The translations under genes and the position numbers were made by a program. The notes under the pieces were generated by a model. That model had not been told where the DNA came from and searched no databases. It worked only from the letters and a program-made list of their open reading frames with translations. Below, piece after piece: positions 1-64,000 of a stretch of DNA of 64,000 bases. Source of the DNA: Ignavibacterium sp. (GTDB taxonomy: Bacteria; Bacteroidota; Ignavibacteria; Ignavibacteriales; Ignavibacteriaceae); assembly GCA_018335755.1 (NCBI GenBank), contig JAGXRK010000061.1, positions 6,646 to 70,645 on the forward strand, in the 5' to 3' direction. How positions within the stretch are numbered: position 1 is the stretch's first letter; each line of letters opens with the position of its first letter.

Positions 1-705
1 ATTGTAAGCTGGTACAGAGTTTTGCTAATGCATGAAGGTATCGGACCGAAAACCGCACAAAAAATTCTTGATGATCTTGCACTTGGCAGACTTACAATTT
101 CCAAAGAGCCTGATGAACAAAAAGATTTTAAACTTCGTGAAAAGCTTGGTCCACTTTTTTATCTGCTTTATCAACTGCATAAGAAAAATAAATTGCCTTC
201 TGAGTTAGTGCAGATGGTTTATGATTATTATTACAAACTCTTCAAAGTGAATTATGATGATTACAATAAACGCAGTAAAGATTTAGATATCTTCCTTAAC
301 ATCGTTGAGAATTATAAATCACTAGATATTTTACTTTCAGATATGGCTATTGAACCCATAATAGAAAGTGTTGTTGATATTGAAGGCACCGATAAAGAAG
401 AAGAATACGTGACACTTTCCACAATACATTCCGCAAAAGGACTGGAGTGGCATACGGTTTTTATTATTCATTGTGTTGAAGGTTACTTCCCTTCTTCACG
501 CTCGGCAGAAAGTGTTGAACAGCTTGAAGAGGAGAGAAGATTAATGTATGTTGCCTCAACAAGAGCAAAGAATAATTTGTTTGTTACTTACCCGATGAAC
601 CTTTACGACAGAGAAGCGGGAATGACATTATCAAAACCATCCAGATTCATTTCAGAAATTTCATCAGATCTTGCACAGGGCTGGCTTTTAGATGATTCAA
701 TGTAG
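1..705 (+). CDS. UvrD/PcrA/Rep-family SF1 DNA helicase, C-terminal part (5' end lies outside the window)
   Basis: The frame is open from base 1. Motifs TLSTIHSAKGLEW and RRLMYVASTRAKNNLF are typical of the UvrD C-terminal helicase domain. Confidence 0.8.
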   Translation: MVSWYRVLLMHEGIGPKTAQKILDDLALGRLTISKEPDEQKDFKLREKLGPLFYLLYQLHKKNKLPSELVQMVYDYYYKLFKVNYDDYNKRSKDLDIFLNIVENYKSLDILLSDMAIEPIIESVVDIEGTDKEEEYVTLSTIHSAKGLEWHTVFIIHCVEGYFPSSRSAESVEQLEEERRLMYVASTRAKNNLFVTYPMNLYDREAGMTLSKPSRFISEISSDLAQGWLLDDSM

Positions 706-741
706 GGAACGGACTCCCGTCCATTCCGCTCTTTTTTATTT
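706..741 (+). terminator. Rho-independent terminator after the helicase gene
   Basis: 9-bp stem ggaacggac/gtccattcc with one mismatch and loop tccc, followed by gctcttttttatttt. Confidence 0.7.
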
Positions 742-846
742 TGAACATTTAAATAATTACATCACATTCTAATTGTTCACCCTTTTCGGATCAGTCAGCC
801 TGTCTGTCGGCAAAGGCAGGGAGACCGATCCCTACGTGTATGTTTT

Positions 847-2311
847 TCACCTCAACAACACCATCTTCCTCGATAATCTATTCTCACCGGCGAATACTGT
901 ATATATATAAACTCCGCTTGGAATATTCTCTCCGTTAAAATTAAGTGTGTAATTACCGGACTGCTGATATCCATAATTTTCTTCAAAAACTCTTTCACCA
1001 AGAATATTGATTACTTCAAACCGTACATCTGAGGCTGATAGAATTTTATATTCAATTGCTGTCACAGGGTTAAATGGATTCGGATAATTTTGATAGAGAA
1101 TGAAACTGCCGGGATTAGACTCATCCTCAACAGAGCCGTAGAGAATAAACTCATTTCTGCCAAACAGTTGTATTTTGCCGTTGGAACTGTCTTCCCACAC
1201 AGTATAAATCGTTTCGGTTCCAAAAGAAGTCCCCAAATTACTTACAGACAGTTTTGACAGAGGGAATTTAACACTCACTAGTGTATCACTAATTCCCCAA
1301 TTAGGCCAGAAATTATCAAAACTTAGTCGAATCCGCTTGTTATTATTTTCATCAACAAAGTAAGAGTGGGGAAATCTGTAATTCTGATACGCAATTCCAT
1401 CTTTAGTTACAACATACGGAATATCGCTCTCGTAACTGTATGTGTTTCCACTATAATTAATTTCAACCGGGAAAACAGATTTGTCAGATGTCCAGTTCAT
1501 AACCTGAAATAATCTTCTGTTTCCGTCAACAGTATCTTCAAAGATTAAACTTATGGGCCAGTATTCATCAATTTGAAAAGTCGGATTACTGCAATCGCAG
1601 GAATCAATAATAATATTTAATGAATCCCATTGTCCATTAATTGTTCTGTGCCTACTGACAAGCTTTTTAATATTATCTCCCTTTTGAACTGCTACAAAGT
1701 GATATCCTGTTTCAGGCATACTTGAATTCCATGCAGAGAATATAATTCCTGAATATTCGGTATAACTATACTCCGCTGAATTAATGAACACTGCTTCAGT
1801 AATAAAGGAGTTATTTTCGTGGAGTGCAACAAAGATTGTGTCCCCTTTTTGAAATAAAATGCTTTGATTGAAAGCCAGAGAAGGTTCGCTGAATAGAAGA
1901 GGTACCGGGTTAATTTCATCTTCCTGAGAATTTACAAGATATTCTATTTCACTCCAGTTATTTATGACATACTTTCGGTATGCAATATCCCAGTTTCCGT
2001 TTTTATTAGTTTGAAAAAAAAATGAATTCAGGAACTGCAGCCGGATTAATGTTTAACGAATTATCTGAAGTAATTAGAATCGGATCTTCAAATGCATCAG
2101 GCCAATGCATATATTTGGCAAAAGCTATATTCGAACCGGAATTTGTTTGCATCTCGAAGAATATTCCTGAGGGATCAATAAATGGACCTCTTGCCATTGC
2201 AGGATTTCTGGCATTATATTCACCACCAGTAATTTGTATTATCTGAAAATCCTGTGCAGTAAGCTGGAAGGTAAGTAAAATCAACAACGGAAATAATATT
2301 GTCTTTTTCAT
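847..2311 (-). pseudogene. T9SS-sorted secreted protein interrupted by a single frameshift in an A9/T9 homopolymer (2014-2022)
   Basis: ORF 2006-2311 supplies a signal peptide (MKKTILFPLLILLTFQLTAQ). My hand translation shows the frame of ORF 847-1791 stays open upstream to 2022. Its C-terminus has the NYPNPFNPVTAIEY sorting tail. Removing one T from the run fuses the two frames. Confidence 0.75.
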
Positions 2312-2340
2312 GACATTCTCCTGATTGTTAATTCAAACTT

Positions 2341-2382
2341 ATAAAAAAGAAATAAAAAAGGCGAGCCGTTATGACTCGCCTA
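2341..2382 (-). terminator. Rho-independent terminator of the BNR-repeat protein gene
   Basis: On the minus strand, ggcgag-tcataacgg-ctcgcc is followed by ttttttatttctttttt. Confidence 0.75.
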
Positions 2383-2390
2383 ATAGAACC

Positions 2391-2439
2391 AGACCTCCGA
2401 GGTTTTATACTTCGGATTGGTGCTGAACCTCGGAGGTCT
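2391..2439. repeat. Perfect 14-bp inverted repeat (hairpin) directly after the stop of the 2447-5872 gene
   Basis: agacctccgaggtt (2391-2404) pairs with aacctcggaggtct (2426-2439). The 12-mer aacctcggaggt recurs in the secF terminator at 14622-14633. Confidence 0.7.
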
Positions 2440-2446
2440 CTGAAAT

Positions 2447-5400
2447 TTACTTCATAAGCAGCATTTTCTTAACCGACTTAAAACTGCCGGCTTCTATTGA
2501 GTAGAAATAAACACCTGATGCAAATGTGCTTGCATCAAAGTTAATCTCGTATCTTCCTGCTTTTTGATTGTTGTTAACAAGTGTAGCAACCTTTTCACCA
2601 AGCAGATTATAAACAGAAAGATTCACAAATCCATCCTGCGGTATCGAGAATTTAATTGTAGTTGCAGGATTGAACGGATTAGGATAATTCTGTTCAAGTG
2701 CAAAAACTAATGGAGGATTAACTTCAACATTCACTTCACTTGAATATGCAAAAGTTCCATCGAAATCCATCTGCTTTAATCTATATGTATATGAACCAAC
2801 AGCAACATTCTGATCGCTGTATGAGTATGTACGAGCTTCCGTTGTCGTACCGAAACCTGGTATGAAACCGACTTTTTCAAAACTACCGGAACCGGCTTTT
2901 CTTTCTACTTCAAATCCGCTGTTGTTCACTTCTGTAGCAGTTGACCAGTTCAAAGAGACCTTATCATCAACTATTGAAGCAGTAAAGGATGTCAATTCAA
3001 CAGGAATTACAAGATCTTTCATAAGCTGTTCAACAGCATTTTCAATGAGCGCTTCAGCAACGGAAGATGGAGAAACCTGCGATATTGCAAATGTAAAGAA
3101 TACATTTCTGATTATCGTTGTGTCATTATCCGGATTATAGATTATAATACTTCCATTTGCAGGGGCAGTTGTATTACTCCAGTTTGCTAATCTTCTAACT
3201 CCGGGTTTGCCAGGTAAAATAGTAACTTCATCTCTGGCACCCCAGCCGGTTCCACCGCTGTTAAGAACTGTAATTGCAGAAGGAAGTGTATTAGGATCGT
3301 TGAACAATGGATGAAAAGGATCTGTTACTGCTATATTTCCATTGGTTCTGTCACTAACCCAGGAACTGTCATTCAGCACTTCTCTTCGGAATGGAGGATC
3401 CAAATCAGTTGTTGTACCAGAATTCCTGAACACATAACCAACTTCACCACCTTCAGTTAGAGTTTTTCCGCCAGCTAAGGTAAATCTGACAACCGCAGCT
3501 CTAACTGCAGCATTTCCGAATATTGCTGATTCTTTAACACCTGCGCTTAATATTATCACATCATAAGAAGAAAATATTGAGGTATCAACTGAGCTAAAAT
3601 TGAATTGTTCAGCCGTAAAACCTGCAGCATTCAAAGTATTTGTAAATAATGTTGCTGAAACACCAAGCGGACTGAGCATATCGCCTTCTCCGCCTTTTGC
3701 ACCTGAAGTTCTTTCAACCAATGTTGCATCATCATCAAGTACAAGAATAACACCTCTTGTATCAATTATGTTGAATGTATGGTAACCAGTTGCGGGATTA
3801 TATGCAATATTACTCTGACTTGAATTGTCGGTAGCTTTAATTCTGTATTCAACCTGATCACCAATTTGAACAGTTAAAGCAGGGAACATTCCACTGTATG
3901 CATTACCGCTGGTGTTTGCCATCGGGAAAGTGCTTACTGCCCCGCCATTTACTCTAACCTCACCTTCAACAGAACTTACACCAATGTTATCTGTAGCCTG
4001 AGCAGTTATGCCAACAGGCCATCTTATCAAAGCAACATTACCTATTGGTAAATGAGTAATTACAGGAGGAACAATATCCGTAGCAGCTTCAAATGTATAA
4101 TATGCAGCCGGAGCTCCACCCGGAGAGGTAGAGGATACAATTGCTGAATCTTCTGCAAAAATGTAATAATTGTAAATCGAAGGTGTGCCGTTACCCGGAA
4201 TACTTGCTGTATAATCGTCATTGCCTATGCTGATCATTGAAAGTGTATCCGATAAAACACCTGCACCTCTTCCCCAGATGAGTTTAATTCTGTCAGGATT
4301 CATTGGAGCGGGTGAAGTTATATTTGCATTAATCACATAAGGACCATTCATATCCTCAGTGTTTTCTAGTGAAGTATGAACTATTCCGGGTCCATAAACT
4401 ACTTCGGCTATCCAGCCCTGATAGTTTCCTGTTCGGTCATCAGCCCAGTAAGGATATGCCCTGTTATTCAAAGCGGCAATTCCGATATAATCACCTTGAT
4501 ATCCGCCTGCTAAACCTGAGATAGGTTTTGGTCTAAAATTAGCATCGCTCACTCTGAAGTTTTCAAAAGTTAATCCGCCATCAATTGAATTGGCCATATA
4601 AACTCCTGCACTGTCATTATTAACTTCGCGGCTGTCATAAAAAACAACATCCACTCTTCCGGTCGTCTGATCGACTGTGCACCAGGGATAATACTGATCT
4701 TTACCATTATTAATTGGATCGTCATTTACTCTTACAGGTGCTGACCAGGTTGAACCACCGTCTGTGGATCTGATCATAACAATATCCGGATCATTTCCTG
4801 CAGGTGTTACACTTCTTTGCGGCCAGGTTATATAAATATAACCATTGTATGGTCCACCGGATCTGTCAACAGACATTGATGGAAAAGAGGCAACGCGGAT
4901 GGATGTAGGTTTTAGATTTCCTCTAATACCAAAATTGATACCATTATTTGGTGTAAGTGCACCGTAAATTCTTGCACTGGTCCAGGTAACACCACCATTT
5001 GTTGATTTAGCAAAACCAATTGCATCTTCACCACCGGGCCAGCCATCATAAATAGCAAAAGCAGCATAAACTTCTCCATTAGGACCAGTATTGATATTTA
5101 CACCCTGAGCATGACTTCCTGGAGATAATGAGCTGCTCAAATTAATTGAGCCAGACCAGGTTTGACCAAAATTGGAGGACCATCTTATAACTACTTGGTC
5201 GGTGTTAGCTCCGCCAAAATCTGTCCACGACGAATATACTCTGTTTACGTAAGGACTTGTTGGTGTCTTATCAACATATAAATGATTCTTGTCAGCAAGA
5301 GATCCTGGATTAGGAGCGACCTGATAGCTGGTCCAGTTGGCTCCATTATTTGTAGAAACAGCAATTCCCTGTCCGCTATTATTAGCAATGTAACCAACAT

Positions 5401-5872
5401 AAAACCGTCCATCAACACCAATTACAGCCGCAGGATCACCACTATTACTGCCAAAAGGAGGATTATCAAAGCCAGTCCATGGTGTTGCCCCTGCATCAGT
5501 AGTCCAATAAACACCTGTGCCATAAATACCTGCTACGGGCCAGGGAGTGGCATTAGCTGACGCAAATAATATACTGCTGTTTAGCGGATGTATATCAATA
5601 CTAGTTTCAGATTGAGTAGTATTTGTTGTGGGTAAAGGTCTGTAATTAGGATTCACCGTAACTTCTGTATTTTCCAAATTATAAAATACCGGAACCTGCT
5701 TTGGTTCTTTATAAATATAGTCCGGATTAAAAAATAGATTGCCAGAATTGGTGTCAACTTTTATTCTTGACCACATTCTGGGATCAGTTGAATTATCTTC
5801 CTGCGCAAACGATGTAAACGCAGCTAAGATTAAAAAAGATAATACAAACAATGATTGGAGCATTTTGTTCAT
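2447..5872 (-). CDS. Large secreted BNR/Asp-box repeat (sialidase-like beta-propeller) protein with C-terminal T9SS sorting domain
   Basis: Signal peptide MNKMLQSLFVLSFLILAAFTSFAQ. Asp-boxes STNNGANW, SSNFGQTW, STNGGVTW, STDGGSTW and SIDGGLTF. C-terminal NYPNPFNPATTIKFSIP. Confidence 0.85.
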   Translation of the reverse strand: MNKMLQSLFVLSFLILAAFTSFAQEDNSTDPRMWSRIKVDTNSGNLFFNPDYIYKEPKQVPVFYNLENTEVTVNPNYRPLPTTNTTQSETSIDIHPLNSSILFASANATPWPVAGIYGTGVYWTTDAGATPWTGFDNPPFGSNSGDPAAVIGVDGRFYVGYIANNSGQGIAVSTNNGANWTSYQVAPNPGSLADKNHLYVDKTPTSPYVNRVYSSWTDFGGANTDQVVIRWSSNFGQTWSGSINLSSSLSPGSHAQGVNINTGPNGEVYAAFAIYDGWPGGEDAIGFAKSTNGGVTWTSARIYGALTPNNGINFGIRGNLKPTSIRVASFPSMSVDRSGGPYNGYIYITWPQRSVTPAGNDPDIVMIRSTDGGSTWSAPVRVNDDPINNGKDQYYPWCTVDQTTGRVDVVFYDSREVNNDSAGVYMANSIDGGLTFENFRVSDANFRPKPISGLAGGYQGDYIGIAALNNRAYPYWADDRTGNYQGWIAEVVYGPGIVHTSLENTEDMNGPYVINANITSPAPMNPDRIKLIWGRGAGVLSDTLSMISIGNDDYTASIPGNGTPSIYNYYIFAEDSAIVSSTSPGGAPAAYYTFEAATDIVPPVITHLPIGNVALIRWPVGITAQATDNIGVSSVEGEVRVNGGAVSTFPMANTSGNAYSGMFPALTVQIGDQVEYRIKATDNSSQSNIAYNPATGYHTFNIIDTRGVILVLDDDATLVERTSGAKGGEGDMLSPLGVSATLFTNTLNAAGFTAEQFNFSSVDTSIFSSYDVIILSAGVKESAIFGNAAVRAAVVRFTLAGGKTLTEGGEVGYVFRNSGTTTDLDPPFRREVLNDSSWVSDRTNGNIAVTDPFHPLFNDPNTLPSAITVLNSGGTGWGARDEVTILPGKPGVRRLANWSNTTAPANGSIIIYNPDNDTTIIRNVFFTFAISQVSPSSVAEALIENAVEQLMKDLVIPVELTSFTASIVDDKVSLNWSTATEVNNSGFEVERKAGSGSFEKVGFIPGFGTTTEARTYSYSDQNVAVGSYTYRLKQMDFDGTFAYSSEVNVEVNPPLVFALEQNYPNPFNPATTIKFSIPQDGFVNLSVYNLLGEKVATLVNNNQKAGRYEINFDASTFASGVYFYSIEAGSFKSVKKMLLMK

Positions 5873-6130
5873 TCGTTTCTCCTGAAGGCAATTATTTAGA
5901 TTGGGTTAATTAATTAATTAATTTCTTTTGGATATTAAACTTGCAGTCAAGCGTGATATTTAATTTAAAGCGGGCTTCTTGAGAAAAGATTCCCTTATAA
6001 CTAACTTGAGGCATCAAAAAAAAATATTCCGAAAGTATTTACTTATTATTTAATAAACGTAAAAATAAGCATATATTTTATTAAGCCAAGCGCATTTTTT
6101 AATATATTTTAAGCCCGATAAAACAATCCT

Positions 6131-7219
6131 ATGGTTCTAATTATAATTATCGCCGCCATCCTCCTGGTTTATTTAATCACAATTATATTATTTAAGAATG
6201 GTCTTAAAAAAGTATTTATACCAACTCTTACTGACGCAATAAATATTAAAGTAAGTATTGTTATTTCTGCTAAGAATGAGGAAAGAAACCTGGAAAATCT
6301 TATCAAAGCACTTGATGAACAGGAATATCCAAAAGAATTTTTCGAAGTGATAATTGTTGATGATAACTCAAAGGATGCAACTCTTGCAAAAACAAAATCA
6401 TTAATATCTGAAAAGCATAACTTTACAGTAATTTCAAACACTAATCCCGATCTGCCTCCCAAAAAAGGAGCGCTTGCATTGGGAATTGAAAATGCAAATA
6501 ATGATTTTATTTTGATTACAGACGCAGATTGCACCCCGCTACCAGGATGGATCAATACCTTTGTAAGCAAATTCAGGGACGGTTACGATTTTATATTCGG
6601 TATTGCTCCGTTTAATGAACAAAATAGCTCCGATATTAACTCATTTGCCTGCTTTGATAATCTTAGAAGTACATTGCTTACATTTTCTGCTTCTGGATTA
6701 GGAATGCCTTTTTCTGCATCTGCAAGAAGTTTCGGCTTTAAGAAAGATTCATTTAACCGGATTGGCGGATATAAGAACACTTTTCAAACTTTAGGGGGCG
6801 ATGACGACCTGCTATTACAAGCAGCAATTAAAAACAATTTGTCAATAGGCACTGTTACAGACAGACAGGCTTTTGTTTACTCAAATTCTCCCTTTACTTT
6901 TAAGGAGTTTATTGCTCAAAAGAAAAGGCACATAAAAACTTCACACTACTATTTATTAAAAAACAAACTGCTTGTTGGCTACTGGCATACAATAAATCTT
7001 TTATGTTTTATCTCAATACTGTTAGTTCCTTTTTCAATCTATTTTCTGGCTTTATTTGCAACCAAAATGATAGCTGATTTTTATACAATAAAAAACAGAC
7101 AGTCAGATTTAGCCTATAATTTTTATGATTATGAAATCCCTCTTTTTCAATTTCTCTATGAATTACTTGTTGTCTTTCATTTTATCAACTCTTTCACAAC
7201 GTTAAAGCGATGGAGGTAA
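6131..7219 (+). CDS. Family 2 glycosyltransferase, membrane-anchored
   Basis: VSIVISAKNEE...IIVDDNSKD, DADCTP and GGDDDLL motifs, with N- and C-terminal hydrophobic segments. Confidence 0.8.
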   Translation: MVLIIIIAAILLVYLITIILFKNGLKKVFIPTLTDAINIKVSIVISAKNEERNLENLIKALDEQEYPKEFFEVIIVDDNSKDATLAKTKSLISEKHNFTVISNTNPDLPPKKGALALGIENANNDFILITDADCTPLPGWINTFVSKFRDGYDFIFGIAPFNEQNSSDINSFACFDNLRSTLLTFSASGLGMPFSASARSFGFKKDSFNRIGGYKNTFQTLGGDDDLLLQAAIKNNLSIGTVTDRQAFVYSNSPFTFKEFIAQKKRHIKTSHYYLLKNKLLVGYWHTINLLCFISILLVPFSIYFLALFATKMIADFYTIKNRQSDLAYNFYDYEIPLFQFLYELLVVFHFINSFTTLKRWR

Positions 7220-8028
7220 GGAATTCTATCCCGTGGCTGGATAAAAAGCATCCAAACCACGAGCGATGGAAAAGAGGGCGGGAGCTTTCAATTGAACGGG
7301 GGAATTTGGTTAAGTTAATTCTTAAGCAAACTTTATGTTTGGATAATCTTAATATATTAGATCTGGGTTCGGGTGAAGGCGGTACAGCTTTTGTTTTATC
7401 TGATAAAAATTCAGTTGTAAGTTTAGATATTAATCTTGTTCGATTAAAAAGACAGGATAAAAATTTTAATATAAAAAAAGTAAACGGCAGTGCTTTAGTT
7501 CTGCCTTTTGCATCAAACTCATTTGATATAATCATTCTGCAGGATGTTATTGAACACCTTGAACAAACTCACATTATCATTGAAGAAATGCACCGAGTGC
7601 TAAAACCACAGGGAGTTGTATACCTCAGCACACCAAACAGGTTTTCAGTAATTAATATAATTTTCGATCCGCATTGGGGAATGCCTTTTCTTTCATTACT
7701 TAACCGACAGAACATTAAGAATTTTTACTTAAAGAGATTCAGAAAAACTGAAATGAACCGGACTGATATCGCTGAGTTATTATCGCTGAAGGATTTGCTG
7801 AGATTTTTTTCAAACTATTTTCATTTGCGTCTTTTCACAACCTACACAGTTAAGGAATTGCTGGATGGTAATAAAGGAATTGTTTGGAGTGATTTCCATT
7901 TATCTACTATCAGAATTATAAAAAAAATAAGTCTTGACAAAGTTTTAATTTCAGCAGCCAATAATAAATTCGGATTAATCAATAAATACTTTACTCCGAC
8001 TTTTTATATGGTTTTGATAAAACAATAG
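7210..8028 (+). CDS. Class I SAM-dependent methyltransferase
   Basis: Motif I ILDLGSGEGG, then DIIILQDVIEHL and LKPQGVVYLSTPN. Overlaps the GT2 gene by 10 nt. Confidence 0.75.
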   Translation: MEVRNSIPWLDKKHPNHERWKRGRELSIERGNLVKLILKQTLCLDNLNILDLGSGEGGTAFVLSDKNSVVSLDINLVRLKRQDKNFNIKKVNGSALVLPFASNSFDIIILQDVIEHLEQTHIIIEEMHRVLKPQGVVYLSTPNRFSVINIIFDPHWGMPFLSLLNRQNIKNFYLKRFRKTEMNRTDIAELLSLKDLLRFFSNYFHLRLFTTYTVKELLDGNKGIVWSDFHLSTIRIIKKISLDKVLISAANNKFGLINKYFTPTFYMVLIKQ

Positions 8029-8087
8029 TTCACAACAATTTGAAATAAAAATCAAATAATATATTTTTCGCTTAAAGGTTTTATTAA

Positions 8088-8480
8088 ATGGACTACGATA
8101 AACTATCCCAAAAAGCAATAGAAGCAAAAAAACTTGCCTTCCCTCCCTATTCTAATTTCAGAGTGGGTGCCGCACTTCTTACAGCAGATGATAAATTATA
8201 TCTTGGATGTAATATTGAAACAAGCTCATACAGTTTAACAATCTGTGCTGAACGTACAGCAGTATTTAAAGCAATATCTGAAGGTGAAAGAAAATTTAAA
8301 GCCATAGCAATCGCAAGTGATGCGGAGGATTTTATTTCTCCCTGCGGTGCCTGCAGACAGGTTATGAGTGATCTTTGCGGAGATATTGATGTTATTATGC
8401 TTAATTCAAAAGGTGAAAAGAGGATTGAAAAAATGTCAACCCTGCTTCCTTATGCTTTTAGTGATAAGGATCTTAAATAA
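8088..8480 (+). CDS. cdd: Cytidine deaminase
   Basis: 130 aa with zinc-ligand motifs CAERTA and PCGACRQ. Confidence 0.9.
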   Translation: MDYDKLSQKAIEAKKLAFPPYSNFRVGAALLTADDKLYLGCNIETSSYSLTICAERTAVFKAISEGERKFKAIAIASDAEDFISPCGACRQVMSDLCGDIDVIMLNSKGEKRIEKMSTLLPYAFSDKDLK

Positions 8481-8522
8481 TTTAATTAATAAATTCAATT
8501 ACACTAACTACTTAAATTTTAT

Positions 8523-9101
8523 ATGAACGAACTTGCCCCGCATTCAATGCCGAAAGACATAGGGTGGATAGAAGTGATAGCCGGCTGTATGTTCAGCGGC
8601 AAAACTGAAGAGCTGATCCGCCGTGTAAGAAGAGCAACAATAGCAAAACAAAAAGTAAAAGTTTTCAAACCTAAAATAGATACCCGCTACTCTGAAGGTT
8701 CGATAGTTTCGCACAGCGAACAATCACTTCCTTCAACTATAATCGAAGATGTACGCGAAATTATTCACCTATCAAAAGATGCTCAGGTTGTTGGTATAGA
8801 CGAAGCACAGTTTTTTTCCAATGATTTAATGCACGTCTGCAATACGCTTGCCTCAAATGGTAAAAGAGTAATAGTAGCAGGACTTGATCAGGATTATCGC
8901 GGCATTCCATTCGAGCCAATGCCTCAATTATTGGCTATTGCAGAATATATAACAAAGACTCTTGCCATTTGCGTTAACTGCGGAAATCCTGCCGATAAAA
9001 CACAGCGTAAAATCGTTTCAGCAGAAAGAGTTGTTGTTGGAGCATCAGATATTTATGAAGCACGCTGCCGTAAATGTCATTATATTCCGGAAGAAAATTA
9101 G
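8523..9101 (+). CDS. tdk: Thymidine kinase
   Basis: P-loop [18 protein letters not shown] and a C-terminal CxxC...CxxC zinc ribbon. 192 aa. Confidence 0.9.
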
Positions 9102-9110
9102 AATAACACT

Positions 9111-10466
9111 ATGGATTTAAATTCAGTTTTTCGGGGAATTTTAGGAATACTTCTTTTAATTGGTATTTCTTTCCTTATCTCTAATAATAAAAAAAAAATT
9201 AACTGGCGGCTAGTTCTTTCAGGATTAAGCATTCAATTTGTATTTGCTTTACTCATCCTAAAAGGTGAAAATCTTCGCAGCATTTTTTCTCCATTAGCCT
9301 GGCCTAAAGATTTCTTTGCTTCAGTAAGCTATGTTTTTGTGCTTGTACTTAACTTCACAACTGAAGGTGCACAATTTGTCTTTGGTAATCTGGCTTTACC
9401 ACCGGGATCTGAAAATAGTCTTGGATTCTTTTTCGCATTTCAGGTGCTGCCGACAATTATTTTCTTCGCAAGTCTTATGTCTGTTTTATATTACCTTGGA
9501 ATAATGCAGCGTATCGTTCAGGGAATGGCTTGGGTTATGGCAAAGATTATGGGAACAAGCGGGGCTGAATCTCTTTCTTGCACAGCAAATATTTTTGTTG
9601 GTCAAACAGAGGCACCTTTGATGATAAAGCCTTTCATTAAAGATATGACTAAAAGCGAAGTGCTTACAATAATGGTTGGAGGAATGGCTACTATTGCCGG
9701 CGGAGTAATGGCTGCTTACATTCAGATACTCGGCAGTGCTTATTCGGTTTCACACGGCATACCGCTTATTGAAGCACAGCAGATGTTTGCTACTCAATTA
9801 TTAGGGGCTAGTGTTATGGCTGCTCCTGCTGCAATGGTGATTGCAAAAATTCTTATACCGGAAACAAGTGATCCAAAAACAAAAGGCTTTGTAAAAGTTG
9901 AAGTTGAAAAAAATGCTTCAAATATTATTGAATCCGCTGCTAACGGTGCAGGTGATGGATTAAAATTAGCTCTTAATGTTGGTGCTATGTTAATTGCATT
10001 CATCGCATTGATTGCAATGATAAATTATCTATTAAACGGTCTTGGCGATATTCTTAATGTTAATAATTCACTTAATGAAAATTTCGGAAGTCCACTTAGC
10101 TTCCAATTGATAATTGGTATGGTGCTTCAGGGAGTTGCTTTCGGAATTGGGGTACCGTGGGAGGATGCTCTCAACTTCGGAAGCTTACTAGGAACTAAAA
10201 TTGTGCTTAACGAATTTGTTGCATATTCTGATATGGGCAAACTTGTTGAAACAGGAAAACTACTGAATGAAAAAACAATACTTATGGCTACTTATGCTTT
10301 ATGTGGATTCGCAAACTTCAGTTCTATTGCAATTCAGATTGGGGGACTTGGACCAATTGCCCCGAATAAAAAATCAGAAATTGCTCAACTTGGAATTAAG
10401 GCTGTAACCGGAGGAGTGATTACTACTTTGCTTACGGCTACTTTAGCCGGATTATTATTTTCTTAA
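9111..10466 (+). CDS. nupC: NupC/CNT-family concentrative nucleoside transporter
   Basis: Polytopic membrane protein with GTSGAESLSCTANIFVGQTEAPL and NEFVAY motifs. Confidence 0.85.
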   Translation: MDLNSVFRGILGILLLIGISFLISNNKKKINWRLVLSGLSIQFVFALLILKGENLRSIFSPLAWPKDFFASVSYVFVLVLNFTTEGAQFVFGNLALPPGSENSLGFFFAFQVLPTIIFFASLMSVLYYLGIMQRIVQGMAWVMAKIMGTSGAESLSCTANIFVGQTEAPLMIKPFIKDMTKSEVLTIMVGGMATIAGGVMAAYIQILGSAYSVSHGIPLIEAQQMFATQLLGASVMAAPAAMVIAKILIPETSDPKTKGFVKVEVEKNASNIIESAANGAGDGLKLALNVGAMLIAFIALIAMINYLLNGLGDILNVNNSLNENFGSPLSFQLIIGMVLQGVAFGIGVPWEDALNFGSLLGTKIVLNEFVAYSDMGKLVETGKLLNEKTILMATYALCGFANFSSIAIQIGGLGPIAPNKKSEIAQLGIKAVTGGVITTLLTATLAGLLFS

Positions 10467-11288
10467 ATGATTGATCTATATTTTAAATATAAAGACATTA
10501 TTAACGCAGTTGAAAGTCATTCCCCTTTCACTCCTGAACTTGCCATTATTCTTGGCAGCGGATTGGGTGACTTCGATGCCAGAATAAAAGTTGTAAAAGA
10601 AATCCCTACAGCCTCTATTAAGGGTTATCCGGCATCTACTGTAGAAGGACATAAAGGAAAAATTATATGGGGTGAACATGAGAATAAAAAAATTCTTCTG
10701 TTCAGCGGGCGGATTCATTTTTATGAAGGTTATCACATATCTGACTGCATTCTGCCGCCCTATATTGCTTCCAAATCGGGATGCAGAAAAATTCTTCTTA
10801 CAAATGCTGCCGGCGGTATAAGCGAGTTTCTTAAACCGGGGGATTTGATGTTAAATTCTTCATTTAATGGTATACAAATAAAAAAAGAACTAACTTTTTT
10901 ATCAGGGTTAGCAAATAGCGAAAAGAAAAACGCATTCCTTAACTTTCCGGATTCGGAATTATGTAATCTGCTTAAAAAAGCTGCTGAAATTGAAAAAGTA
11001 TTATTAAAAGAAGGCGTTTACTGGTATACAAAAGGTCCTACTTATGAAACACTCGCAGAGGTAAAGTTCATTTCAAAATTTGGCGGTGATGCTGTAGGAA
11101 TGTCTACAGTACATGAAGCAATATTTGCTGCAAGTATGGGAATGAAAGCCGCCTCCGTTTCCTGCATAACAAACTATGCTTCCGGAATATCTGGCCAGAA
11201 ACTATCTCATAATGAAGTGACTGAAACCGCACAAAAAGTTAAAGAAAAGTTTGCTTCGCTTGTAAAAAGATTTATAACTCTTTTATAA
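10467..11288 (+). CDS. punA: Purine nucleoside phosphorylase (trimeric PNP family)
   Basis: GRIHFYEGY, LTNAAGG, GPTYET.AE and GGDAVGMSTVHE motifs. The start abuts the nupC stop. Confidence 0.85.
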   Translation: MIDLYFKYKDIINAVESHSPFTPELAIILGSGLGDFDARIKVVKEIPTASIKGYPASTVEGHKGKIIWGEHENKKILLFSGRIHFYEGYHISDCILPPYIASKSGCRKILLTNAAGGISEFLKPGDLMLNSSFNGIQIKKELTFLSGLANSEKKNAFLNFPDSELCNLLKKAAEIEKVLLKEGVYWYTKGPTYETLAEVKFISKFGGDAVGMSTVHEAIFAASMGMKAASVSCITNYASGISGQKLSHNEVTETAQKVKEKFASLVKRFITLL

Positions 11289-11464
11289 TCTAATCTGACT
11301 AAGTCTGCCTTTATCAAATATTTAGAAAATCAATTAATTAACCTCATTTTATCTGTCGTTTGGACATTTAAGGAACTGATTTTTATTGACTTTCTAAGCC
11401 CGAACCCGTAAGTTTGGCAGTTAATTAAAAATTTTTAACTCATTCAGAAATATAAAGTTAAGGT

Positions 11465-13408
11465 ATGAAAGAACTCAGATTTCGCTTTATTTTAATACTT
11501 GCGGCAATAGCTTTAAGTATCTACCTTCTTTATCCTACTTTTCAGGATTACCAGAACAGCAAAAAAATATCTTCAGTTTTAGAACAAAAAAGAGAAGAAG
11601 TTAAGGCAAGCAATCCTGATTATACAAAACCTCAAGTAGACCGCGCATTAAACGTGATTGAAGACAGCATCAAACAAGCTGATCCGTCTATTATTCAGGC
11701 AAGGATGAAGAGAATTAAACTCGGTTTGGACCTTCAGGGCGGTATGCGCGTTGTTCTTGAAGTTAATACCGGTAAATTACTTGAAAAACTAGCCAATAAT
11801 CCCGATCAGGTATTTAAATCCGTTCTTGCGGAAGCTCAGTTAGAAGCTGAAAGAACTGATGAAGCTATAGTGGATATTGTGGGCAGAAAACTCGCTGAAC
11901 GCGGTGTAAGGTTGAGCCGGTATTTTGGTACAATCCGGATGGATGATTCGGAAATATTAGATCAACTTAAAGTAGATGCTGATGATGCAGTTGCCAGAGC
12001 AATGGAAATTATCAGAAACAGGGTTGACCAGTATGGCGTTTCTGAGCCATCTATACAAAGACAGGGTTCAAGAAGAATTATAGTGGAACTGCCCGGTGTT
12101 GCACGCGAAGAAGAGGCAAAACAGCTTATTCAGGGCACTGCTTTACTTGAGTTCCGGCTGGTAAAAGATCCCGACTTTACCATTCCAATATTAGAAAGTA
12201 TTGATCGCGTTTTAGCAAACCGGTTAACCGGCACTTCTGCAGATACTTCATTACAACAAGAATCTGAACAGGATACAGCCTCAGCAGAAGCTGATACAAC
12301 AGAATTAGCTTCAGATACAACGCAACAGGAATTAACTGAAGAGCAATTTCGTGAGCAGCATCCTTTCTTTTCAGTCGCCCTGCTTGATCCACAAGGAAGA
12401 TTTGCTGATGCTTATGTAAGTGAAGATAACCGCAACCAGATTAATTACTGGTTAAGTCTTCCCGAAGTTCAAAAAGTAATCCCAGACAACGTTGAGTTTG
12501 TTTATTCTGCAAAACCTATAGGATTTCAGGATGGTAAAGGCGTTTATATGTTATACCTTGTTAACAAGGCTCCTGAACTTACAGGCGGTGTTATTACCGA
12601 TGCACGTGCAGACATTGATCCGACTACTTCCTCCTGGATTGTAAATATGACAATGAATACCGAAGGTGCAACTGACTGGGCAAGAATAACCGGTGCAAAT
12701 ATTGATAAACGAATTGCCATTATGTTAGATGGTGTTGTGTTCTCAGCTCCAAATGTTAGAAACAGAATTACGGGAGGAAGATCGCAGATTGAAGGCATGG
12801 CAGGACAGGAAGAAGCCAAACTATTAGAGATTGTTCTTAAAGCAGGTGCACTTCCCGCTCCGGTTGACATCATCGAAGAAAGAATTGTCGGTCCATCACT
12901 TGGACAGGATTCAGTTTCAGCAGGATTGAATTCCGCCCTTATCGGATTTTTCCTTGTAGCTCTGTTTATGATTTTTTATTACCGTAAAGCAGGAAGCGTT
13001 GCAGCAGGAGTTCTTGTATTTACAGTTCTCTTTATACTTGGTGTTCTGGCCGGATTCAGTGCAACTCTTACTTTACCAGGTATTGCAGGTATAATTCTTA
13101 CAATAGGAATGGCTGTGGATGCTAACGTGCTGATATTTGAAAGAATAAGAGAAGAGCTATCAACAGGTAAAACTGTAAAAGCATCAATAGACGGCGGTTA
13201 TGAAAAAGCTCTATCAGCAATTATAGATTCTAATATAACAACCTTCTTTACTGCGATAATTCTCTACCAGTTTGGTAGTGGTCCGGTGCAGGGATTTGCG
13301 TTAACATTAATGATTGGTATAGCATCTACTTTGTTCAGCGCACTTGTTATTTCACGTTTGGTGTTTGATTTTATGGTAGCTAAAGCAGTAAAAATAACCA
13401 TTGGTTAA
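11465..13408 (+). CDS. secD: Protein translocase subunit SecD
   Basis: LGLDLQGGM, periplasmic P1 domain, C-terminal 6-TM region with VDANVLIFERIREE. Contains an acidic low-complexity insert. Confidence 0.9.
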   Translation: MKELRFRFILILAAIALSIYLLYPTFQDYQNSKKISSVLEQKREEVKASNPDYTKPQVDRALNVIEDSIKQADPSIIQARMKRIKLGLDLQGGMRVVLEVNTGKLLEKLANNPDQVFKSVLAEAQLEAERTDEAIVDIVGRKLAERGVRLSRYFGTIRMDDSEILDQLKVDADDAVARAMEIIRNRVDQYGVSEPSIQRQGSRRIIVELPGVAREEEAKQLIQGTALLEFRLVKDPDFTIPILESIDRVLANRLTGTSADTSLQQESEQDTASAEADTTELASDTTQQELTEEQFREQHPFFSVALLDPQGRFADAYVSEDNRNQINYWLSLPEVQKVIPDNVEFVYSAKPIGFQDGKGVYMLYLVNKAPELTGGVITDARADIDPTTSSWIVNMTMNTEGATDWARITGANIDKRIAIMLDGVVFSAPNVRNRITGGRSQIEGMAGQEEAKLLEIVLKAGALPAPVDIIEERIVGPSLGQDSVSAGLNSALIGFFLVALFMIFYYRKAGSVAAGVLVFTVLFILGVLAGFSATLTLPGIAGIILTIGMAVDANVLIFERIREELSTGKTVKASIDGGYEKALSAIIDSNITTFFTAIILYQFGSGPVQGFALTLMIGIASTLFSALVISRLVFDFMVAKAVKITIG

Positions 13409-13439
13409 TCAATAAAAGTTTCAGGAGTCAGAAAAATAA

Positions 13440-14579
13440 ATGCGAATATTTGAAAATTTAAATTTTGATTTTTTAGGGAAAAGAAAACTCTTCTATTATG
13501 TGTCAGCAGCTATGTTCTTAGCAGGACTGATAAATATTCTCCTTCGCGGATTAAATTTCGGTATTGACTTCAAAGGCGGTTCAGAAATTGTTCTTCAATT
13601 TGAAAAAACAATTCAGATCGGAGAAATGAGAGGCCTTGTTGAAGGATTAGGAATAGGCAATGTTGAAGTTAAAACTTTCGGTGGTGAAACGGGCGCTCTT
13701 GTAAGAACTGAACTCCAAAGCATTCCCGCAGAAATGTATCCGCAGGTAATTCAGGATCTCAATAACAAAATAAATACCATCGCAAACGGTCTTAGTTTCA
13801 ATGTAGTTGATTCATCCCGTACCTCGGTTACATATTCTTTTCCAAATGCGGATACAACATCCTACATACTCGAACAGCTTACCCTTGCCGGATTCAATGT
13901 GTCACCTGTTGCTGATGACCCTGCAAGCACTCAAATGATTGCAAGTTTTGGTATTGCAGACTGGATTAAAGAAAATCTCAGAGAAAAAATGCAGGATAAC
14001 CCTTTCCAGATTTTAAGAGAAGACCGTGTTGGTCCAAAGATTGGCGATGAGCTTAAGCGTGATGCATTGATTGCAATATTTTTCTCGCTTATTGCAATTC
14101 TTATTTATCTCGGATTCAGGTTTAAATTTGTTTTTGCAGTTGGTGCGGTTGCGGCCTTGTTTCATGATGTTTTAATTACTGTCGGGTTATACTCGGTATT
14201 ATATGGTTTAATACCCGGACTTAATCTTGAGATTGATCTTACAGTGGTTGCTGCATTTTTAACACTTGTCGGTTACTCAATTAACGATACAGTGGTTGTA
14301 TTTGACCGTGTTAGAGAAAATATGAAAATTCACAAAACGATGGATCTTCAGGAAGTGATAAACAAGAGCATTAACCAAACAATGAGCAGAACTATTATCA
14401 CCGGTGTTACTACCTTAATCACTTTGTTTGTTTTACTGCTGATTGGTGGAGATGTGCTTAGAGCTTTTGCTTTCACGTTGTTCTTCGGAATTATTATTGG
14501 TACCTACTCGTCCATTTTCGTAGCAAGTGCTTTTGTACTTGAATATGCTACTAAGAGAAAGAAAAAAGTACAGTTTTAG
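13440..14579 (+). CDS. secF: Protein translocase subunit SecF
   Basis: GIDFKGGS, YSINDTVVVFDRVREN and a C-terminal TM bundle. Immediately downstream of secD. Confidence 0.9.
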   Translation: MRIFENLNFDFLGKRKLFYYVSAAMFLAGLINILLRGLNFGIDFKGGSEIVLQFEKTIQIGEMRGLVEGLGIGNVEVKTFGGETGALVRTELQSIPAEMYPQVIQDLNNKINTIANGLSFNVVDSSRTSVTYSFPNADTTSYILEQLTLAGFNVSPVADDPASTQMIASFGIADWIKENLREKMQDNPFQILREDRVGPKIGDELKRDALIAIFFSLIAILIYLGFRFKFVFAVGAVAALFHDVLITVGLYSVLYGLIPGLNLEIDLTVVAAFLTLVGYSINDTVVVFDRVRENMKIHKTMDLQEVINKSINQTMSRTIITGVTTLITLFVLLLIGGDVLRAFAFTLFFGIIIGTYSSIFVASAFVLEYATKRKKKVQF

Positions 14580-14602
14580 TAAGCACTAAAAGATTCTTCT
14601 CA

Positions 14603-14640
14603 AACCTCCGGGATTTTCTTTAACCTCGGAGGTTTTTTTA
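14603..14640 (+). terminator. Rho-independent terminator after secF
   Basis: Stem aacctccg/cggaggtt followed by a T-run. Confidence 0.75.
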
Positions 14641-14670
14641 TTTTACCAGAATAATTTATTAAAGCTATAT

Positions 14671-14715
14671 TGTCATCTTGAAAAAAGTGTCATCTCGAAC
14701 GAAGTGAGAGATCTC
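14671..14715. repeat. Small intergenic hairpin repeat of the gtcatctcGAACGAAGTGAGagat type
   Basis: gtcatct occurs twice. Stem atctc/gagat encloses gaacgaagtga. The same GAACGA/AGTGAG core recurs many times in 21534-21994. Confidence 0.5.
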
Positions 14716-14742
14716 AATCTATTTATGATCAAATCTCAATAA

Positions 14743-15909
14743 TTATTCATTACTCCTTTTTAACAGAAGCAAACAATTCCCTACTTTCCTCTCTCCTTCT
14801 GCGTCAGATGGAATATTCACAAGTTTATTTTTGACAATCATCGCTGTTGAGCCGCCTCCGTCTAGATTCAACCCCTGGTAAACACCCTGATCAATCATAA
14901 TATCAGCAAATTCTAAAAGAGACATTCCCCTGCTGTGCGATTGTCTTCCATCAACAGTAATAAAGTAAACAGTAGTGCTGTCTTTCGAAAAACCTACACC
15001 GGTTCTTGGATGTCTGTTCTGAGAAAAACGAGGAATCACACCTTCAATATCCGGATTAGTTCTAAACGCATTTTCACCATCTTTAACCAGCAATGGCCAA
15101 CCGCCGGTTAAAGATCTTATATCCGGATAATGAGGATTCAACCTTAATAAAATTCTTAATGTATCGCCTGTAACTAAATTTCGTTCTAAGTAATAAGCAT
15201 ATTTGTTGTTGGTGGAAAGAACATATCCGTTTTCAGGAATTTGCATATTGCCGCCTGACTGAAAATCATCTGCAACACTAAAAAACAGAGTGTCGCCGGA
15301 ATTTGCAAAAGGTACAAGAACAGTTTCCGAAACATTCCAGCCTTCCACTACAGAAGGCGTTGTTTTTCCCTGGTACGAATTATAAAGTGTAATTGAGCTG
15401 CTGTCGGTTTTTGAATTTATTCTGCTGATAGATTCTATCGTGCCATCCGGGAAAATGATGCTGCCGGAAAAAACAAACTGATCAATCAGCAGCTTATTAT
15501 CATATGTAAAAGCAAACTGTGTGTTTACATAATCATTATACGGCGAATCAGTGAACTTAACCGCTTTTACAAACTGACCCTCAGAAATCATATTGTTGAC
15601 AACCTCTCCATCTGCTTCAAAAAAATCTGCATTCAATGCAGCAATAACATAATAGCCCGAATCTATAAATGCCTTTGCCATATCCGTTGTTGTCTGCCTT
15701 GCTCCAAGCAGATTATTTGCCTTAACTGACTTAATAACATAATCCCCTTTTGATAAATCAATCCTGATAATATCAATAGAAAGCGTATCAACAGTGTTAG
15801 TTATTTTTTTATATACAACTCCCGGTGAGACGATCTGCTCATCCACTTTTATTTGTGAATTTGTTAGAGAAGTAAAAAGAAGGAACAGTGTAAAAATATA
15901 AAATTTCAT
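14743..15909 (-). CDS. Secreted phosphodiester glycosidase family protein (DUF2233/NAGPA-like)
   Basis: Signal peptide, then the NLDGGGSTAM signature near the C-terminus. Confidence 0.7.
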   Translation of the reverse strand: MKFYIFTLFLLFTSLTNSQIKVDEQIVSPGVVYKKITNTVDTLSIDIIRIDLSKGDYVIKSVKANNLLGARQTTTDMAKAFIDSGYYVIAALNADFFEADGEVVNNMISEGQFVKAVKFTDSPYNDYVNTQFAFTYDNKLLIDQFVFSGSIIFPDGTIESISRINSKTDSSSITLYNSYQGKTTPSVVEGWNVSETVLVPFANSGDTLFFSVADDFQSGGNMQIPENGYVLSTNNKYAYYLERNLVTGDTLRILLRLNPHYPDIRSLTGGWPLLVKDGENAFRTNPDIEGVIPRFSQNRHPRTGVGFSKDSTTVYFITVDGRQSHSRGMSLLEFADIMIDQGVYQGLNLDGGGSTAMIVKNKLVNIPSDAEGERKVGNCLLLLKRSNE

Positions 15910-15924
15910 TTGTTATTATCCGTT

Positions 15925-16848
15925 TTATTTTATTGAGTTAAAATCCAGCACTGATATACCAATACTGATTAGATATGCACTTTCGGGATATGGATTGATT
16001 CCTGTATCTGAAAGATATTCATAAGTCAACCCTAATCTTATTTCTGCTTTGCCTCTTAGTGAAATACCGGTTGACAGTCCGCCATTGAAATTAGCACGCT
16101 GGAGACCATTGAAACGATTTGTAAAACCTTCTTCCTTACCAAAAAGATTTATCATTGAATAAGAATTAAGATAGTAATGCCAGTGTTTTTCGGAAATGGC
16201 TTTAGTAAAATTAAAGTTGATGCCTAATGAACCGATAAGCTGTTTCCAGTTATATGAATGACTCATCCAGCTTATAGGAAATCTGTTATCCTGCAGGATA
16301 GTGTAAAGTTCTGTTCGAACCGCGAATAATGCATTATCTGATTCGTTCAGAAAATCAAATGGAAAGATGATTTTGGACTGCAGACTTCCAAAAATCAAAG
16401 CCCTTTCTTTTCCATAGAGGTAATTATCTATATCGTGTTTACAGCGATGAAAATATCCGATCTGCCAGAAGAAAGAATCTGCTTTTCGGGAATAAAGAAA
16501 TCCTTCTTCCCAGAAAATTGAGCGGGGTTTAAATCTTATATCATTATCAGGGTTGGCAATAAACTCTATACTGCTTAAAAAAGAAAAACTTTCATAATCA
16601 CCTGTTCTGAAGAATTCAACGAAAGCGCCGAGCTTCTGATACCAGGCGTGTTCAGCATCTCTTTGAATACGGTAGGCGCCAAACTCACCCCAGCCGCTAA
16701 TCGAATTAAGCAAAGATGTACTGCCTGTTTCAACATTAGCGGTGAAATTAAAAAGAGGATTTGACACATAAAACCGGTCCGGAAACCGCTGGGCTGATAC
16801 GGTTAAACTTAGCAAAAAGAGAACTGATATGAATAAAAGTATTTTCAT
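15925..16848 (-). CDS. Hypothetical secreted / outer-membrane protein
   Basis: ATG at 16848 gives signal peptide MKILLFISVLFLLSLTVSAQ. Aromatic-rich with an alternating pattern suggestive of a beta-barrel. No recognised family. Confidence 0.5.
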   Translation of the reverse strand: MKILLFISVLFLLSLTVSAQRFPDRFYVSNPLFNFTANVETGSTSLLNSISGWGEFGAYRIQRDAEHAWYQKLGAFVEFFRTGDYESFSFLSSIEFIANPDNDIRFKPRSIFWEEGFLYSRKADSFFWQIGYFHRCKHDIDNYLYGKERALIFGSLQSKIIFPFDFLNESDNALFAVRTELYTILQDNRFPISWMSHSYNWKQLIGSLGINFNFTKAISEKHWHYYLNSYSMINLFGKEEGFTNRFNGLQRANFNGGLSTGISLRGKAEIRLGLTYEYLSDTGINPYPESAYLISIGISVLDFNSIK

Positions 16849-16995
16849 ATTTTGATTAATATTCTTATTCAATGTAATCAGAAAGAAAAAGAAATGAAAG
16901 CAGATTAAGTTCAAAATACTCAGCCAATAAATTAAATGAAACTTTACAGGGTTTTTAATACTTTAGTACAGTGAAGATTTATCCGGATTAGAAAA

Positions 16996-17376
16996 ATGGA
17001 TTTACATAACGCAATAAATCAGGAAGAAACTGAAGTTAAATTTAAAACAGAACTTCAGCCGGATGACTGGTTATGTCTTAAATGCAATAAGAGAATTACA
17101 GAAGACAAAGAGCGGTTTCTGTTCGATAGTCAGAGTGAATTTCGATTCAATAATCCTGAAGGATATGTATTTGATATAATTACCTTTAAATCAGCAGACG
17201 GATGCCGTGAAGAAGGAATACCAACCAGTGAGTTTACCTGGTTTAAGGATCACTCCTGGAGCTTTGCTTTTTGCAGCCGGTGCGGACTGCATCTGGGCTG
17301 GAAATATTCCGGACAATTTTCTTTTTACGGATTGATTAAAGCAAGACTTATTAAAGGGGCGGCGCTTTTTAATTGA
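16996..17376 (+). CDS. Single-domain bacterial cereblon homologue (CULT domain protein)
   Basis: CLKC...CSRC zinc site, NNPEGYVFDIITF, and SEFTWFKDHSWSFAFCSRCGLHLGW with all three aromatic-cage Trp. FYGLIKARL tail. At 126 aa it is similar in length to Magnetospirillum MsCI4. Confidence 0.8.
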   Translation: MDLHNAINQEETEVKFKTELQPDDWLCLKCNKRITEDKERFLFDSQSEFRFNNPEGYVFDIITFKSADGCREEGIPTSEFTWFKDHSWSFAFCSRCGLHLGWKYSGQFSFYGLIKARLIKGAALFN

Positions 17377-17573
17377 ACTCTCTCTAAACCTGCTGGCAGG
17401 CAGGCAGGGTTAATGGCAGTTTAAAGTTTAGGATTCTGAAGAAGAGAAGTTCCTGACAGCCTGGCAAAATGGAAATTATTTTTATGGGAAGCGGATAATA
17501 TCGGAGAAGTAATGTACTGCGGTAATTTTATACGGAAATAATTAATTTAAATTATTATATCAAGGTTATTCAC

Positions 17574-17915
17574 TTAATCGTTCTCAAGATGCTCAGCAAG
17601 ATTATTTTTTAATGATTGCAGCTCATTAGTTACGATAAACCAGATGATTGAAATATCTACAGCAAAATATTCGTGAACAATCCTGTTCCGTATTCCTTTT
17701 ATCTTTTGCCACGGGATGTCTTTAAATTTATTTTGTATTTCCACAGGGACATTTTTTGAGGCTTCCCCTATTATTTCGATATTTCTTACAACAGCATCTC
17801 TTATAAGCGGGCTTTGTGCAAAATCTTCAAAGGATAAATCTTTGGTATAGTTTTGAATCTTGGTTATACTTTCAATTATATCTTCAAAAAGAATTTTCCA
17901 GTCTCTTTTAGACAT
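17574..17915 (-). CDS. hepT: HepT-like (DUF86) RNase toxin
   Basis: RNRIVHEY (Rx4HxY) motif. 113 aa. Overlaps the upstream NTase gene by 8 nt. Confidence 0.85.
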   Translation of the reverse strand: MSKRDWKILFEDIIESITKIQNYTKDLSFEDFAQSPLIRDAVVRNIEIIGEASKNVPVEIQNKFKDIPWQKIKGIRNRIVHEYFAVDISIIWFIVTNELQSLKNNLAEHLEND

Positions 17916-18198
17916 ATATCAAATCTTGCTTAATATATTTCATCATCCGCGGTTTAATTGCGTAAGGAGTTACTAAATCTACTTTTACTCCTAATATTTC
18001 TTCAAGCTCATCGGCAAGGCTCACAAAATCCAGCCCGATTGGCTTTTCAAAGTCAACCAGAATATCAACATCGCTGCCTGCAGAAATATCACCCCTGGCA
18101 ACAGAGCCAAACAGACCAATACTTTTAATGTGGTATTTGTCTTTTAGTCTTTGTTTATGATGTTCTAAGAGCTGCTTTATTTCATTTAAGTTTTTCAT
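17908..18198 (-). CDS. mntA: MntA-like minimal nucleotidyltransferase antitoxin
   Basis: GLFGSVARGD...SDVDILV nucleotidyltransferase motif. 96 aa. Confidence 0.85.
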   Translation of the reverse strand: MKNLNEIKQLLEHHKQRLKDKYHIKSIGLFGSVARGDISAGSDVDILVDFEKPIGLDFVSLADELEEILGVKVDLVTPYAIKPRMMKYIKQDLIYV

Positions 18199-18570
18199 TA
18201 TATGGTCCGTATCACCTTATGTAAAAATACTTTAAATTTTATTTAATAACCAAGAGCTTTAGTAATAATCCTCCGCCATATTGTAAAAGTCTAAAAATAA
18301 AATCTAGAATTATTATTTAATCTATGCAGCCTTAAATTTAAAGTGATAAAGTTTATCTGAAGTCTTTACTTTAGGGTAACATTATCTTTAAAGGCATAGG
18401 CTATTTCCCACTCTCCTGTAGTAGGCGAGGTTACAGAAAACCCGGAAATCAGATTTTTGAAATACCGAGTACGAAATATTTGCACTTGTTTTACAATTTT
18501 TTCTGAAAAATTTTTATACGAAAGATTTAAACTAAATAACAGCAGTTAAAAACAGAAAGAAGACAACACT

Positions 18571-18870
18571 ATGAATGAAATAAAGAGCGATATCTTTACA
18601 CAAAACAGAATTTTTATATGGATAGCAATTGCAACTGCATTTATTTTATTGATTCCCTTTACGGCAATGCAGTTTAGCAGTGAAGTAGTATGGACACTCT
18701 CTGATTTCATTATTGCAGGAGTTCTTTTATTCGGCACCGGTGCCTTATTTGTACTTACAGCAAGGAGAATAAGGAAGTATCGGTTTGCAATAGGTATTTT
18801 GTTTCTTACAGCACTGCTTTATGTATGGGCAGAACTTGCAGTTGGAATTTTTACAAACGTGGGAAGCTGA
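18571..18870 (+). CDS. Small hypothetical membrane protein (3 predicted TM segments)
   Basis: Three hydrophobic segments. No recognised family. Confidence 0.45.
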   Translation: MNEIKSDIFTQNRIFIWIAIATAFILLIPFTAMQFSSEVVWTLSDFIIAGVLLFGTGALFVLTARRIRKYRFAIGILFLTALLYVWAELAVGIFTNVGS

Positions 18871-19020
18871 TAAACATATTTTTTAATGGGATGTTACGCC
18901 TATTGCGATCTTGCCGGTCTGGCAGTCTGGGTCCCTAACAGCAATGGGAAATCCAGACTTATAAAAGGAGTGACGTTGTTTAATTAAGTTAATCTATTCA
19001 CATCCCCCATCCATCCATTT

Positions 19021-19045
19021 ACTTTCACAATCACCATTGTCATAT
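19021..19045. repeat. attL core: 25-bp perfect direct repeat of the PP2C gene 3' end
   Basis: actttcacaatcaccattgtcatat is identical to 36592-36616. Confidence 0.85.
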
Positions 19046-19112
19046 TATTATCCTTTATTCCCCATAAACAATTGCATTATAAAAGTTTATAATGATTTTT
19101 AAAGTGCTGAAG

Positions 19113-19130
19113 TAACAGATACGCAACAAA
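19113..19130 (+). repeat. Candidate integrase arm-type site (left end)
   Basis: aacagatacgcaacaaaa matches 36481-36497. The core cgcaacaaa also occurs inverted at 36423-36431 and 36441-36449. Confidence 0.5.
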
Positions 19131-19154
19131 ATAAAAATATGTGTTATAATTAAT

Positions 19155-20558
19155 TTATTCTAATAAATATTTCACCATCCGAACTTTCTGCAGACCATCA
19201 TCCCAAAACTTTCTTGGTACAATTTTAAATCTTGTCGGGAAATTATTAATAAAAACTATAAATAGAGAACCGAACCTTATAGGTATCAAACTTATAATTT
19301 CAAATTTATTATACATCCTTGCTTTATTTCTATCCTCTAACAAAGTGAATACTCCAGCTTTTTCACTGAAAAAAATTTTTTCAAATTGATAGATACAGCT
19401 GGGACATTTGTCCTTATCTAATTGGTTAACTGCTTCTGAGTTGTTTAATCCCATTAAATCAAGTTTTAACCATTTCATAATATTTCCTAAATTTTCATAA
19501 TTTCTTCTAGTTTCAATCAGTCTATTTTCTATTCCCAACCACCATTCCTCAAATTGTTGAAAGGTCCCAGAATCCAATAAACCAGTTTTTTCTACCATAT
19601 AGTTCTTAATGTCATTACTCCTTGTTTGAAAGGAACAATGGTATTTAGTTTGATTACTTTCATTAGATATAAATAAAACGGCCTCAGAGTTTAATTCCAA
19701 ACACATAAATTTTAAAAAGTCCTCATCAATAGATCTATTATTTTTCTTCAGCATATCAGATAGTCTTTTGACGAATTCATATATTTTCCCATACCGATTA
19801 TGCCATTCTGCTTTAAATATTGCAACTGACATTATAAAAATCACATATACAATCAATAGTTGTTTAAATAATTGCCAATTTAATTTGTTGCCAGGATCAT
19901 CGAGATAAAATATAAAGTCAGCACCAAGTGCATTAATTAATGGTATAATATCAACATTTGGGGACAAATCGTGAAGTTTAATGAAAAGAGAAGTGAGAGT
20001 AACAAAACAGGTACTATATAGAAAAGTGACAATTGATTCCCAAGAAGAGTAATGTCGAGCAGTTGTCATAAGCGGTATTAAGAACATAAACCAGGTCGGA
20101 TTATTTAAGCCACCAAATATAGCAAATGCTACCGATGCTAATATCAAATCAATAATTATACGTATTGTTCTAAAATCGTGGCGGTGATACTCAGGTAGAT
20201 CATAAGTACTGGAAAGAATATATATATATAATAAATAGACTAAGGCAAATTCAATTCTATAAACTTTTGAGAAGAATGTAATTGCAAAAGAGAAGGCAAT
20301 AACAACTCTAAAAAATGCTGCGGTCGTTGGGATATGATTGAATGGATTAAGACGGAAAATGCTTTCGCTTTCCTTGCTGATACGAACAAAATTTATAAAT
20401 AGAATTGAAATAAGAATTGATAGGTATATAATTGCCTGAAGATAATTTGCGAGGTTTAAAAAGTCTAAGACTCTCCAGCCAAATACAGTTGTGACTGAGG
20501 CAATTAACGTAATTAAAACCCATCTATTTGTTATAATTTCTTTCAAATTGAACCTCAT
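19155..20558 (-). CDS. Hypothetical polytopic membrane protein with a ~220-aa cytoplasmic C-terminal domain
   Basis: About 8 hydrophobic segments in the N-terminal 250 aa. No recognised domain. 4-nt overlap with the upstream HAD gene. Confidence 0.55.
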   Translation of the reverse strand: MRFNLKEIITNRWVLITLIASVTTVFGWRVLDFLNLANYLQAIIYLSILISILFINFVRISKESESIFRLNPFNHIPTTAAFFRVVIAFSFAITFFSKVYRIEFALVYLLYIYILSSTYDLPEYHRHDFRTIRIIIDLILASVAFAIFGGLNNPTWFMFLIPLMTTARHYSSWESIVTFLYSTCFVTLTSLFIKLHDLSPNVDIIPLINALGADFIFYLDDPGNKLNWQLFKQLLIVYVIFIMSVAIFKAEWHNRYGKIYEFVKRLSDMLKKNNRSIDEDFLKFMCLELNSEAVLFISNESNQTKYHCSFQTRSNDIKNYMVEKTGLLDSGTFQQFEEWWLGIENRLIETRRNYENLGNIMKWLKLDLMGLNNSEAVNQLDKDKCPSCIYQFEKIFFSEKAGVFTLLEDRNKARMYNKFEIISLIPIRFGSLFIVFINNFPTRFKIVPRKFWDDGLQKVRMVKYLLE

Positions 20559-21124
20559 TCGAATATTGATGAAATGAGTTTATATAAAGTATATTCAATG
20601 AATCTTGGTATTTGAACCATCCAAAATGGGTCACTACTCGGATTAATTGGCTTTATTAAAGCTGTCTTTATTCCAAAATTATTTGCACCTAATATATCCG
20701 TAAACACTCGATCACCGACCATAATAACTTTATTTGGACTGAGCTTTAAATATTTTATGGCAAGTTTAAATGGCAAGGGATCAGGTTTTTTTCTTCTAGA
20801 ATATATTACTTCAATACCTGTCTCTTTAGATAAATCAGTCAATCTGCTCAATTTAGATTCTGTTTTAGGAAAGTTCGATAAGAAACAACATTTATAGCGA
20901 GTGGAAATGTCGATCAAATATTTTTTGTATTCAGTACTAAGTTTTGATGACCCATAAGGCATTACAGTTTGATCAACATCTAGTATAATACCCTCGATTG
21001 AAAAATCAATTTTTTGCTCAAGCGTTAAAAGATTTGAAAGTGTTATTGTAGGAATATATGATTTAAGATTAAATAAGTATTTAATATTCAGAAAAAAATC
21101 TAAATTAAATAGATCAATGCTCAT
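20555..21124 (-). CDS. YqeG-like HAD-IIIA family phosphatase
   Basis: GIILDVDQTV (DxD), FLSN, RRKKPDP and MVGDRVFTDILGANNFGIKTALIKPI. Confidence 0.75.
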   Translation of the reverse strand: MSIDLFNLDFFLNIKYLFNLKSYIPTITLSNLLTLEQKIDFSIEGIILDVDQTVMPYGSSKLSTEYKKYLIDISTRYKCCFLSNFPKTESKLSRLTDLSKETGIEVIYSRRKKPDPLPFKLAIKYLKLSPNKVIMVGDRVFTDILGANNFGIKTALIKPINPSSDPFWMVQIPRFIEYTLYKLISSIFE

Positions 21125-21372
21125 TAAAATTCCTTAGAAATGTGATTTAAATATAATGATTTAGTCATAATCTTAATATTGCAGTTAATTAATAATATAG
21201 TACCGAGACTTACACGACATAAAATCATTTGAAGAATGGCAAGTAATTAATATACCCCTCAATAGGTAACCTGAGAGCCTAATTAATGAGATTAAAACAC
21301 TTTTATGTTAAAGTTGATATAATATACGGACTTTCCGAGTTATGGGACTATTTGTTAAGTGACCGTGCCGAG

Positions 21373-21462
21373 TTTACATAAGTCAACATTATCGGACACA
21401 AGACAGAAAGACAATATTCGTAAAGATGATTAGCCGTGCTCGGATAATGTTCCTTATGTAAA
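21373..21462. other. Long imperfect hairpin (10 + 9 bp stem) in the non-coding region
   Basis: tttacataag-tc-aacattatc (21373-21393) pairs with gataatgtt-c-cttatgtaaa (21443-21462). Confidence 0.6.
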
Positions 21463-21533
21463 TCTGGCTGACAATGTAAGGTTTAACCTCCCCCAAAATG
21501 CCAAGTGGCTTGACTTACTGTCTTCTTTAGTTT

Positions 21534-21994
21534 GGGAGTGAGCTGAACGATAGTGGAACGAAAGTGAAGCGAACGAGCAAAGTAAAGACCTGCCAATGAA
21601 AAGTGATTACTACCAATGTCAAAATAGTTGCGACCGTAATGTAGGTTGGATCATATCCAGACGGAATGAGGGCGCAATTATTTTGGACAGCAAGATGTTT
21701 TAGTTTGCGAATGAAGTCATCTGTTAACAATGGCGTAATGAGCAAATTAAAACAAACCAATGTTACGTGATTATTGACAAGCCAAAAAATATCTGCGACT
21801 GAATGAGGATTCCGTTCGAGCGGAACCCGGAATGAAGGAGCAGTTATTTTTTGTTAGAAAGATTATGCTAAGTTATACTATCGCTAGCGAGTGAGGTCTG
21901 CGAAGCAGGGCGAACGAGTGGTCTTCCCATTCATATTTTATAACAGTGCCTTGAAACCATAAGCGAGCGAGATTCTCGATGTAATCGAGTGAGC
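21534..21994. repeat. Cluster of at least 9 degenerate GA(A/G)(C/T)GAG-type motif copies with local hairpins, relatively GC-rich and non-coding
   Basis: Examples: gagtgagctgaacgatagtggaacgaaagtgaagcgaacgagc, gaatgagggcgc, gcgaatgaag, gcgtaatgagc, gaatgagg-attccg...cggaat-gaaggagc, gctagcgagtgaggtctgcgaagcagggcgaacgagtgg, aagcgagcgagattctcgatgtaatcgagtgagc. Stops occur in all frames. Confidence 0.6.
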
Positions 21995-22036
21995 AGATAA
22001 AAAAATAATATAAATGTTTTTCTTAAGGGAATTTGA

Positions 22037-22045
22037 GGGGGGGGG
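22037..22045. repeat. G9 homopolymer
   Basis: gagggggggggtacc, a conspicuous G-run in an AT-rich genome, about 100 nt downstream of the DUF3883 gene stop. Confidence 0.6.
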
Positions 22046-22143
22046 TACCGTTTGTTAAAATTGAAATGTAACCAACCATAAGTGCAGCATATTTTTGCTG
22101 AAATTTTTAGAAAACCGTACTGTCCTCTTTATATTATATAAAC

Positions 22144-23676
22144 CTATATCGCTGTACCTTTAAACACTGCTACATACGAATCAGGATACATATCTAGAAC
22201 CTTAAATAAGTTACCATTAATACGATACAGATTACCTGTATTATTTTTCTTGTCAAAATTAAATACACGATACAACCAATATGATTTATTTTTGAGCTTA
22301 CTAAATTCTAACTCAGTTGGAGAAATATTAAACTGTGTATCCTTATCTTTTGATTTTGTTGTTTTAATTTCAATAAATATTTCGTTTCCAAATTCATCAT
22401 AAGATTTAACATCGTAACCCGTTCCGTCTCCTTTTTCTCTAGAAATATGCTCAATCTTCATTCCTGGTTTAAGTAAGTCCTTAAGCCTATTTTTCTCAAA
22501 CTCAATCACGAGTAATTCTCCAGCTAGTCCAAGTTTTTTTGATTCTCTTTGTCGCTTTATATGATCCGTTTTATAGCCTTTAAAAGTATGAATAATAGGC
22601 AAAAGTATTTTGGGATCTGGCGGATCAACTTCTTCGAGAGAATTTTTTGGTTGTTTTATTTTTCCCTTACCCCAAACATATTTTATTGCATCCTCATATA
22701 ACTTATCGTATTTAGATATGAAATTGTTTGTATTATTAATTAAAGTTGCCCAATTAAGTTTTTTAATTTCATCCAAATTAATTTCAATCCACTCAGAACC
22801 ACTACCAGCTATAAAGTTATCGAATTTACTAACCTGTTCTTTTGTTAATTTAATACCTCCTGACGGGCGACTTCTTTGGCAGTCTAATTTGTAAATTAAA
22901 GCCGTTCTTGAATAATCAATACCAACAGTAAAATATATAAGTCTATCTTTATCCTTTTGTTTAAATGCTTTCCCCCAAGTATAGGCGGAATAAACACCCA
23001 TTATTTGCCACATAGTATTAGTTTCTTTAACATAGCCGGGTACAGAAATAGACTCTAACCAATAATTAGTCTTATCATATAACTTCTCTCTTATCTCTTG
23101 GCCAATTTTAACATCTTCAGGATTATTTTTTCTATAAGGTTTCCCTGCATACTTTGAATATCTGACAATATCAGTAGTTAAGAAGAATTCAGGAATCTCA
23201 CTAAATGTTTTTTTAACTTGCTCAAGAGTTTCAGGCAAGATGAAATAATGTATATGTGCTTTGGGTTTATATGGTGTGCCATTAATATTATGAAGTTTAT
23301 AAAATGAATCGAGTACTGAATCTAAGAAACTACTTGATTCAAGTCTTTTCCCATAAATTTTCCGAAAATTTTGATCTGTTAAATGACCACTTCTATCTAT
23401 AGCATAATGTTTATCGTGAAGTTGAAAAGTATTATTCTTGTAACCGACAAACTTACTTGGAGCAAATTCAATATTTCCATTAATTATTTCAAGAATGAAG
23501 GTTTTACCACTTTTTAATTTATGCTTATAATATTCTGCCAAACGATTTTTTCTATTATTACGATAGGAAATCAACGTTTTAAAATTCTTTAAGACCTGAG
23601 GTTGATTTACTACATAATTTTCGTCCATCTTCACACCATTTTTATTTTTTAATTTATATAATTTTTGTTTGCTCAT
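22144..23676 (-). CDS. DUF3883 (PD-(D/E)xK-like) C-terminal domain protein with an uncharacterised ~370-aa N-terminal region
   Basis: C-terminus LAGELLVIEFEKNRL...GYDVKSY...IFIEIKTTKS...YWLYRVFNF matches the DUF3883 pattern. ATGA overlap with the upstream gene. Confidence 0.65.
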   Translation of the reverse strand: MSKQKLYKLKNKNGVKMDENYVVNQPQVLKNFKTLISYRNNRKNRLAEYYKHKLKSGKTFILEIINGNIEFAPSKFVGYKNNTFQLHDKHYAIDRSGHLTDQNFRKIYGKRLESSSFLDSVLDSFYKLHNINGTPYKPKAHIHYFILPETLEQVKKTFSEIPEFFLTTDIVRYSKYAGKPYRKNNPEDVKIGQEIREKLYDKTNYWLESISVPGYVKETNTMWQIMGVYSAYTWGKAFKQKDKDRLIYFTVGIDYSRTALIYKLDCQRSRPSGGIKLTKEQVSKFDNFIAGSGSEWIEINLDEIKKLNWATLINNTNNFISKYDKLYEDAIKYVWGKGKIKQPKNSLEEVDPPDPKILLPIIHTFKGYKTDHIKRQRESKKLGLAGELLVIEFEKNRLKDLLKPGMKIEHISREKGDGTGYDVKSYDEFGNEIFIEIKTTKSKDKDTQFNISPTELEFSKLKNKSYWLYRVFNFDKKNNTGNLYRINGNLFKVLDMYPDSYVAVFKGTAI

Positions 23677-24611
23677 AATGTTAATCCCAATGTTGCTATA
23701 ATTCTATTCTTAAGAATTTCCATATCTGCTTTAATTGTATCAACACTCCAAATAACAGTGGTTAAATGATTAGTATCAAAGTGTGTTTTGTTCTCTCTGA
23801 ATATAGTTCTCTCACATAAATAAACGACAGGTATTTTACATCCTTCAGCAAAACCCGCTTCCCAATATGCACCACTATTACCGTGGGTTAGGTCTACTAA
23901 AAGTAAATGAGAATTACGGATCTCTTCTCTTAATTGATTATCCATAATTCCGGCTTTCAGTCTTTCATCTAACGTGACCAAATCAATTCCCATAGAATTC
24001 AAGGTCGGTTTAAAGTATTTTTTATATATTGAATCAAGTAAATGATCATTGTATTGCATAGCCATAAATGCAATTCTATTTTTATTCGGTTCTTCATTTA
24101 AAGACTCAACAAATTCCCACCCATCTGGTGTTAAATGTCCTTGAAAATCATCTCCAGAATCAAGATAAGCTTTAATAATACCTTTCTTATCTAAATCGGT
24201 AGCTATATAATAAACGCCATTCCTATCTTTTGCACCAATTATTGAGGCAATTACATTCATATTCTGGATTACATCTTCACCAGGAGAATTGGTTTTATCT
24301 GCAATCCAAGAAACAAAGATGTTACTTTGCTCTTTTACAGACGGGAGATTAATATTTTGTAATATTGATTCTATATTTCGAGTATCAATCTTTGGCCCTC
24401 TATCACCTTGTTGATGATGACGAATCCAATAACTTAATCTAGAATTCCAATTTTTATAATCCTGTAAAGGAGTTACCGTAAAAATCAGCTGAGTAATAAC
24501 AAATTTTAAGCAACGAGGACAACGTGTAACAATTTCTTCACCGTGGTCATCAAATGTGATTTTGGCCAGCATACCACAGACTGGACATTTTGTAGGATCA
24601 ATCTCTTTCAT
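23673..24611 (-). CDS. Zn-ribbon protein with a C-terminal nucleoside 2-deoxyribosyltransferase-like (TIR-related Rossmannoid) domain
   Basis: N-terminal CPVCG...CPRC. C-terminal IAFMAMQY...LLLVDLTHGNSGAYWEAGFAEGCKIPVVYL resembles the NDT-family core with its conserved Glu. Confidence 0.55.
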   Translation of the reverse strand: MKEIDPTKCPVCGMLAKITFDDHGEEIVTRCPRCLKFVITQLIFTVTPLQDYKNWNSRLSYWIRHHQQGDRGPKIDTRNIESILQNINLPSVKEQSNIFVSWIADKTNSPGEDVIQNMNVIASIIGAKDRNGVYYIATDLDKKGIIKAYLDSGDDFQGHLTPDGWEFVESLNEEPNKNRIAFMAMQYNDHLLDSIYKKYFKPTLNSMGIDLVTLDERLKAGIMDNQLREEIRNSHLLLVDLTHGNSGAYWEAGFAEGCKIPVVYLCERTIFRENKTHFDTNHLTTVIWSVDTIKADMEILKNRIIATLGLTL

Positions 24612-24910
24612 TTCTTCAACCTTCTTTCAATCTTCTCATAATCCCCAAGATATGCTCTCATAAGGCACTTCCAGAGTTTGCCGTGATTTGGGTAATGGAA
24701 GTGTAATAGTTCGTGGACAATAACATATCTGCCCAGCTTTTTATCCATTTCTATCAATTCGTCATTGAAGTTTAAGTTGCCATCGGTTGAGCAGGATGCC
24801 CATTTACGGGTCATAGGACGCATAGAGATGCGTTTTAAAGCAATATCTAGCTTCACTGCATACTTTATCACTTCTTTTTTGAATTCGTATTTATCTTTCC
24901 AATTACTCAT
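24608..24910 (-). CDS. DUF45/YgjP-like zinc metallopeptidase (short form)
   Basis: HELLHFHYPNH (HExxH) motif. 100 aa. Overlaps the hsdR stop by 8 nt. Confidence 0.7.
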   Translation of the reverse strand: MSNWKDKYEFKKEVIKYAVKLDIALKRISMRPMTRKWASCSTDGNLNFNDELIEMDKKLGRYVIVHELLHFHYPNHGKLWKCLMRAYLGDYEKIERRLKK

Positions 24911-27824
24911 TGGCTTTTAGTATAATGTTGAACAGATCATCAATAATTTGTTTAGCTTTTTCTATGTCATCCATTCCTGATAAAAGAGTTAAATACATTT
25001 CCTGCCTGAGTTCTCTTGTCTCTGCTTCACTTGCTTGCCAATGGGGATATTTCTTAAAGCTCTCCGTAAAACTGTTAGCAGTGTTATCACTGTTACTCAA
25101 TCCATACTCTTTAAGCTTAGTTGAAAAGAAAAATGTTAAATCATCAAATCCTTTTGATTTCTTTTCGTCCTCCTGGCTTAATGCAGCTTTGATTAATGCT
25201 TCGAGTTCTTCCAATGCTGACTGAGTTGTGATTATTCTATCTTCATAATTTTCCTGGATGGCTTGTGCTTTTTCCTTAATAGAAATAAGCACAAGATCAC
25301 CGCTATGTTCTTCTGCATATTTACCAATGGTTTTTACGAGGTTTATGACTTTTACATTATCCGGTTTCTGTCCTGCTTTAATCAGCTCAATGGTTTTTTC
25401 ATTTAGCTCATAGGCATCTGTTGTCATTTCAAGATTTTCTATATCAACATTCTCTTTTACCAAATCAATCGTCTTTCTCTGAAATTCTTTGTCAACATAA
25501 ATGTGCTTTGCATAGGCATTGCGGACAATGTAATAGATCTGAGTTAGAAGTTTATAATTATCAATGTACGGTCTTAAAAATGCATCAGGTGAAATGATTT
25601 CATACAGCATTTCAATTTCTTTATAGAACTTAAAGAATTCTTTGCGTTTGGATTTAGATTTGAAATGCTCAATCAGCTTATCAATTTCTTTATCATTGTA
25701 AGGTGGTTTTATCAATCCTAAATATTTTGGAGCTATGCTTTCAAGATTTTTCTTAAATAAATCTTTAAGAAGTGCTAAATCTTTGATAACACTTTTTATA
25801 TCATCAGAATCAAAGGCTAATGCTTTTTCCAGCTTATCAAATATTCCAATAAAATCTATCACCAATCCGAATGGTTTCTTCTTTCCTTCTTCATCTTCAT
25901 AAGGACGGTTGACTCTTGCTATTGCCTGAAGCAATGTGTGATCTCTCATTGGCTTATCTAAATACATTGCATAGAGTATCGGTGCATCGTAACCGGTTAA
26001 AAGCTTTTCTGTAACGATTAGAATTTTTGGTAGGATTTCATTCTTTGCAAAATTCTTGCGGATGGTTTTTTCTTCTTCTTTATCTATATGAAATTCTTTT
26101 AGCTGTTCTGTATCGTTATGTGCACCTGTATAAACAACCTGAGAGTATTCGGGGGGCAGGTATTTATCCAAAGCTTTTTTATAAAGCGCACAAGCTTCTC
26201 TATCTACTCCGACTAAAAATGCTTTATAGCCAAGATTCTCGACATAGGTTTGATAGTGCTCTGCAACAAACTTTGCAATCTTCGCTATTCTACTTTTGCC
26301 TTTTAGGAAATGTCTTGTCTGGACAGCCTTTTCCAGAATCTTATTTAATTCATCAATATCACTTACACCTTCAGCTTCTGCCAGCTTTAGAAATTCCTTT
26401 TCAAGAATATCTTCAGGTACTCTTAAATCATTTGGGGCAAGTGAATAATAAAGAGGTAATGTCGTACCATCAGTAATAGAATCTGAAATCGAGTATTTAT
26501 CCAGATAACCTTTAGGATCATCTATTCCGAAAGTTTTAAATGTTCCCCTGCCGTAAGCTGTTTTATCTATTGGCGTACCTGTAAATCCGATTAGAGTTGC
26601 ATTCGGAACAGCAGCCATTAAATAATTTCCTAAATCACCGGAGGTTGTCCTGTGTGCTTCATCCACTAAAACATAAATATTTTTTCGCTTGTTGATGTTG
26701 GGAGGCATATCATTAAACTTATGAATCATACTAACTATCAAACCACGATAATCATCTTTTAACAAATCTCTCATTACTGCAATGCTGTTTGCGTGAGCTA
26801 CATTCTGAATTCCCAATGACGTAAGATTGCGAATCATCTGGTCTTCAAGTTCGTTTCTGTCAATCAATAAAATGATAGTTGGTTTATCTGCTTCCGGTTT
26901 TTTGAATAATAGCTCTGATGATTTGATGATTGTGAATGTTTTACCTGATCCCTGAGTATGCCAGACCAATCCCCTGCTCTTTTGAGTATCTAAAGCTCTT
27001 GTTACAACCTTTTCCACCGCTTCTACCTGATGCTGACGCAAAATATATTTATTTAACTCCTCGTCCTTCTCAACAAAGACAATATATTTTTTCAGATAAG
27101 CTAAGATTCTGTCTATAGCAAAAAATGTTTTTACCTTTGATTCAAGATTTCCAATCTCTTCGCTTTTCCAGTTGAAAAGATTTTTGCGATTTGTATTCCA
27201 GGTTACTCCATATAAAAAACCAAGTGCTTCTGTTACAGTGTAGATTTGCTGAGGGATAAGCATTTCGGGGGTTTCTCTATGGTATCGTCTTATCTGATCT
27301 ATTCCGATTGCAAAGGCTTCATCTTTGGTTGCGTTTTTACACTCGATAACAATTACAGGAATGCCATTAATAAAGAAGACAATGTCTGCCCTGTTGCCAT
27401 ACCTGCCGTTGTTAAAATAATATTCTTCCGAAACGTGATAAGTGTTATTGGTGTGATCTTCAAAATCTATAAGCTTGAGGTTATACTCACGGTTATCTTC
27501 AGAGCAAAAGAATGTTTTTTCTCCCCTGAGATATTGAAGGAAATCTTTGTTACCCTGAATATCTGTACGAAGGCTTTTAAGTTTTGGAAGAAGGTTGTTG
27601 TCTTTTTCAGTGTATTTGGGATTAAACTTAAATACTTTTTCAAGTAAAATATCTTTTAAGAATGGATGTGAGTTTTTAGCTCTTTCTGATGGTAATGTTG
27701 CTGAAGTATCGAAGTGTCTTAGTTTCTCTGTTTCTGACTGAGTTAATATCTCCCAACCAATTTTAGATGAATATTCTAAAATTCTTTTTTGAACAGTTGT
27801 ATGTTCTGTGAATGAATCGCTCAT
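24903..27824 (-). CDS. hsdR: Type I restriction enzyme R subunit
   Basis: N-terminal nuclease ADIVFFINGIPVIVIECK. Helicase motifs HTQGSGKTFT, VLVDEAHR and GFTGTPI. QAIARVNR. 973 aa. Confidence 0.9.
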   Translation of the reverse strand: MSDSFTEHTTVQKRILEYSSKIGWEILTQSETEKLRHFDTSATLPSERAKNSHPFLKDILLEKVFKFNPKYTEKDNNLLPKLKSLRTDIQGNKDFLQYLRGEKTFFCSEDNREYNLKLIDFEDHTNNTYHVSEEYYFNNGRYGNRADIVFFINGIPVIVIECKNATKDEAFAIGIDQIRRYHRETPEMLIPQQIYTVTEALGFLYGVTWNTNRKNLFNWKSEEIGNLESKVKTFFAIDRILAYLKKYIVFVEKDEELNKYILRQHQVEAVEKVVTRALDTQKSRGLVWHTQGSGKTFTIIKSSELLFKKPEADKPTIILLIDRNELEDQMIRNLTSLGIQNVAHANSIAVMRDLLKDDYRGLIVSMIHKFNDMPPNINKRKNIYVLVDEAHRTTSGDLGNYLMAAVPNATLIGFTGTPIDKTAYGRGTFKTFGIDDPKGYLDKYSISDSITDGTTLPLYYSLAPNDLRVPEDILEKEFLKLAEAEGVSDIDELNKILEKAVQTRHFLKGKSRIAKIAKFVAEHYQTYVENLGYKAFLVGVDREACALYKKALDKYLPPEYSQVVYTGAHNDTEQLKEFHIDKEEEKTIRKNFAKNEILPKILIVTEKLLTGYDAPILYAMYLDKPMRDHTLLQAIARVNRPYEDEEGKKKPFGLVIDFIGIFDKLEKALAFDSDDIKSVIKDLALLKDLFKKNLESIAPKYLGLIKPPYNDKEIDKLIEHFKSKSKRKEFFKFYKEIEMLYEIISPDAFLRPYIDNYKLLTQIYYIVRNAYAKHIYVDKEFQRKTIDLVKENVDIENLEMTTDAYELNEKTIELIKAGQKPDNVKVINLVKTIGKYAEEHSGDLVLISIKEKAQAIQENYEDRIITTQSALEELEALIKAALSQEDEKKSKGFDDLTFFFSTKLKEYGLSNSDNTANSFTESFKKYPHWQASEAETRELRQEMYLTLLSGMDDIEKAKQIIDDLFNIILKANE

Positions 27825-27959
27825 TTATCTAAATTTTATTGATACTAAAAAATAACAAATCTATATTTGTTTTAGAATTTCAACCCGGTTTGTTCGAAGT
27901 GTGACGTTATGCGTCAAGTAGTAAGTAGAACAAGCGGGATTTTTTACTTATCACTTATC

Positions 27960-29210
27960 TTATCCCACTAATTTTAATTCAATATCTTTAACCCGAATTT
28001 GACCAGACATTAGTTGATTTAAAGATGAACGGAAAAGATCTTTATTATATTGAAGTAGTGTCTTTTCCTGATCGATTTTCGAATTCAAGGATTCTAAATA
28101 CTCACTCATCAAATTTTGTTCTTTAATATGTGGCAAACCAACTTTAATTTCGTGGATAATACCTTGTGTAACCAGAGGTTGACCACCTCTATTACGAAAT
28201 CTGTTCAAGTCAAAATATGTTAGAAATTCTTTCATATAATTAATGTTAAATTCTCTCAAAACTTTTTTCGTGTACAAGGCATTATCACTAATCCAACTTA
28301 CTCCTTTTGTAACGTAAGTAACTCCGCAATATTCTCCGACTCGCCCAATAACTAAAACTGGCATATCAAGCATTTTCAACTCTGTATATCCTAATATTCC
28401 ATTACCACCAAAAATTGGAATCGTTTTTAGATTATCAGGTAATTCAGAAATATCTTTAGGCCTTCCTTTACCACTACTTAATTTGAATAATTTGCCAAGC
28501 TCAATGACTTCCCAACTTTTCGGTATTGGACCAATCTCTGTTTGTTTTTGTGGTTCGCCGTTAAGTCCCTCCGTAAAGAGTTTTTGCATTAATGCTTTTT
28601 TAAGCTCTTGAGTGGTTTTAATTATTTGTTCCTGTGTTTCGATTGCCTGCTGTATTTTGGAAAGCACGTGAGCAATTTTTTTTTGCTCGGGGAGAGATAT
28701 TTTAGGTATACCTGCTTTTTCTTTATAAGAAGTAAAATTTAAATTTCTGATACCTGTTGTTCTCGCCTGAAGAGAATCAGTCCTACCTGATAAGTAAAAA
28801 TGAAGCAATGAATAAAAAACATATTTGGGAAGAAATTCATTCTGATTAAGTGTTCTTAAACAACTTGTGAAATTACTAAAGCTATATTCACCCGTAGATC
28901 GATCAAAAAAAACAACTCTACCGACTGGTTGAGTTGGTCCACCACCTGATCTTTCAATAATAACGTCACCAAAGAATAATTTTCTACTCTGATACTGTTT
29001 TTCTTCGACATCTAAGACTGCAACATCCGAATAATCGACTATTCCAAATTCTGTGAAGTTTGTATTTCTAATTACAGTTACTACTTTAAATGGTGGTTTC
29101 TTCCCTTTCCATAATCCATTTATCGTTTTAAAGTATTCCTCATTTTCCAAGGGAATTAAATTCCAATGCTCAGGGAGTAAACCGATATCAGTATTTTTGA
29201 AGTTGTCCAT
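27960..29210 (-). CDS. hsdS: Type I restriction enzyme S (specificity) subunit
   Basis: Two TRD halves separated by the central helical spacer LPEQKKIAHVLSKIQQAIETQEQII, with a matching C-terminal helix. 416 aa. Confidence 0.85.
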   Translation of the reverse strand: MDNFKNTDIGLLPEHWNLIPLENEEYFKTINGLWKGKKPPFKVVTVIRNTNFTEFGIVDYSDVAVLDVEEKQYQSRKLFFGDVIIERSGGGPTQPVGRVVFFDRSTGEYSFSNFTSCLRTLNQNEFLPKYVFYSLLHFYLSGRTDSLQARTTGIRNLNFTSYKEKAGIPKISLPEQKKIAHVLSKIQQAIETQEQIIKTTQELKKALMQKLFTEGLNGEPQKQTEIGPIPKSWEVIELGKLFKLSSGKGRPKDISELPDNLKTIPIFGGNGILGYTELKMLDMPVLVIGRVGEYCGVTYVTKGVSWISDNALYTKKVLREFNINYMKEFLTYFDLNRFRNRGGQPLVTQGIIHEIKVGLPHIKEQNLMSEYLESLNSKIDQEKTLLQYNKDLFRSSLNQLMSGQIRVKDIELKLVG

Positions 29211-29211
29211 T

Positions 29212-30840
29212 TCAAGCTGCCTTAATATAAAGCTTGAATGAAATATCTTCTACCTGAATAAAATTTTCTTTCAATACCTTTTTAGAATAATCATTATTTA
29301 TTTTCTTTAAAAGAAACATTGAATATCTTCTTTCAAGTTTATTCATATTTCTAGATTTATTTTTAAGTAAATCACTCAAAGGCTTTAGTTTACGTGGATG
29401 TTTGCTCCTGAGGATATCAACATTTTCAATAAAATATTTTAGACACAACACTCTTGAATACCACTGATATTCTAAGAAATGAGATTTTTTATAAAATCTA
29501 TAAAAGAATTCAATTTTATTTTTGGTTTTATAATATCTTATTAAAAACTGAAGCACAAAAAATTCAGTGTGAGGGTAAATATTTTTTGGTGAATAAAGAT
29601 ATCGGACTAGATATTCGCCAAGTCTAGGATATTTGAGAATCAATGTATTAAGAAACGTATAACTGCTCTCATTTACTTTATAAGATAATTTTGGATTGCC
29701 TAATATTTCATCTACAAACGAACGAGCTTCTTTATATGACTTTATATATTTAGCATTTTTTGTTTTACCAGTAAAGACTTTAAAGGCATAATTAGCAGGC
29801 GAAAACCATCTACCTCCTTTGTTTTTTTCAGTAGTTTGTGTGAGTCTACTAAACATATTTAGAATTGAATCTGCACGTTTGGTCCTTAAAATTTTATCAA
29901 ATTCTTTGAAGTACCAGTAATTATAATATTCTTTTCGATTTAATATTTTAATTTTTTGTTCATTTAGATTAAGTTTTAATTTTTGTAAATAAAAAGAACA
30001 TACCTGAATTATCTTTTGAGCATCATCCTTTTTACCATTAAAACTAATCCAAATATCATCAGCGTATCTTGAATAAATATGATCATTCTTATTAAAGATC
30101 TTATTCAAATATGATGTTATGTCAACATCGAAACTATTTAAATAAAAATTAGCTAAAAGTCTTGACATTTCCCCTAGTTCTTCCTGAGGGATACCAACAT
30201 TAGCCGGATTGTAACCTAAATCTCTTTTGTCAGCATTACGTAAAAAATAGAATAATAAATCAATGACATTTTGCTTTTTATTTATCTTACTTCTCAATGT
30301 ACGCTCTAGAATATCTAGATTTATATCGTCATAAAAGTGTGCAATATCAATATGAATGTAATACTTAAACTTTTTATCATATAAATATCTTGCAAGTTTC
30401 TGATATTCACCCCACTCCTTTCTAAAACCATAAATGTTTAATGCATTTTCATATGCTGGATCATAGGTTGTTTCCTCTATTTTAGATTCATCAAATTTCA
30501 AATCCTTTGTAATTCTAAATCCACCAAATACGTTAGGGATAAGCTTAATGACTGAAATTATTTCATCCTGTATTTGTTTAATACAGTAGTAATAAATAGA
30601 AATATCACTGAGATTAAATATTTTAACTTTACGTACTACACCTTTAGACTTTGGAGCATATAAATAATATGGAAGCTTGAAAGCGTAATTATAAGATACA
30701 AGATCATCAACAAGTTCATTTAGAAATTTTTCTCTATTTACATCACGATAATTAATAATATCCCTGAAAAAACTCTCTTTTGTTATGTGCTTCCAGAATG
30801 GAATATCTATTGATTTGATGAATTCTGATTTATCGATCAT
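29212..30840 (-). CDS. Stand-alone reverse transcriptase (Abi/UG-like) with a helical C-terminal extension
   Basis: RT motifs in order: PKSKGVVRKVKIF, HIDIAHFYDDI, GIPQEELGEMSRLLANFYL, YSRYADDIWISF, LNLNEQKIKIL. No maturase, endonuclease or RNase H region recognised. Confidence 0.8.
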   Translation of the reverse strand: MIDKSEFIKSIDIPFWKHITKESFFRDIINYRDVNREKFLNELVDDLVSYNYAFKLPYYLYAPKSKGVVRKVKIFNLSDISIYYYCIKQIQDEIISVIKLIPNVFGGFRITKDLKFDESKIEETTYDPAYENALNIYGFRKEWGEYQKLARYLYDKKFKYYIHIDIAHFYDDINLDILERTLRSKINKKQNVIDLLFYFLRNADKRDLGYNPANVGIPQEELGEMSRLLANFYLNSFDVDITSYLNKIFNKNDHIYSRYADDIWISFNGKKDDAQKIIQVCSFYLQKLKLNLNEQKIKILNRKEYYNYWYFKEFDKILRTKRADSILNMFSRLTQTTEKNKGGRWFSPANYAFKVFTGKTKNAKYIKSYKEARSFVDEILGNPKLSYKVNESSYTFLNTLILKYPRLGEYLVRYLYSPKNIYPHTEFFVLQFLIRYYKTKNKIEFFYRFYKKSHFLEYQWYSRVLCLKYFIENVDILRSKHPRKLKPLSDLLKNKSRNMNKLERRYSMFLLKKINNDYSKKVLKENFIQVEDISFKLYIKAA

Positions 30841-30855
30841 TTTTAATTTTATATT

Positions 30856-31515
30856 TTAGCAACAATTGGTGCTTTTATTTGAAAGCGCATTTATTCTATT
30901 AGGATGCTTCTTGGTTAAATCTTTTCCATATAATTTTACTTTTGCACAACTAAACAAAAAATCATACAATTTCTTGCCAATATTTTCATCAAGCTTATGT
31001 GGTTTTGATCCAACCCCTGCTTTGAAAGCCTTAATTAAAAAATCCGTTTGTAATCCATTTTTATTTAGAAATGGTAAAATATCAAGAAGATTATCTTTTG
31101 CATCTTGAGGCTGGAAACTCGTATCTGGCTCTGCTTTTAACGTATATCTTTTTCTTTTTTTAAATGGATGGTTATGCACCCATTTGTAGTGATGTTGGAA
31201 AGTTTGTTCATTATCTACAATATAATCATTACGACTTATTTTATTATTGTCCTTCCAAAATATTTTTTCAGCTATATGAAAAACACAATCACAGTTCAAT
31301 TCTGTAAAGTCATTAAGAGATGGTTTCCCTGAAACCCAAAAATTAACCTGATTCTTATAGTTTGAAAGTTGTGTTATGTGACAATAAGTATGCAGAAATT
31401 TTTCATTCCAGATATAAGGATCCTCATTTCCTCCAAAGCTATCGTGATAAATCGTAAGCTTTCCATTATTATATCTACATCTTTCCGGATGATATATTAA
31501 ATAAAAGGGACCCAA
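30856..31515 (-). CDS. Hypothetical His/Cys/Trp-rich protein, predicted RT partner
   Basis: 219 codons with no stop and no internal Met. TTG start 1 nt after the hsdM stop. No family recognised. Motifs HDSFGG, CDCVFH and HHYKWVHNHPF. Confidence 0.55.
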   Translation of the reverse strand: MGPFYLIYHPERCRYNNGKLTIYHDSFGGNEDPYIWNEKFLHTYCHITQLSNYKNQVNFWVSGKPSLNDFTELNCDCVFHIAEKIFWKDNNKISRNDYIVDNEQTFQHHYKWVHNHPFKKRKRYTLKAEPDTSFQPQDAKDNLLDILPFLNKNGLQTDFLIKAFKAGVGSKPHKLDENIGKKLYDFLFSCAKVKLYGKDLTKKHPNRINALSNKSTNCC

Positions 31516-31516
31516 C

Positions 31517-33076
31517 TTAATACCCCAACTTTTTAAAAATATCTTTCAGCTCTTTATCGATAGCCTTTTGTTCCTGTTCAAGTTCTTTCAGGTCTTCGAG
31601 TATTTCGCCGATAGGTCTGTAAGTTTCCTCTTCTGCTGTGTGTATGTAGCGAGTTGGAGATAAGTTATAATCATTTTTTACTATTTCATCTTTATCAATA
31701 ACTTTGCTAAACTTTTCAATCTCTTTCCAGCTTAAATAAGCATCAACAATTTTATTCTGGTTTTCATCTGGTATAAAATTCTTTGGCTGTCCTTTTTGAA
31801 ATTCTTTAGAGGCGTTAATGAGTAAAATTTTATTCTTTTTACTTTTATCTTTCTTCCTGTTGAGAAACAGAATTATTCCCGGTGCAGGAGTATTATAAAA
31901 GAGATTTTCAGGTAAGTATAACACACCTTCAATTATATCCTGTTCTACAAACCATTTCCTAATTTCTTTTTCTCTGTTTGTACTTTGATTTCCCGAACCT
32001 CTTGAGACTGCACCTGTATCTAAAACAATTCCTGCTCTTCCTTTTTCATTTAAAGAAGCAAGAATATGTTGAGCCCAACCCCAATCTGCTGTACCGTTTG
32101 GTGGAAAGCCAGCACTAAATCTTTCAAGCTCATCATTTTCATAAGTCTTTTGATTAAAGTTACTCTGATTCCACATTGGATTAGCAGTTACAAGATCAAA
32201 TTTTCTTAGTCTGCTTCCATCTCTGAATTTTGGAGAGTTCATTGTATCACCAATTTCAATGGTACCTTCCATATCGTGAATAACCATATTCATATTAGCC
32301 ATTGCCCAGGTGCTTGAGATATATTCCTGTCCGTTTAATTGAAGCGGTGCATATTTTTCTTTAGATCGTAAATGCATTTTGTCCTGAAGGACCAACTGGC
32401 ATTTAATAAGCAATCCTGCAGAGCCACAGCAAGGATCATAGATTTCCTGCCCGGGTTCAGGATCGAGAATACGAGCTATAATAATTCCAACTTCTTTAGG
32501 TGTGTAGAATTCACCTGCACTTTGTCCTCCACCTTCAGCAAACTTTCTAATCAGATATTCATAGCTTCTGCCAATGATATCCGGTTCAACGTCTTTAAGG
32601 CCTAATCTCTTCTTGCTTATTTCTTCAATCAGGTTGCTGAGCTTGTCATCATCAATATCTCTTTGTCCGTGAGTGGTTGCGTTAAAATCAACTCTGTCAA
32701 TGATACCCTGTAAGCGTGGGTTTTCTCTGGCTATGTCTCTCATTCTGTTAGTAAGCTCTTCACCGATCTTTGTTGATAGCTTACGAATCACAGACCAGGT
32801 AGGATCATCAATGTTTTCAGGTCTTAAAGGAATGTAAAAGCGGATTAATTTTCTATCTTTTTCAATTAGCTTTAGAGCTTTTTGTTTATCACTAATCTTG
32901 TCCGTGATTCTTTGGACTTCGTCATCAAATACATCGCATAGTCTTTTTACAAAAATGAGGGGTAGTATAAAGTCTTTGTACTTCGGTGCGTCTTGCGCTC
33001 CTCTGATGGCGCAAGCCGCATCCCATATCCAGGATTCAAGGGATTTGTGATTGTTGTTATTTGACATATATGTCAT
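31517..33076 (-). CDS. hsdM: Type I restriction enzyme M subunit (N6-adenine DNA methyltransferase)
   Basis: HsdM N-terminal domain, motif I DPCCGSAGLL, motif IV ANPMWN. Confidence 0.9.
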   Translation of the reverse strand: MTYMSNNNNHKSLESWIWDAACAIRGAQDAPKYKDFILPLIFVKRLCDVFDDEVQRITDKISDKQKALKLIEKDRKLIRFYIPLRPENIDDPTWSVIRKLSTKIGEELTNRMRDIARENPRLQGIIDRVDFNATTHGQRDIDDDKLSNLIEEISKKRLGLKDVEPDIIGRSYEYLIRKFAEGGGQSAGEFYTPKEVGIIIARILDPEPGQEIYDPCCGSAGLLIKCQLVLQDKMHLRSKEKYAPLQLNGQEYISSTWAMANMNMVIHDMEGTIEIGDTMNSPKFRDGSRLRKFDLVTANPMWNQSNFNQKTYENDELERFSAGFPPNGTADWGWAQHILASLNEKGRAGIVLDTGAVSRGSGNQSTNREKEIRKWFVEQDIIEGVLYLPENLFYNTPAPGIILFLNRKKDKSKKNKILLINASKEFQKGQPKNFIPDENQNKIVDAYLSWKEIEKFSKVIDKDEIVKNDYNLSPTRYIHTAEEETYRPIGEILEDLKELEQEQKAIDKELKDIFKKLGY

Positions 33077-33299
33077 CTGTAGAATTGATATCGAAAAGAA
33101 AAACCGGGAACATTTATAACCCAGAATTTATTATTGTACATAAATATAAATAATATTATTTATTTATTCTTTCTTATTTATCAACTATTATCATTTTGCT
33201 ACAATCACTTCGATCACACCGATAACGATTCCTATATGCACAAAATATAACTAGTGAATTATATCCGGCGAACCGTTACCGATGTGAGAAGTGTTACTT

Positions 33300-34244
33300 C
33301 TAGTTGGGTGATGGAAGTTTATATAGTCCGGTTTTGCTGCCCTTTATTATTTCCCCTGCAAGCAGCATCTTTCTGAGTAGCTGGCTTATCGATTCCCTTG
33401 ATTTTTGAAGTCTCTCAGCCATTTGGCCAACCCTGATTTCAAGGTCATATTGTCCTCCGAATAGCTCGATGATTTCCTGACGTTCCACTGTTGATGCTGA
33501 AATAATATTCTTATCCATTACTATCCAGCGGTGAGTTTCCTCATCCTGTGTCAGCAAATAATTTTCCTCCTTAACATCCCGTCCTGTAACGTGAAGGATA
33601 TAACCATTGGAATGCTTTTTGAGTATTAAAAGTGTATCCGGGGCAGCAGTGATTCCGGAAGTACCTACAATCTCATCAAAGACAGAATCGGCTTCACTTT
33701 TCCTTGTATGATGAATTAACAATATACAGAGTTGATTTTGAAGTGCAATATTCTGAAGCTCTGCCATAAAATCATATTCATCCTGGAATGATAAGCCAAA
33801 TTTTCTTTGATCTTTTGAGATTGCATTCCCTAGGGTATCGATGATAATTAAATTAAGATCCTCGTTCTGATCGACAGCTTGTCTGATCATTTTGATTCCT
33901 TCTAGATGAAATCGTCTAAATTCTGATTGATCAAGAAAAAACAGGTCACTTGAAGCTTCACCATCTTTAAGCATAGTATTTATTCTGTCTTTCAATCTTC
34001 TAAAATTATCTTCAAGTGCGATATACAAAACTTTACTTTTCTGAGTATCAAAATAATCCATAGTTTGTGCACCTGCAGAAGAAGCGAGTGCTAATTGTGA
34101 AGATAACCAGGACTTGCCTACCTTTGGCCTGCCAGCCAGGAGGGCTAAACCCTCCGGCAGCAGATCTTTAATTATCCAATTTATAGGTGGCAACTCCATT
34201 TTCTGGATTTCATTCGCTGAAACTAGTTTTAGATTTTCTTTCAT
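33300..34244 (-). CDS. AAA_25/RepA-like RecA-fold ATPase of the mobile element
   Basis: Walker A LLAGRPKVGKSW and Walker B LIIIDTLG. This architecture is common next to integrases. Confidence 0.7.
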   Translation of the reverse strand: MKENLKLVSANEIQKMELPPINWIIKDLLPEGLALLAGRPKVGKSWLSSQLALASSAGAQTMDYFDTQKSKVLYIALEDNFRRLKDRINTMLKDGEASSDLFFLDQSEFRRFHLEGIKMIRQAVDQNEDLNLIIIDTLGNAISKDQRKFGLSFQDEYDFMAELQNIALQNQLCILLIHHTRKSEADSVFDEIVGTSGITAAPDTLLILKKHSNGYILHVTGRDVKEENYLLTQDEETHRWIVMDKNIISASTVERQEIIELFGGQYDLEIRVGQMAERLQKSRESISQLLRKMLLAGEIIKGSKTGLYKLPSPN

Positions 34245-34257
34245 TTCTGTAGTTCTC

Positions 34258-34536
34258 CTAATTTATAGTTGTATTTAGTTTTGATTGTAATTCTTCGATA
34301 GTATAAATTCTATCCTTTTCCACCCATTCTATGAGGTCCGATTTTTTGAAGAGAAGCTTCTTTGTGCTTTTATAGAATGGGATTTCCCGTTTGAAGACCA
34401 TCTGGTAAATAGTAGTCTTTTTCAGCTTGAGAAAGCTGCTGGCTTCATTGATATCCATAAACTCTGTTTCTTTTGTTTGTATAGAGTTTAGAATGGACTC
34501 AATTTTGTTTAATTGGTGTTGGATTTGCTTTTCCAT
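34258..34536 (-). CDS. Excisionase-family / MerR-like helix-turn-helix DNA-binding protein
   Basis: INEASSFLKLKKTTIYQMVFKREIPFYKSTKKLLFKKSDLIEWV. Confidence 0.65.
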   Translation of the reverse strand: MEKQIQHQLNKIESILNSIQTKETEFMDINEASSFLKLKKTTIYQMVFKREIPFYKSTKKLLFKKSDLIEWVEKDRIYTIEELQSKLNTTIN

Positions 34537-34627
34537 ATTTACTCCTATTAGTGGTGAAAAATTTTAGAGTAAAAATAAAATGTGTGTGGCGGGCTTAGTA
34601 ACTACTTAATGACTACCTTTGACTACC

Positions 34628-35383
34628 TTATTCCTGATCAAATCTTAATTTCTTCAGTTTATCACTGATTTGATGAGTTTCATTTTTATTATTTATGTTG
34701 TTGTTTAAATGTTTTAACTTTTTCGGATCAATTTCAGAATCATTCCAAGTAAAATGTTTAGCTAATATTTGATATTTGTTTTTTTTATAAACAAAAAAAC
34801 CCGATTCGAAGAGTTTGTTGAACAAAAATACAAAATCTTCTTTTTTCTCCTGCCAAACCAATTTATCATTCTGCCCCTGATTATCTTCTTCGTCATCATC
34901 CCCTAAAACTTCATTAATAATTAATACTTTTCTTATTAACTTATCTAACCAAATAGAGTAATCCTTAAATTCAAGCACTAATGATAAAACATCGATATCA
35001 CGCTTACCAGTTTTTTTATCTTCTAATATCATTCTGACCACTTTATCTTCTATTTTATTCAGGTCAAGATTATTGATATAAATTTTGTATTCTTGTTTTG
35101 ATAATTCATTATTCTTATTCAATTTGAATTTAAAGGAAGATTTATCTTCCGAGTCGAATATTGTTTCAGCATCAAGAAATTTTGAAAATGAATGGGATTG
35201 TAGGGCTTGTGTAATTTTAATTATTCTGTCTCTTTTTTCGATGAGATAGTTTAAAGCTGCTTTATCATCCAGGTTTTTGAGTTTTTCTTCAATCGCACCA
35301 ATAGTAAAACCATAATGCCCTATGAAATAAGTATCTGGTGTTTCTAAACGCTCCAGACCGCTTGAATATTTCATTAAATCCAT
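34628..35383 (-). CDS. Hypothetical island protein
   Basis: 251-aa ORF between the integrase and the HTH gene. Lys/Asp-rich. No family recognised. Confidence 0.45.
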   Translation of the reverse strand: MDLMKYSSGLERLETPDTYFIGHYGFTIGAIEEKLKNLDDKAALNYLIEKRDRIIKITQALQSHSFSKFLDAETIFDSEDKSSFKFKLNKNNELSKQEYKIYINNLDLNKIEDKVVRMILEDKKTGKRDIDVLSLVLEFKDYSIWLDKLIRKVLIINEVLGDDDEEDNQGQNDKLVWQEKKEDFVFLFNKLFESGFFVYKKNKYQILAKHFTWNDSEIDPKKLKHLNNNINNKNETHQISDKLKKLRFDQE

Positions 35384-35385
35384 AT

Positions 35386-36423
35386 TTAATCTCCTAATAT
35401 TGGCAATCGATTTATTGCTTCTACTTTTTTCTCATCCACTATTTTTGCATAAACTTGAGTAGTTGAAATACTTTTGTGTCCAAGTAATTTACTAACAGTA
35501 TAAAGATCAGTACCCATAGTCAGCGATAGTGTTGCAAATGTGTGTCGTGCTGTGTGAAATGATACTCTTTTATTTATTTCAGCTTTCTTAACCCATCTTT
35601 TTATGTTAGACCAAGTTACTTCTTTTTGCGGTATATGAAAAACAAATTCATCTTTTTTACTTGAAGATTTTTCATCCAGTATCTTTTTTGCTGTGTGTGC
35701 TAATGGCAGATATTCAACACCGCCTGTCTTCTTCTGTCTGAATTCCAGTTTATCATTTTTAATATTAGACCATTTTAAATTTATTATATCAGAATATCTA
35801 AGTCCAGTGAAACAGGAGAAAATAAAAGCATCCTTAACCTCTTTATTTCCTAAAGGTGTTTCGTTAAGCTTTTTAACCTCTTCAATCGTTAGATACTCCC
35901 GGTTAGTCTCTGGCTTCTTTATGTTATCAACTAAGTTGCAGGGATTATTTTGTATTATCATCTCTTTTACTGCACGATTCAGAGCGTACTTAATATTAGT
36001 GTAATAATGCCAGGCAGTTATTTGAGATACTTCATTAAGTAATAATTTCTTAAATCCGGTTAACCATTCGGGTGTGATCTTCTGGAATTCTACTTTACCA
36101 CCGGTATAATCCTCTAACTTCTTCAGCGTACATTGCCAACTGCTGCGATCTGGCGGTCTCTCATTAACAAGTTTTTTAAAGTAGGTAACGAAATCATCTT
36201 TTCGTTTTGTTTCACTTACGAATCCGTATGAATCGTGATTCAATTCTAATTGCCTTTTGGCTCTAATGTTCTCTGCTAGCTGAAGTGTGGCTTTATTTGC
36301 GATTGGATTATCTTCCAAAAAAAGATTAAGATGTTCAAATTTTCGTTGCCCCTGGTGGTATATGTCCAGGAATAAGCTATACCGATTGTTACTGCGTTTT
36401 CTCTTCCTAATTTTTACTGACAT
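35386..36423 (-). CDS. Tyrosine-type site-specific integrase with an N-terminal Arm DNA-binding domain
   Basis: Catalytic region GLRYSD...HTARHTFATL...LLGHKSISTTQVYA. Basic N-terminus RKRKRSNNRYSLFLDIYHQGQRKF. Confidence 0.9.
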   Translation of the reverse strand: MSVKIRKRKRSNNRYSLFLDIYHQGQRKFEHLNLFLEDNPIANKATLQLAENIRAKRQLELNHDSYGFVSETKRKDDFVTYFKKLVNERPPDRSSWQCTLKKLEDYTGGKVEFQKITPEWLTGFKKLLLNEVSQITAWHYYTNIKYALNRAVKEMIIQNNPCNLVDNIKKPETNREYLTIEEVKKLNETPLGNKEVKDAFIFSCFTGLRYSDIINLKWSNIKNDKLEFRQKKTGGVEYLPLAHTAKKILDEKSSSKKDEFVFHIPQKEVTWSNIKRWVKKAEINKRVSFHTARHTFATLSLTMGTDLYTVSKLLGHKSISTTQVYAKIVDEKKVEAINRLPILGD

Positions 36424-36497
36424 TTGTTGCGCCTATAAGTTTTGTTGCGATAATTACAACTGAAAATTAATGGTTGAGTTACAAATACGCAACAAAA
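36423..36497. repeat. Three copies of the cgcaacaaa core (two inverted, one direct): candidate arm-type integrase sites
   Basis: tttgttgcg at 36423-36431 and 36441-36449. acaaatacgcaacaaaa at 36481-36497 matches 19113-19130. Confidence 0.5.
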
Positions 36498-36584
36498 ATT
36501 ATAAAAATCATTGAAAGTGGTGAAAACAGATATAAGAAAAAACTTTGTTTTTTAATTATATTCGAAGAAAGTTTGGAATGAAAA

Positions 36585-39143
36585 TTAGGAAACTTTCACA
36601 ATCACCATTGTCATATCATCGTTTACTTCCGTAGTACCGCGGAAGTTTTTAACTGACAGCCACACCTCATTCATTATCTGTGTTGATCTGTAACCGGATT
36701 TTTTAATGAGAAGTTCTTTAAGATTTTCCTCACCGAAAAGTTCATCGTGTTCATTCATCGCTTCGGTTATGCCGTCTGAGAAGAAAGCATAAATTTCACC
36801 CTGAAGCAGGTTCATTTCTTCTTCAACCAGAGTCTGCTCAAAGATGATTCCCTTTTCAAGTCCGAGTCCGATACCTCTTGACTTAAGTGACTGAACTGTT
36901 CCGTTGGTTGCTTTGAATAATGGAAGATGTCCCGCCCTGCAGAATTTAATTGTTCGTTTTTCAGTATCGAATAAAGCGAGGGTTAATGTAACGAACCAGT
37001 TCCGCTCCATTGATTCATACATTTTCTTATTCACTTCAACCAGAATGTCCTTAGGTGAAAGACTGTTATTACTTGCGAGCTGTATCATAGTCTGCACCTT
37101 GGTCATATAAAATGATGCGGGCAGACCTTTACCGGAAACATCACCGACAGCAACAAACAATTTTGTATCCGATACCTGTATAAGATCAAAATAATCTCCA
37201 CCGACCTGCATTGCAGGAATCATCTCGCCGCAAATGTCAAGTCCTTGCATATCAGGTATACATCTGGGTAAAAGACTTTGTTGTATCTGTCTTGCTAATT
37301 CAAGGTCCCTTTCCAGTTTCAGCTTTTCAGATTCAGATTCATACAGCCGTGCATTCTCAATAGATATTGCAATTTGATTGGCAGCCGCACCGAGCAGTTC
37401 GAGGTCCTTTCCGGCAAACTGACTGCCGGAGTATTTTAAACCAAAAAGAAGAAGTCCGACTACCTTTGCCTTAACATACATTGGCACTGCAGTATAAAAA
37501 CCTTCGTCTATCATCTGTCTGAAATTGTCCGGGAATATGCGTTCAAAATCATTCTGCTGAATTACAGGTATATCATTTGTTAAGTTTTTATCTCTTATAA
37601 ACTGAGTCAGGCTGGAATTACTTATCAGGCATTCTGTTTTAGTTATACCGAAACTTTTTATAAGATTCAGATGACCGGTTTTGTTATCCCGGATAAGAAT
37701 ACCAAACTTCTTTAGCTGCAATGCTTCAACAAAAGTGGATTGAGTTATATCAAGCACGTTATCGAGTCCGACTACAGTAGGAATGTCATTGCTGAACTTC
37801 ATCAGAATTTTCTGATGGGCAAACTGTTCAGGATAAAATCTTTTAGTAAGAAAATCCTGGAAACGGTCCTTTGTTGATTGAAAGATCAAAGCAAATACAA
37901 TAAAGAAAATACCGGCAATAATTCCCTGCTGATCAGTTCCCAGTGCAGTGCTGATGCTTTGTCCTATCACATAAATCACAAAGAAATAAATTGCAGCTAT
38001 TCCAAGTGTGGCTGTTCCGTATATTATTGTGTTCTTTAATACTTCACCTACATCAAGAAGTTGATATTTGAAAATGGCATAAGCAAAACCTAATGGAACT
38101 AAAATCATAAGAACAACCGGCATATAATATTCCGGTGAATTATAAATTGTATCAGAAATTGCAGGGGCAATTGTATTCATATAAACGCCTATCAGTAAAC
38201 CAAACACCATAGATATTAAAAATATCAGTACGGGCTTTCTTTGCGGTGTTTTTCTTACAGACCAGTATTGAAGGAACATTGAAAGTATTGCAGCCATCAT
38301 TGCAGTTGTTATAACAATTTGCATTACATTTCTGTATTGCACAAAATAAGAAACAGAAATTATCTTTGCGTTAAGGGAAAGATGACCGATTATATTACCG
38401 GATACTGACATTAATAGCGGGATAAGAATCATCACCAGCTTAACCCAGGTTTTTTCTATGAAGCTGAATGGCTTTGGGAATGTCCAGACAAAAGCCAGAA
38501 GTACTATAGGTAAAAAGCTGTTGCCTATGATAGTAAGACTGCCTATTACTACACCAAGTACCGGCAATTGTTCAAATAGCTGCTGCATCCCTCCGAACCG
38601 GGGAATTAAAGCCTGCATTGCAGTGAATACTGCCAGTACACCTAATGCATAAAAAAGTCGTTGTGAAAGTCCATCCGGTTTAGCTGATAATACTATAAAT
38701 CCGATTAAAAGATAAATTAAGGCACTTATTGATGCGGCAAGTGTGCCAAACTCAACAAGCTTTTTGATGTATACTTTAGTTTCAAAAATTTCACCATCGG
38801 GCTTCTTAACTTTGTAATGAACCAGTTCACCATAGCCAAATGAATTGAGAATATTTTGAGCTTGAAACGGATTTAGTATTTCTCTGTTATCTATTTCCAG
38901 AAGCTGATAGCCGTCCCTTATACCGGCATTCCAGGTTACACCGTTCTCTTTAACATTGGAAAAGTAAAGATCTACATTCTGTTCCATTGAGGTCATAGCT
39001 TTTTTAGGCAGCCACAGACACTCATCGTTTGAGGCAACATTAACTTCAAGCGTATAATAGATGTTCAAAATCGCAACGGCAATCAGGATGATCGTAAAAG
39101 CAATTACGATGTTAGAACGATATTTTAAGAATAGTGATGTCAA
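36585..39143 (-). CDS. Membrane-bound GAF-domain PP2C (SpoIIE/RsbU-type) serine phosphatase
   Basis: About 10 TM segments, then a GAF-like region, then GGDYFD, VGDVSGKG, FSDGITEA and DDMTMVIVKV. TTG start at 39143. Confidence 0.8.
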   Translation of the reverse strand: MTSLFLKYRSNIVIAFTIILIAVAILNIYYTLEVNVASNDECLWLPKKAMTSMEQNVDLYFSNVKENGVTWNAGIRDGYQLLEIDNREILNPFQAQNILNSFGYGELVHYKVKKPDGEIFETKVYIKKLVEFGTLAASISALIYLLIGFIVLSAKPDGLSQRLFYALGVLAVFTAMQALIPRFGGMQQLFEQLPVLGVVIGSLTIIGNSFLPIVLLAFVWTFPKPFSFIEKTWVKLVMILIPLLMSVSGNIIGHLSLNAKIISVSYFVQYRNVMQIVITTAMMAAILSMFLQYWSVRKTPQRKPVLIFLISMVFGLLIGVYMNTIAPAISDTIYNSPEYYMPVVLMILVPLGFAYAIFKYQLLDVGEVLKNTIIYGTATLGIAAIYFFVIYVIGQSISTALGTDQQGIIAGIFFIVFALIFQSTKDRFQDFLTKRFYPEQFAHQKILMKFSNDIPTVVGLDNVLDITQSTFVEALQLKKFGILIRDNKTGHLNLIKSFGITKTECLISNSSLTQFIRDKNLTNDIPVIQQNDFERIFPDNFRQMIDEGFYTAVPMYVKAKVVGLLLFGLKYSGSQFAGKDLELLGAAANQIAISIENARLYESESEKLKLERDLELARQIQQSLLPRCIPDMQGLDICGEMIPAMQVGGDYFDLIQVSDTKLFVAVGDVSGKGLPASFYMTKVQTMIQLASNNSLSPKDILVEVNKKMYESMERNWFVTLTLALFDTEKRTIKFCRAGHLPLFKATNGTVQSLKSRGIGLGLEKGIIFEQTLVEEEMNLLQGEIYAFFSDGITEAMNEHDELFGEENLKELLIKKSGYRSTQIMNEVWLSVKNFRGTTEVNDDMTMVIVKVS
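36592..36616. repeat. attR core: 25-bp perfect direct repeat inside the last codons of the PP2C gene
   Basis: Identical to 19021-19045. On the minus strand it encodes MTMVIVKV. Confidence 0.85.
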
Positions 39144-39304
39144 TTTTAAAAGATAATTTTATATATATGCTGATTAATAATTTCCCTTATTTCCAATACA
39201 AATCACAAATAATATTTAAATCCCGACAATTAATATTCAAAGCTTCTACCGTTGTTATTTATTTTAATATTGGTTCTTGTTTGTTATTTGATGATTGTAA
39301 ATTT

Positions 39305-40984
39305 TTATTTTACCTTTACTACGATCATTGTCAGGTCATCCGACTGAACAGCCCCGGAAACAAAATCAACAACTTCATTTCTTATTTTATTAAGAATTTC
39401 CTTTGAACAAGAACCAGTTGATTCAATTACAATTTTTTCTAATCGTTCATCAGAGAACTCTTCACCTGTAATGTTCATTGCTTCGGAAATACCATCGGTG
39501 AAGAAAACAATTACATCATCTTTTTGCAGCTGCAGTTCCTCAGATTCATAAGGGATCACTGTTTTCATAACACCTAAAATTATTCCCCCGGTAGTCAGTT
39601 TTTTTATTTTGCCTTCCCTTACTAAAATCGGTGGGTTATGACCTGCATTAACATATCTTAAAGTTTTATTCTGCTGATTTAGAACACCCCAGCAGAATGT
39701 AATGAATCTGCCATCTGAAGTGTTTTGAGAAATCAAATCATTTATCAGTTCTGTTGATTCCTCAAGATCCATCTGTTGAATACAAATAACCCTTAAAAAC
39801 GCCTGAATGTTGGCCATAAGAAGTGAAGCAGGAATTCCTTTACCGCTAACGTCGGCTATAGCAAGACAATAACTATCTTCATCCAGTTTGATAATGTCAT
39901 AATAATCCCCGCCAACCTGTCTTGAGGAAATATTAAGAGCAGCAATGTCAAAACTTTCAAGAACAGGAATAGACCGAGGCAAAAGATTTTTCTGAATGTC
40001 ACGCGCAAAATCAAGTTCTTCTTCAAGTTTATATTTTTCCAATGCTTCCTGGAATAACCTTTTATTCTCAAGTGATATAATTGCCAGACTACCAACAGAA
40101 TACACAAACTCAATATCTGCTTCTGTATAATTCTGCTGATTCATTCTTTTACCAAGAAGTATCAGACCTTTTGTTTTACCCTGAAGCTGCATAGGTACAA
40201 TTAGGTTAACATCAAGTTCAAATAATTCCGGAAAATCTTTTTTTATCAGCTCTTCAGTAATAGATGAATCAATATTCTTATAATCCGTTTTTTTTATTTT
40301 TTCGAGAAGATGATGATTATGAAATTTAGACTCAAGAACCTGGATATTATCATCTTCAAATTTTATCAGCGCATATTTTGAAACTAAAAACTGACCCATT
40401 AAAGAAAATACCAGCAGCCGTGTAACTTTTGAGGATTCATTGAATAACCCGAATTCCTTGCTTAGCTCAAATAAGGAATTTAATCTTTGTACCCGCGAAT
40501 CAAGTACCCTGTTAACTACTTTCAGTTCGTTTATTACAATGGAGTTTTGAATTGCAGATGCAGAAATATTTAACAGTGTTCTCAAAAATTCCTGGTCATC
40601 CTCTGAATATTCAGAACCGTTTAATTTTTCACCGAGTGATACAATACCCACACATTCATTTGAAGAACTTATTTTTTCAACAACTTTAAGATTACTGTGT
40701 TCTAAAAAACTTTTTAATGACTCTTTGAAGTCACAATTTTCATCAATAACAATTTCAGGAAAACCTTTAAGTGATTCCTCAGGTATTCCTTTAGAGGATT
40801 TTAATACCAGTTTTCCGTTTTCATTAAGTGCAATGAAACCTTTGGTTGCCAGAAATTTTCCAAGACAGGTTAAAAGCACGTTGTTAAGAATGAAATTCAG
40901 ATCAAGGCTGGAGTTAATTACTCTACTGAATTCTACAAGTGCGGAAAGGTTTCGCTTAAATTTTATGTATTCATTATCCGGCAT
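39305..40984 (-). CDS. Cytoplasmic tandem-GAF PP2C (SpoIIE/RsbU-type) serine phosphatase
   Basis: GGDYYD, IADVSGKG, FTDGISEA, SDDLTMIVVKV. The ATG at 40984 (MPDNEY) overlaps the RsbW-like stop by 11 nt. Confidence 0.8.
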   Translation of the reverse strand: MPDNEYIKFKRNLSALVEFSRVINSSLDLNFILNNVLLTCLGKFLATKGFIALNENGKLVLKSSKGIPEESLKGFPEIVIDENCDFKESLKSFLEHSNLKVVEKISSSNECVGIVSLGEKLNGSEYSEDDQEFLRTLLNISASAIQNSIVINELKVVNRVLDSRVQRLNSLFELSKEFGLFNESSKVTRLLVFSLMGQFLVSKYALIKFEDDNIQVLESKFHNHHLLEKIKKTDYKNIDSSITEELIKKDFPELFELDVNLIVPMQLQGKTKGLILLGKRMNQQNYTEADIEFVYSVGSLAIISLENKRLFQEALEKYKLEEELDFARDIQKNLLPRSIPVLESFDIAALNISSRQVGGDYYDIIKLDEDSYCLAIADVSGKGIPASLLMANIQAFLRVICIQQMDLEESTELINDLISQNTSDGRFITFCWGVLNQQNKTLRYVNAGHNPPILVREGKIKKLTTGGIILGVMKTVIPYESEELQLQKDDVIVFFTDGISEAMNITGEEFSDERLEKIVIESTGSCSKEILNKIRNEVVDFVSGAVQSDDLTMIVVKVK

Positions 40985-41423
40985 TGCTTTGAGACCCGGA
41001 AATATTTTTGGTAAGCAGAACCCTGTTATATTTGCCCGGAACGGAGATGTACTCAACTTCATCCATAAGAGACTTCATAAGGTACATTCCCAGCCCGCCA
41101 ACCCTATGCTGCCTGTAATATTTCTGAAGATCGGGTTCAGGAACACGGTCGGGTTCAAAGGTTAACCCCTCGTCCTGAATTGTAACTATAAACTTATCAT
41201 CAGTATACTCAACTTTAATTTTTATTTCCCCGTCAGGATCCGATTTATAAGCATGCTTGATAATATTTGAACAAGCTTCATCAGCAGCAAGCATTATGTT
41301 TTCAACATCAGCTTGAAGAATTCCGGCTGAACGGGCAGAAGACGCAATAAAATCTCTAACAGCAGAAAGATTTTCTGTTCTGCTTTTGATGATAAGATTT
41401 TTGTTCTTCAATTTATTTTTCAC
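40974..41423 (-). CDS. RsbW/SpoIIAB-like anti-sigma factor serine kinase (HATPase_c)
   Basis: DEACSNIIKHAY and GGLGMYLMKSLMDEVEY. 149 aa. Confidence 0.8.
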   Translation of the reverse strand: MKNKLKNKNLIIKSRTENLSAVRDFIASSARSAGILQADVENIMLAADEACSNIIKHAYKSDPDGEIKIKVEYTDDKFIVTIQDEGLTFEPDRVPEPDLQKYYRQHRVGGLGMYLMKSLMDEVEYISVPGKYNRVLLTKNISGSQSNAG

Positions 41424-41778
41424 TGCTGTTTATCTCTTTAAATTTATTTACTGCTTCTTCTTCAGATTTAAATATTTCATAAAGAAGCGGAAAACCTAGT
41501 AGATCAAAAATGTTAAATACTTTATCGGACATACCGGAAAGTTTAATATCTCCATTATTGTCCCGGATCTTTTCAATGTAAGCCATAAACACACCTAATC
41601 CTGCGCTGCTGATATAAGCAAGATCCTTGAAATCAACTACAATCCTGTACCTGTTTGAATCAATAAGTTTTGTAAATTCGCTTTCAAGAGAAGATGCAGT
41701 ATGAGCATCAAGAAACCCGGCAAGGTTTATGATGCTTACGTTACCATTTTCTTTGATCGCTGTTTTGAACTCTGCCAT
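41413..41778 (-). CDS. STAS-domain anti-sigma factor antagonist (RsbV/SpoIIAA-like)
   Basis: DFKDLAYISSAGLGVF includes the phosphorylatable Ser context. 121 aa. Confidence 0.8.
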   Translation of the reverse strand: MAEFKTAIKENGNVSIINLAGFLDAHTASSLESEFTKLIDSNRYRIVVDFKDLAYISSAGLGVFMAYIEKIRDNNGDIKLSGMSDKVFNIFDLLGFPLLYEIFKSEEEAVNKFKEINSSEK

Positions 41779-41791
41779 TCTTTAACTCCAT

Positions 41792-43852
41792 TTAAATTAT
41801 TTTTTGTTTCCACTTTAAAATTACCAAAGTTATATCATCATATTGCGAATGACTGCTTGAAAAAACAGTTACATCATTAATTATTTTTTTAACAATAAAA
41901 TCTGCTGTTTTGTCTGCATTTTCAATTGCAATTTCAGAAAGGCGTTTATCACCATAATCATTGAGTTCAGTATTTTTTGACTCAGTTATTCCGTCAGTAT
42001 AAAGAATAATTGTATCTTTATCTAACAGATCTATTTCCTGCTCCTCAAGAGTGCGTGCGAAAAATTCATTACCGCTTAAACCTAATCCGATACCCGCCGG
42101 TTTAAATTCAATAGCTTTTGAGTTACGGACAAGTAAAACAGGACAGTGCCCTGCCCTGGCAAGAAATAGTTTTTCCTTTTTAAGATCAATGCTTCCATAC
42201 AACGCACTTACAAAACTGTTCCTGCTTAAAGTCTCCCGCAGAACCTGGTTTGCTTTAATCAGTATTTCTTTGGGACTATCGATGATACGGGATAAAGTCT
42301 GGAAAATTCCTTTCACTTCTGCCATTATGAATGCAGCTGAAATTCCTTTTCCTGAAACATCTGCAATCACAAAACTGAATTTATCTTCACCTGTTTCGAA
42401 GAAATCATAATAATCGCCCCCAACTTCGAAAGCCGGTATAAAGACAGAGGAAACAGAAAGTTTATCAAGCACCGGAACTTCAGAAGGAAGTATCTTCTTT
42501 TGAATTTCACGTGCTACATCAAGTTCTTTTTCTAATCTTTCTTTTTCAATTGATTCATTTAGTAATCTTGAATTTTCAATAGCTACTGAAGCATAATCCG
42601 AAAAAGTTTTAATGGCGTTTTTGTCCTCTTCATAAAAGATAAGTTCGTTTTTACGTGAAGCTATCAGGAATCCTTTTACATTGTTATGCGTTCTTAAAGG
42701 TGAAACAAGTATGCCGCCATATTTTTCAGAAAGTCCTGATCTTACAACAAAATCATCGATACTATAGATTACTGTATCCGTGATATTATTAATCTTCTTT
42801 GAAGAAAACAGGTATTGGTTTATAAGGTCAACATCAACATATGCCGCATTTTTTATTGCAATAGTTTTATTGTTCCCATTTTCAATCATTAAAATCCAGG
42901 CAGCATCTGCACTGCTAACTTTAATTGTAATATCGGTTACAGTTTCTGCAAGGTCATCAAAGTCCAGAACTTCTGTTATCAGCTTACTGAAATATTGAAG
43001 TGAAGACACTTCCTGAGCTTTGCGGTCATAAACATCCGCTGTAGGAATATGGAACATTGTTGTGAAAAATAAAAAACTAAAATAAGCAGCACCGTAGATA
43101 AGCATCAAAATGGAAAATTGATTTAATGCAGGCGAGAATTCTACAAGCAGTTTCCCGTGTACTCCATCAGCATAACTGTTTACAAGGTTTACAATGAATA
43201 AAGCCGAGATGATAACTGAAAGCGCCAGCAACGAAAGTTTTTCTTTTTTATTTATAAAAGCTATCCACGAAATTCTAATTGAATTCACCACAATAAGAAT
43301 TATTGATACCACAAAAAAAGTAGTTCTGATATAAGCAAATTCAGTTCCGCTAAAAACAGATTCGGACAAGCATGAAAGCAAAATGAAAACCAGCATTGTC
43401 TGAAAATAAATTCTCATATTCTTCGTCTGCTTATAAAAAAATAATTCCCTGAAACTCATAAGAACATAAGTTAAGAAGACAAAGAATATCAGAACATAAA
43501 TCAAACTGACCAATGTGGAAATAATACCGGGATCAAGGTTTTGTTTATCAACTCTTTCAAATACTCCGCTCATAAGTGCATCAGAAAAAGTTATTACAAA
43601 GAATGCGAAAGCATTTAATATGCCGATATTTACAATAAGCGATAACGGTGCGGGATTTTTCTCTTTTATCTTACCCATTATGAAAAGTGATAATATCCAT
43701 ATTGAGGCGATAACTAATGTATCGTTAATAAGCACCAAAGTGTAAGAATCTGAAGCAAAGAAGGATAGTTTATATACTGCAAGCAGAATTATCAGTGAAA
43801 GGAATAACTGGAGTTTCGAATTTTTTATCATTGTTATTAAACTGAAATTCAA
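41792..43852 (-). CDS. Membrane-bound GAF-domain PP2C (SpoIIE-type) serine phosphatase
   Basis: N-terminal TM bundle, then GGDYYDFF, IADVSGKG, YTDGITES and YDDITLVILK. Start is TTG at 43852 or ATG at 43831. Confidence 0.8.
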   Translation of the reverse strand: MNFSLITMIKNSKLQLFLSLIILLAVYKLSFFASDSYTLVLINDTLVIASIWILSLFIMGKIKEKNPAPLSLIVNIGILNAFAFFVITFSDALMSGVFERVDKQNLDPGIISTLVSLIYVLIFFVFLTYVLMSFRELFFYKQTKNMRIYFQTMLVFILLSCLSESVFSGTEFAYIRTTFFVVSIILIVVNSIRISWIAFINKKEKLSLLALSVIISALFIVNLVNSYADGVHGKLLVEFSPALNQFSILMLIYGAAYFSFLFFTTMFHIPTADVYDRKAQEVSSLQYFSKLITEVLDFDDLAETVTDITIKVSSADAAWILMIENGNNKTIAIKNAAYVDVDLINQYLFSSKKINNITDTVIYSIDDFVVRSGLSEKYGGILVSPLRTHNNVKGFLIASRKNELIFYEEDKNAIKTFSDYASVAIENSRLLNESIEKERLEKELDVAREIQKKILPSEVPVLDKLSVSSVFIPAFEVGGDYYDFFETGEDKFSFVIADVSGKGISAAFIMAEVKGIFQTLSRIIDSPKEILIKANQVLRETLSRNSFVSALYGSIDLKKEKLFLARAGHCPVLLVRNSKAIEFKPAGIGLGLSGNEFFARTLEEQEIDLLDKDTIILYTDGITESKNTELNDYGDKRLSEIAIENADKTADFIVKKIINDVTVFSSSHSQYDDITLVILKWKQKII

Positions 43853-44048
43853 ATAGTTTCTTTTTTGATGTACTTGAAATCTTTATAATCAACCACACAC
43901 TAAAATTAAAGGAAATTAACATTACTTTAAAGAAAAGAAGTATAAACGGGGTAATTACTGAGTAGTGGTAGTTTTCAGTGATTAATGGTTAGCCTGAAGA
44001 GAGGAATGAATTAACGCTTAAAGATACTGCCTGCCCCCTATGGCAGAT

Positions 44049-44107
44049 GCTGGATTCTGGATGCTAGATACTTGTCCGCCTGTGGCTGACTGAATACTGG
44101 ATGCTAG
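44049..44107. repeat. Intergenic ctggat-type short repeats
   Basis: ctggatgctag at 44057-44067 and 44097-44107. gctggattctggat at 44049-44062 recurs inverted at 63184-63197. Confidence 0.55.
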
Positions 44108-44172
44108 TAGCACAGTATAGTTTTAAAGATGAATAAAAAATGTCTAGTCTGTAATCATAGATCTTGCAGTAT

Positions 44173-45705
44173 TTAAATATCAATACCTTTCAGTTCTGGT
44201 TTACCAGTATCCTGTTTTGCAGGTGGATCGTGCTGGAAATTTCTCATTTCTTCGCGAAACCTCCGCATTTCCTCTTTCAGTTCATTCATTTGTTTACGGA
44301 GTTCTTCATTATGATTGAAAAACAGACTGTCGTCAAAGAGATTAAAAGAATCGAAATTGAATTTCCTTAAGGAGTCCGGATTATTGAAAAACTGCTTTAT
44401 TAACGAATCAATTTTATTTCCATCGAAATTAAAACTCTCATAGCCGGTTGAATCTTTTCTATGAACCTCAACTTTAAAATTACGTTTAACAACAGGTTTA
44501 TCAGAATGCTTGCTGACATAAATCTCAACATTCTTCAATGCATCTTTAATAATTGCGTTCAAACTATCCATATCCGGAAACTGCATATCGATGTCAGGCA
44601 TTACAATTTTAGGAATGTTTACTCTGAACCTGTCAGCATCAATATGAATGGAAAAATTTTCACTCATTACAGAATCTTTTTCCAGCTTCCTGAAAGTTGT
44701 GTCAAATCTCATCTGGAAACTCATCTTGGTGAGGTTCTTGTTCATCTCAACAAGGTCTTTTTCCATTTCCAGAATGTCTTTTTTGAATTCCTTTTCATCA
44801 AATTCAAAAACTTCTGTAAAGATTGTATCGGGAGTAAAGAAGATGTACCTGCTTTCGCGACTTGGTTTGTTATCTCTTACATGTCTTGCAAGCTGAAGAA
44901 ATTCGTTACCTTTTACCGGAGAAGGTACTATATTATTATAAATATTTGCGTTCTTACTCCTGGCAAATGCAAGTATATCGGCTGCTATTGCTTTTTGATA
45001 ATTCCACAAGTCAGGATTTATAGCAACCGTATTATTATCATTCACTAATACTTGTGCGAGAAGCTCATCAGAATATGATGAGATGATTGAATCCATTTCT
45101 TCACGCTGTTTCTCATTAAGTTCTAATGCATGTACAAATTTTTCTAAATTATTCTCCTGGACTGTTATTGGTGATTTTTTGATTTCAAAATATTCTTTTC
45201 CAACCGGGTCATAACCAAGTCTTAAAAAATGGTGATCGGTTTTATCTAACGGCAGTTCGGATTTAAACGCAAAATTAAATATATCCTCATTAGTTAGATC
45301 GGCTGCAAATAACAAGGGTTGAAGATTTTCTTTATACAGCGCTGCCAGAGTAGATTTCTGCTCCTCAATAACATCCTTTATAAAATCCGGATAAAACTTA
45401 AGAGTTATCATCAAAGCGGCTGTTATAATAGTAATGCTGACAGCAGGGATCCATTTTTTCGCTTTTGTAAACCATGGTTTTGCTGAATTAAGTTCAGCAT
45501 TAAGTCGTACCTGAAAAAACGGAGCTTCGGGAACTCTGTCAAAACCGGTAGAAGTAAGTTCTTTAAGCCGTTTCATATCAGCCAGCTCTTTTTGAAGCTC
45601 TAGAGAAGAACTTATTTTCTTCTCAAGATATTCTTTCTCTTTTAGAGAAAGCTCTCCGTCTATATATGCGGAAAGTAATTCCAAATCCTTCCTTAGTGTT
45701 TTCAT
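44173..45705 (-). CDS. Membrane-anchored anti-sigma factor with a large extracytoplasmic domain
   Basis: N-terminal LSAYIDGELS anti-sigma motif and a single TM segment (WIPAVSITIITAALMITL). 4-nt overlap with the sigma gene. Confidence 0.65.
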   Translation of the reverse strand: MKTLRKDLELLSAYIDGELSLKEKEYLEKKISSSLELQKELADMKRLKELTSTGFDRVPEAPFFQVRLNAELNSAKPWFTKAKKWIPAVSITIITAALMITLKFYPDFIKDVIEEQKSTLAALYKENLQPLLFAADLTNEDIFNFAFKSELPLDKTDHHFLRLGYDPVGKEYFEIKKSPITVQENNLEKFVHALELNEKQREEMDSIISSYSDELLAQVLVNDNNTVAINPDLWNYQKAIAADILAFARSKNANIYNNIVPSPVKGNEFLQLARHVRDNKPSRESRYIFFTPDTIFTEVFEFDEKEFKKDILEMEKDLVEMNKNLTKMSFQMRFDTTFRKLEKDSVMSENFSIHIDADRFRVNIPKIVMPDIDMQFPDMDSLNAIIKDALKNVEIYVSKHSDKPVVKRNFKVEVHRKDSTGYESFNFDGNKIDSLIKQFFNNPDSLRKFNFDSFNLFDDSLFFNHNEELRKQMNELKEEMRRFREEMRNFQHDPPAKQDTGKPELKGIDI

Positions 45706-46295
45706 TTTAGTAGTTCCTTTTCATACGGCTGAAGTAATTTTTTCAGTCCTTCCCGAGCTCTGAATATTCTTGATTTTACAGTTCCTATTTCACATTGCAT
45801 TGTCTCGGCAATTTCCTGGTAGCTGAATCCCTCAATATCCTTAAGAACCAGCGGGACACGCATCTTATCAGGCAATTTGGAAATTGCATGCTGCACAATT
45901 TCCTTAGTATTTGTACTTTCGGGAGAAATTTCGTAGCCGGGATCTTCCTGTGTATCTTTGAACGGAAGTATTATTCTCCGGATGCTTTTCCGGCGGAGAT
46001 GATCTTTGCATTTGTTGACGGTTATACGATAAAGCCAGGTTGTAAACTGAGATTCGAAACGGAAATTCTTTAAACTACGGTAAACAGTAATAAATACATC
46101 CTGGGCAATATCGTCTATCGAATCCCGATCATTAAGGGTAAGGTAAATAATATTCCTTACTTTTTCCTTATGCCGTTTAACCAGTTCATCAAATATTTCC
46201 TCTTCGCCGTCGATAAACCTCTTAATTAACGAAAAATCATCATCTAATTTGAGGATCCTTGGGGCTTCCATTTTCTCCTTATTTTCTGAATTCAT
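45702..46295 (-). CDS. ECF-type RNA polymerase sigma-70 family factor
   Basis: Region 2 DIAQDVFITVYRSL...FTTWLYRITVN. Region 4 EGFSYQEIAETMQCEIGTVKSRIFRAR. The ATG at 46295 is preferred over the TTG at 46331. Confidence 0.8.
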   Translation of the reverse strand: MNSENKEKMEAPRILKLDDDFSLIKRFIDGEEEIFDELVKRHKEKVRNIIYLTLNDRDSIDDIAQDVFITVYRSLKNFRFESQFTTWLYRITVNKCKDHLRRKSIRRIILPFKDTQEDPGYEISPESTNTKEIVQHAISKLPDKMRVPLVLKDIEGFSYQEIAETMQCEIGTVKSRIFRAREGLKKLLQPYEKELLK

Positions 46296-46453
46296 AGTTT
46301 TAGACGCCTTTTTTTGATTCTGGTTCCACAAAACTAAGCAAGATGTAAAATAAAATCTTATCTTTAGGACAAGCGGAATTTATCTTTTAATAATCTTGCA
46401 TGAATAGAGGCATGTAAGTAAATTCACAATAAATTTTACGGAGATTATTTATA

Positions 46454-46795
46454 ATGAAAACTAAACTTGTTGAGAAGTATAACGCCGTTGTTATTGAACT
46501 TAAGGGAAATGTGATGGGCGGCGACGATACAAAAGATTTTACCGAAACTCTGCACAAATTGATTGATGAAGGAAAGAAAAATGTAATTGTAGACCTTTCC
46601 GGTGTTAAGTTTATGAACAGTTCCGGTTTGGGTATGCTTATAAGCGGATTGACAACAATGAAAAAAGCTGATGGGCATTTGAAACTTGCTAATGTTACCG
46701 ATAAAATTGAAAGTCTGCTTATTATTACAAAGCTTATCACCATTTTTGAATCCTACGAATCAGTGGATGAAGCTGTAAAAAGCTTACCGGAATAA
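46454..46795 (+). CDS. STAS-domain anti-sigma factor antagonist
   Basis: VDLSGVKFMNSSGLGMLI. 113 aa. Confidence 0.8.
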   Translation: MKTKLVEKYNAVVIELKGNVMGGDDTKDFTETLHKLIDEGKKNVIVDLSGVKFMNSSGLGMLISGLTTMKKADGHLKLANVTDKIESLLIITKLITIFESYESVDEAVKSLPE

Positions 46796-46822
46796 TTTCT
46801 TAATTGATTTTTTAATTTTCTG

Positions 46823-46855
46823 AACTCCGGATTTTCATCCGGAGTTTATTTTTTG
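46823..46855 (+). terminator. Rho-independent terminator after the STAS gene
   Basis: aactccgg-attttcat-ccggagtt followed by tatttttt. Confidence 0.75.
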
Positions 46856-46886
46856 TAAAAAAATAAAAGTTAAGGTTTTAATACGA

Positions 46887-48155
46887 ATGAGTGCAACTGT
46901 ATTGGTCGGCTCCCAATGGGGCGATGAAGGGAAAGGTAAAATTGTTGATATACTCAGCGAAAAATATAAAATTGTTGCCCGGTACCAGGGTGGTGCAAAT
47001 GCCGGACACACTGTAATTATAGGCGACAAACAGCATATACTGCATCTTATTCCCTCGGGCATACTAAGAGATGATGTTATATGTGTAATAGGAAACGGTG
47101 TAGTTATTGATCCCTCAGCGCTTCTCGAAGAGATTGAAATCCTTGAAAAGAACGGAATTAATGTTGAAGGCAGACTATATATAAGTCACAATGCTCACCT
47201 TATAATGCCGTACCACAAACTTCTGGATTCTATCAGTGAAAGCGGTGAACAGAAAATTGGCACTACCGGCAGAGGAATTGGACCCTGCTACATTGATAAA
47301 TTTGCCCGCAAGGGAATCCGTATCGTTGATCTATTGGACCGAGCTGAGCTCGAAAAGAAAATACGAGCCAACCTGAAAGAGAAAAATGAATTATTGAAAA
47401 AAGTTTATGAGCACGAAGGTCTGGATGTAGATTCAATTGTAAAAGATTACCTTGAATTTGACAAAGCCATTGATAAGTATATAAAAGATGTTCCTGCTTT
47501 TCTGAACCAGGCGCTTAATGAAGGAAAATCCATATTACTTGAAGGTGCACAGGGGACATTACTTGATATTGACCACGGCACTTACCCTTTTGTTACATCA
47601 AGCAGTCCAACCTCTGGAGGAGCCTGCACCGGAACCGGAATACCACCAACAAAAATTGATTCAGTTATTGGAATAGTAAAAGCTTATACAACAAGAGTTG
47701 GCAATGGTCCTTTCCCTACAGAACTTCTGAATGAAGAAGGGGAAAAGTTAAGAAAGATAGGAGCCGAATTTGGAGCAACTACAGGAAGACCGCGACGATG
47801 CGGCTGGTATGATGCCTTTCTTGTAGCCTATTCTCAAATGGTAAACGGCATTACCTCTGTTGCTATAACAAAACTTGATGTACTTAGCGGATTTGAAAAG
47901 ATAAACGTCTGCATTGGTTACGAATTGAATGGTAAAAGATTGAAGTCATATCCTTCATCTGTTGATCAGTTATCATCTGTCACACCGATTTATGAAGAAC
48001 TTGACGGATGGGATGAAGATATAAGTAATTGTTTATCGTATGATGAACTGCCTGCAAAAACAAAAGAGTATCTTGAGTTTATTGCAAAACATTCAGGAAT
48101 AAAAATTGATATTATTTCAGTCGGTCCGAAGCGTAAACAGACTTTCTTTGTTTAG
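46887..48155 (+). CDS. purA: Adenylosuccinate synthase
   Basis: GSQWGDEGKGKIVD, GGANAGHT and GTTGRGIGP. Confidence 0.95.
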   Translation: MSATVLVGSQWGDEGKGKIVDILSEKYKIVARYQGGANAGHTVIIGDKQHILHLIPSGILRDDVICVIGNGVVIDPSALLEEIEILEKNGINVEGRLYISHNAHLIMPYHKLLDSISESGEQKIGTTGRGIGPCYIDKFARKGIRIVDLLDRAELEKKIRANLKEKNELLKKVYEHEGLDVDSIVKDYLEFDKAIDKYIKDVPAFLNQALNEGKSILLEGAQGTLLDIDHGTYPFVTSSSPTSGGACTGTGIPPTKIDSVIGIVKAYTTRVGNGPFPTELLNEEGEKLRKIGAEFGATTGRPRRCGWYDAFLVAYSQMVNGITSVAITKLDVLSGFEKINVCIGYELNGKRLKSYPSSVDQLSSVTPIYEELDGWDEDISNCLSYDELPAKTKEYLEFIAKHSGIKIDIISVGPKRKQTFFV

Positions 48156-48167
48156 TTTTTTTAATTT

Positions 48168-49016
48168 CTAAACACCTAACAGTCTCATAAGCAAAAAAAT
48201 TATCAATCCGGCAGTTGCTCCGAGATAGATTCTGCGGATATTTTTCCTTCCTTCTTTTTCGTCTGCATTTAATAATTTTATTGATGGATATGCAATTGAA
48301 ATATCCATTATTAAAATTGGAATCAGGTAAGCCGAAGAAAACCAGTTAAGAATAAACGGAACAAAAGACAGCAGTACAACAAAAAAGAAAATAGAGACGC
48401 TGATCTTTATTGCAGTTTGCTTTCCGTACTTTATTGCTAGTGAAGCTGAGTTTATTAACCTGTCTCCTTCCATATCCATTGCATCGGCGGCAATTTCCTC
48501 TCCCAAATCGACCAGCGCTGCAATAACAGCAAAGAACCAAACAATTTTATTGAATGGTAATCCAACTGTAATTCCGCCATAAACAAAAGTCATTCCCACA
48601 GAAAAACTTACCAGCAGGTTTCCCGGCAAACCGCTTTTTTTGAATTTACGGTTATAAAGAAATCCAATCGCTGAAACTAAGATAACAGTAAACAGCGCAC
48701 CAATGTTTAACAATAAACTTAATACTAATCCTGAAGAAAAAAGAAATAATGCAAATAGCAGTGCTTCTGTTTTTGTTACTACACCTGATGGTATCGGGCG
48801 ACCAGGTGCATTTATCATATCAGTCTCAACATCAAAATAATCATTAAGCACAAGAATTGAAGCTGAGATAAAGAAGATTGAGAAAAAACCATCGATGATT
48901 TCTGTTGGTACGGCAAAATCACCTAATGCTAGCAGCTGACCCATCACTACACATATTCCTGCTGAGAATGGGAGTTCGAATCGTATTAGTTTGAAAAGTC
49001 CTTTAACTTTTTTCAT
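48168..49016 (-). CDS. UbiA-family prenyltransferase
   Basis: Asp-rich motifs NDYFDVETD and DAMDMEGD. 8-9 TM segments. Confidence 0.75.
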   Translation of the reverse strand: MKKVKGLFKLIRFELPFSAGICVVMGQLLALGDFAVPTEIIDGFFSIFFISASILVLNDYFDVETDMINAPGRPIPSGVVTKTEALLFALFLFSSGLVLSLLLNIGALFTVILVSAIGFLYNRKFKKSGLPGNLLVSFSVGMTFVYGGITVGLPFNKIVWFFAVIAALVDLGEEIAADAMDMEGDRLINSASLAIKYGKQTAIKISVSIFFFVVLLSFVPFILNWFSSAYLIPILIMDISIAYPSIKLLNADEKEGRKNIRRIYLGATAGLIIFLLMRLLGV

Positions 49017-49161
49017 ATTATGAAAAAGATAAGCTATATTTTTTTAACAGTTGGCAAATTAAAAGATGCACTTAACAATAATTTTAGTACAAAGAGTAAT
49101 CTTAAAGCCACTAAAGCTTCAGTATCTGATGAATACTAAGTTTCAAATGGAGTTTTGTTAT

Positions 49162-49698
49162 TTATATTACTATTCGCGAAAATATATTAACAGACTTCTG
49201 ATGATTACGCTGAATTACAATACTATCAATACTTACATACTCAATCTTTAATGAGGTAGTTACTTTTGTAATGGCATTGTCTTTATTTATTGTTTTGTGA
49301 TCTTTATTTCGGGTGGAGTACCATAAATAAAATGTGTCAGCAAAATTACTAACTTCATTGATCACTAACGGAGAGGGACTGTAGCTGCCGAAAGAAACAA
49401 TAAGTTTTAAGTTTATAGAGTCTGAAACAGTATTAATAATTTCTTCTGAAAATGGAATGTTCTCCTTTATTATTGAGACAAGTCCAATTTGCTCGATAAC
49501 AATATTTGCAGTGTCCGATTCACTAACAATCGAAATTGTATCAATAAAATTACCTTTGTAATAAGTGCCGTGCTCCTCTTCAGAAGCACAAGAATAAAAA
49601 ATAATTGCAAATGCAATAAATGCAGCTGCAATTTTTTTTTTATTATTTCGTTTAACTATATGCAGCATAATCTTTTCTACGAATTTCTGAATTCCCAT
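49162..49698 (-). CDS. Hypothetical lipoprotein
   Basis: Lipobox-like AIIFYSC after a basic N-terminus. The start may be the internal ATG (MLHIVK). Confidence 0.45.
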   Translation of the reverse strand: MGIQKFVEKIMLHIVKRNNKKKIAAAFIAFAIIFYSCASEEEHGTYYKGNFIDTISIVSESDTANIVIEQIGLVSIIKENIPFSEEIINTVSDSINLKLIVSFGSYSPSPLVINEVSNFADTFYLWYSTRNKDHKTINKDNAITKVTTSLKIEYVSIDSIVIQRNHQKSVNIFSRIVI

Positions 49699-49841
49699 AA
49701 GTGATTTATTAAATTTAATCTATGTAAACTCAGCTTATCCCGATAATATTACTAAAATGCCGGAGTTATTTATGAATGACTTTTTATCTGAACCAATCAT
49801 TATTACCGATTGACCTTAAATCTGTTAAGGAGATTATGTGT

Positions 49842-50588
49842 TTATTCGAAAAGATAATACTTTCTATAATGCATTGGTTTTTGCTGACAATAATGCCAAA
49901 ACAAAAATATAGCCTGTGGATTCGATTCCGGACTTTCAAAAGTTAAAGTATACATTCTATAATTGGGTTCTTTTAATTTAACTGCAATTTCAGGATACCA
50001 AGAAACCAATGGGTCTGAACATTGGGGTTCATATGATTGATACCACAAAGTATCAATTTCTATATTCAGCCTTTTAATACCTATAATTAAAGAATCAATA
50101 AAGTTGTTAACAAAAATTGAGTCCCAATCAGGTGAATTCCAATGGTGTTTGCGGCGGGGAGGTGGAAAGGAATAACTTGAGAGTCTATAATAATTAGAAT
50201 CAGGATGTATTAAATCAGGTAAATCATCGTATGTTATTACATCATAAAAATATTTATTTCTTGTCAGCATAATTTCGTCAAGTTCTAAAAGAGAATCATT
50301 AACTGTTATTTCTATATCTCTATTGGTATAACCAATTGAGGATATAGAAAGATTATGAGTGCCGAAAGGAATATCCTGAAACACAAAATATCCATATAAA
50401 TCAGTTAACGTCTTAGAATTATTATAACTAATTTTTAATTCAGTTGGGTTCAGTGGTGTTAAACTAAGTGAATCATATACAATCCCGATAATTTTTCCTC
50501 TCCTGTCTGATGGATCATTATTTATTACATTTTCATTGCAGGCAATTAATATAAAAATCATTAATAAAAATTTTATAATATTTTTCAT
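49842..50588 (-). CDS. Lipoprotein with a carboxypeptidase-regulatory-like (CarboxypepD_reg) domain
   Basis: Lipobox ILIAC. GIVYDS...LYGYFVFQDIPFGTHNLSISSIGY. Confidence 0.55.
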   Translation of the reverse strand: MKNIIKFLLMIFILIACNENVINNDPSDRRGKIIGIVYDSLSLTPLNPTELKISYNNSKTLTDLYGYFVFQDIPFGTHNLSISSIGYTNRDIEITVNDSLLELDEIMLTRNKYFYDVITYDDLPDLIHPDSNYYRLSSYSFPPPRRKHHWNSPDWDSIFVNNFIDSLIIGIKRLNIEIDTLWYQSYEPQCSDPLVSWYPEIAVKLKEPNYRMYTLTFESPESNPQAIFLFWHYCQQKPMHYRKYYLFE

Positions 50589-50900
50589 AAGCTAACACCT
50601 CATATTTTCATCTTAACCTGATAATACCAGAAAGCCATAATTATTAAAAATTTCCATATCACTTGGACACTTCTTTATGATATTTTTTTAAATTCTAAAT
50701 GACCCTTTAAATTGATATTCCTTAAAAAATTTCATATATCAAACCGTAATTTTCGATAAAAGAAACCATCTCCTTCTTTAACACTCTTATAGAACTTCCT
50801 CAGGAATCTCCAATGGATATAAGGAGGATATGTTCATACAATACAATCGAAACTTAAATCAATTTTAGCTTAAAGTCCATTAACATTTGGCAAGTATCTT

Positions 50901-50934
50901 TAAACAACAAAACCCGGATCTGCTAAATCCGGGC
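50901..50934 (-). terminator. Rho-independent (bidirectional-looking) terminator after the FG-GAP protein gene
   Basis: cccggat/atccggg stem flanked by an A-run and a T-run. Confidence 0.7.
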
Positions 50935-50961
50935 TTTTTGTTTTTTAATCTTTGATTTTTT

Positions 50962-52800
50962 TTATTTCATAAACATCATTTTGCGGGATTCAACAAAATT
51001 ACCTGCCTGAATTTTGTATATATAAATTCCGCTGGATAGATCACTTGCATTGAAATTAATTTCATACACTCCGCCGGATTTTTGCTCATTTACTAATGTT
51101 GCCACCTCTCTTCCAAGCACATCATAAACACGCAGAGTTACAAATTCATTTGACGGTATCGAGTAAACTATTCTTGTTGAAGGGTTGAATGGATTCGGGT
51201 AATTTGCTTTAAGTTCAAACTGAAAAGCAATTATTCCATCATCAACAGAAGTTGGGGATTCAATTGTAAAAGTTTTTTCAGCGGCAAACTCAGAAGCTAA
51301 AAATCCGTTATCCACAACCTGAACGCTCCAGTAATACTCACCGGATTCAAGTCCGCGAATCTGCCATGTAGTATTGTGATTCGTGTTTCCAAAAGCAGGT
51401 ATAGATCTTAAACCAGATTCTTGCGAGGACATTGCTGAATAAATATCAGAAGCGCCGGGACTTGTTCCAACGCGAAGATTGTAAGTGATTGATTCTGTGC
51501 CGGTTTCCGGATCGAATGATTCATCCCACATCAGCTTAACAATATCTGCTCCAATCTCCTCATTTAGTCCGGTTGGAATTGAAGGTCTGCTGTTCGGCGT
51601 TGAAGAAATATTTTCATAAAGATAAGTAACATAAGTTTGATTATCCTTATCATAACCAGCAAGCATTAAATCAAGCTTTCCGTTATTATTAAAATCTCCC
51701 CAGGAAGCCACGCTTAATGCCAGCTGCTCAAGTGAATCTTCAGATGCTGTAAAATTTCCGTTTCCATCATTTAGAAATAGTTTTGTAAATGGTTCAATAC
51801 CTAAAGCATTATTAGAACCGGAAAGCAGAATATCAATATTGCCGTCGTTATTAACATCAGCCCAGATACCGGTGCTATTTATCATTCCCGGTAACTGAAT
51901 ATCAGCTTTTTCAAAAGTTTCATTACCTAAATTCTTATAAATAGCAGTAAATGCAGCATCGAAACCAAATAATTCAAACTTGCGATCACCTGTCACTAGT
52001 AAATCCAATAAGCCATCGTTGTTATAGTCTCCCCAGCTAACTGAACCAGTGAATATTCCAGCTATATTAGTTTGAAATTCAGTAAAAGTCCCGTCACCAT
52101 TATTTCTGTAAAGTTTGGTTACGCCTTTGGAGATATTATTATCTATATCATCTTTGCCTGCAATTACAAGATCAAGATTACCATCATTATTAAAATCTCC
52201 CCAGGCAGCACTGCCCTGCCATACTCCAACTAAATTAACTGCAACTTCTTCAAACTGTCCGTTACCAAGATTACTGTATAATTTGGAAGTAGGATTAAAA
52301 TCTCTGTCAAGTCCGGAAATGACAAAATCTATTGTACCGTTGTTATCGAAATCTGCACAGGCAATTGAAGCGTAATACATTCCGGTTATGTTGTTGGATG
52401 CTTGCGAAAATGTTCCATCGCCATTATTTATATAAACTTTTGTTTCAGGTCTTTGAAGAAGTTGATAATAACCGGAAATTATAATATCAAGAAGTCCGTC
52501 GTTATTAACATCAACCCAGGCACCTGCTCCGTTAGATAATTTTAAGAGAAATGAAATTTGATTAAGTGTAAACGTGCCGTCGCCATTGTTTTTGTAGATT
52601 GTAGATGTTCCGGCCCAGGGGTATGGTCCTCCGGCAAAGAGTATATCCAGAAAGCCATCGTTGTTGTAATCACCCCAGATGATATTTCCGCCGGTAAATC
52701 CGGGAAAATTTAGTTCTGTTTTAGAAAAATTTTGGGGAAATATGAAGTTTGATGCAAAAAATAACATCAAAGGAAGAATTAGAAAAGCCTTGCGAATCAT
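50962..52800 (-). CDS. FG-GAP/VCBS repeat beta-propeller protein with a T9SS C-terminal sorting domain
   Basis: ATG at 52800 gives a signal peptide. Seven GD(Y/F)NNDG.LD(I/L) repeats. C-terminal NYPNPFNPSTRIVYSIP. Confidence 0.85.
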   Translation of the reverse strand: MIRKAFLILPLMLFFASNFIFPQNFSKTELNFPGFTGGNIIWGDYNNDGFLDILFAGGPYPWAGTSTIYKNNGDGTFTLNQISFLLKLSNGAGAWVDVNNDGLLDIIISGYYQLLQRPETKVYINNGDGTFSQASNNITGMYYASIACADFDNNGTIDFVISGLDRDFNPTSKLYSNLGNGQFEEVAVNLVGVWQGSAAWGDFNNDGNLDLVIAGKDDIDNNISKGVTKLYRNNGDGTFTEFQTNIAGIFTGSVSWGDYNNDGLLDLLVTGDRKFELFGFDAAFTAIYKNLGNETFEKADIQLPGMINSTGIWADVNNDGNIDILLSGSNNALGIEPFTKLFLNDGNGNFTASEDSLEQLALSVASWGDFNNNGKLDLMLAGYDKDNQTYVTYLYENISSTPNSRPSIPTGLNEEIGADIVKLMWDESFDPETGTESITYNLRVGTSPGASDIYSAMSSQESGLRSIPAFGNTNHNTTWQIRGLESGEYYWSVQVVDNGFLASEFAAEKTFTIESPTSVDDGIIAFQFELKANYPNPFNPSTRIVYSIPSNEFVTLRVYDVLGREVATLVNEQKSGGVYEINFNASDLSSGIYIYKIQAGNFVESRKMMFMK

Positions 52801-52979
52801 GAAACCTCCGTAGATTTTGATATAGAATTTGGTATGCATAGAACTATTTTTAAGAAATTTTAGTTCCATTTAATTCTAAAAAGTACATTTTTTTGAAAGA
52901 TACGAAAAAGGTAAAGAATTTCTTCAAACTTGTGTTTTAATCAGGTTAATAATGACGATTTAATAATTTCTTAACATCT

Positions 52980-53831
52980 CTAAATCAGCTTTTCTGTAAG
53001 TTTTTTGATAGTAAGCGGAGCACTGCCTTCAAAGTGATTATTTACATTTACATAAACATCCACTTTTTTTGATGAAAGGTATTTTATTATTTCTGCTGTT
53101 TTATCAAGTTCATCGTCCCTGTTATCAACAATACTGTTCCAGATGCTGCCGGTTCTTTCTTCAATACCTTTTCTGTCGGGTCCGTGCAGTCTTATTACCG
53201 ATGTTCCTTCAATGAATTCTTTATGCTTGTTAAAAACCTCTTTTACAGGCGGCATATAATATCCCTGCAGAAAAACCATTGCCAGTTTGTTTCTTTTAAT
53301 GAATTCAAAAAAGTTTTTATTCAGATAGTTCGGATTCCGGATTTCAACACCCAGAGTAAATTTCCGGTTAATTTTTTCAAGGAATGATTCGAACATCTCA
53401 ATGAACTGTATCTGGCTGCTCATTTTATACTTGTTCAGATATTCAAATTGGAACATCAGCACTCCAATTTTAAAGTGCATTGATTTTAGTGATTCAATAA
53501 AAGTATTGAAAAGCTCAGCATCAAAGAAATTTGGATTTACAACCAGCGGGTCTGTTTTTTTCTTTTTATAAAAGTGTGTTAATGTAATGCTGTTCGGTAT
53601 TTTTATTGTAAACCTGAAATCACCCGGAACTGAATCATTATATTCTTTAACAGTTTTCTTAATCGGCAAAGTAATTTTATCTACTCCGTGTAATGACCAG
53701 AACCACTGATCAATTTCCACTGTGTTGAAATGTTTTGCATATTCTTCAAGAAAATTAAACTTAGAAATGTTAGGATAAACAATTCCCTTCCAGGAATCGT
53801 ATTTCCAACTGCAGGTTCCTATTCTTATCAT
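52980..53831 (-). CDS. DUF72 (UPF0759) family protein
   Basis: IRIGTCSWKYDSWKGIVYP N-terminus and 283 aa are typical of DUF72. Confidence 0.7.
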   Translation of the reverse strand: MIRIGTCSWKYDSWKGIVYPNISKFNFLEEYAKHFNTVEIDQWFWSLHGVDKITLPIKKTVKEYNDSVPGDFRFTIKIPNSITLTHFYKKKKTDPLVVNPNFFDAELFNTFIESLKSMHFKIGVLMFQFEYLNKYKMSSQIQFIEMFESFLEKINRKFTLGVEIRNPNYLNKNFFEFIKRNKLAMVFLQGYYMPPVKEVFNKHKEFIEGTSVIRLHGPDRKGIEERTGSIWNSIVDNRDDELDKTAEIIKYLSSKKVDVYVNVNNHFEGSAPLTIKKLTEKLI

Positions 53832-53942
53832 AATTTAAGTAAAATTAATTGTGAGTTATATTTTTATTGAGCATAGAAAGGATTTTAACCTTTTAAAATT
53901 CATCTAAACATAATAAATTATTTTCAAATTCCGGAAATACTT

Positions 53943-54758
53943 TTGAAAAAACTAATTAACGTGGTCAAAATATTTATAGTCTTCCTGATGATCGATATAG
54001 TATCTGCGCAGCCTATGATTATTTCGCACCGCGGAGCCATGGGCTATGCACCGGAAAACACACTAGCGGCATTCAAACTTGCTATTGAACTAGAAACGGA
54101 TGCAATTGAACTGGATTTAAGACAAACGAAAGATGGTGTGCTGGTTGTGCTGCACGATGCAACCATAAATAAAACTACTAATGGTAAAGGAAATGTTAAG
54201 AATTTTAATTTTGATGAATTACAAAAACTTGATGCGGGTTCCTGGTTTGATGAAAAATTCAAGGAAGAGAAAATTCCTTCTTTGCAGGAAGTGATCAATC
54301 TGCTGAATGATTCAGTCCTGATAATAATTGAGCTGAAAGAAGGAAACGAAACTTATCCCGGTATTGAAGAAAAAACAGTATCGCTTATAAGAGAAAATCG
54401 TATTGAATCACAAACCATACTAAAATCATTTGATCCGAACGTTCTTAGCAGGTTAAGAAAAATTGCTCCCGAAATTCCTTTATGCTATGTATATGCATTA
54501 AGAATTCCCTGGCTCGGGATGATAATCGATCGGGGAGTTACATTTGGCAGCATTTTCAGTATTGATGCAGAGTATTTGCAGCCCCACCGTTTTTTCTTAT
54601 CTGATTCATTCGTTAAAGAAGCACAATCAAAGGGATATAAAATAATTTCCTGGGGCGTAAACAGTGAAGAAGCTATTAAACAATCAATATCTTACAAAGT
54701 AGATGGTATTGAAACGGACTATCCGGATAGAGTTAAAAAACTGATTTCCGAATATTAG
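53943..54758 (+). CDS. Secreted glycerophosphodiester phosphodiesterase
   Basis: ISHRGAMGYAPENTLAAF, IELDLRQTKDGVLVVLHD. TTG start with a signal peptide. Confidence 0.8.
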   Translation: MKKLINVVKIFIVFLMIDIVSAQPMIISHRGAMGYAPENTLAAFKLAIELETDAIELDLRQTKDGVLVVLHDATINKTTNGKGNVKNFNFDELQKLDAGSWFDEKFKEEKIPSLQEVINLLNDSVLIIIELKEGNETYPGIEEKTVSLIRENRIESQTILKSFDPNVLSRLRKIAPEIPLCYVYALRIPWLGMIIDRGVTFGSIFSIDAEYLQPHRFFLSDSFVKEAQSKGYKIISWGVNSEEAIKQSISYKVDGIETDYPDRVKKLISEY

Positions 54759-54855
54759 AAATCATTTAGTTAGAAAAATAAAACTGAAACAAATATTCTA
54801 GCTAATAATCTATCAGTGCTTTCACAAGATCAATAATAACTTCACGAGTAAGGAA

Positions 54856-55284
54856 TTATTCCTTATTCAGCCGTGCTGAGCAAACGAATTTACCATTCGG
54901 ATAGGCCCATTGGTATTCTACATAATCAGGATGGAAAATTATATATACTATTCCATTATCAACACAATCATTTCTTGTATCCAATTTTTCTCTTAAAACG
55001 ATCTTGTCATCCTTAATCTCAACTAAATTCCAGCTAGCGTTACATCCTAATTCGGGGTACTCAGCCATAGCTATATTTTCACCTACTGATTCATCATTAA
55101 TCGGATCGGTTATATGCACTTTTATTGAATATGAATCAGCATCGGCCTGAATGACTTCACCACTCCATGTTCCAACGAACTCAGACAGTGCGATTTTTTT
55201 GTTCGATGAACCATTAGTTTCGGTTTGTGCTATACCGGCATTTATAAAAATCGCCAACAGCGATATTAAGTACAATTTTTTCAT
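54856..55284 (-). CDS. Hypothetical small secreted protein
   Basis: Signal peptide MKKLYLISLLAIFINAGIAQ. No family recognised. Confidence 0.5.
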   Translation of the reverse strand: MKKLYLISLLAIFINAGIAQTETNGSSNKKIALSEFVGTWSGEVIQADADSYSIKVHITDPINDESVGENIAMAEYPELGCNASWNLVEIKDDKIVLREKLDTRNDCVDNGIVYIIFHPDYVEYQWAYPNGKFVCSARLNKE

Positions 55285-55356
55285 ATCTATTCCTTTAAAT
55301 TAAAATGTAATTATTAGTGTTTTATCCCGATTAAACCGGGAGTAAAATATTGTTTG

Positions 55357-55408
55357 TAACGGCGTGGCAATTTACAAGCGGCTGCGCCGTTTATGTTGCT
55401 AATGTTTT
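55357..55408. repeat. Conserved ~53-nt element, copy A, upstream of the 54856-55284 gene
   Basis: taacggcg...acaagcggctgcgccgtttatgttgctaatgttttt is about 80% identical to 56034-56086. Contains the inverted repeat aacggcg/cgccgtt. Confidence 0.6.
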
Positions 55409-55581
55409 TTTAATTGTGCTTAGCTAGATAACTATTTTTTTATTTATCTATTGGCTTTTTACTTACCTGTCCGCCGTGTCGGATTAAAGAGGTAATACTG
55501 TATACCTATTAATTTACTTTTTATAAAAGTTCTGAATAAATTATTTTAAAGACATTACAGAATATTTTAATCTATTCATAT

Positions 55582-55977
55582 TTATTGATATCTTTTCCAT
55601 CGTCCTTCAAAGGAAGCAAAATTACTATTGATAATATCTAACGATTCAATTTTAGTAATTCTAATTTCTTTATGTTCATCAATAAATTCGATATTATATT
55701 TTGCTATTAATTCATAATCATTATTGAATAATAAAAGTTCGGTGAAATTCATTTCATATTTATAGTAAATAGCATCTTTATCTTTTTGAAATAATTGATG
55801 AATATTCTCACTATCTATAAATTTTAATATTTCATTAGAATTTTGAATTGCATCATCATAACGCATCCAGGAACCAATAAGTAATATTGAATAAAATTCA
55901 CTTTCTGAAATTTCTTTAGTGCAAGTCGAACAAAAAATAACAATAAGAAATAAAGAAAATAAATTTACCTTAACCAT
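55582..55977 (-). CDS. Hypothetical small lipoprotein / secreted protein
   Basis: Signal or lipobox region LFLIVIFCSTC. No family recognised. Confidence 0.5.
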   Translation of the reverse strand: MVKVNLFSLFLIVIFCSTCTKEISESEFYSILLIGSWMRYDDAIQNSNEILKFIDSENIHQLFQKDKDAIYYKYEMNFTELLLFNNDYELIAKYNIEFIDEHKEIRITKIESLDIINSNFASFEGRWKRYQ

Positions 55978-56033
55978 ATTGTGTTACTCTTAAATCTATA
56001 ATTTAATTTTAATTATTGCAGTATAACGGCGAC

Positions 56034-56086
56034 ACAACTAACAAGCGGCTGCACCGTTTTTGTTGATTATGTTTTGTTTAACTAAC
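56034..56086. repeat. Conserved ~53-nt element, copy B, upstream of the 55582-55977 gene
   Basis: taacggcgacacaactaacaagcggctgcaccgtttttgttgattatgttttg. See copy A. Confidence 0.6.
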
Positions 56087-56264
56087 AATGCTATTTTATT
56101 ACTGAAATTTGGGTCGATCAACCATCCGCTTCAATCTTTCCCTAATACGGATCCCCCTCCGACATCTTCGGCAGTCAAATGGAGGGTATGTTCATCTGTG
56201 CGTAGGAAACATAAATAAATTAGGTTATAAAGTCCATTATGGTTTGACCAATACCAAAAATGTC

Positions 56265-56591
56265 TCACCTTTCATTTAATCCAACAAAACAGTGCAGATA
56301 GCAGGCAAAGTCCCCTATTTCTTTTCTGTCATTCCCCAGATAAAGTCTCCAGTCAGCATTCTCACCGGCTTTAATCATTTCCCGGCTAAGGATATTACAA
56401 CAATCAATAAATGTATCGTGCGCCCTGGTTCTTGCCTCATCGTTAGCTCTTTTTTCAGCACCATCCATAAAATACCAGTCAGCTCTTATTCTTGCATAGT
56501 TAAAAGCGGCTTCAAAGAGGTTATTTTTTAATTTATTAAGTTTTGTTGTATTTAACTTATCGTAAATCTGTTTTGAATGCAGAAAGATCAT
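56265..56591 (-). CDS. Hypothetical protein
   Basis: 108-aa ORF, helical-looking. No family recognised. Confidence 0.4.
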   Translation of the reverse strand: MIFLHSKQIYDKLNTTKLNKLKNNLFEAAFNYARIRADWYFMDGAEKRANDEARTRAHDTFIDCCNILSREMIKAGENADWRLYLGNDRKEIGDFACYLHCFVGLNER

Positions 56592-56813
56592 AATTTTCCC
56601 TCATTAAATTTATTTTATAATAATATTATAGGTAAAAAAGTTAGTTTGTCGGAAAGTTGGCGCTGGTTAGCATTAAAAAAAATAAAGGTTGTCTTAAAAT
56701 TCTTAAACACAAGGTAGCCGCAATTTTCAAGTTGCGAATTTGTCATATTTTTGCAAGCTGAATCTTGCGGCTACAGCAAAATAGTGAGTTATGAAACAGC
56801 CTTGTTTTGGAAC

Positions 56814-56872
56814 TAGTGAACGGATTTTCCCATTGGGATTCCTCTCAGAAGAACCGCCGAACGGCTGATTTA
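56814..56872 (-). pseudogene. Degenerate second copy of the tRNA 3'-half (old att scar) with a ~23-nt insertion
   Basis: agtgaacggattt[tcccattgggattcctctcagaa]gaaccgccgaacggctgattta compared with 56925-56965. Confidence 0.5.
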
Positions 56873-56924
56873 CCGTTTAAATGAAAGAAAGCCCTGCAAT
56901 TTTAATCACAGGGCTTTAAGAGTG

Positions 56925-56971
56925 AGCTGGTGAACGGATTTGAACCGCCGACCGGCTGATTACAAATCAGG
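56925..56971 (-). pseudogene. 3' half of a tRNA-Thr(UGU)-like gene (anticodon arm to acceptor end), a probable att remnant
   Basis: The minus strand reads cctgatTTGTAAtcagc-cggtc-ggcggTTCAAATccgtt-caccagct. No D-arm or 5' acceptor strand lies upstream. Confidence 0.65.
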
Positions 56972-57055
56972 AAGACTTGCCCGTTTTTGTTTTTTTTTAG
57001 CACTTTTTTAATGTAGTCGCTACATTTTCGCTACAACCCGCAGGAGGTTGTTTCA

Positions 57056-58078
57056 ATGTTCTTAACAAAAGATACTAAGTCACCTTTTTACCAGGTTACT
57101 TATTTCATCAATGGTAAACGCACAAAAAAATCGACAAAGACTTCTAGCAAATCAGAAGCTTTAAAATTTCTTAAAGAGTTTAAATCACAGCAATTAATTT
57201 ACTTTAAGCCTGGAGAACCTAAACCAGAAATAAAATCAAGATCAATAAAATTATCGGAGTTTGAAAAAGAGTACACCGCTGCTGTATCGCTTTCTAAGTC
57301 AAAACATTATTTACGTTCTGTTAAACTAAGTTTCAAACACTTCAAAGACTTTATCGGCGACCTGCCAATCAATGAAATCAACTTAAAGCAAATTGACAAT
57401 TTTGTCACTACTATTTACGCACGTTCTGAAAGTGCCTCATCTCTCTATTATCGAACACTCAAAGCAGCTTTCAGCAAAGCAGTTATTTGGGATTACATTA
57501 AAGAAAACCCATTCAAAAAAATCAAAGCTCCCAAACTGGCTAAGTCGCTGCCTGTCTTTATAAATGAAGAACAACTTCAAGCCATCCTCAGCGAAACAGA
57601 AGAACAATACCTGAAGGATATTTTCACCTTCGCTTTTTATACCGGGATGAGGATCGGCGAAATCCTTAATATGAAATGGAACTGGATCGACACAACACAA
57701 AACATCATCATCATTAAAAACTCATCTACCTTCAAATCAAAAAGCAAAAAGGAAAGGATCATTCCCATTCACAACAAAGTAAATGAAATACTATCACGTC
57801 AGAAGCAAAACACAGCGTTTGTTTTTTACCGTTACATAGGAATAAAACTAAATGAAAACTTTATCAGCAAAAAATTCAAAGCAGCAGTAAGAGACGCAAA
57901 GCTAAGCGATGATATTCACTTCCACACGCTACGCCACAGCTTCGCAAGTAACTTAGTCCAGAAAGGTGCAAACCTATATGTAGTTAAAGAATTGCTCGGA
58001 CACGAAGATATTAAAACCACACAGGTTTATAGTCACCTCACACAAAGCAGTCTAACAAATGCGGTACTTCTCCTCTGA
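57056..58078 (+). CDS. Tyrosine-type site-specific integrase
   Basis: GMRIGEILNMKW, HFHTLRHSFASNL, LLGHEDIKTTQVYSH. Confidence 0.9.
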   Translation: MFLTKDTKSPFYQVTYFINGKRTKKSTKTSSKSEALKFLKEFKSQQLIYFKPGEPKPEIKSRSIKLSEFEKEYTAAVSLSKSKHYLRSVKLSFKHFKDFIGDLPINEINLKQIDNFVTTIYARSESASSLYYRTLKAAFSKAVIWDYIKENPFKKIKAPKLAKSLPVFINEEQLQAILSETEEQYLKDIFTFAFYTGMRIGEILNMKWNWIDTTQNIIIIKNSSTFKSKSKKERIIPIHNKVNEILSRQKQNTAFVFYRYIGIKLNENFISKKFKAAVRDAKLSDDIHFHTLRHSFASNLVQKGANLYVVKELLGHEDIKTTQVYSHLTQSSLTNAVLLL

Positions 58079-58199
58079 GAAGTACCGTTTATATTTTTAC
58101 ACAGCTTCTTGAAGACGGATAATTCTTTTTATAAATTGTTTTACATAAATAGCTGATTCTTAAATTTACATTAACTAACTACACGAGTGCAATAATTTA

Positions 58200-58625
58200 A
58201 TGGCTGAAAAAAAATCAAAACTTGCTGCAATAAAAACAAAACCAACCTCTGCAAGCGTGGCGGAATTTATCAATAGTGTTAAAGATGAACAAAAACGTAA
58301 CGACAGTTTTGTGCTCTTAGAAATGATGAAAAAAGCTTCTGGTGAGGAACCGGTATTATGGAGCAGCTCAATTATTGGTTTTGGCAATAAGAGATATAAA
58401 AGTCCTGCAACTGGCAGAGAAGTTGATTGGCTCAAGATAGGTTTCTCACCCCGGAAAGCTAATCTATCCTTGCATCTTACCATAAACATAAAGGAACACG
58501 CTGCTGCCCTTCAAAAACTCGGCAAGCATAAGACGGGTGCTGGTTGTCTTTACATAAATAAGTTGGAGGAGATTGATCTGAAAGTTCTAAAAAAAATTAT
58601 TGATTCATCATTGAAGAACAAATAG
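58200..58625 (+). CDS. DUF1801 (YdhG-like) domain protein
   Basis: SVAEFINSV...EPVLWSSSIIGFGNKRYK...FSPRKANLSLHL pattern. Confidence 0.65.
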   Translation: MAEKKSKLAAIKTKPTSASVAEFINSVKDEQKRNDSFVLLEMMKKASGEEPVLWSSSIIGFGNKRYKSPATGREVDWLKIGFSPRKANLSLHLTINIKEHAAALQKLGKHKTGAGCLYINKLEEIDLKVLKKIIDSSLKNK

Positions 58626-58626
58626 A

Positions 58627-58755
58627 TTCACAAGTAACTTAGTTCAGAAAGGTGCAAATTTGTATGTAGTTAAAGAATTGCTCGGGCAAGAAAATATAAA
58701 AACCACCCAGGTATATAGTCATTTAACACAAAGCAGTTTATCAAATGCAATTTGA
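58627..58755 (+). pseudogene. Integrase 3'-end remnant (last ~42 codons)
   Basis: Roughly 85% nucleotide identity, by eye, to the last ~125 nt of the integrase gene (from 57941). Translates FTSNLVQKGANLYVVKELLGQENIKTTQVYSHLTQSSLSNAI*. Confidence 0.8.
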
Positions 58756-58848
58756 TTATTATAATACGCTGTGCCGTTTTATCCGGCAATTTCCTGTGGC
58801 CGTTTTTTTCCTACAACATAGCGTAACTTTCAGGGCACTTTTTTGTTT

Positions 58849-59127
58849 TTACGCAGCCTCTTTTACCGCATCCGATAAATCAGTCGGTGAATAAAACAAA
58901 TCTTCATTTTTATCAAATTTTACAACATTCCCCGACAGTGTTTTTAACACCTTTTTCGCCGTATCCCCCCTGTTTATTTTGGCTACAAATACCCAAACCT
59001 GGCAATTTACCCCCCATCCGACAAGCTTAAAATTCTGTCTTCTTTTCATCTTATCAGCAGCTTTTCTGCTTTCAGTCTGAAACCTATAATATGGTTGTCC
59101 CCTCTCCTCTTTCCACATATAGATCAT
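58849..59127 (-). CDS. Hypothetical protein of the mobile element
   Basis: 92-aa ORF downstream of the primase gene. No family recognised. Confidence 0.4.
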   Translation of the reverse strand: MIYMWKEERGQPYYRFQTESRKAADKMKRRQNFKLVGWGVNCQVWVFVAKINRGDTAKKVLKTLSGNVVKFDKNEDLFYSPTDLSDAVKEAA

Positions 59128-59293
59128 TCTGGTAATCCCTCCATAATGTTATTTTTTGAAAATCGCGCCTTTAAGTTATTAGTGTCTTATACAAAGTAAG
59201 ATAAATAGTAATATCCCAAATAATATAGAAAGTAAAATAATAAGTAATATATAGTGTTAAATTTCTGTGAGTTATTATCTAATCACTTCCTCA

Positions 59294-60943
59294 CTATACT
59301 TTGGCCACTTGGTTGAGTAATTTTTTTTCGCCTCCGATTATTCTCTGCTTTACTTCTCTTATTCGTTTATTCAGTCTCTTTTGGATATTCATAGGATAAT
59401 TTTTCTTATTGAAAGCCTTTAAATATTTATTCTCACAAATTTTCGCTAATTCATTTTGGTTGTAAAACGTAGAATATGTTGTAATACGGTATATTGTGAT
59501 GGCACTGATAATTGTTTTTGCTACCAGTTTATTTATTCGTACTCTTATTTTATGATCTGATATTAGGGAAACTTTCAATGCACTTTTTTCATCAGCTACC
59601 ATTTTACTTTTATAACCTGCTATTCCAAGTCTTAATCTTTCCTTCGTTATATTTTTATACTTTGCTTGTTTACCTTGAATCGCTGTAATTGCCGATAGTA
59701 TGCAAAACGTCAGATAATCAAATTTCTTATTGAAAACATCTTGAATAAAATCTTCACCAATCCTGCAAATTGGCTGAGCTCCCTCTTTTTCAATTATGTC
59801 AGTTATAAAGTCGAGCATCTTTCCAAAATCTTTTCTTATTCGCTCCAATTTTTCCTCAAAATTACTCTTCGCTATCTCTTCCTTAATAACATCATCCGTC
59901 AATTCTTTTATATTCTTATCCTCAATAAGCTTTCTCATAATGGCATAATTTCTTAACATTTTTATTTTCTTGATAGGATCATCCTCATCATATCTTAATG
60001 CACACAATTCAAATTCCACAAACCTCATATTCAACCCATTACTTAATTTTGGCTGCTCATATCCCTTTTCAGTCGCAATCCCAAATAATGTTTTCAATGT
60101 TATTTTTGATGGATCATATCTGCTTAATAAATAATCAAACTTGCCTTCAAGTAAATCTACATCGTCGTTATAAAACTCATTTGTACTTAATTCGACAAAT
60201 CTTTTCTTACCATCATAACCAAGACTGGCAAGTGCAAATCCGCATTGTATCCACTCTTCATAATTTAACTTATGCTTTTTCAGATAGGCCACTGCATCAT
60301 CAAGGTTCCTTGTGTCAGCTTTTGTTAAAGATTTTCTCCCGCTGACATTTCCTTTATGCTTCAATTCACAGAAAGCATTAATTCCTTGTAGGATTCTATC
60401 AATACTTACTGTAACCGGAATACTCCCCGGCATATCGTTTTTAAAAGTGTATTGTTTCCCTTCTGGATGCAAGGAATAAGGTGCAACCAGATAACTTCTT
60501 TCCCATCTTAGTTCTATTTGCTTTCCCAATGTTTGGTCTTTGAACAGAAATTTATAATATGCTTGATTTTTTCTAAGATAACCATCAACCTCATCATCAC
60601 AATACACATAAATATGATAACCCCTGCAACTTCCGCTTTGTACCACCCAGGGATAATTCTCTTTCAATCCCATAAAACTTAAAACTTGTTTTAATATTTC
60701 AACGTTATCTATTCCATCAATATCTATCCCTCTAAGATTTTTATAACCCATCACTATGCCGGCACCAGTTACTCTTTCACTGCTAAACATCTTTTCAACA
60801 TCATTCAGAGTAGTAAACTCATTATAAATCTTATTCATACTTTCTACTGCTGGATCTTTGAATCTTAGTGGAAAGACTTTAAAGTTCATTTTTACAAAAA
60901 ATATTATTGCTGCCTCTTGGACGCTTAAATTTCCCTTTCCCAT
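59294..60943 (-). CDS. Bifunctional DNA primase/polymerase (Prim-Pol N-terminal domain plus PriCT-like domain)
   Basis: FKVFPL, GIDIDG, GYHIYVYCD, IELRWERSYLVAPYSLHPEGKQY, then WIQCGFALASLG. Confidence 0.75.
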   Translation of the reverse strand: MGKGNLSVQEAAIIFFVKMNFKVFPLRFKDPAVESMNKIYNEFTTLNDVEKMFSSERVTGAGIVMGYKNLRGIDIDGIDNVEILKQVLSFMGLKENYPWVVQSGSCRGYHIYVYCDDEVDGYLRKNQAYYKFLFKDQTLGKQIELRWERSYLVAPYSLHPEGKQYTFKNDMPGSIPVTVSIDRILQGINAFCELKHKGNVSGRKSLTKADTRNLDDAVAYLKKHKLNYEEWIQCGFALASLGYDGKKRFVELSTNEFYNDDVDLLEGKFDYLLSRYDPSKITLKTLFGIATEKGYEQPKLSNGLNMRFVEFELCALRYDEDDPIKKIKMLRNYAIMRKLIEDKNIKELTDDVIKEEIAKSNFEEKLERIRKDFGKMLDFITDIIEKEGAQPICRIGEDFIQDVFNKKFDYLTFCILSAITAIQGKQAKYKNITKERLRLGIAGYKSKMVADEKSALKVSLISDHKIRVRINKLVAKTIISAITIYRITTYSTFYNQNELAKICENKYLKAFNKKNYPMNIQKRLNKRIREVKQRIIGGEKKLLNQVAKV

Positions 60944-60958
60944 CTTACCTCCATTTTA

Positions 60959-61951
60959 TTAATTAAATTTTTTTATTGCTTCTTTTAACGTATCTAAATT
61001 ATTATGGCTGTATCTTTCAGTCACCGTCACCGATGAATGCCCCATCAGTTCCTTTATATGATAAATGTTAACATCCCTCTGTACCAAAGAACTCCCGAAT
61101 CCGTGCCTAAGGCTGTGAAAGCATATATCCTTGTTCAGCCCTGCTTTATTTACGGCATCCTTAAAAGTCTTCGACACATAATCATTAGTCAGTATCTTGT
61201 TCCCGCTGTAAGCAAAAACATATTTGTCTTTACTCCCTGCTTTAGAAATTCGGTTAACCAAAAGCTCATATATCTTATCGCTGATAGGTATCTTTCTTGT
61301 TTTCTTACTTTTAGTTGTAAACCGTTCATCACCGACTGTAATTATTCTGCTGTTCAAATCAACATTCCTGCAGCGCAGGTTCATTATTTCATTTAATCTC
61401 ATACCCGTATAAAATCCTGTTTTGCTTACATCATACGTTAGCAGCAGCGACCTCATCTTTTCTTTCTTACAGCCTTTCTTCATACTCCATCCATAAAGTA
61501 TAGTCAACACCTTTTCAAGCTCAGTTTCAGTTATATGCGGTCTTTCTTTTTGCTGCAGCTTCTTTATTACAACTTTATCAACAGGATTATAATTCATATA
61601 TCCAAGACTGATTGCCCTGTTCATCATTGCCTTCACTGTCCGGTAGTAAACCCGCACACCTCTCGGCGCACTTTCACTCAGCTTATCAAAAAACGTTTGC
61701 CATTCTTTTACACCAATTGCTTTTAGTTTCATTGGACCAGGAAAAAACTTTAATATATGTCTTATAACCAGGTCAACACTTTCATAATACTTATCAGTCT
61801 GATTTCTCTTCACCAAAGCCTTATATTCTTCACAGTAATCCTCACAGCTTATTTCTTTTACAGAATTAATATTATTTTGGATAATAATATTTAATGCATC
61901 TAATATTTGATTTTGTGTTGGTATATCAGTTCCCATCTGTTGAGCCCTCAT
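60959..61951 (-). CDS. Tyrosine-type site-specific integrase / recombinase
   Basis: GMRLNEIMNLR, CFHSLRHGFGSSL, LMGHSSVTVTERYSH. Confidence 0.9.
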   Translation of the reverse strand: MRAQQMGTDIPTQNQILDALNIIIQNNINSVKEISCEDYCEEYKALVKRNQTDKYYESVDLVIRHILKFFPGPMKLKAIGVKEWQTFFDKLSESAPRGVRVYYRTVKAMMNRAISLGYMNYNPVDKVVIKKLQQKERPHITETELEKVLTILYGWSMKKGCKKEKMRSLLLTYDVSKTGFYTGMRLNEIMNLRCRNVDLNSRIITVGDERFTTKSKKTRKIPISDKIYELLVNRISKAGSKDKYVFAYSGNKILTNDYVSKTFKDAVNKAGLNKDICFHSLRHGFGSSLVQRDVNIYHIKELMGHSSVTVTERYSHNNLDTLKEAIKKFN

Positions 61952-62639
61952 TATTATTGAATATTAAATTATCAGCTAACATTTCCTCTGTGCTTATTAA
62001 TAGTCCGTAAGTTCATTTAATCTTGTCAACAGCAAGACAAGATTCATCTTCTTTTCCGCCGTCTGGTTTATCATTTTTCCAACTTTGAAAAATTATTCTC
62101 TTCCAAATTGAACGTACTTATCCTGCACTATTAAAAATAGTTTTTAATTCTTATTATAAATTCAGCCGATGTTAATCTCAGATTATCAATGTGATCGTCT
62201 TCGCCATTGCTCTGGGATCAATAGATTTGTTAAATGAATATACGTGAACTACCCTCTTGAATCTCTTTCTTATTCTTAAATAAGCAGAGATTATCCAAAG
62301 TGTAAGGATTCGATTATACCGTTGTCGCATAATCTCCTTGTATAAGTTGATAAATTAAATTATTTAATCGTTCAGCAAATACAGTAATTATTTATTTTTT
62401 ATCGAGTTAATTGATCAGATGTGTACAGGAAGAAGTGATGTTAAAACTTTATAATTAACTCCCAGTAATTTAATAAAAATTAAGTGGAATTTCAATTAAA
62501 ATTTGTGTGATAAGAAAAAATAATTGCCAATAAATTATGGAACTACTTATACTCCACACCCCATCAAGTTGCTGGTTCATTCAATCATTGTCCTGATTGC
62601 AATCTCAAACTAAATAAAAATTTTTATAATTTAAATAGA

Positions 62640-63089
62640 TTGAATATTTATATAAAAAATATATTTAATTTTATATTTATGATTGAGAATATTTCATTGG
62701 TTGAGGTTATTACACTCCTGGCTGTTTTGCTCACACTTTATTGGACTTATCAAAGCCGTAAAGCAAAAAAGCCAAAAATTTCTCGTTTTGAACCCATATA
62801 CGCTAATGATAATAGCTTGCAGATATTTCACATTTACATTGTAAACACTCAGGATCACAATATATTCATCAATAATGTTTTTATTAAGAAAAATTTATTT
62901 TTGTGTTTCTATGGGCGCAAGAAAAAACACGTTTGGGATCTAAAATTTCCTTCATCAAGGCAGCAAGCCAGTTTTATTAAGGATGAAGGCTTAATAACTC
63001 TCAATCCACCTGATAAAATCTTGTACAGTAAATGCAAATTTATCATTGATACAAATGTTGGTAAGTGCAGTCGTGTCTATGTGCCATGA
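62640..63089 (+). CDS. Hypothetical small membrane-anchored protein
   Basis: ORF with one TM segment (LVEVITLLAVLLTLYW). The start is TTG at 62640 or, more likely, ATG at 62679. Confidence 0.35.
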   Translation: MNIYIKNIFNFIFMIENISLVEVITLLAVLLTLYWTYQSRKAKKPKISRFEPIYANDNSLQIFHIYIVNTQDHNIFINNVFIKKNLFLCFYGRKKKHVWDLKFPSSRQQASFIKDEGLITLNPPDKILYSKCKFIIDTNVGKCSRVYVP

Positions 63090-63142
63090 TAATCTTTAAT
63101 CACAAACTCTTATCATATTCTATTTAATTTTCTGCTCCCAAT

Positions 63143-63197
63143 ATCCAGTATCCTGGCATCCAGTTTACCAACCGAAGGTTGGAATCCAGAATCCAGC
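63143..63197. repeat. Intergenic atccag-type repeats plus a ccaacc-gaa-ggttgg hairpin
   Basis: atccagtatcctggcatccag. Hairpin at 63168-63182. aatccagaatccagc is the reverse complement of 44049-44062. Confidence 0.55.
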
Positions 63198-63414
63198 TCA
63201 CTTTTTTCTTTCAATAATCATCTGTATTATTTAATTTAACGATGTTATTTTCACACTCTGATACACGATGACTCTTTCCACCCCTTTTTCATCTTCTCTT
63301 TCTGGGGTGCCGATACAGCTTGTAAGCCTAAATTAAATTTTCAATCATATTTGTAATTTTTTGCATATAATATATGTTTATTATAAATCTTTAAGATTCA
63401 AAACGGATTATCAA

Positions 63415-64000
63415 ATGACAATTTCACAAATTGAATCAAATATTAAAAATCTCATTAAGTCTTTTTCTAAAGAGAGATTCATCTATGATTTTCTTTTGTC
63501 TTATGGACTACCAAAATCTTCAATAACACGTCTGCAAAAAGGATCATTAAACCTTTCACAAAATAAAAATGAATTAATCTGGAAGAAGAAACTTTTTTTC
63601 AGAATAGTCAATAATAATGACCTTCATTTATCGATAACTGAAATGTTGCAAGCTTCTAAATATAATGAGCGTTTCATTATTGCTACTGACTATTCAACAA
63701 TTTTAGCCATCGATACTAAAACAAGCGATAGATTAGATATTGAATTTAATGATTTACTAAAGCATTATGATTTTTTCCTTCCTTGGGCTGGTATAGAAAA
63801 GTCATTTCATCAAGATGAAAATCCCGCTGATGTAAAAGCCGCCGTAAAAATGGCCAAATTATTTGATGATATTAGAAAAGATAATCCTAATAATTCGCCT
63901 GACTTTCTTCACAACTTAAATGTTTTTCTTTCAAGGCTGCTTTTTTGTTTTTTTGCAGAAGATACAAACATTTTTGAAGAAGGACAGTTTACAAACTCAA
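63415..64000 (+). CDS. MmeI/PglX/YeeA-like N6-adenine DNA methyltransferase or type IIL enzyme, N-terminal part (3' end outside the window)
   Basis: ATG at 63415 with the frame open to the window end (my own translation; not in the ORF track). NPADVKAAVKMAKLFDDI...FLSRLLFCFFAEDTNIFE matches the conserved N-terminal helper region of this family. Confidence 0.65.
   Translation, partial: MTISQIESNIKNLIKSFSKERFIYDFLLSYGLPKSSITRLQKGSLNLSQNKNELIWKKKLFFRIVNNNDLHLSITEMLQASKYNERFIIATDYSTILAIDTKTSDRLDIEFNDLLKHYDFFLPWAGIEKSFHQDENPADVKAAVKMAKLFDDIRKDNPNNSPDFLHNLNVFLSRLLFCFFAEDTNIFEEGQFTNS

Follow-up and report, generated by a model that had tools for sequence, protein, structure and literature searches.

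The DNA analysed here, a 64-kb stretch called the window, contains two copies of an exact 25-bp direct repeat, ACTTTCACAATCACCATTGTCATAT, which were located by repeat search. They enclose 17.6 kb of DNA (19021-36616). The right copy coincides with the end of a gene for an RsbU-like PP2C phosphatase; the left one is followed by the displaced tail of that gene. The features of the locus, by position in the window, are:

18984..19020, minus strand: displaced native PP2C 3' tail, codons NGWMGDVNRLT plus stop (translation in the gene's frame); the island now lies between tail and gene
19021..19045, no strand: attL core, left repeat copy, exact
19111..19131, no strand: candidate arm-type integrase-binding site of the left end, AGTAACAGATACGCAACAAAA, which contains CGCAACAA
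19155..20558, minus strand: 467-aa cargo protein, no match in Pfam, PADLOC or PHROGs
20555..21124, minus strand: cargo, HAD-IIIA/YqeG-like phosphatase (Pfam PGP_phosphatase, HAD_2; NCBIfam YqeG family, 2.5e-23, under the model's cut-off)
21366..21510, no strand: non-coding block, conserved and able to form a long imperfect hairpin; may be an oriT, an origin or an ncRNA (conservation, fold)
22144..23676, minus strand: 510-aa protein with C-terminal NOV_C/DUF3883 domain (Pfam NOV_C 4.8e-20), candidate defence gene
23673..24611, minus strand: 312-aa protein (weak PADLOC TIR-effector match, 2e-4; PHROG 16139, a family without function, 9e-17)
24608..24910, minus strand: short protein with a YgjP-like metallopeptidase domain, encoded after hsdR (Pfam 1.1e-24, match to the model's C-terminal half)
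24903..27824, minus strand: type I restriction subunit HsdR (Pfam HSDR_N, SWI2_SNF2, ResIII, T1R_D3-like)
27960..29210, minus strand: type I specificity subunit HsdS (Pfam Methylase_S, two stretches)
29212..30840, minus strand: UG13b-class reverse transcriptase between hsdM and hsdS (PADLOC RT_UG13b 2.8e-119; Pfam RVT_1)
30856..31515, minus strand: 219-aa protein of an uncharacterised family, weak PUA-like fold resemblance
31517..33076, minus strand: type I methyltransferase subunit HsdM (Pfam N6_Mtase 3e-95, HsdM_N)
33300..34244, minus strand: backbone ATPase of the AAA_25 type, RepA/DnaB-like, presumably the replication helicase (Pfam AAA_25 6e-29; PHROG primase/helicase families)
34258..34536, minus strand: HTH_17 protein of the excisionase family, candidate for the recombination directionality factor (Pfam HTH_17 2.8e-12; NCBIfam TIGR01764 'excise')
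34628..35383, minus strand: 251-aa protein in a variable backbone slot beside the integrase
35386..36423, minus strand: tyrosine integrase with N-terminal arm-binding domain (Pfam Arm-DNA-bind_5, Phage_int_SAM_5, Phage_integrase)
36424..36497, no strand: three candidate arm-type sites of the right end, TTGTTGCG at 36424-36431 and 36442-36449 and an inverted copy within 36477-36497
36585..39143, minus strand: target gene, 852-aa GAF-SpoIIE (RsbU-like PP2C) phosphatase (Pfam SpoIIE 3.9e-39, GAF_3)
36592..36616, no strand: attR core, right repeat copy, encoding (D)MTMVIVKV of the target gene

An earlier note had proposed that the perfect repeat bounds an integrative island. The repeat is indeed exact and unique: with up to three mismatches allowed, no third copy occurs on either strand of the window, 100 shuffled sequences contained no match, and none is expected by chance. 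A scan of metagenomes found the exact 25-mer at PP2C ends or island junctions only, which speaks against a repeat dispersed over many loci. The composition of the island departs modestly from its surroundings. Its GC content is 0.323 versus 0.352 in the flanks, and its tetranucleotide distance from them is 0.200 versus 0.145 ± 0.022 among flank windows, about 2.5 SD away.

Within the island, every ORF that has a family match is encoded on the minus strand. The integrase starts 168 nt from the attR core, and its catalytic residues R209, H290-x-x-R293, H316 and Y325 are all intact. The HTH_17 protein scores 42.3 bits against the TIGR01764 model, the cut-off of which is 28.8. This order, an Arm-domain integrase some 170 nt inside attR with an excisionase-like HTH protein and a RepA-like ATPase next, is the one that had been read from the DNA before. 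The 251-aa protein had no family match (Pfam, PADLOC, NCBIfam, PHROGs) and no fold match; just three homologues were found, and it is about 15-26% identical to the genes that other islands have at this place. Every backbone ORF is full length. Candidate arm-type sites are present at both ends. TTGTTGCG occurs four times in the 64 kb, each time adjoining an att core and at most 170 nt inside it, and 19111-19131 forms a 21-nt direct repeat with 36477-36497, alike at 19 of 21 positions. Among relatives, for which 10 kb of flank and the attR side were compared, the block ATTTTTGTTGCG[TC]ATTTGT[TA]ACTCA aligns; that of L034 diverges within the block.

The target gene has STAS, HATPase_c_2 and sigma-70 genes as neighbours. 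Its SpoIIE domain model extends to residue 851 of 852. The protein ends in NDDMTMVIVKVS before the stop, and the right repeat copy does form its terminal codons (MTMVIVKV), as had been claimed; the final codon and the stop (S-stop, 36585-36590) are derived from the island. In-frame translation through the left copy yields MTMVIVKVNGWMGDVNRLT and a stop. The two possible ends seen previously, VKVS and VKVNGWMGDVNRLT, each before a stop, and with them the proposed change of the phosphatase tail, are therefore real; yet native tails vary. Those of the PP2C orthologues range from 1 to 27 residues and are not conserved, and there are orthologues that end 1-2 residues past VKV. For this reason the swap is probably neutral.

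Relatives without the island were compared as the earlier note had suggested. In the closest one found, L001 (an Ignavibacteriaceae MAG, PP2C 91% identical at the amino-acid level), the site is uninterrupted and a single contig spans both flanks. About 40 nt just outside attL (window 18949-18989) have a homologous counterpart in L001, downstream of its PP2C gene. The sites of L003 and L005 are likewise empty.

The island belongs to a family, and all members seen in this analysis share the PP2C 3' end as target. Seven independent contexts were compared, given here with their integrase identities: the window (represented also by L019/L020), L021 (95%), L022-L024 (77%), L025 (67%), L031 (67%), L032/L033 (64%) and L034/L035 (58%). 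In all seven the integrase starts about 150-210 nt past a PP2C gene ending DDMT(M/I)VxVK plus 1-2 residues, including the Bacteroidetes MAG L034/L035, where the PP2C neighbourhood is different. Integrase, variable gene and HTH_17 protein recur in most islands of the family. The replication gene varies: the AAA_25 gene takes the same position in L021, L022 and L031, and L034 has a Phage_CRI-like protein instead. The cargo changes from island to island, with restriction or defence genes in each. The contigs of L021-L024 have their starts 8-50 nt ahead of the core, where an assembly would be expected to branch if the att site is polymorphic. In L027, a 2.4-kb segment without integrase runs from a host-type PP2C end to an exact 25-mer copy and keeps a decayed attR-side block, which shows that the 25-mer travels with the element. 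The restriction-modification (R-M) genes on the L022 island are 72-78% identical to those of the window at the nucleotide level. As this divergence about equals that of the integrase, the R-M system is long-term cargo.

There is good support for 19021-36616 being a real genomic island that is mobile, with genes of anti-phage defence as cargo and the last codons of a PP2C gene of an Ignavibacteriaceae host as insertion site. The protein-coding attB in a partner-switching-type phosphatase gene, the recombination and RepA-like genes at the attR side and the defence cargo had been pointed out before; the empty site, the seven contexts, the arm-type motifs at both ends and the intact catalytic residues speak for all of this. 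The whole is very likely explained by a family of site-specific islands that target PP2C genes and exchange their defence cargo, here in an Ignavibacteriaceae chromosome. The integrase would recombine the attP of the island, which would mimic how a SpoIIE-type PP2C gene ends, with a chromosomal attB, namely the stretch coding for DDMTMVIVKV, the final conserved motif of PP2C. The products are attR, where the island-supplied S-stop rebuilds the PP2C end, and attL, where the native tail, now displaced, comes after the core. Integrase and HTH protein may still be able to release the island in circular form, and the helicase may support replication of this circle.

How mobile the island is today is a different matter. 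It may have arrived by means of its integrase and now be fixed, with integrase, excisionase or att arms dead or unexpressed and the perfect repeat just reflecting a recent insertion. We consider this possible, but rather unlikely. All 4-5 contigs of the same strain bear the island, as does each contig with an identical integrase or left-flank protein, and neither a circular attP nor an empty attB junction was seen for this strain; also, integrase-less remnants (L027, possibly L002, L028, L029 and L030) reveal that decay in place occurs. The identical 25-bp cores, the intact catalytic residues, the full-length backbone and the motifs at both ends, however, do not look like decay, and L021, which has the same core and a 95%-identical integrase with other cargo in a separate sample, indicates recent activity of the lineage. 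Judged from these sequence features, present-day excision is plausible. Transfer might also depend on a helper phage rather than on conjugation, if the island were a remnant of a prophage or a phage satellite of the P4 or PICI type. Such satellites comprise an integrase, an AlpA/excisionase-like HTH protein, a primase/helicase-type gene and a variable slot for defence cargo. The island shares these backbone gene types and the cargo that differs between related elements, which favours this idea, as do the PHROGs matches of integrase, HTH protein and helicase. Yet neither capsid, terminase, portal, tail, packaging or capsid-redirecting genes nor a relaxase or T4SS were recognised in the island (Pfam, PADLOC, NCBIfam, PHROGs), and the nearest integrases in a viral contig collection are distant (32-41% identical). 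To our knowledge, no helper phage of this island has been described. A satellite is improbable.

The unity of the 17.6 kb might be questioned too, the type I R-M system being ancestral in a PP2C-secDF hotspot and only integrase, excisionase and repA being foreign. The locus clearly is a hotspot: window 14576-19020 is missing from L003 and L005, and 17377-18949 from L001. Moreover, in L002, L028, L029 and L030 this locus holds a homologue of the type I R-M system, or what is left of one, behind a native-type PP2C tail, with no integrase module and no second att copy there; hsdM, hsdS and hsdR lie beside PP2C in L002, L028 and L029. The same 17.6 kb in relatives without the repeats had been named as an argument against an island. 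In these three relatives a homologue of its R-M part does occur in this way, and an island model in its simple form leaves the R-M genes at this locus in the four unaccounted for; the reading as an island nevertheless stands. No att copy separates repA from hsdM, the sole second copy is past all cargo at 19021, and L022 has the same linkage from integrase through repA to hsdM, homologous intergenic region included. The closest relative, L001, lacks both R-M and integrase, and hsdR of L002 is 90% identical to that of the island at the nucleotide level versus 75-82% for core genes, which points to transfer and not to vertical descent. An ancestral R-M system is thus very improbable. Practically negligible is the chance that the 25-mer is a dispersed or accidental repeat or the target-site duplication of a transposon: apart from its restricted occurrence, Pfam detected no transposase within the segment, and usual target-site duplications are shorter than 25 bp.

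The cargo deserves some comments. The R-M operon is interrupted by the UG13b reverse transcriptase, which has a YADD motif (residues 259-262), and by the 219-aa protein. An accessory defence gene embedded in a type I R-M operon is known from prrC of the E. coli prr locus, and hsdM, hsdS and hsdR interrupted by unrelated defence-type genes are common to both. In contrast, the neighbour of the reverse transcriptase is of an uncharacterised family, and the defence role of UG13b enzymes is a prediction from genomic context (PMC9226505). The 219-aa protein had no sequence match in Pfam, PADLOC or PDB; it has 123 representative homologues, and a reverse transcriptase is not a constant neighbour of the family. 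Its structure was predicted with an AF2 pLDDT of 92.6, and the top Foldseek matches (E 0.04-0.3), all PUA-like (McrB-N/YTH, ASCH, EVE), weakly suggest such a fold. In related R-M loci, Fic, SLFN/AlbA_2, DUF3800 or Y1 transposase genes fill the corresponding slots. The hsdR-ygjP pair recurs in L029. The NOV_C protein matches PDC-S36 (2e-36) and PD-T4-1 (1.7e-17) in PADLOC, and the 312-aa protein is possibly its partner. The block 21366-21510, in a 1-kb stretch without long ORF, is 80% identical to an intergenic block of the islands L032 and L033; its DNA fold has a z-score of -3.6, and Rfam gave no match.

Integration into protein genes is not new. The lambdoid phage 21 and e14, a prophage and a defective prophage, use an attB in the 3' part of E. 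coli icd and substitute the 3' end, leaving a functional hybrid gene with a slightly changed C-terminus. The attB within coding sequence and the gene end supplied by the element are the same here; the island differs in lacking recognisable virion genes and in its integrase family, with an Arm-DNA-bind_5 N-terminal domain. Tyrosine-recombinase elements that integrate at protein-gene 3' ends and bring a replacement end are well described, e.g., streptococcal IMEs with a single tyrosine recombinase in ribosomal-protein genes (PMC5704250). That the insertion is in a protein gene rather than a tRNA, as had been stressed, is correct, but not unusual. The island is, and this is well supported, an ordinary member of an established type of element. 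It shares with these IMEs and islands the tyrosine integrase at one end, direct repeats, a site-specific target and accessory cargo (PMC5704250). It differs in that neither relaxase nor oriT was recognised in it, in its hosts (Ignavibacteriota and Bacteroidota) and in its target; our literature search found no report of a SpoIIE/RsbU-type PP2C gene as integration target. CIMEs are decayed ICEs or IMEs that have kept attL and attR and lost the genes for integration and transfer (PMC5704250). The L027 segment resembles them, whereas the island of the window retains its full integration module.

The perfect direct repeat of 25 bp that an earlier note had placed at both ends of the 17.6-kb island is real. 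The 25-mer ACTTTCACAATCACCATTGTCATAT occurs in two exact copies in the 64-kb window, at 19021-19045 (attL) and 36592-36616 (attR). No third copy is found in the window on either strand at up to 3 mismatches, and 100 dinucleotide-preserving shuffles of the window yielded 0 matches. Nor is it a dispersed repeat: one metagenome scan with the exact 25-mer returned just three contigs. The attR copy makes up the last codons of an ORF (36585-39143, minus strand, 852 aa) with GAF_3 and SpoIIE domains, which ends ...NDDMTMVIVKVS*; it encodes MTMVIVKV, after which the island supplies a serine and the stop. Read in the same PP2C frame, the attL copy yields MTMVIVKVNGWMGDVNRLT*, i.e., the core followed by the displaced tail. 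The earlier note had read both gene ends in this way. It had also named a PP2C gene rather than a tRNA as the target; tRNA and tmRNA genes are indeed absent from the window.

The comparison with relatives lacking the island defines the insertion. The PP2C protein was scanned against one genome per species, and the matches are MAGs of Ignavibacteriaceae. In the closest relative (L001, a single 12.2-kb contig), the PP2C is 91% identical in protein and the flanks are about 89% identical in DNA. Its PP2C gene ends VKIN*, and the homologue of window 17376 comes about 115 nt further on. The 40 nt just outside attL (window 18949-18989) align with L001 sequence 3' of the PP2C gene, which places the left edge of the inserted DNA at the left repeat. 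Two further relatives, L003 and L005 (PP2C 75-77%), also have an empty site, with secF coming after the PP2C gene within about 90 nt. In all three, the uninterrupted target has flanks that match the two sides of the island. The composition of the island differs as well: its GC content is 0.323 versus 0.352 in the flanks, and its tetranucleotide distance exceeds the value for flank windows by about 2.5 SD. This is consistent with a foreign origin from a similar host range.

An independent insertion of 1.57 kb relative to L001 is seen at window 17377-18949. It brings in a 99-aa ORF together with a toxin-antitoxin pair of the HepT/MNT type. At its two ends lies a direct repeat of some 36-40 nt (17339-17378 and 18949-18988), which is imperfect in the window and single-copy in L001.

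All genes between the repeats lie on the minus strand. The integrase, the excisionase-like HTH protein, the RepA-like ATPase and the uniformly oriented cargo were recovered in every detail as first described. In order from attR, the island contains:

35386-36423, minus: tyrosine integrase with domains Arm-DNA-bind_5, Phage_int_SAM_5 and Phage_integrase (the last at 2.9e-25 in Pfam)
34628-35383, minus: 251-aa protein, no family match
34258-34536, minus: HTH_17 protein, above the NCBIfam 'excise' cut-off
fourth, minus: RepA/DnaB-like ATPase (AAA_25)
fifth, minus: type I R-M operon (hsdM, 219-aa gene, RT, hsdS, hsdR, short YgjP-like gene)
sixth, minus: 312-aa unknown protein
seventh, minus: 510-aa NOV_C/DUF3883 protein, matching the PADLOC candidates PDC-S36 and PD-T4-1
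21125-22143: 1-kb stretch without a long ORF
ninth, minus: HAD phosphatase, then a 467-aa unknown protein

The catalytic residues of the integrase (R209, H290/R293, H316, Y325) are present, as seen in alignments with XerA and other integrases. The type I R-M system is complete, HsdR, HsdM and HsdS being encoded together and all having Pfam matches. Its reverse transcriptase is PADLOC RT_UG13b (2.8e-119, 417 of 430 model positions), with the YADD motif intact. For UG13b, a defensive role has been predicted solely on the basis of genomic context (PMC9226505). The RT and the 219-aa gene (window 29212-31515) sit between hsdM and hsdS. The 219-aa protein belongs to an uncharacterised family. Its model (pLDDT 92.6) resembles only PUA-like folds of modified-base readers (McrB-N/YTH, ASCH, EVE), and these weakly (E 0.04-0.3). 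An obligate partnership with the RT was considered for it and rejected: a 47% identical homologue stands alone in another locus (L038), beside a RelB/YafQ pair and with no RT.

The 251-aa protein has no family match in any library and only 3 homologues; its AF2 model reaches a pLDDT of 68.7, and the best Foldseek hit an E of 1.4. The slot that it occupies between integrase and excisionase is kept in position in related islands (L021, L022, L031, L034), the sequences being 15-26% identical; the slot gene differs even between islands whose integrases are 95% identical. The ORF-poor stretch of 1 kb has a positive GC skew, unlike the rest of the island. Within it, a block of 145 nt (21366-21510) shares 80% identity with an intergenic block of two other islands (L032 and L033), and its predicted fold is a long imperfect hairpin (z -3.6). 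Rfam returned nothing in the whole window at gathering thresholds and nothing in 21100-22160 at E <= 1. Candidate roles for the block within the island family are oriT, replication origin and non-coding RNA.

The choice of target is not peculiar to this island. Contexts were taken from a search for integrase homologues (5382 in all), the window itself being counted as one of seven independent contexts. The relatives with an integrase beside a PP2C gene are, with identity to the integrase of the window:

L021, 95%: contig begins just before the core; cargo, SNF2/PLD helicase and Eco57I/MmeI-like methyltransferase
L022-L024, 77%: contigs begin just before the core; cargo of L022, type I R-M with SLFN/AlbA_2 and other inserts
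L025, 67%
L031, 67%: cargo, fused helicase and methylase-specificity genes
L032/L033, 64%
L034/L035, 58%: 'Bacteroidetes bacterium' MAG, PP2C gene with quite different neighbours; cargo of L034, type I R-M and MrcB_N/NOV_C protein

In 7/7 contexts the integrase starts about 150-210 nt past the stop of a SpoIIE-domain gene, and the target gene ends DDMT(M/I)V(I/L/V)VK plus 1-2 residues. The site specificity is therefore common to related integrases with identities of 58-95%. Integrase, variable gene and HTH_17 protein recur in most islands; L032/L033 differ after the integrase. In L021, L022 and L031 the backbone continues with an AAA_25 gene, in L034 with a gene for a Phage_CRI-like protein. 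The R-M genes of L022 share 78% DNA identity with those of the window, the integrase 72%; this similar divergence indicates that the R-M system has long been carried by this backbone. A second att copy was looked for in the 10-kb flanks of L025 and L031-L035 and not found. In L021-L024, every contig starts 8-50 nt ahead of the core; branching of the assembly graph at an att site that is polymorphic would have this effect. In a viral contig collection, the nearest relatives of the integrase are only 32-41% identical.

A cluster at window 36585-46331 comprises three paralogous SpoIIE/PP2C genes, of which the target is the last, together with genes for a STAS protein, a HATPase_c_2 protein and a factor of the sigma-70 family. 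The cluster is a partner-switching module, syntenic across Ignavibacteriaceae relatives. Within it, only the last paralogue serves as attB. The other two were examined as additional targets and discarded, since they match the core at only 16-17/25 positions and carry no insertion.

Further, putative signals of the recombination system are found next to the cores. The motif TTGTTGCG occurs 4 times in the window, versus 1.3 expected, and all four sites (19122-29, 36424-31, 36442-49 and 36488-95) lie within 170 nt inside the cores. By our own arithmetic, four positions drawn at random would all land in those 340 nt with a probability of about 1e-9. In addition, there is a direct repeat of 21 nt, AGT(A/T)ACA(G/A)ATACGCAACAAAA, with one copy 66 nt inward from attL and the other 95 nt inward from attR. 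In relatives, a block ATTTTTGTTGCG[TC]ATTTGT[TA]ACTCA aligns equally far from the core; the sequence of L034 departs from it inside the block. These motifs stand at the positions expected of arm-type sites, to which the N-terminal domain of the integrase would bind.

The metagenome scan adds a clue to the crossover. In contig L027, the core at the end of the PP2C gene is of a host type, ACATGACAATGGTTATTGTGAAAAT. Next comes a segment of 2.4 kb (410-2849) with three small ORFs and no integrase, and then the exact 25-mer of the window (as also in L026). The segment keeps a decayed copy of the conserved block of the attR side and looks like a decayed island, similar to a CIME as defined in PMC5704250. 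To judge from L027, the window's version of the 25-mer is the one that travels with the element. The two core copies of L027 differ at positions 2, 14 and 24, and their comparison suggests that the crossover would fall within core positions 15-23 (ATTGTGAAA). After the L027 segment come a small gene pair resembling an addiction module and a 148-aa ORF, in which we see, by eye, a likeness to transposases of the IS200 type (Y1).

Relatives that carry homologous cargo without repeats would speak against an integrative island, and such relatives do exist in part. In L002 (PP2C 87%; locus 12563-22556), L028 and L029 (4935-14368), hsdM, hsdS and hsdR follow directly after the PP2C gene, with inserts such as Fic, DUF3800, a Y1 transposase and others. 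In L030 (10001-11209) only Fic and an hsdR remnant of 30 residues are left. All four loci lack both an integrase module and a further att copy, the latter being absent from L029 and L002 at up to 7 mismatches, and their PP2C tails are of the native type. Plain deletion of the integrase module does not fit these loci, because an island-type tail would remain. The hsdR of L002 is 90% identical in DNA to that of the island, the core genes 75-82%, which suggests that this hsdR derives from the island lineage. The interval between PP2C gene and secDF is evidently a variable hotspot. R-M genes thus do occur at this place without integrase and repeats; they do not overturn the interpretation as an island. 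The closest relative, L001, lacks R-M and integrase together, the sole second att copy lies past all cargo, and repA and hsdM are linked in this way in another island too. The integrative island is therefore supported, with the caveats that these loci impose.

Is the island still mobile, and what is it? In the same strain, neither an empty site nor another context was seen: the 4-5 contigs with the exact integrase or the 99-aa protein of the left flank all contain the island. Competence for excision is nevertheless plausible, the balance tipping slightly in its favour, because the genes are intact, the cores identical and the motifs kept at both ends, and because an integrase of 95% identity carries different cargo elsewhere. 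By its recognised genes, the island is neither an ICE nor a prophage. Domains of type IV secretion systems, coupling proteins or relaxases are absent from the 16 ORFs scanned, and no relaxase/Mob family was hit in Pfam, NCBIfam, PHROGs and PADLOC searches. Were the island an IME, candidates left for its mobilisation functions would be the 251-aa protein, the 467-aa protein and the hairpin at 21366-21510. Among 8 backbone or unannotated ORFs, PHROGs matches with an assigned function are confined to integrase, HTH protein and helicase; the 312-aa protein matches two PHROGs of unassigned function. Pfam shows no virion structural domains in the remaining ORFs, and no capsid or terminase gene was recognised in the island. 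The trio of integrase, regulator and primase/helicase known from phage satellites (P4-like or PICI-like) is present; a capsid-redirecting gene was not recognised, several island ORFs having no assigned function.

Phage 21 and e14, which integrate in icd, are classical parallels. The present island has the standard architecture of islands and IMEs whose tyrosine recombinase inserts them at the 3' end of a protein gene, for which they bring a replacement end (PMC5704250). In the literature we found neither a PP2C/SpoIIE gene as attB nor islands of Ignavibacteria. Among such elements, both this target gene and this host phylum seem to be new, although the principle is already known.

The phosphatase itself is probably little affected. 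The earlier note had proposed that excision or integration changes its tail. The swap between VKVS* and VKVNGWMGDVNRLT* is indeed real, but a consequence is unlikely, as it concerns a region that is unconstrained: orthologues end VKIN*, VKVNG*, VKVS*, VKMM*, VKVK*, VKVE* or VKVN*, and one has an unconserved extension of 27 residues. PP2C genes that bear an island end in S* or Q*, and the SpoIIE model covers the protein up to residue 851 of 852. We would expect the swap to be neutral. The repeat spans the codons of the last conserved PP2C motif, which in PPM phosphatases includes a metal-binding aspartate. This is probably the reason for its being a stable and conserved landing site.

One may combine these aspects into a wider hypothesis of a specialised landing pad, of excision and transfer coupled to stress, and of signalling modulated by the tail, yet as a whole we consider it improbable. 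According to this scheme, a clade of Arm-domain integrases in Ignavibacteriota and at least one Bacteroidota genome would have specialised on the DDMTMVxVK codons, i.e., those of the last catalytic motif in SpoIIE/RsbU-type PP2C genes; this gene end would be used as tRNA genes are elsewhere, for shuttling interchangeable defence cargo. The integrase always lies directly downstream of the PP2C gene on the same strand, and a terminator between the two is not recognisable, the scan counts being near those of shuffles; transcription that reads through from the partner-switching stress operon could thus link the stress response of the host with excision or transfer of the island. Alternative PP2C tails could modulate signalling. 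Promoter and terminator signals at the junctions were dismissed as evidence, their counts being close to those of shuffles.

The understanding of integrative elements is unchanged by these findings, since 3'-end integration with reconstitution of the gene end is textbook knowledge. Their value lies in the exact borders of a defence island from a phylum that has been little studied and is for the most part uncultured, and in natural contexts for UG13b RT, a predicted defence candidate, which here lies within a type I R-M operon and beside a protein with a weak likeness to the PUA-like fold. The integrase lineage, whose protein-coding target is predictable, could help to find islands and defence cargo in metagenomes of Ignavibacteriota and Bacteroidota, and could serve as a site-specific integration tool for these phyla. 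Apart from the island, the strongest negative GC skew of the window (-0.27 to -0.36) is seen at 59001-62000, a region with ORFs at 59294-60943 and 60959-61951.

What the first reader, a model, noticed from the sequence alone, without database searches (positions are those of the whole stretch)
22144..24910. hsdR is translationally coupled to three accessory genes: DUF45 peptidase, Zn-ribbon/deoxyribosyltransferase-like protein and DUF3883 nuclease-like protein
Seen: four consecutive minus-strand genes overlap. The hsdR stop at 24903 overlaps the ATG at 24910 by 8 nt. ATGA overlaps occur at 24611/24608 and at 23676/23673. The 100-aa protein has HELLHFHYPNH (HExxH; DUF45/YgjP-like). The 312-aa protein has an N-terminal CPVCG...CPRC ribbon and a C-terminal segment LLLVDLTHGNSGAYWEAGFAEGCKIPVVYL, which resembles the catalytic core of nucleoside 2-deoxyribosyltransferase-like (TIR-related) domains. 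The 510-aa protein ends in a DUF3883-type module (GYDVKSY...IFIEIKTTKS...YWLYRVFNF, i.e. D...ExK) behind a ~370-aa N-terminal region I cannot assign. Established: DUF45/YgjP genes are frequent neighbours of type I hsdR. NDT/TIR-like folds act on nucleotides or NAD in several defence systems. DUF3883 has a restriction-endonuclease-like fold. Inference: the NDT-like plus DUF3883 pair could be a second, nucleotide-targeting or nuclease effector layer co-expressed with the restriction subunit.
Basis: partly seen in the sequence, partly recalled or inferred. Interest (0 to 1): 0.75.

Follow-up and report, generated by a model that had tools for sequence, protein, structure and literature searches.

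The report
Restriction operon with swappable accessory defence genes
A type I restriction-modification operon on a mobile island carries extra predicted anti-phage genes at its tail, which look like independent, exchangeable modules from uncharacterised families rather than a fixed two-gene system.

Summary
hsdR, a 100-aa YgjP-like HExxH protein, a 312-aa protein and a 510-aa protein sit head-to-tail on the minus strand, with 8-nt, ATGA and ATGA overlaps.

- **312-aa protein:** Zn-ribbon, then winged helix, then an NDT/TIR-superfamily domain. The AF2 model has pLDDT 92. Foldseek hits SARM1 TIR, MilB, DNPH1 and NDT. The invariant Glu aligns with the catalytic-motif Glu of DNPH1/Rcl.
- **510-aa protein:** it ends in an intact NOV_C (DUF3883) PD-(D/E)xK nuclease. 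Its unassigned part splits into a rare N-terminal region and a widespread central domain with no Pfam or PDB match. That domain is also fused to McrB-like AAA_5 and to weak SfsA/NERD-like nuclease matches.

The proposed functional pair is not supported. In 80 other genomes the 312-aa family has no hsdR, YgjP or NOV_C neighbour and no conserved partner. In close relatives hsdR-YgjP is the stable core (80-95% identity), and the downstream slot turns over:
- NDT plus NOV_C;
- NOV_C without NDT;
- NDT plus a GmrSD/HNH protein;
- NDT plus a MauJ-like protein.

NOV_C relatives recur inside other type I operons.

Best reading: an RM operon with a fast-turnover slot for independent accessory defence genes. 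This is a known theme built here from uncharacterised families. Mechanisms are inferred.

The parts
31517..33076 (-). hsdM, the type I methyltransferase; first gene of the array
   Evidence: PF02384 3e-95 and PF12161; PADLOC MTase_I 1.9e-171.
30856..31515 (-). 219-aa ORF of unknown function, embedded between hsdM and the reverse transcriptase
   Evidence: No Pfam, PADLOC or NCBIfam hit. It lies 1 nt after the hsdM stop.
29212..30840 (-). UG13b-class reverse transcriptase embedded between hsdM and hsdS
   Evidence: PADLOC RT_UG13b 2.8e-119; PF00078 2.9e-15. UG13b is predicted to be defensive in 10.1101/2021.12.02.470933.
27960..29210 (-). hsdS, the specificity subunit
   Evidence: PF01420 1.1e-17; PADLOC Specificity_I 6.8e-40.
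24903..27824 (-). hsdR, the restriction subunit
   Evidence: TIGR00348 9.8e-145; HSDR_N, SWI2_SNF2 and T1R_D3-like domains. Identity to relatives L083/L081/L102 is 95/94/80%.
24608..24910 (-). Half-size YgjP-like (DUF45) HExxH metallohydrolase. With hsdR it forms the conserved core.
   Evidence: PF01863 1.1e-24, profile positions 113-206 of 207. Identity is 84-89% in L081, L083, L102 and L105, and the 8-nt overlap with hsdR is kept in L081, L083 and L102.
24477..24611 (-). 312-aa protein, residues 1-45: four-Cys Zn ribbon
   Evidence: C9, C12, C31 and C34 are invariant in 116 sequences. The AF2 model shows three short strands here, pLDDT above 87.
24087..24476 (-). 312-aa protein, residues 46-175: helical linker plus a winged-helix-like domain. 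Together with the Zn ribbon it is the putative sensor module.
   Evidence: AF2 secondary structure gives H92-106, E114-117, H118-125, H130-142, E146-148, E155-160. This part is the fastest-diverging: median identity 27.6% against 50.4% for the C-terminal domain. The same module is fused to a different C-terminus in L095 (hmmsearch 3e-36).
23673..24086 (-). 312-aa protein, residues 176-312: NDT/TIR-superfamily domain, a predicted N-glycosidase with invariant E251
   Evidence: Foldseek hits SARM1 TIR, MilB, DNPH1 and NDT. PF05014 is hit by 17 of 17 members, best 1.7e-6. Invariant residues are FMAM182-185, D224, Y249, E251, G253, H277, F278, D279 and H282.
23200..23676 (-). 510-aa protein, residues 1-159: N-terminal region restricted to a small clade; fold unresolved
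   Evidence: About 10-15 of the listed representatives match any part of it; roughly half of those span most of it (P0144, P0145, P0147, P0163, P0179). AF2 pLDDT is 40-68.
22642..23199 (-). 510-aa protein, residues 160-345: widespread unnamed central domain, putatively for target (DNA) recognition
   Evidence: 426 representatives at E<=1e-3. It is fused to NOV_C in 60 of 102 proteins and to McrB-like AAA_5 in 8 of 102; weak sub-threshold SfsA (3/102) and NERD matches also occur. AF2 pLDDT is above 90. No Pfam or PDB match.
22144..22641 (-). 510-aa protein, residues 346-510: linker helix plus NOV_C/DUF3883 PD-(D/E)xK nuclease domain
   Evidence: PF13020 4.8e-20; PADLOC PDC-S36 2e-36, PD-T4-1 1.7e-17 and TmtA 1e-12. 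D422, E436 and K438 are invariant. Weak fold hits to Hjc, SwaI and AvaII.
33300..36423 (-). Mobility genes upstream of the operon: an AAA_25 protein (33300-34244), 92-aa and 251-aa ORFs, and a 345-aa ORF (35386-36423) that looks like a tyrosine recombinase
   Evidence: PF13481 6.1e-29 for the 314-aa protein. The 345-aa ORF was judged recombinase-like by eye from its translation (...HTARHTFAT...LGH...Y); no HMM was run on it.

Best explanation
The locus is a type I restriction-modification operon on an integrase-bearing island of an Ignavibacterium MAG. It has collected several independent accessory defence genes.

**Stable core and variable slot.** hsdR plus a short YgjP-like metallohydrolase form the stable core. 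The DNA just downstream is a fast-turnover cargo slot, and in this genome it holds two separate modules.

**Module 1, the 312-aa protein.** It belongs to a large, uncharacterised and usually solitary family: Zn ribbon, then winged helix, then an NDT/TIR-like domain. I infer a single-protein abortive-infection-type effector. The fast-evolving N-terminal module would sense a phage cue (DNA or protein). That would release or assemble the C-terminal N-glycosidase, which uses invariant E251 to hydrolyse NAD+ or a (deoxy)nucleotide and so stops phage replication.

**Module 2, the 510-aa protein.** I infer a restriction-type nuclease. A central recognition domain, shared with McrB-like GTPases and other nuclease fusions, would bind the target, most likely foreign or modified DNA. 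The intact NOV_C PD-(D/E)xK domain would cut it, complementing type I restriction in the way a type IV enzyme does.

**Shown versus inferred.** Shown: gene order, domain assignments, conservation of catalytic residues, lack of a conserved partner, and slot turnover. Inferred: the defence role, the substrates, the triggers, co-transcription and translational coupling.
For: **Operon and island**
- Searches give the gene array and the mobility genes.
- No terminator-like site was found on the minus strand within 21000-33600, which covers the operon.

**312-aa protein**
- More than 1432 homologue clusters, all about 315 aa.
- 461 confirmed matches in a collection of one genome per species (185,579 genomes), spread over many phyla.
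- Four Cys and E251 are invariant.
- The AF2 model has pLDDT 91.7. Foldseek hits TIR, MilB, DNPH1 and NDT. PF05014 is hit by 17 of 17 members. The Glu motif aligns with DNPH1/Rcl.

**Solitary habit of the 312-aa family**
- 0 of 80 loci have an hsdR, YgjP or NOV neighbour.
- 390 neighbours fall into 359 clusters.
- 148 nearest neighbours cover 167 Pfam families, mixing housekeeping, RM, toxin-antitoxin and integrase genes.

**Effector swapping**
- L095 carries a 527-aa protein with the same N-terminal module (3e-36) but a different C-terminus, weakly DUF4145-like.

**Slot turnover**
- hsdR is 80-95% and YgjP 84-89% identical across relatives. The NDT gene is 75%, 46%, 44% identical or absent. 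NOV is 72-77% identical or is replaced by GmrSD_N+HNH or a MauJ-like gene.

**510-aa protein**
- Relatives sit between hsdS and hsdM, or next to hsdM, in L085/L092, L087 and L089. L096 has a type I system 4 kb away. Others lie beside ABC-3C, KAP NTPase, RT-AEP or HNH genes.

**Precedents**
- TIR-like single-protein NADase defence, Swarozyc (10.64898/2026.05.01.722283).
- An NDT-type retron effector that depletes nucleoside derivatives (10.1101/2023.08.16.553469).
- Genes embedded in type I RM systems as defence candidates.
Against: - No experiment bears on either protein.
- The 312-aa family's neighbourhoods are not clearly enriched in defence genes. Many neighbours are housekeeping genes, so the defence role rests on architecture, patchy distribution and this locus.
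- All four contexts of the nearest 312 relatives (44% identity or more) follow hsdR-YgjP. A clade-specific functional tie to the RM core is therefore not excluded.
- The central domain of the 510-aa protein matches no known DNA reader. 'DNA recognition' is inferred only from its fusion partners.
- The substrate of the NDT/TIR-like domain is open: NAD+, a dNMP or an NMP.
- PF05014 and TIR scores are below Pfam's gathering thresholds.
Confidence: 0.6

Rival explanations
1. The 312-aa NDT-like protein and the 510-aa DUF3883 protein form one two-gene effector system. It would be translationally coupled and co-expressed with HsdR as a second, nucleotide- or DNA-targeting layer.
For: - The two genes overlap by ATGA here, and the same overlap is kept in L082-L084.
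- A second, more distant co-occurrence exists. In L095 a NOV493 protein (42% identity) lies two genes from a protein with the same Zn-ribbon/winged-helix module.
- Rossmann-like genes of the TIR/SLOG type flank NOV_C relatives in two other loci: a weakly DprA-like 148-aa gene next to P0127 and a DUF4062 gene next to P0130 in L087.
Against: - L081 keeps NOV (77%) but has unrelated 142-aa and 226-aa genes instead of the NDT gene.
- L101/L102 and L105 keep the NDT gene with GmrSD_N+HNH or a MauJ-like gene instead of NOV.
- 0 of 80 genomes with a 312-family gene have a NOV_C neighbour within 10 kb.
- NOV relatives in L085, L087, L089, L090, L091, L093 and L096 have no 312-family neighbour.
- In L095 an AAA_15 ATPase gene lies between the two genes.
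Confidence: 0.1
2. Guard model, like PrrC/EcoprrI. The accessory proteins are held inactive by the type I complex, or monitor it. They fire when a phage anti-restriction protein disables restriction, giving a retaliatory backup.
For: - The genes sit in the same array as hsdR, and the nearest 312 relatives always follow hsdR-YgjP.
- NOV_C relatives are inserted between hsdS and hsdM with 4-nt overlaps in L085/L086 and L087, and one lies next to hsdM in L089.
- PrrC is cited as found almost exclusively embedded in type I RM systems. The PrrC mechanism itself is from my own knowledge.
Against: - Most 312-family members (80 of 80 genome loci) and many NOV-family members have no type I system nearby. 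An obligate RM partner is therefore unlikely for the families as a whole.
- No interaction data exist.
Confidence: 0.15
3. Modified-nucleotide model. The 312-aa enzyme is a DNPH1/MilB-like N-glycosidase that destroys phage-specific hypermodified nucleotides such as hm-dCMP or hm-dUMP. The neighbouring nuclease (NOV510, or GmrSD/HNH in relatives) cuts modified DNA. Together they would cover phages that escape type I restriction by modifying their bases.
For: - Fold hits include MilB (with CMP and hmCMP complexes) and DNPH1.
- The best sequence-level PDB matches are Rcl/DNPH1, aligned over the Glu motif.
- In L101 the next gene is a GmrSD_N+HNH protein, a type IV family.
- The NOV510 central domain is shared with McrB-like AAA_5 proteins.
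Against: - The SARM1 TIR domain is the top fold hit.
- The DNPH1 sequence matches are not significant (E 0.5-1.1).
- No phosphate-binding motif was tested.
- Most family members have no type IV-like neighbour.
- The link is purely inferential.
Confidence: 0.1
4. The 312-aa protein is not an effector. It would be a transcription factor or a housekeeping salvage enzyme: the winged helix binds an operator and the NDT-like domain senses or processes a nucleotide ligand. Its place in this operon would be incidental.
For: - It has a winged-helix-like domain. One homologue is annotated as a MarR-family regulator and others as nucleoside 2-deoxyribosyltransferase by their sources.
- Many neighbours are housekeeping genes.
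Against: - The distribution is patchy and crosses phyla: 461 confirmed matches in a collection of 185,579 species genomes.
- There is no conserved regulon or partner.
- The putative catalytic Glu and a further H-F-D...H motif are invariant.
- The N-terminal module is fast-evolving and is swapped onto another C-terminus in L095.
- It occurs next to RM, toxin-antitoxin, RES or Abi genes in L042, L048, L067, L103 and L104.
Confidence: 0.05

Closest known systems
Genes embedded in type I RM, BREX or DISARM systems ('guilt-by-embedding', Payne et al. preprint 10.1101/2024.01.29.577857), with PrrC/EcoprrI as the classical case
   Same: Accessory genes sit in the same array as hsdM/S/R. Here the reverse transcriptase and the 219-aa ORF lie between hsdM and hsdS, and NOV_C relatives lie between hsdS and hsdM in other genomes.
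   Different: The 312-aa and 510-aa genes are appended after hsdR-ygjP rather than nested between hsd genes. No trigger or dependence on the RM complex is known. The 312-aa family has no PADLOC model; its only hit is a weak generic TIR effector match (2e-4).
Swarozyc, a DUF4062 TIR-like single-protein NADase defence (10.64898/2026.05.01.722283)
   Same: It has a TIR/NDT-like domain with a conserved catalytic Glu plus an auxiliary domain. It is a single gene with patchy distribution and variable neighbourhoods.
   Different: No PF13271 hit appeared at E<=0.1, so it is not a member. The domain order is reversed, with the effector at the C-terminus behind a Zn ribbon and winged helix. At sequence level it is closer to PF05014 than to TIR. 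It is untested.
Retron Ec86 (Eco1) NDT-type effector
   Same: A PF05014-like domain serves as a defence effector that depletes nucleoside derivatives.
   Different: No reverse-transcriptase neighbour was found in the 80 family loci. The UG13b reverse transcriptase here is about 4.6 kb upstream, separated by hsdS, hsdR and ygjP, and it is not a retron-class enzyme.
DNPH1/Rcl and MilB, nucleotide N-glycosidases of the NDT superfamily
   Same: They share the fold and the G-x-x-[YW]-E-x-G-x-A-x-x-x-G-K-P motif.
   Different: The sequence match is sub-significant. This protein has an extra 175-aa N-terminal module. The substrate and the phosphate-binding site were not examined. The gene context is not metabolic.
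NOV_C/DUF3883 defence candidates: PADLOC PDC-S36, PD-T4-1 and Tiamat TmtA
   Same: They share the C-terminal PD-(D/E)xK NOV_C domain (2e-36, 1.7e-17 and 1e-12).
   Different: Only the C-terminal half of the PDC-S36 profile (positions 140-279 of 280) is matched. The central and N-terminal domains of the 510-aa protein are not covered by any PADLOC or Pfam model.
Type IV restriction (McrBC, Mrr, GmrSD) next to type I systems, as in the E. coli hsd-mrr-mcrBC immigration control region (from my own knowledge)
   Same: It combines a recognition domain with a nuclease. The central domain also occurs at the N-terminus of AAA_5 (McrB-like) proteins. A GmrSD_N+HNH gene occupies the same slot in relative L101.
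   Different: No known modified-base reader fold (SRA, EVE, YTH and the like) was detected. There is no GTPase partner. Dependence on DNA modification is untested.

Membership tests
NDT / TIR N-(deoxy)ribosyl hydrolase superfamily (312-aa protein, residues 176-312) | Three-layer alpha/beta/alpha fold with parallel strands, similar to solved TIR and NDT structures | tested here: met
   The AF2 model has pLDDT 91.7. Foldseek hits: SARM1 TIR E 3.6e-5 (target-normalised TM 0.64), MilB 1.7e-4, DNPH1 3e-4, NDT 4e-4.
NDT / TIR N-(deoxy)ribosyl hydrolase superfamily (312-aa protein, residues 176-312) | Conserved catalytic Glu in the G-x-x-aromatic-E-x-G motif | tested here: met
   E251 is invariant in 116 sequences. 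It aligns with the Glu of the Rcl/DNPH1 GVGYELG motif, although that alignment has only E 0.5-1.1. That this Glu is the catalytic one is from my own knowledge.
Pfam PF05014 Nuc_deoxyrib_tr (strict membership) | Score at or above the gathering threshold of 28.8 bits | tested here: not met
   The window protein scores 16.7-18.9 bits. All 17 family members tested hit the model at E<=1, best 1.7e-6, so this is a related but distinct family.
NDT / TIR superfamily | N-glycosidase activity on NAD+ or nucleotides | not testable with these tools
   This needs purified protein and LC-MS assays.
Swarozyc / DUF4062 | PF13271 domain | tested here: not met
   PF13271 was not listed at E<=0.1 for the 312-aa protein. 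DUF4062 genes do occur as neighbours in L001 and L087.
NOV_C / DUF3883 PD-(D/E)xK nucleases (510-aa protein) | Pfam PF13020 above the gathering threshold | tested here: met
   71.9 bits against a cut-off of 22.1, over residues 386-478.
NOV_C / DUF3883 PD-(D/E)xK nucleases (510-aa protein) | Intact D...ExK catalytic motif | tested here: met
   D422, E436 and K438 are invariant in the 11-sequence alignment.
NOV_C / DUF3883 PD-(D/E)xK nucleases (510-aa protein) | Restriction-endonuclease-like fold | tested here: inconclusive
   The top Foldseek hits are Hjc, R.SwaI and AvaII, but at E 0.2-0.5. The fold assignment for DUF3883 comes from PMC3424549.
YgjP-like / DUF45 (100-aa protein) | PF01863 above threshold, with HExxH | tested here: met
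   88 bits against a cut-off of 26, and HELLH is present. Only the C-terminal half of the profile (113-206 of 207) is covered.
   The pair is kept only in L082-L084. It is broken in L081, L101/L102 and L105, and absent in 0 of 80 genome loci.
Type IV (modification-dependent) restriction enzyme (510-aa protein) | A recognised modified-DNA reader domain fused to a nuclease | tested here: inconclusive
   The nuclease is present. The central domain is shared with McrB-like AAA_5 proteins, but it matches no known reader in Pfam, PDB sequences, PDB folds or BFVD.
PADLOC PDC-S36 | Full-length match to the model | tested here: not met
   E is 2e-36, but only profile positions 140-279 of 280 are matched, by residues 364-505.
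PrrC-like guard of a type I RM system | Consistent embedding in type I RM loci | tested here: inconclusive
   NOV relatives: about 5 of 12 lineages examined lie in or beside type I loci. The 312-aa family: only the nearest clade does.
PrrC-like guard of a type I RM system | Latency imposed by the RM complex and activation by anti-restriction proteins | not testable with these tools
   This needs genetics and biochemistry.

The most novel reading that the evidence does not exclude
The Zn-ribbon, winged-helix and NDT/TIR-like family (more than 1400 clusters, 461 confirmed genome matches) would be a new, widespread single-protein anti-phage system. Its fast-evolving N-terminal module would sense infection and switch on an N-glycosidase. 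In this clade it would be wired to the 3' end of hsdR-ygjP as a backup for failed restriction. Its substrate might be hypermodified nucleotides rather than NAD+. Beside it sits a nuclease built on a previously undescribed recognition domain that is shared with McrB-like GTPases.
Probability: 0.2. Interest if true: 0.75.

Novelty: new variant of a known kind. Interest (0 to 1): 0.5.

Why it matters
Type I restriction operons are known to collect embedded defence genes. This locus adds two concrete, testable candidates.

- **A large uncharacterised protein family.** It joins a Zn-ribbon/winged-helix module to an NDT/TIR-like catalytic domain. If it is defensive, it extends the NAD+/nucleotide-depletion theme (TIR, Swarozyc, retron NDT effectors) to a new architecture, and it has a ready catalytic mutant (E251).
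- **A widespread, unnamed, confidently folded domain.** It is fused in turn to NOV_C or to McrB-like GTPases, with weak hints of SfsA- and NERD-type nucleases. It may be a new target-recognition module of restriction-type systems.

The comparison of close relatives also shows a defined hot spot downstream of hsdR-ygjP where such genes are exchanged. That is a practical way to find further candidates.

Tried and rejected
- **Homologue search with the N-terminal module only** (residues 1-175 of the 312-aa protein). It returned nothing, only 5 word candidates. Effector swapping therefore rests on the single L095 case.
- **Foldseek of the full 510-aa model** against PDB and BFVD. There was no significant hit. 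I could not cut the model into domains, and no structure jobs remained.
- **Profile of the central domain** against PDB sequences and Pfam. Nothing was found.
- **Metagenome scan for the central domain.** The first alignment was too diverse. The second found only 7 loci. The viral-contig scan found none.
- **312-aa family in mobile elements.** There is no match in the phage collection, 5 matches among 2.9 million viral contigs, and 24 distant plasmid matches.
- **Island borders.** No tRNA lies in 15000-42000, and there are no convincing flanking direct repeats.
- **Promoter scan.** It did not exceed the shuffled expectation, 65 found against 56.5 +/- 7.8 expected, so it says nothing about an internal promoter. 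The 135-nt gap before hsdR remains the only hint.
- **Rfam.** There are no matches in 20000-38000.
- **Retron-like link between the UG13b reverse transcriptase and the NDT protein.** I considered and rejected it. No reverse transcriptase lies near any of the 80 family loci.
- **The 142-, 226- and 307-aa slot genes of relatives as disguised NDT homologues.** I considered and rejected it. hmmsearch with the family profile gave E above 0.2.
- **Literature on PD-T4-1.** The search gave no usable description of that system.

Full report
**Observation.** The ORF map and the sequence confirm four consecutive minus-strand genes.
- hsdR spans 24903-27824.
- A 100-aa gene spans 24608-24910 and overlaps hsdR by 8 nt.
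- A 312-aa gene spans 23673-24611, with an ATGA overlap.
- A 510-aa gene spans 22144-23676, with an ATGA overlap.

These four genes are the tail of a longer same-strand array: hsdM, a 219-aa ORF, a UG13b reverse transcriptase, hsdS, hsdR, ygjP-like, the 312-aa gene and the 510-aa gene. The gaps are 1, 15, 1 and 135 nt. Upstream lie an AAA_25 protein and a recombinase-like ORF, so the whole looks like a mobile island. The exact 312-aa and 510-aa proteins are on record from an Ignavibacterium sp. MAG. Overlaps of this kind are ordinary in operons, and coupling is an inference. One caveat applies: most homologues of the 510-aa protein begin at the equivalent of M17.

**The 100-aa protein.** It matches YgjP-like PF01863 (1.1e-24), but only the C-terminal, HExxH-bearing half of the model. 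This short form is conserved next to hsdR in four relatives, at 84-89% identity. The 8-nt overlap is kept in L081, L083 and L102.

**The 312-aa protein.** It belongs to a large family of uniform length, about 315 aa.
- There are 1432 clusters at E<=1e-3.
- There are 461 confirmed matches in a collection of one genome per species (185,579 genomes), across Proteobacteria, Planctomycetota, Chlorobi/Ignavibacteria, Bacteroidota, Chloroflexi, Nitrospirota and others.
- C9, C12, C31 and C34 are invariant. So are FMAM182-185, D224, Y249, E251, G253 and the H277-F278-D279...H282 motif.
- The AlphaFold model is confident (pLDDT 91.7). It shows a Zn ribbon, a helical linker, a winged-helix-like unit and a C-terminal alpha/beta domain.
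- Foldseek places that domain with SARM1 TIR (E 3.6e-5), MilB, DNPH1 and NDT.
- At sequence level all 17 C-terminal domains tested hit PF05014 (best 1.7e-6), and 2 hit TIR.
- The best PDB sequence matches are weak. They are Rcl/DNPH1, aligned so that GAYWEAGFAEGLGKPV lies on GVGYELGRAVALGKPI. This places E251 on the Glu of that motif, which I take from memory to be the catalytic one.

The window protein itself is below Pfam's threshold. No NCBIfam or family-level PADLOC model exists for it.

**Is the 312-aa protein tied to hsdR or to the DUF3883 gene?**
- In 80 genome loci with 10-kb flanks, none had an hsdR, YgjP or NOV510 homologue near the family member.
- The three nearest genes on each side, 390 in all, fall into 359 clusters.
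- The 148 closest neighbours span 167 Pfam families. They mix housekeeping genes with a few RM, toxin-antitoxin and integrase genes.
- The family as a whole is therefore solitary and mobile.
- The nearest relatives differ. P0002 (75% identity), P0003 (46%) and P0004 (44%) all follow hsdR-ygjP.
- Other near relatives follow a RES-domain gene beside AbiEi/AbiEii (L103), or a type ISP methyltransferase plus an HD-CE protein (L104).

**The slot downstream of hsdR-ygjP turns over.**

| Locus | Genes in the slot |
|---|---|
| window | NDT312, NOV510 |
| L082/L083 | 307-aa unknown, NDT312, NOV510 |
| L081 | 142-aa and 226-aa unknowns, NOV494 (no NDT) |
| L102/L101 | NDT316, GmrSD_N+HNH |
| L105 | NDT316, MauJ-like |

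Contigs L101 and L102 overlap identically over 1216 nt. Against hsdR at 80-95% and YgjP at 84-89% identity, the NDT gene is only 75%, 46% or 44% identical and NOV only 72-77%. Divergence is concentrated in the N-terminal module. Against P0003, the Zn ribbon is 21% identical, the winged helix 39% and the catalytic domain 57%. The family medians are 27.6% and 50.4%. In L095 the same N-terminal module (hmmsearch 3e-36) is joined to a different C-terminus that is weakly DUF4145-like. This pattern fits a sensor with exchangeable effectors.

**The 510-aa protein.**
- The C-terminus is NOV_C (PF13020, 4.8e-20), with D422, E436 and K438 invariant.
- It matches the C-terminal parts of PADLOC PDC-S36, PD-T4-1 and TmtA.
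- Searching residues 1-370 against 1.84 billion representatives gave 426 hits. Nearly all of them cover residues 160-340.
- This central domain is confidently modelled (pLDDT above 90).
- It is found fused to NOV_C in 60 of 102 proteins and to McrB-like AAA_5 in 8 of 102. Weak sub-threshold SfsA and NERD matches also occur in a few.
- It matches nothing in Pfam, PDB sequences, PDB folds or BFVD.
- Residues 17-160 are shared in full by only a handful of proteins (partial matches bring this to about 10-15) and are poorly modelled.
- Relatives sit between hsdS and hsdM with 4-nt overlaps (L085/L086/L092 and L087), next to hsdM (L089), or 4 kb from a type I system (L096). Others lie beside ABC-3C, KAP NTPase, RT-AEP/HNH/NERD or AAA_15 genes.
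- This subfamily is therefore an island resident that recurs in type I loci. It does not depend on the 312-aa family.

**Interpretation.** The best-supported reading is an RM operon with independent accessory modules in a fast-turnover slot.

For the 312-aa protein, I infer that a Zn-ribbon/winged-helix sensor controls an NDT/TIR-like N-glycosidase that depletes NAD+ or nucleotides. Two precedents support this:
- the TIR-like NADase Swarozyc;
- the NDT-type retron Ec86 effector.

For the 510-aa protein, I infer a restriction-type nuclease whose central domain recognises the target. Two facts suggest a type IV-like role:
- the central domain occurs in McrB-like proteins;
- a GmrSD/HNH gene occupies the same slot in L101.

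The general phenomenon is already described (Payne et al.).

The rivals cannot be excluded without experiments and are given lower weights:
- an obligate two-gene system;
- a PrrC-like guard of the RM complex;
- a hydrolase for modified nucleotides;
- a non-defence regulator.

**Verdict.** The proposed NDT-DUF3883 pair is not supported as a system. The locus is a new variant of a known kind and yields two good experimental candidates.

Noticed in passing
window 29212-31515 (minus strand): A UG13b-class reverse transcriptase (PADLOC 2.8e-119) and a preceding 219-aa ORF with no family hit are nested between hsdM and hsdS. The gaps are 1-15 nt. No Rfam RNA was found nearby.
   Followed up: partly
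window 33300-36423 (minus strand): An AAA_25 protein (PF13481, 6e-29), a 92-aa and a 251-aa ORF, and a 345-aa ORF that looks like a tyrosine recombinase by eye lie upstream of hsdM. This suggests an integrative element. No tRNA or flanking direct repeats were found to mark its ends.
   Followed up: partly
L095:3564-5147: A 527-aa protein shares the Zn-ribbon/winged-helix module of the 312-aa family (E 3e-36). Its C-terminus is different, with a weak DUF4145 hit and an R-x4-H-like RNYVH motif. It lies after an AAA_15 ATPase gene and a NOV_C gene that is 42% identical to the 510-aa protein.
   Followed up: partly
L001:6274-6912 and L087:7396-8007: DUF4062 genes (recently reported as TIR-like NADases, Swarozyc) lie directly downstream of a 312-family gene in L001 and of a NOV_C relative in L087. 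The two DUF4062 proteins are 34% identical to each other.
   Followed up: no
L101:1111-2481 and L105:1689-2498: In relatives, the position of the 510-aa gene is taken by a GmrSD_N+HNH protein (456 aa) or by a MauJ-family protein (269 aa). The MauJ-like protein's role in such a slot is unexplained.
   Followed up: no
window 22037-22045: A run of nine G (nine C on the minus strand) lies about 100 nt downstream of the 510-aa gene's stop, in a region of about 31% G+C. It could be a slippage-prone tract, but no function is evident.
   Followed up: no
L085:6053-7839 and L087:8004-9404: Other type I operons that hold NOV_C relatives also hold SLFN/AlbA_2 plus HATPase_c_4 genes. L085 also has an extra EcoEI_R_C fragment gene. 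These loci are multi-cargo RM operons too.
   Followed up: no
window 24903-27824 versus 27960: The only sizeable intergenic gap in the array, 135 nt, precedes hsdR. It may hold a separate hsdR promoter, as I recall for classical hsd loci. The sigma-70 scan was uninformative for this organism.
   Followed up: partly

Follow-up and report, generated by a model that had tools for sequence, protein, structure and literature searches.

The 64,000-nucleotide stretch of Ignavibacterium DNA analysed here (the window) carries an integrative defence island of about 17.6 kb, in which a type I restriction-modification (RM) operon holds two accessory genes between its methyltransferase and specificity genes, in the minus-strand order hsdM-orf219-RT-hsdS-hsdR-ygjP (Table 1). 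The first of them, orf219, belongs to an autonomous single-gene family, and the second encodes a reverse transcriptase (RT) of the long form of UG13b, which is one of the Class 1 UG/Abi groups; the two are independent passengers of the operon and do not form a two-gene unit. At a probability of about two in three (0.68), the locus is an integrative island whose type I operon expresses two mutually independent accessory genes alongside its own, the RT likely being an untemplated abortive-infection effector.

An earlier note on this DNA had placed the two genes inside a tightly packed hsd operon, and its ORFs were all recovered on the minus strand at the positions it gave, with junctions that read exactly as it had claimed. 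The hsdM stop codon (TAA, 31519-31517) is followed after one base by the orf219 TTG at 31515, 15 nt lie as a spacer between the end of orf219 and the RT ATG at 30840, and the RT stop codon (TGA, 29214-29212) is again followed after one base by the hsdS ATG at 29210. The surrounding genes are bona fide type I genes, since a single locus encodes HsdM with HsdM_N and N6_Mtase domains, HsdS with Methylase_S target-recognition domains, and HsdR with HSDR_N and SWI2/SNF2 helicase domains. The minus strand shows no terminator-like site from the start of hsdM to the end of hsdS. Upstream of hsdM there is a promoter-like site, though such sites show no enrichment over shuffled sequence. The GC content, which also speaks for two independent passengers, is 26.5% in the RT gene, 30.2% in orf219 and 34-37% in the hsd genes. 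Embedding of this kind would give the RT and orf219 co-transcription with the RM genes, probable translational coupling to them and co-mobilisation with them.

Table 1. Features of the defence island and its hsd operon; positions are those of the window.
Feature	Position	Strand	Basis or remark
28-nt direct repeat, left copy, candidate other island end	19021-19048		repeat comparison
510-aa protein, NOV_C domain	22144-23676	-	matches PADLOC candidate PDC-S36
312-aa protein, N-terminal Cys-rich segment	23673-24611	-	PADLOC TIR effector E = 2e-4; Pfam below cutoff
YgjP-like metallopeptidase-domain protein	24608-24910	-	overlaps hsdR stop
hsdR, type I restriction subunit	24903-27824	-	Pfam, PADLOC profiles
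hsdS, type I specificity subunit	27960-29210	-	Pfam, PADLOC profiles
RT, UG13b (Class 1 UG/Abi), long variant, 542 aa	29212-30840	-	profiles, model, alignment; RT domain residues ~1-320, helical alphaRep-like domain residues ~320-542
orf219, stand-alone orphan family	30856-31515	-	homologues, structure model, fold search
hsdM, type I N6-adenine methyltransferase	31517-33076	-	N6_Mtase E = 3e-95; HsdM_N; PADLOC MTase_I E = 1.9e-171
Promoter-like site, TTGATA-18-AATAAT, 10/12	33155-33184	-	consensus match only; in 223-nt gap upstream of hsdM
AAA_25 / DnaB-like ATPase	33300-34244	-	domain match; same gene order in L050
HTH_17 (excisionase-like) protein	34258-34536	-	domain match
Tyrosine integrase	35386-36423	-	Phage_integrase, Phage_int_SAM_5, Arm-DNA-bind_5
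28-nt direct repeat, right copy, candidate att site	36592-36619		3' end of SpoIIE/GAF gene 36585-39143

The two copies of the direct repeat are identical at 27 of 28 positions and lie 17.6 kb apart, with the integrase gene just inside the right copy. Two sibling islands were found. In L050, whose integrase is 75% identical to that of the window, the same island layout is seen, including an orf219-RT pair inside the hsd locus, and in L001, the nearest sibling that lacks the RT, the order is hsdM-orf219-SIR2-like-hsdS, a SIR2-like gene occupying the slot of the RT. The YgjP-like gene after hsdR is kept in both. While the siblings match the window at 83-87% identity in HsdM and 72-79% in HsdR, the RT reaches only 56% or is missing, which again favours independent genes. 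The hsdM-hsdS slot is exchangeable between related islands. Further cargo likely includes the 312-aa protein, whose C-terminus shows weak similarity to TIR or nucleoside 2-deoxyribosyltransferase-like domains and which is likely another defence gene.

The RT motifs that had been read from the sequence are genuine, as shown by a match to Pfam RVT_1 (E = 2.9e-15) and by an alignment of 79 relatives in which R70, the catalytic D165 of motif A and D261/D262 of motif C, and K296 are invariant, K64 being nearly so (77 K, 2 R). Its best profile is PADLOC RT_UG13b (E = 2.8e-119, 397 bits, residues 2-442), followed by UG21 (111 bits, E = 1e-32), and all relatives tested, short and long, likewise match UG13b best. 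The group was split from UG13a partly by length, and its PADLOC profile has 430 positions; compared with canonical members of about 440 aa (437-457), the protein here has 542 aa, with about 100 extra C-terminal residues past the profile. In the RT tree, such forms of about 540 aa make up a clade within UG13b. The RT resembles the described group (PMC9226505) in its RT domain joined to a C-terminal helical-repeat domain in a single polypeptide and in its defence-island context. The earlier remark that the architecture was not recognised as a described system is not supported for the RT, which itself falls in a described group; the orf219 family, as the note had said, is unrecognised.

An AlphaFold2 model of the RT (mean pLDDT 88) shows residues from about 302 to 541 to be entirely helical at high pLDDT, and its top full-length Foldseek matches are AbiK (E = 2e-12, TMq 0.60), DRT4/UG15, DRT6, Abi-P2 and AbiA. 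Together with the UG13b profile, this fold bears out the proposal of a stand-alone UG/Abi-type enzyme with a helical C-terminal domain. AbiK, Abi-P2, DRT4 and DRT6, which are structurally solved Class 1 RTs and act as single-gene effectors without a noncoding RNA (ncRNA), share the predicted full-length architecture of palm and fingers followed by an alpha-repeat domain, but they are not described as embedded in RM operons, unlike the RT here. The resemblance is one of fold, and no relation to AbiK or DRT4 was detected at the sequence level.

Sequence searches of the PDB do return RT domains of group II introns and retrons, and generic RT-domain similarity gives 84 bits to the NCBIfam profile group_II_RT_mat and 44.6 bits to that of retron St85, which could be taken to point to a mobile or templated retroelement, i.e., a group II intron, a retron or a diversity-generating retroelement (DGR). 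However, these scores are far under the curated NCBIfam cutoffs of 300 and 235 bits, respectively. As the earlier note had reported, the RT lacks maturase, endonuclease, RNase H and primase modules, its C-terminus being an AbiK-like alpha-repeat domain instead; the RT gene is flanked directly by coding genes on either side, and an Rfam search of the locus gave no intron, msr/msd or DGR RNA. A retroelement origin is thus improbable in the extreme.

The 15-nt spacer also confirms that no room is left for an ncRNA directly upstream of the RT, and in L058 and L120 hsdM or hsdS overlaps both ends of the RT gene. The only candidate for an RT-associated RNA that Rfam returned was rejected, being an unrelated hairpin between hsdS and hsdR that scores near the threshold and is missing from the sibling loci. 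DRT4 is template-independent and Tyr-primed (PMC12783706), and Class 1 DRTs are described as untemplated (PMC13174585). By analogy with AbiK and DRT4, DNA synthesis by the RT most likely dispenses with an RNA template and starts from a residue of the protein itself, and the RT would need neither an ncRNA nor orf219. Since the likeness to these enzymes lies in the fold and not in the sequence, the transfer of their enzymology to the RT is a step that we infer. Among the 79 relatives, no universally conserved priming tyrosine could be assigned; Y130, a residue of a disordered loop, never varies in the long-form clade but does so in the short forms, and is a candidate primer only. The defence role of UG13b is itself a prediction (Mestre et al. 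2022, PMC9226505), and the neighbours of its members include Sa_NUDIX, HNH, SIR2-STAND, AbiJ, McrBC and RM genes. By the same analogy, the RT is probably a protein-primed, untemplated DNA-synthesising effector that would act as a second line of defence through abortive infection.

It was proposed in the earlier note that orf219 and the RT form a two-gene RT module. The two genes are adjacent across the short spacer, and the pair is kept in L050 at 74% identity for orf219 and 56% for the RT, which could point to an obligate two-gene system with orf219 as the sensor, primer or effector partner. Two surveys, one of orf219 loci and one of RT loci, rule out a conserved pair: no RT lies next to the orf219 homologue in any of 49 genome loci or on four further orf219 contigs, and orf219 is missing from 88 of 89 RT loci. 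Each gene also occurs in the slot without the other, the order being hsdM-RT-hsdS in L058 and orf219 being accompanied in L001 by the SIR2-like gene in place of an RT. In addition, the main text of Mestre et al. (PMC9226505) mentions no gene associated with UG13b. Pairs inside hsdM-hsdS recur in the sibling L050 alone; linkage of the pair to hsd genes elsewhere was hence found once, but in a sibling of the same island, so the proposal escapes refutation on this point only trivially. An obligate system is very improbable after these surveys, which largely refute it. The finding corrects a tempting but wrong conclusion, namely that neighbours in one operon must form a two-gene system.

As a gene in its own right, orf219 has 219 codons, a TTG start and no internal Met, and contains 11 His, 7 Cys and 4 Trp residues. 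Its TTG start is supported by homologues that start at the same residue, with GTG in L050 and ATG in L001, and its 130 homologues at 43-100% identity establish it as a genuine conserved gene. The family comprises about 216 clusters and is found in Ignavibacteria, Bacteroidota, Cyanobacteria and Chloroflexi. As the earlier note had said, it matches no recognised family: searches of Pfam, PADLOC and NCBIfam gave no match, PHROGs gave only a non-significant one, and a sequence search of the PDB gave none. Pfam scans of 41 members at a lenient E <= 5 were likewise without a match, including to ASCH, EVE and PUA, as were Pfam searches with 10 distant or longer relatives. All-against-all clustering of the neighbours at 47 loci gave no conserved partner gene, and the genes downstream vary (SIR2-like, HEPN-like, caspase, kinase or housekeeping). 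A phage anti-restriction gene was considered as an identity for orf219 and was rejected on present data, with no match in IMG/VR and only one among plasmids.

The predicted structure of orf219 is confident (pLDDT 91.5) and consists of an N-terminal beta-rich domain and a C-terminal alpha/beta part. The fold search that had been suggested for it returned PUA-like proteins (ASCH, EVE/THYN1, YTH and MJECL36, the last presumably PUA-like) at nine of the first ten and 12 of the first 14 ranks among the PDB matches of Foldseek, with the SRA domain of SUVH6 at rank 19; the similarity is weak, however, with a best probability of 0.90, all E >= 0.02 and TM scores of 0.33-0.59 (0.45-0.59 by target). Matches in BFVD include EVE and ASCH proteins. 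On this model, orf219 is possibly a PUA-like protein that binds nucleic acid or modified bases. A more specific reading is that it serves as a PUA-like reader of a modified base, e.g., m6A, that would tune the type I enzyme, for example by widening restriction to include modified DNA or by detecting how far the DNA is methylated. The invariant aromatic residues Y34, W36, F59 and W60 could make a cage; C45, H46, C75 and D76 are invariant as well. Further, orf219 homologues lie in or beside RM operons in L001, L006, L007 and L023. Stand-alone EVE and ASCH proteins have been described in association with type I RM systems (Bell, Wolf & Koonin 2020; bioRxiv 10.1101/2020.08.06.240630), and orf219 is likewise a small stand-alone protein in a type I operon, whose predicted N-terminal domain most resembles, weakly, the ASCH and EVE folds. 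In contrast to those proteins, which are mostly archaeal, orf219 is bacterial, lacks any ASCH, EVE or PUA profile match and has an extra C-terminal domain. Moreover, of the 29 well-flanked genome loci only 5 have an RM gene within 5 kb, and many homologues are found in non-defence neighbourhoods. A role for orf219 as a reader that tunes the type I enzyme is thus tentative and unlikely. Its occurrence in apparently housekeeping neighbourhoods in cyanobacteria also makes any defence role only putative.

The siting of the RT within an RM operon, by contrast with its pairing with orf219, does recur. In 11 of 89 loci, the UG13b RT lies directly against a methylase/specificity gene of a type I or type IIG system, the type IIG partners being Eco57I/MmeI-like enzymes. 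In the RT tree, these loci are spread across six or more subclades. RTs embedded in or abutting hsdM/hsdS are seen in L050, L058, L059, L119 and L120 as well, and the M-RT-S order of L058 and L120 occurs in hsd systems that are only 26-29% identical. A search of the available library for literature on RTs embedded in hsd operons found nothing. Such recurrent tight abutment may be more than hitch-hiking, and the physical or regulatory coupling to HsdM-HsdS put forward in the earlier note is putative.

The same observations could be explained by an RM-guarded effector of the PrrC or Ronin type, in which the HsdM-HsdS or type IIG methylase complex would bind and silence the UG13b RT, and in which attack on this complex by phage Ocr, ArdA or Stp would free or activate the RT, leading to toxic DNA synthesis and abortive infection. 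The tight placement of the RT gene in the hsdM-hsdS junction, where the gene ends are 1 nt apart or overlap, fits this reading. There are precedents in PrrC of EcoprrI (PMC12707154) and in RonA with HsdMS (bioRxiv 10.1101/2023.04.06.535777), with which the RT shares the place of an accessory, presumably abortive-infection gene inside or closely linked to a type I hsd locus. However, PrrC is an anticodon nuclease and RonA a small membrane protein, whereas the effector here is an RT. An RM gene is found within 5 kb in 12 of 39 well-flanked UG13b loci and in none of the other 27, so UG13b is not obligately hsd-linked, while ronA, by contrast, is always linked to hsdMS (bioRxiv 10.1101/2023.04.06.535777). 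Furthermore, the sister long-form clade pairs with Sa_NUDIX instead, and the SIR2-like gene in the RT slot of L001 fits a generic cargo slot. A guard arrangement, drawn by analogy, is unlikely, and the favoured reading remains that of a type I operon co-expressing an independent RT effector.

Many UG/Abi RT groups, UG13b among them, have a predicted defence role, and the repeated siting of UG13b RTs in RM operons, with junctions that overlap the methylase or specificity gene, turns this prediction into a concrete testable hypothesis with two alternatives, namely that the RT is merely a co-expressed second-line effector, or that it is RM-guarded like PrrC and RonA. The analysis also defines a long-form clade of UG13b whose members occur in either of two settings, embedded in RM operons or linked to Sa_NUDIX, and a compact orphan family, orf219, which has a confident model and no firm fold class and occurs in type I operons and elsewhere. 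The boldest reading, and a distinctly improbable one, is that UG13b RTs are guardians of RM systems, restrained by the methyltransferase complex and triggered by anti-restriction to untemplated DNA synthesis, with orf219 as a PUA-like modified-base reader that supplies a second input. In that case, UG13b RTs, sited beside the methylase or specificity genes of type I and type IIG systems, would kill or arrest the cell once phage anti-restriction proteins disable the complex, which would make them the first RM-guard system built on an RT.

The minus-strand ORFs of the operon lie exactly where the earlier note had placed them (see table), and the junctions read as it described: 1 base separates the hsdM stop TAA from the TTG of orf219, a 219-codon ORF, and 1 base the stop TGA of the 542-aa reverse transcriptase (RT) from the hsdS ATG, with a 15-nt spacer before the RT ATG. 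The unusual start of orf219 is credible, since the same residue is the start in both siblings, namely GTG in L050 (a sibling island with orf219 and RT) and ATG in L001 (a sibling operon with orf219 and without RT). No terminator-like sites were found on the minus strand from hsdM to hsdS. The gap upstream of hsdM contains a promoter-like match, which is weak evidence because such matches are no more frequent than in shuffled sequence. The observation itself was confirmed. Its interpretation, in which orf219 and RT would form a two-gene module coupled to hsdM/hsdS, is supported only in part, the module itself not being so.

Coordinates of features in and around the putative island
Feature	Coordinates	Strand	Remarks
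hsdM	31517-33076	-	canonical type I gene
orf219	30856-31515	-	TTG start
RT	29212-30840	-	ATG start, TGA stop
hsdS	27960-29210	-	canonical type I gene
hsdR	24903-27824	-	canonical type I gene; after hsdS
YgjP-like gene			downstream of hsdR; likely further defence cargo
312-aa protein, weakly TIR-like C-terminus	23673-24611	-	downstream of hsdR, after YgjP-like gene; likely further defence cargo
510-aa NOV_C/PDC-S36 protein	22144-23676	-	downstream of hsdR, island end; likely further defence cargo
28-nt direct repeat, left	19021-19048		
28-nt direct repeat, right	36592-36619		overlaps 3' end of first SpoIIE/GAF gene
Long hairpin	27880-27943	+	in 135-nt hsdS-hsdR gap; antisense to operon
First SpoIIE/GAF gene	36585-39143	-	product membrane-anchored
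Second SpoIIE/GAF gene	39305-41062	-	

Profile classification bore out the earlier view of the RT as a stand-alone UG/Abi-type enzyme and puts it in a described group, whereas the earlier note had not recognised the architecture as a described system: its best PADLOC profile is RT_UG13b (E = 2.8e-119, 397 bits), of which positions 1-417 out of 430 align with residues 2-442 of the RT. The next-best group scored 111 bits, and RVT_1 is the sole Pfam match. UG13b, a Class 1 group with short (~440 aa) and long (~540 aa) forms, arose when Mestre et al. 2022 (PMC9226505) divided UG13 into UG13a and UG13b; in the main text of that study its defensive role is a prediction from individual loci rather than experiment, and no associated genes are named. 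Group II intron and retron models scored far under curated cutoffs, and a retroelement can in practice be excluded. Within this known group, the RT represents a new variant, long in form and embedded in an RM operon.

An AF2 model built from 31 homologues (mean pLDDT 88) predicts an RT domain with an entirely helical domain C-terminal to it, i.e., the Class 1 "RT + alphaRep" architecture. The best full-length Foldseek match in the PDB was AbiK (E = 2.4e-12, TMq 0.60), with DRT4/UG15, DRT6, Abi-P2 and AbiA among the other top matches; the likeness to AbiK and DRT4 is one of fold only, and neither was found by profile searches of PDB sequences. For DRT4, template-free synthesis of random ssDNA with Tyr125 as primer has been shown (PMC12783706), and Class 1 DRTs are generally described as untemplated (PMC13174585). 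Across 79 relatives, R70, D165, D261/D262 and K296 never vary and K64 is replaced only by R, in 2 of them (K in 77), so the RT is probably active. No priming tyrosine could be assigned from conservation across these relatives and the model; Y130 lies within a low-confidence loop and is invariant among long forms only.

The two-gene module is not supported by the surveys. Scanning one genome per species (GTDB) gave 49 orf219 loci, none with a UG13b-like RT within 10 kb, and clustering of neighbours revealed no conserved partner gene; four further metagenomic contexts agreed, showing neither an RT nor a steady partner. Conversely, orf219 was present in one of 89 RT loci (9 by exact-protein look-up, 80 by metagenome scan). 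This single recurrence of the pair inside hsdM-hsdS is L050, whose order is that of the window's island (integrase, HTH_17, AAA_25, hsdM, orf219, RT, hsdS, hsdR, ygjP). HsdM, orf219 and HsdR are 87%, 74% and 79% identical between the two islands, and the RT only 56%. In L001, the next sibling and the closest one without the RT (HsdM 83%, orf219 70%, HsdR 72%), a SIR2-like gene of 316 aa (10685-11635; Pfam SIR2_2 and PADLOC SIR2 matches weak) takes the place of the RT between orf219 and hsdS. Given these differences and the AT-richer composition of RT and orf219 (GC 26.5% and 30.2%, vs. 34-37% for the hsd genes), the hsdM-hsdS junction behaves as an exchangeable cargo slot, whose two passengers have separate histories.

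The association of the RT family with R-M genes, judged from gene neighbourhoods, is real and extends beyond this locus. In L058 the order is hsdM-RT-hsdS-hsdR, the junctions overlap and orf219 is absent; its hsd genes are only 26-29% and its RT 38% identical to those of the window. The order is hsdR-hsdM-RT-hsdS in L120 and hsdM-RT in L059 and L119, and the RT lies immediately 3' of hsdS in L118, L121 and L123. In L073, L080 and L122, a large Eco57I/MmeI-type IIG methylase-specificity gene overlaps or abuts the start of a short-form RT with its 3' end, showing that the link is not restricted to type I. With RM neighbours called by iterated local profiles, a methylase or specificity gene in the same orientation abuts the RT (-13 to +7 nt) in 11 of 89 loci; of the 39 whose flanks reach 1.5 kb or more on each side, 7 have such an abutting gene and 12 any RM gene within 5 kb. 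PADLOC assigns every tested representative to UG13b, and the RM-abutting RTs are spread over at least six distinct subclades, short and long, of a crude NJ tree. Other neighbours are HNH, SIR2-STAND, AbiJ, NucS-like or McrBC genes. In a long-form Firmicutes/Vibrio clade (L051, L052, L054-L057; Vibrio vulnificus, Bacillus cereus, Clostridium sordellii), the RT is followed by a Sa_NUDIX (SMODS-associated NUDIX) gene that overlaps it or lies within ~110 nt; in their main text, Mestre et al. (PMC9226505) report this association for UG23 and not for UG13b. A literature search of incomplete coverage found no mention of RTs embedded in RM operons.

This recurrent and tight position favours the main rival of the reading preferred below, a guard arrangement like that of PrrC (PMC12707154) or Ronin (bioRxiv 10.1101/2023.04.06.535777), in which the methyltransferase complex would keep the RT silent until attacked by an anti-restriction protein. 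However, most UG13b RTs have no RM neighbour at all and the slot's content is exchangeable, and such a guard is rather unlikely. The best-supported reading (probability about 0.68) is a layered defence on a mobile island, in which the type I enzyme would restrict incoming DNA, the RT, co-transcribed with the R-M genes, would be an autonomous second-line effector aborting infection by making DNA without a template, as shown for its structural relatives, and orf219 would be an independent accessory protein.

The island is bracketed, integrase and whole defence cargo included, by the direct repeats (27/28 identical, 17.6 kb apart), which are likely att sites of an insertion at the 3' end of a SpoIIE/GAF gene. 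Immediately outside lie two adjacent genes for SpoIIE-type PP2C phosphatases with GAF domains. The 510-aa protein carries a NOV_C domain at its C-terminus and is matched by PDC-S36, a candidate system of PADLOC (E = 2e-36), and more weakly by PD-T4-1 and TmtA. The N-terminal 172 aa of the 312-aa protein are 67% identical to a 593-aa SLFN_AlbA_2 protein of L050 (12526-14307), and its C-terminus is unlike that protein, weakly resembling TIR/nucleoside 2-deoxyribosyltransferase domains, which suggests that the two sibling islands have exchanged domains here. The hsdS-hsdR gap varies, with a 194-aa ORF in L001, an 85-aa ORF in L050 and the hairpin in the window, which scores just under threshold against the full-length Rfam DUF3800-VIII RNA model (39.4 vs. 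40.2 bits) and was not found in L050, L001 or L058. About 1 kb within the putative island (21125-22143) has positive GC skew, unlike its surroundings, with no ORF of at least 80 aa on either strand and no Rfam match.

The family of orf219 is real by its alignments: 130 homologues share 43-100% identity, nearly all of 200-250 aa, and among 1.84 billion representatives, searched exhaustively by profile, only 216 matched. EukProt lists a 61% identical homologue (P0026) under a red alga (Purpureofilum), most likely through contamination of that assembly with bacterial DNA. Motifs YLIYHP, NEDPYIWN, FLHTYCHITQ, NFWVSG, CDCVF, YTLKA and SFQPQ are strongly conserved, with C45, H46, C75, D76 and the aromatics Y34, W36, F59 and W60 among the invariant residues. 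As the earlier note had suspected, the family is an unrecognised one: no Pfam family matched close or distant members, no informative fusions were found among relatives, and Foldseek of the confident AF2 model (pLDDT 91.5, pTM 0.88) returned nothing significant from PDB or BFVD. Nine of the ten best PDB matches are PUA-like (ASCH, EVE/THYN1 and MJECL36, which we take to be PUA-like; E = 0.02-1, TM 0.33-0.59); YTH ranks 14th and SRA 19th, and the best viral (BFVD) matches include EVE and ASCH proteins. A PUA-like domain binding nucleic acid or modified bases is a lead from the predicted fold, not a finding. Stand-alone EVE and ASCH proteins adjoining type I R-M systems offer a precedent (Bell et al., bioRxiv 10.1101/2020.08.06.240630). 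No orf219 was found in IMG/VR viral contigs, and plasmids gave a single match. A modified-base reader role, doubtful at present, would be compatible with layered defence as well as with a guard. This orphan family is worth structural and biochemical study, and the recurrent RM embedding of UG13b RTs is the most useful lead.
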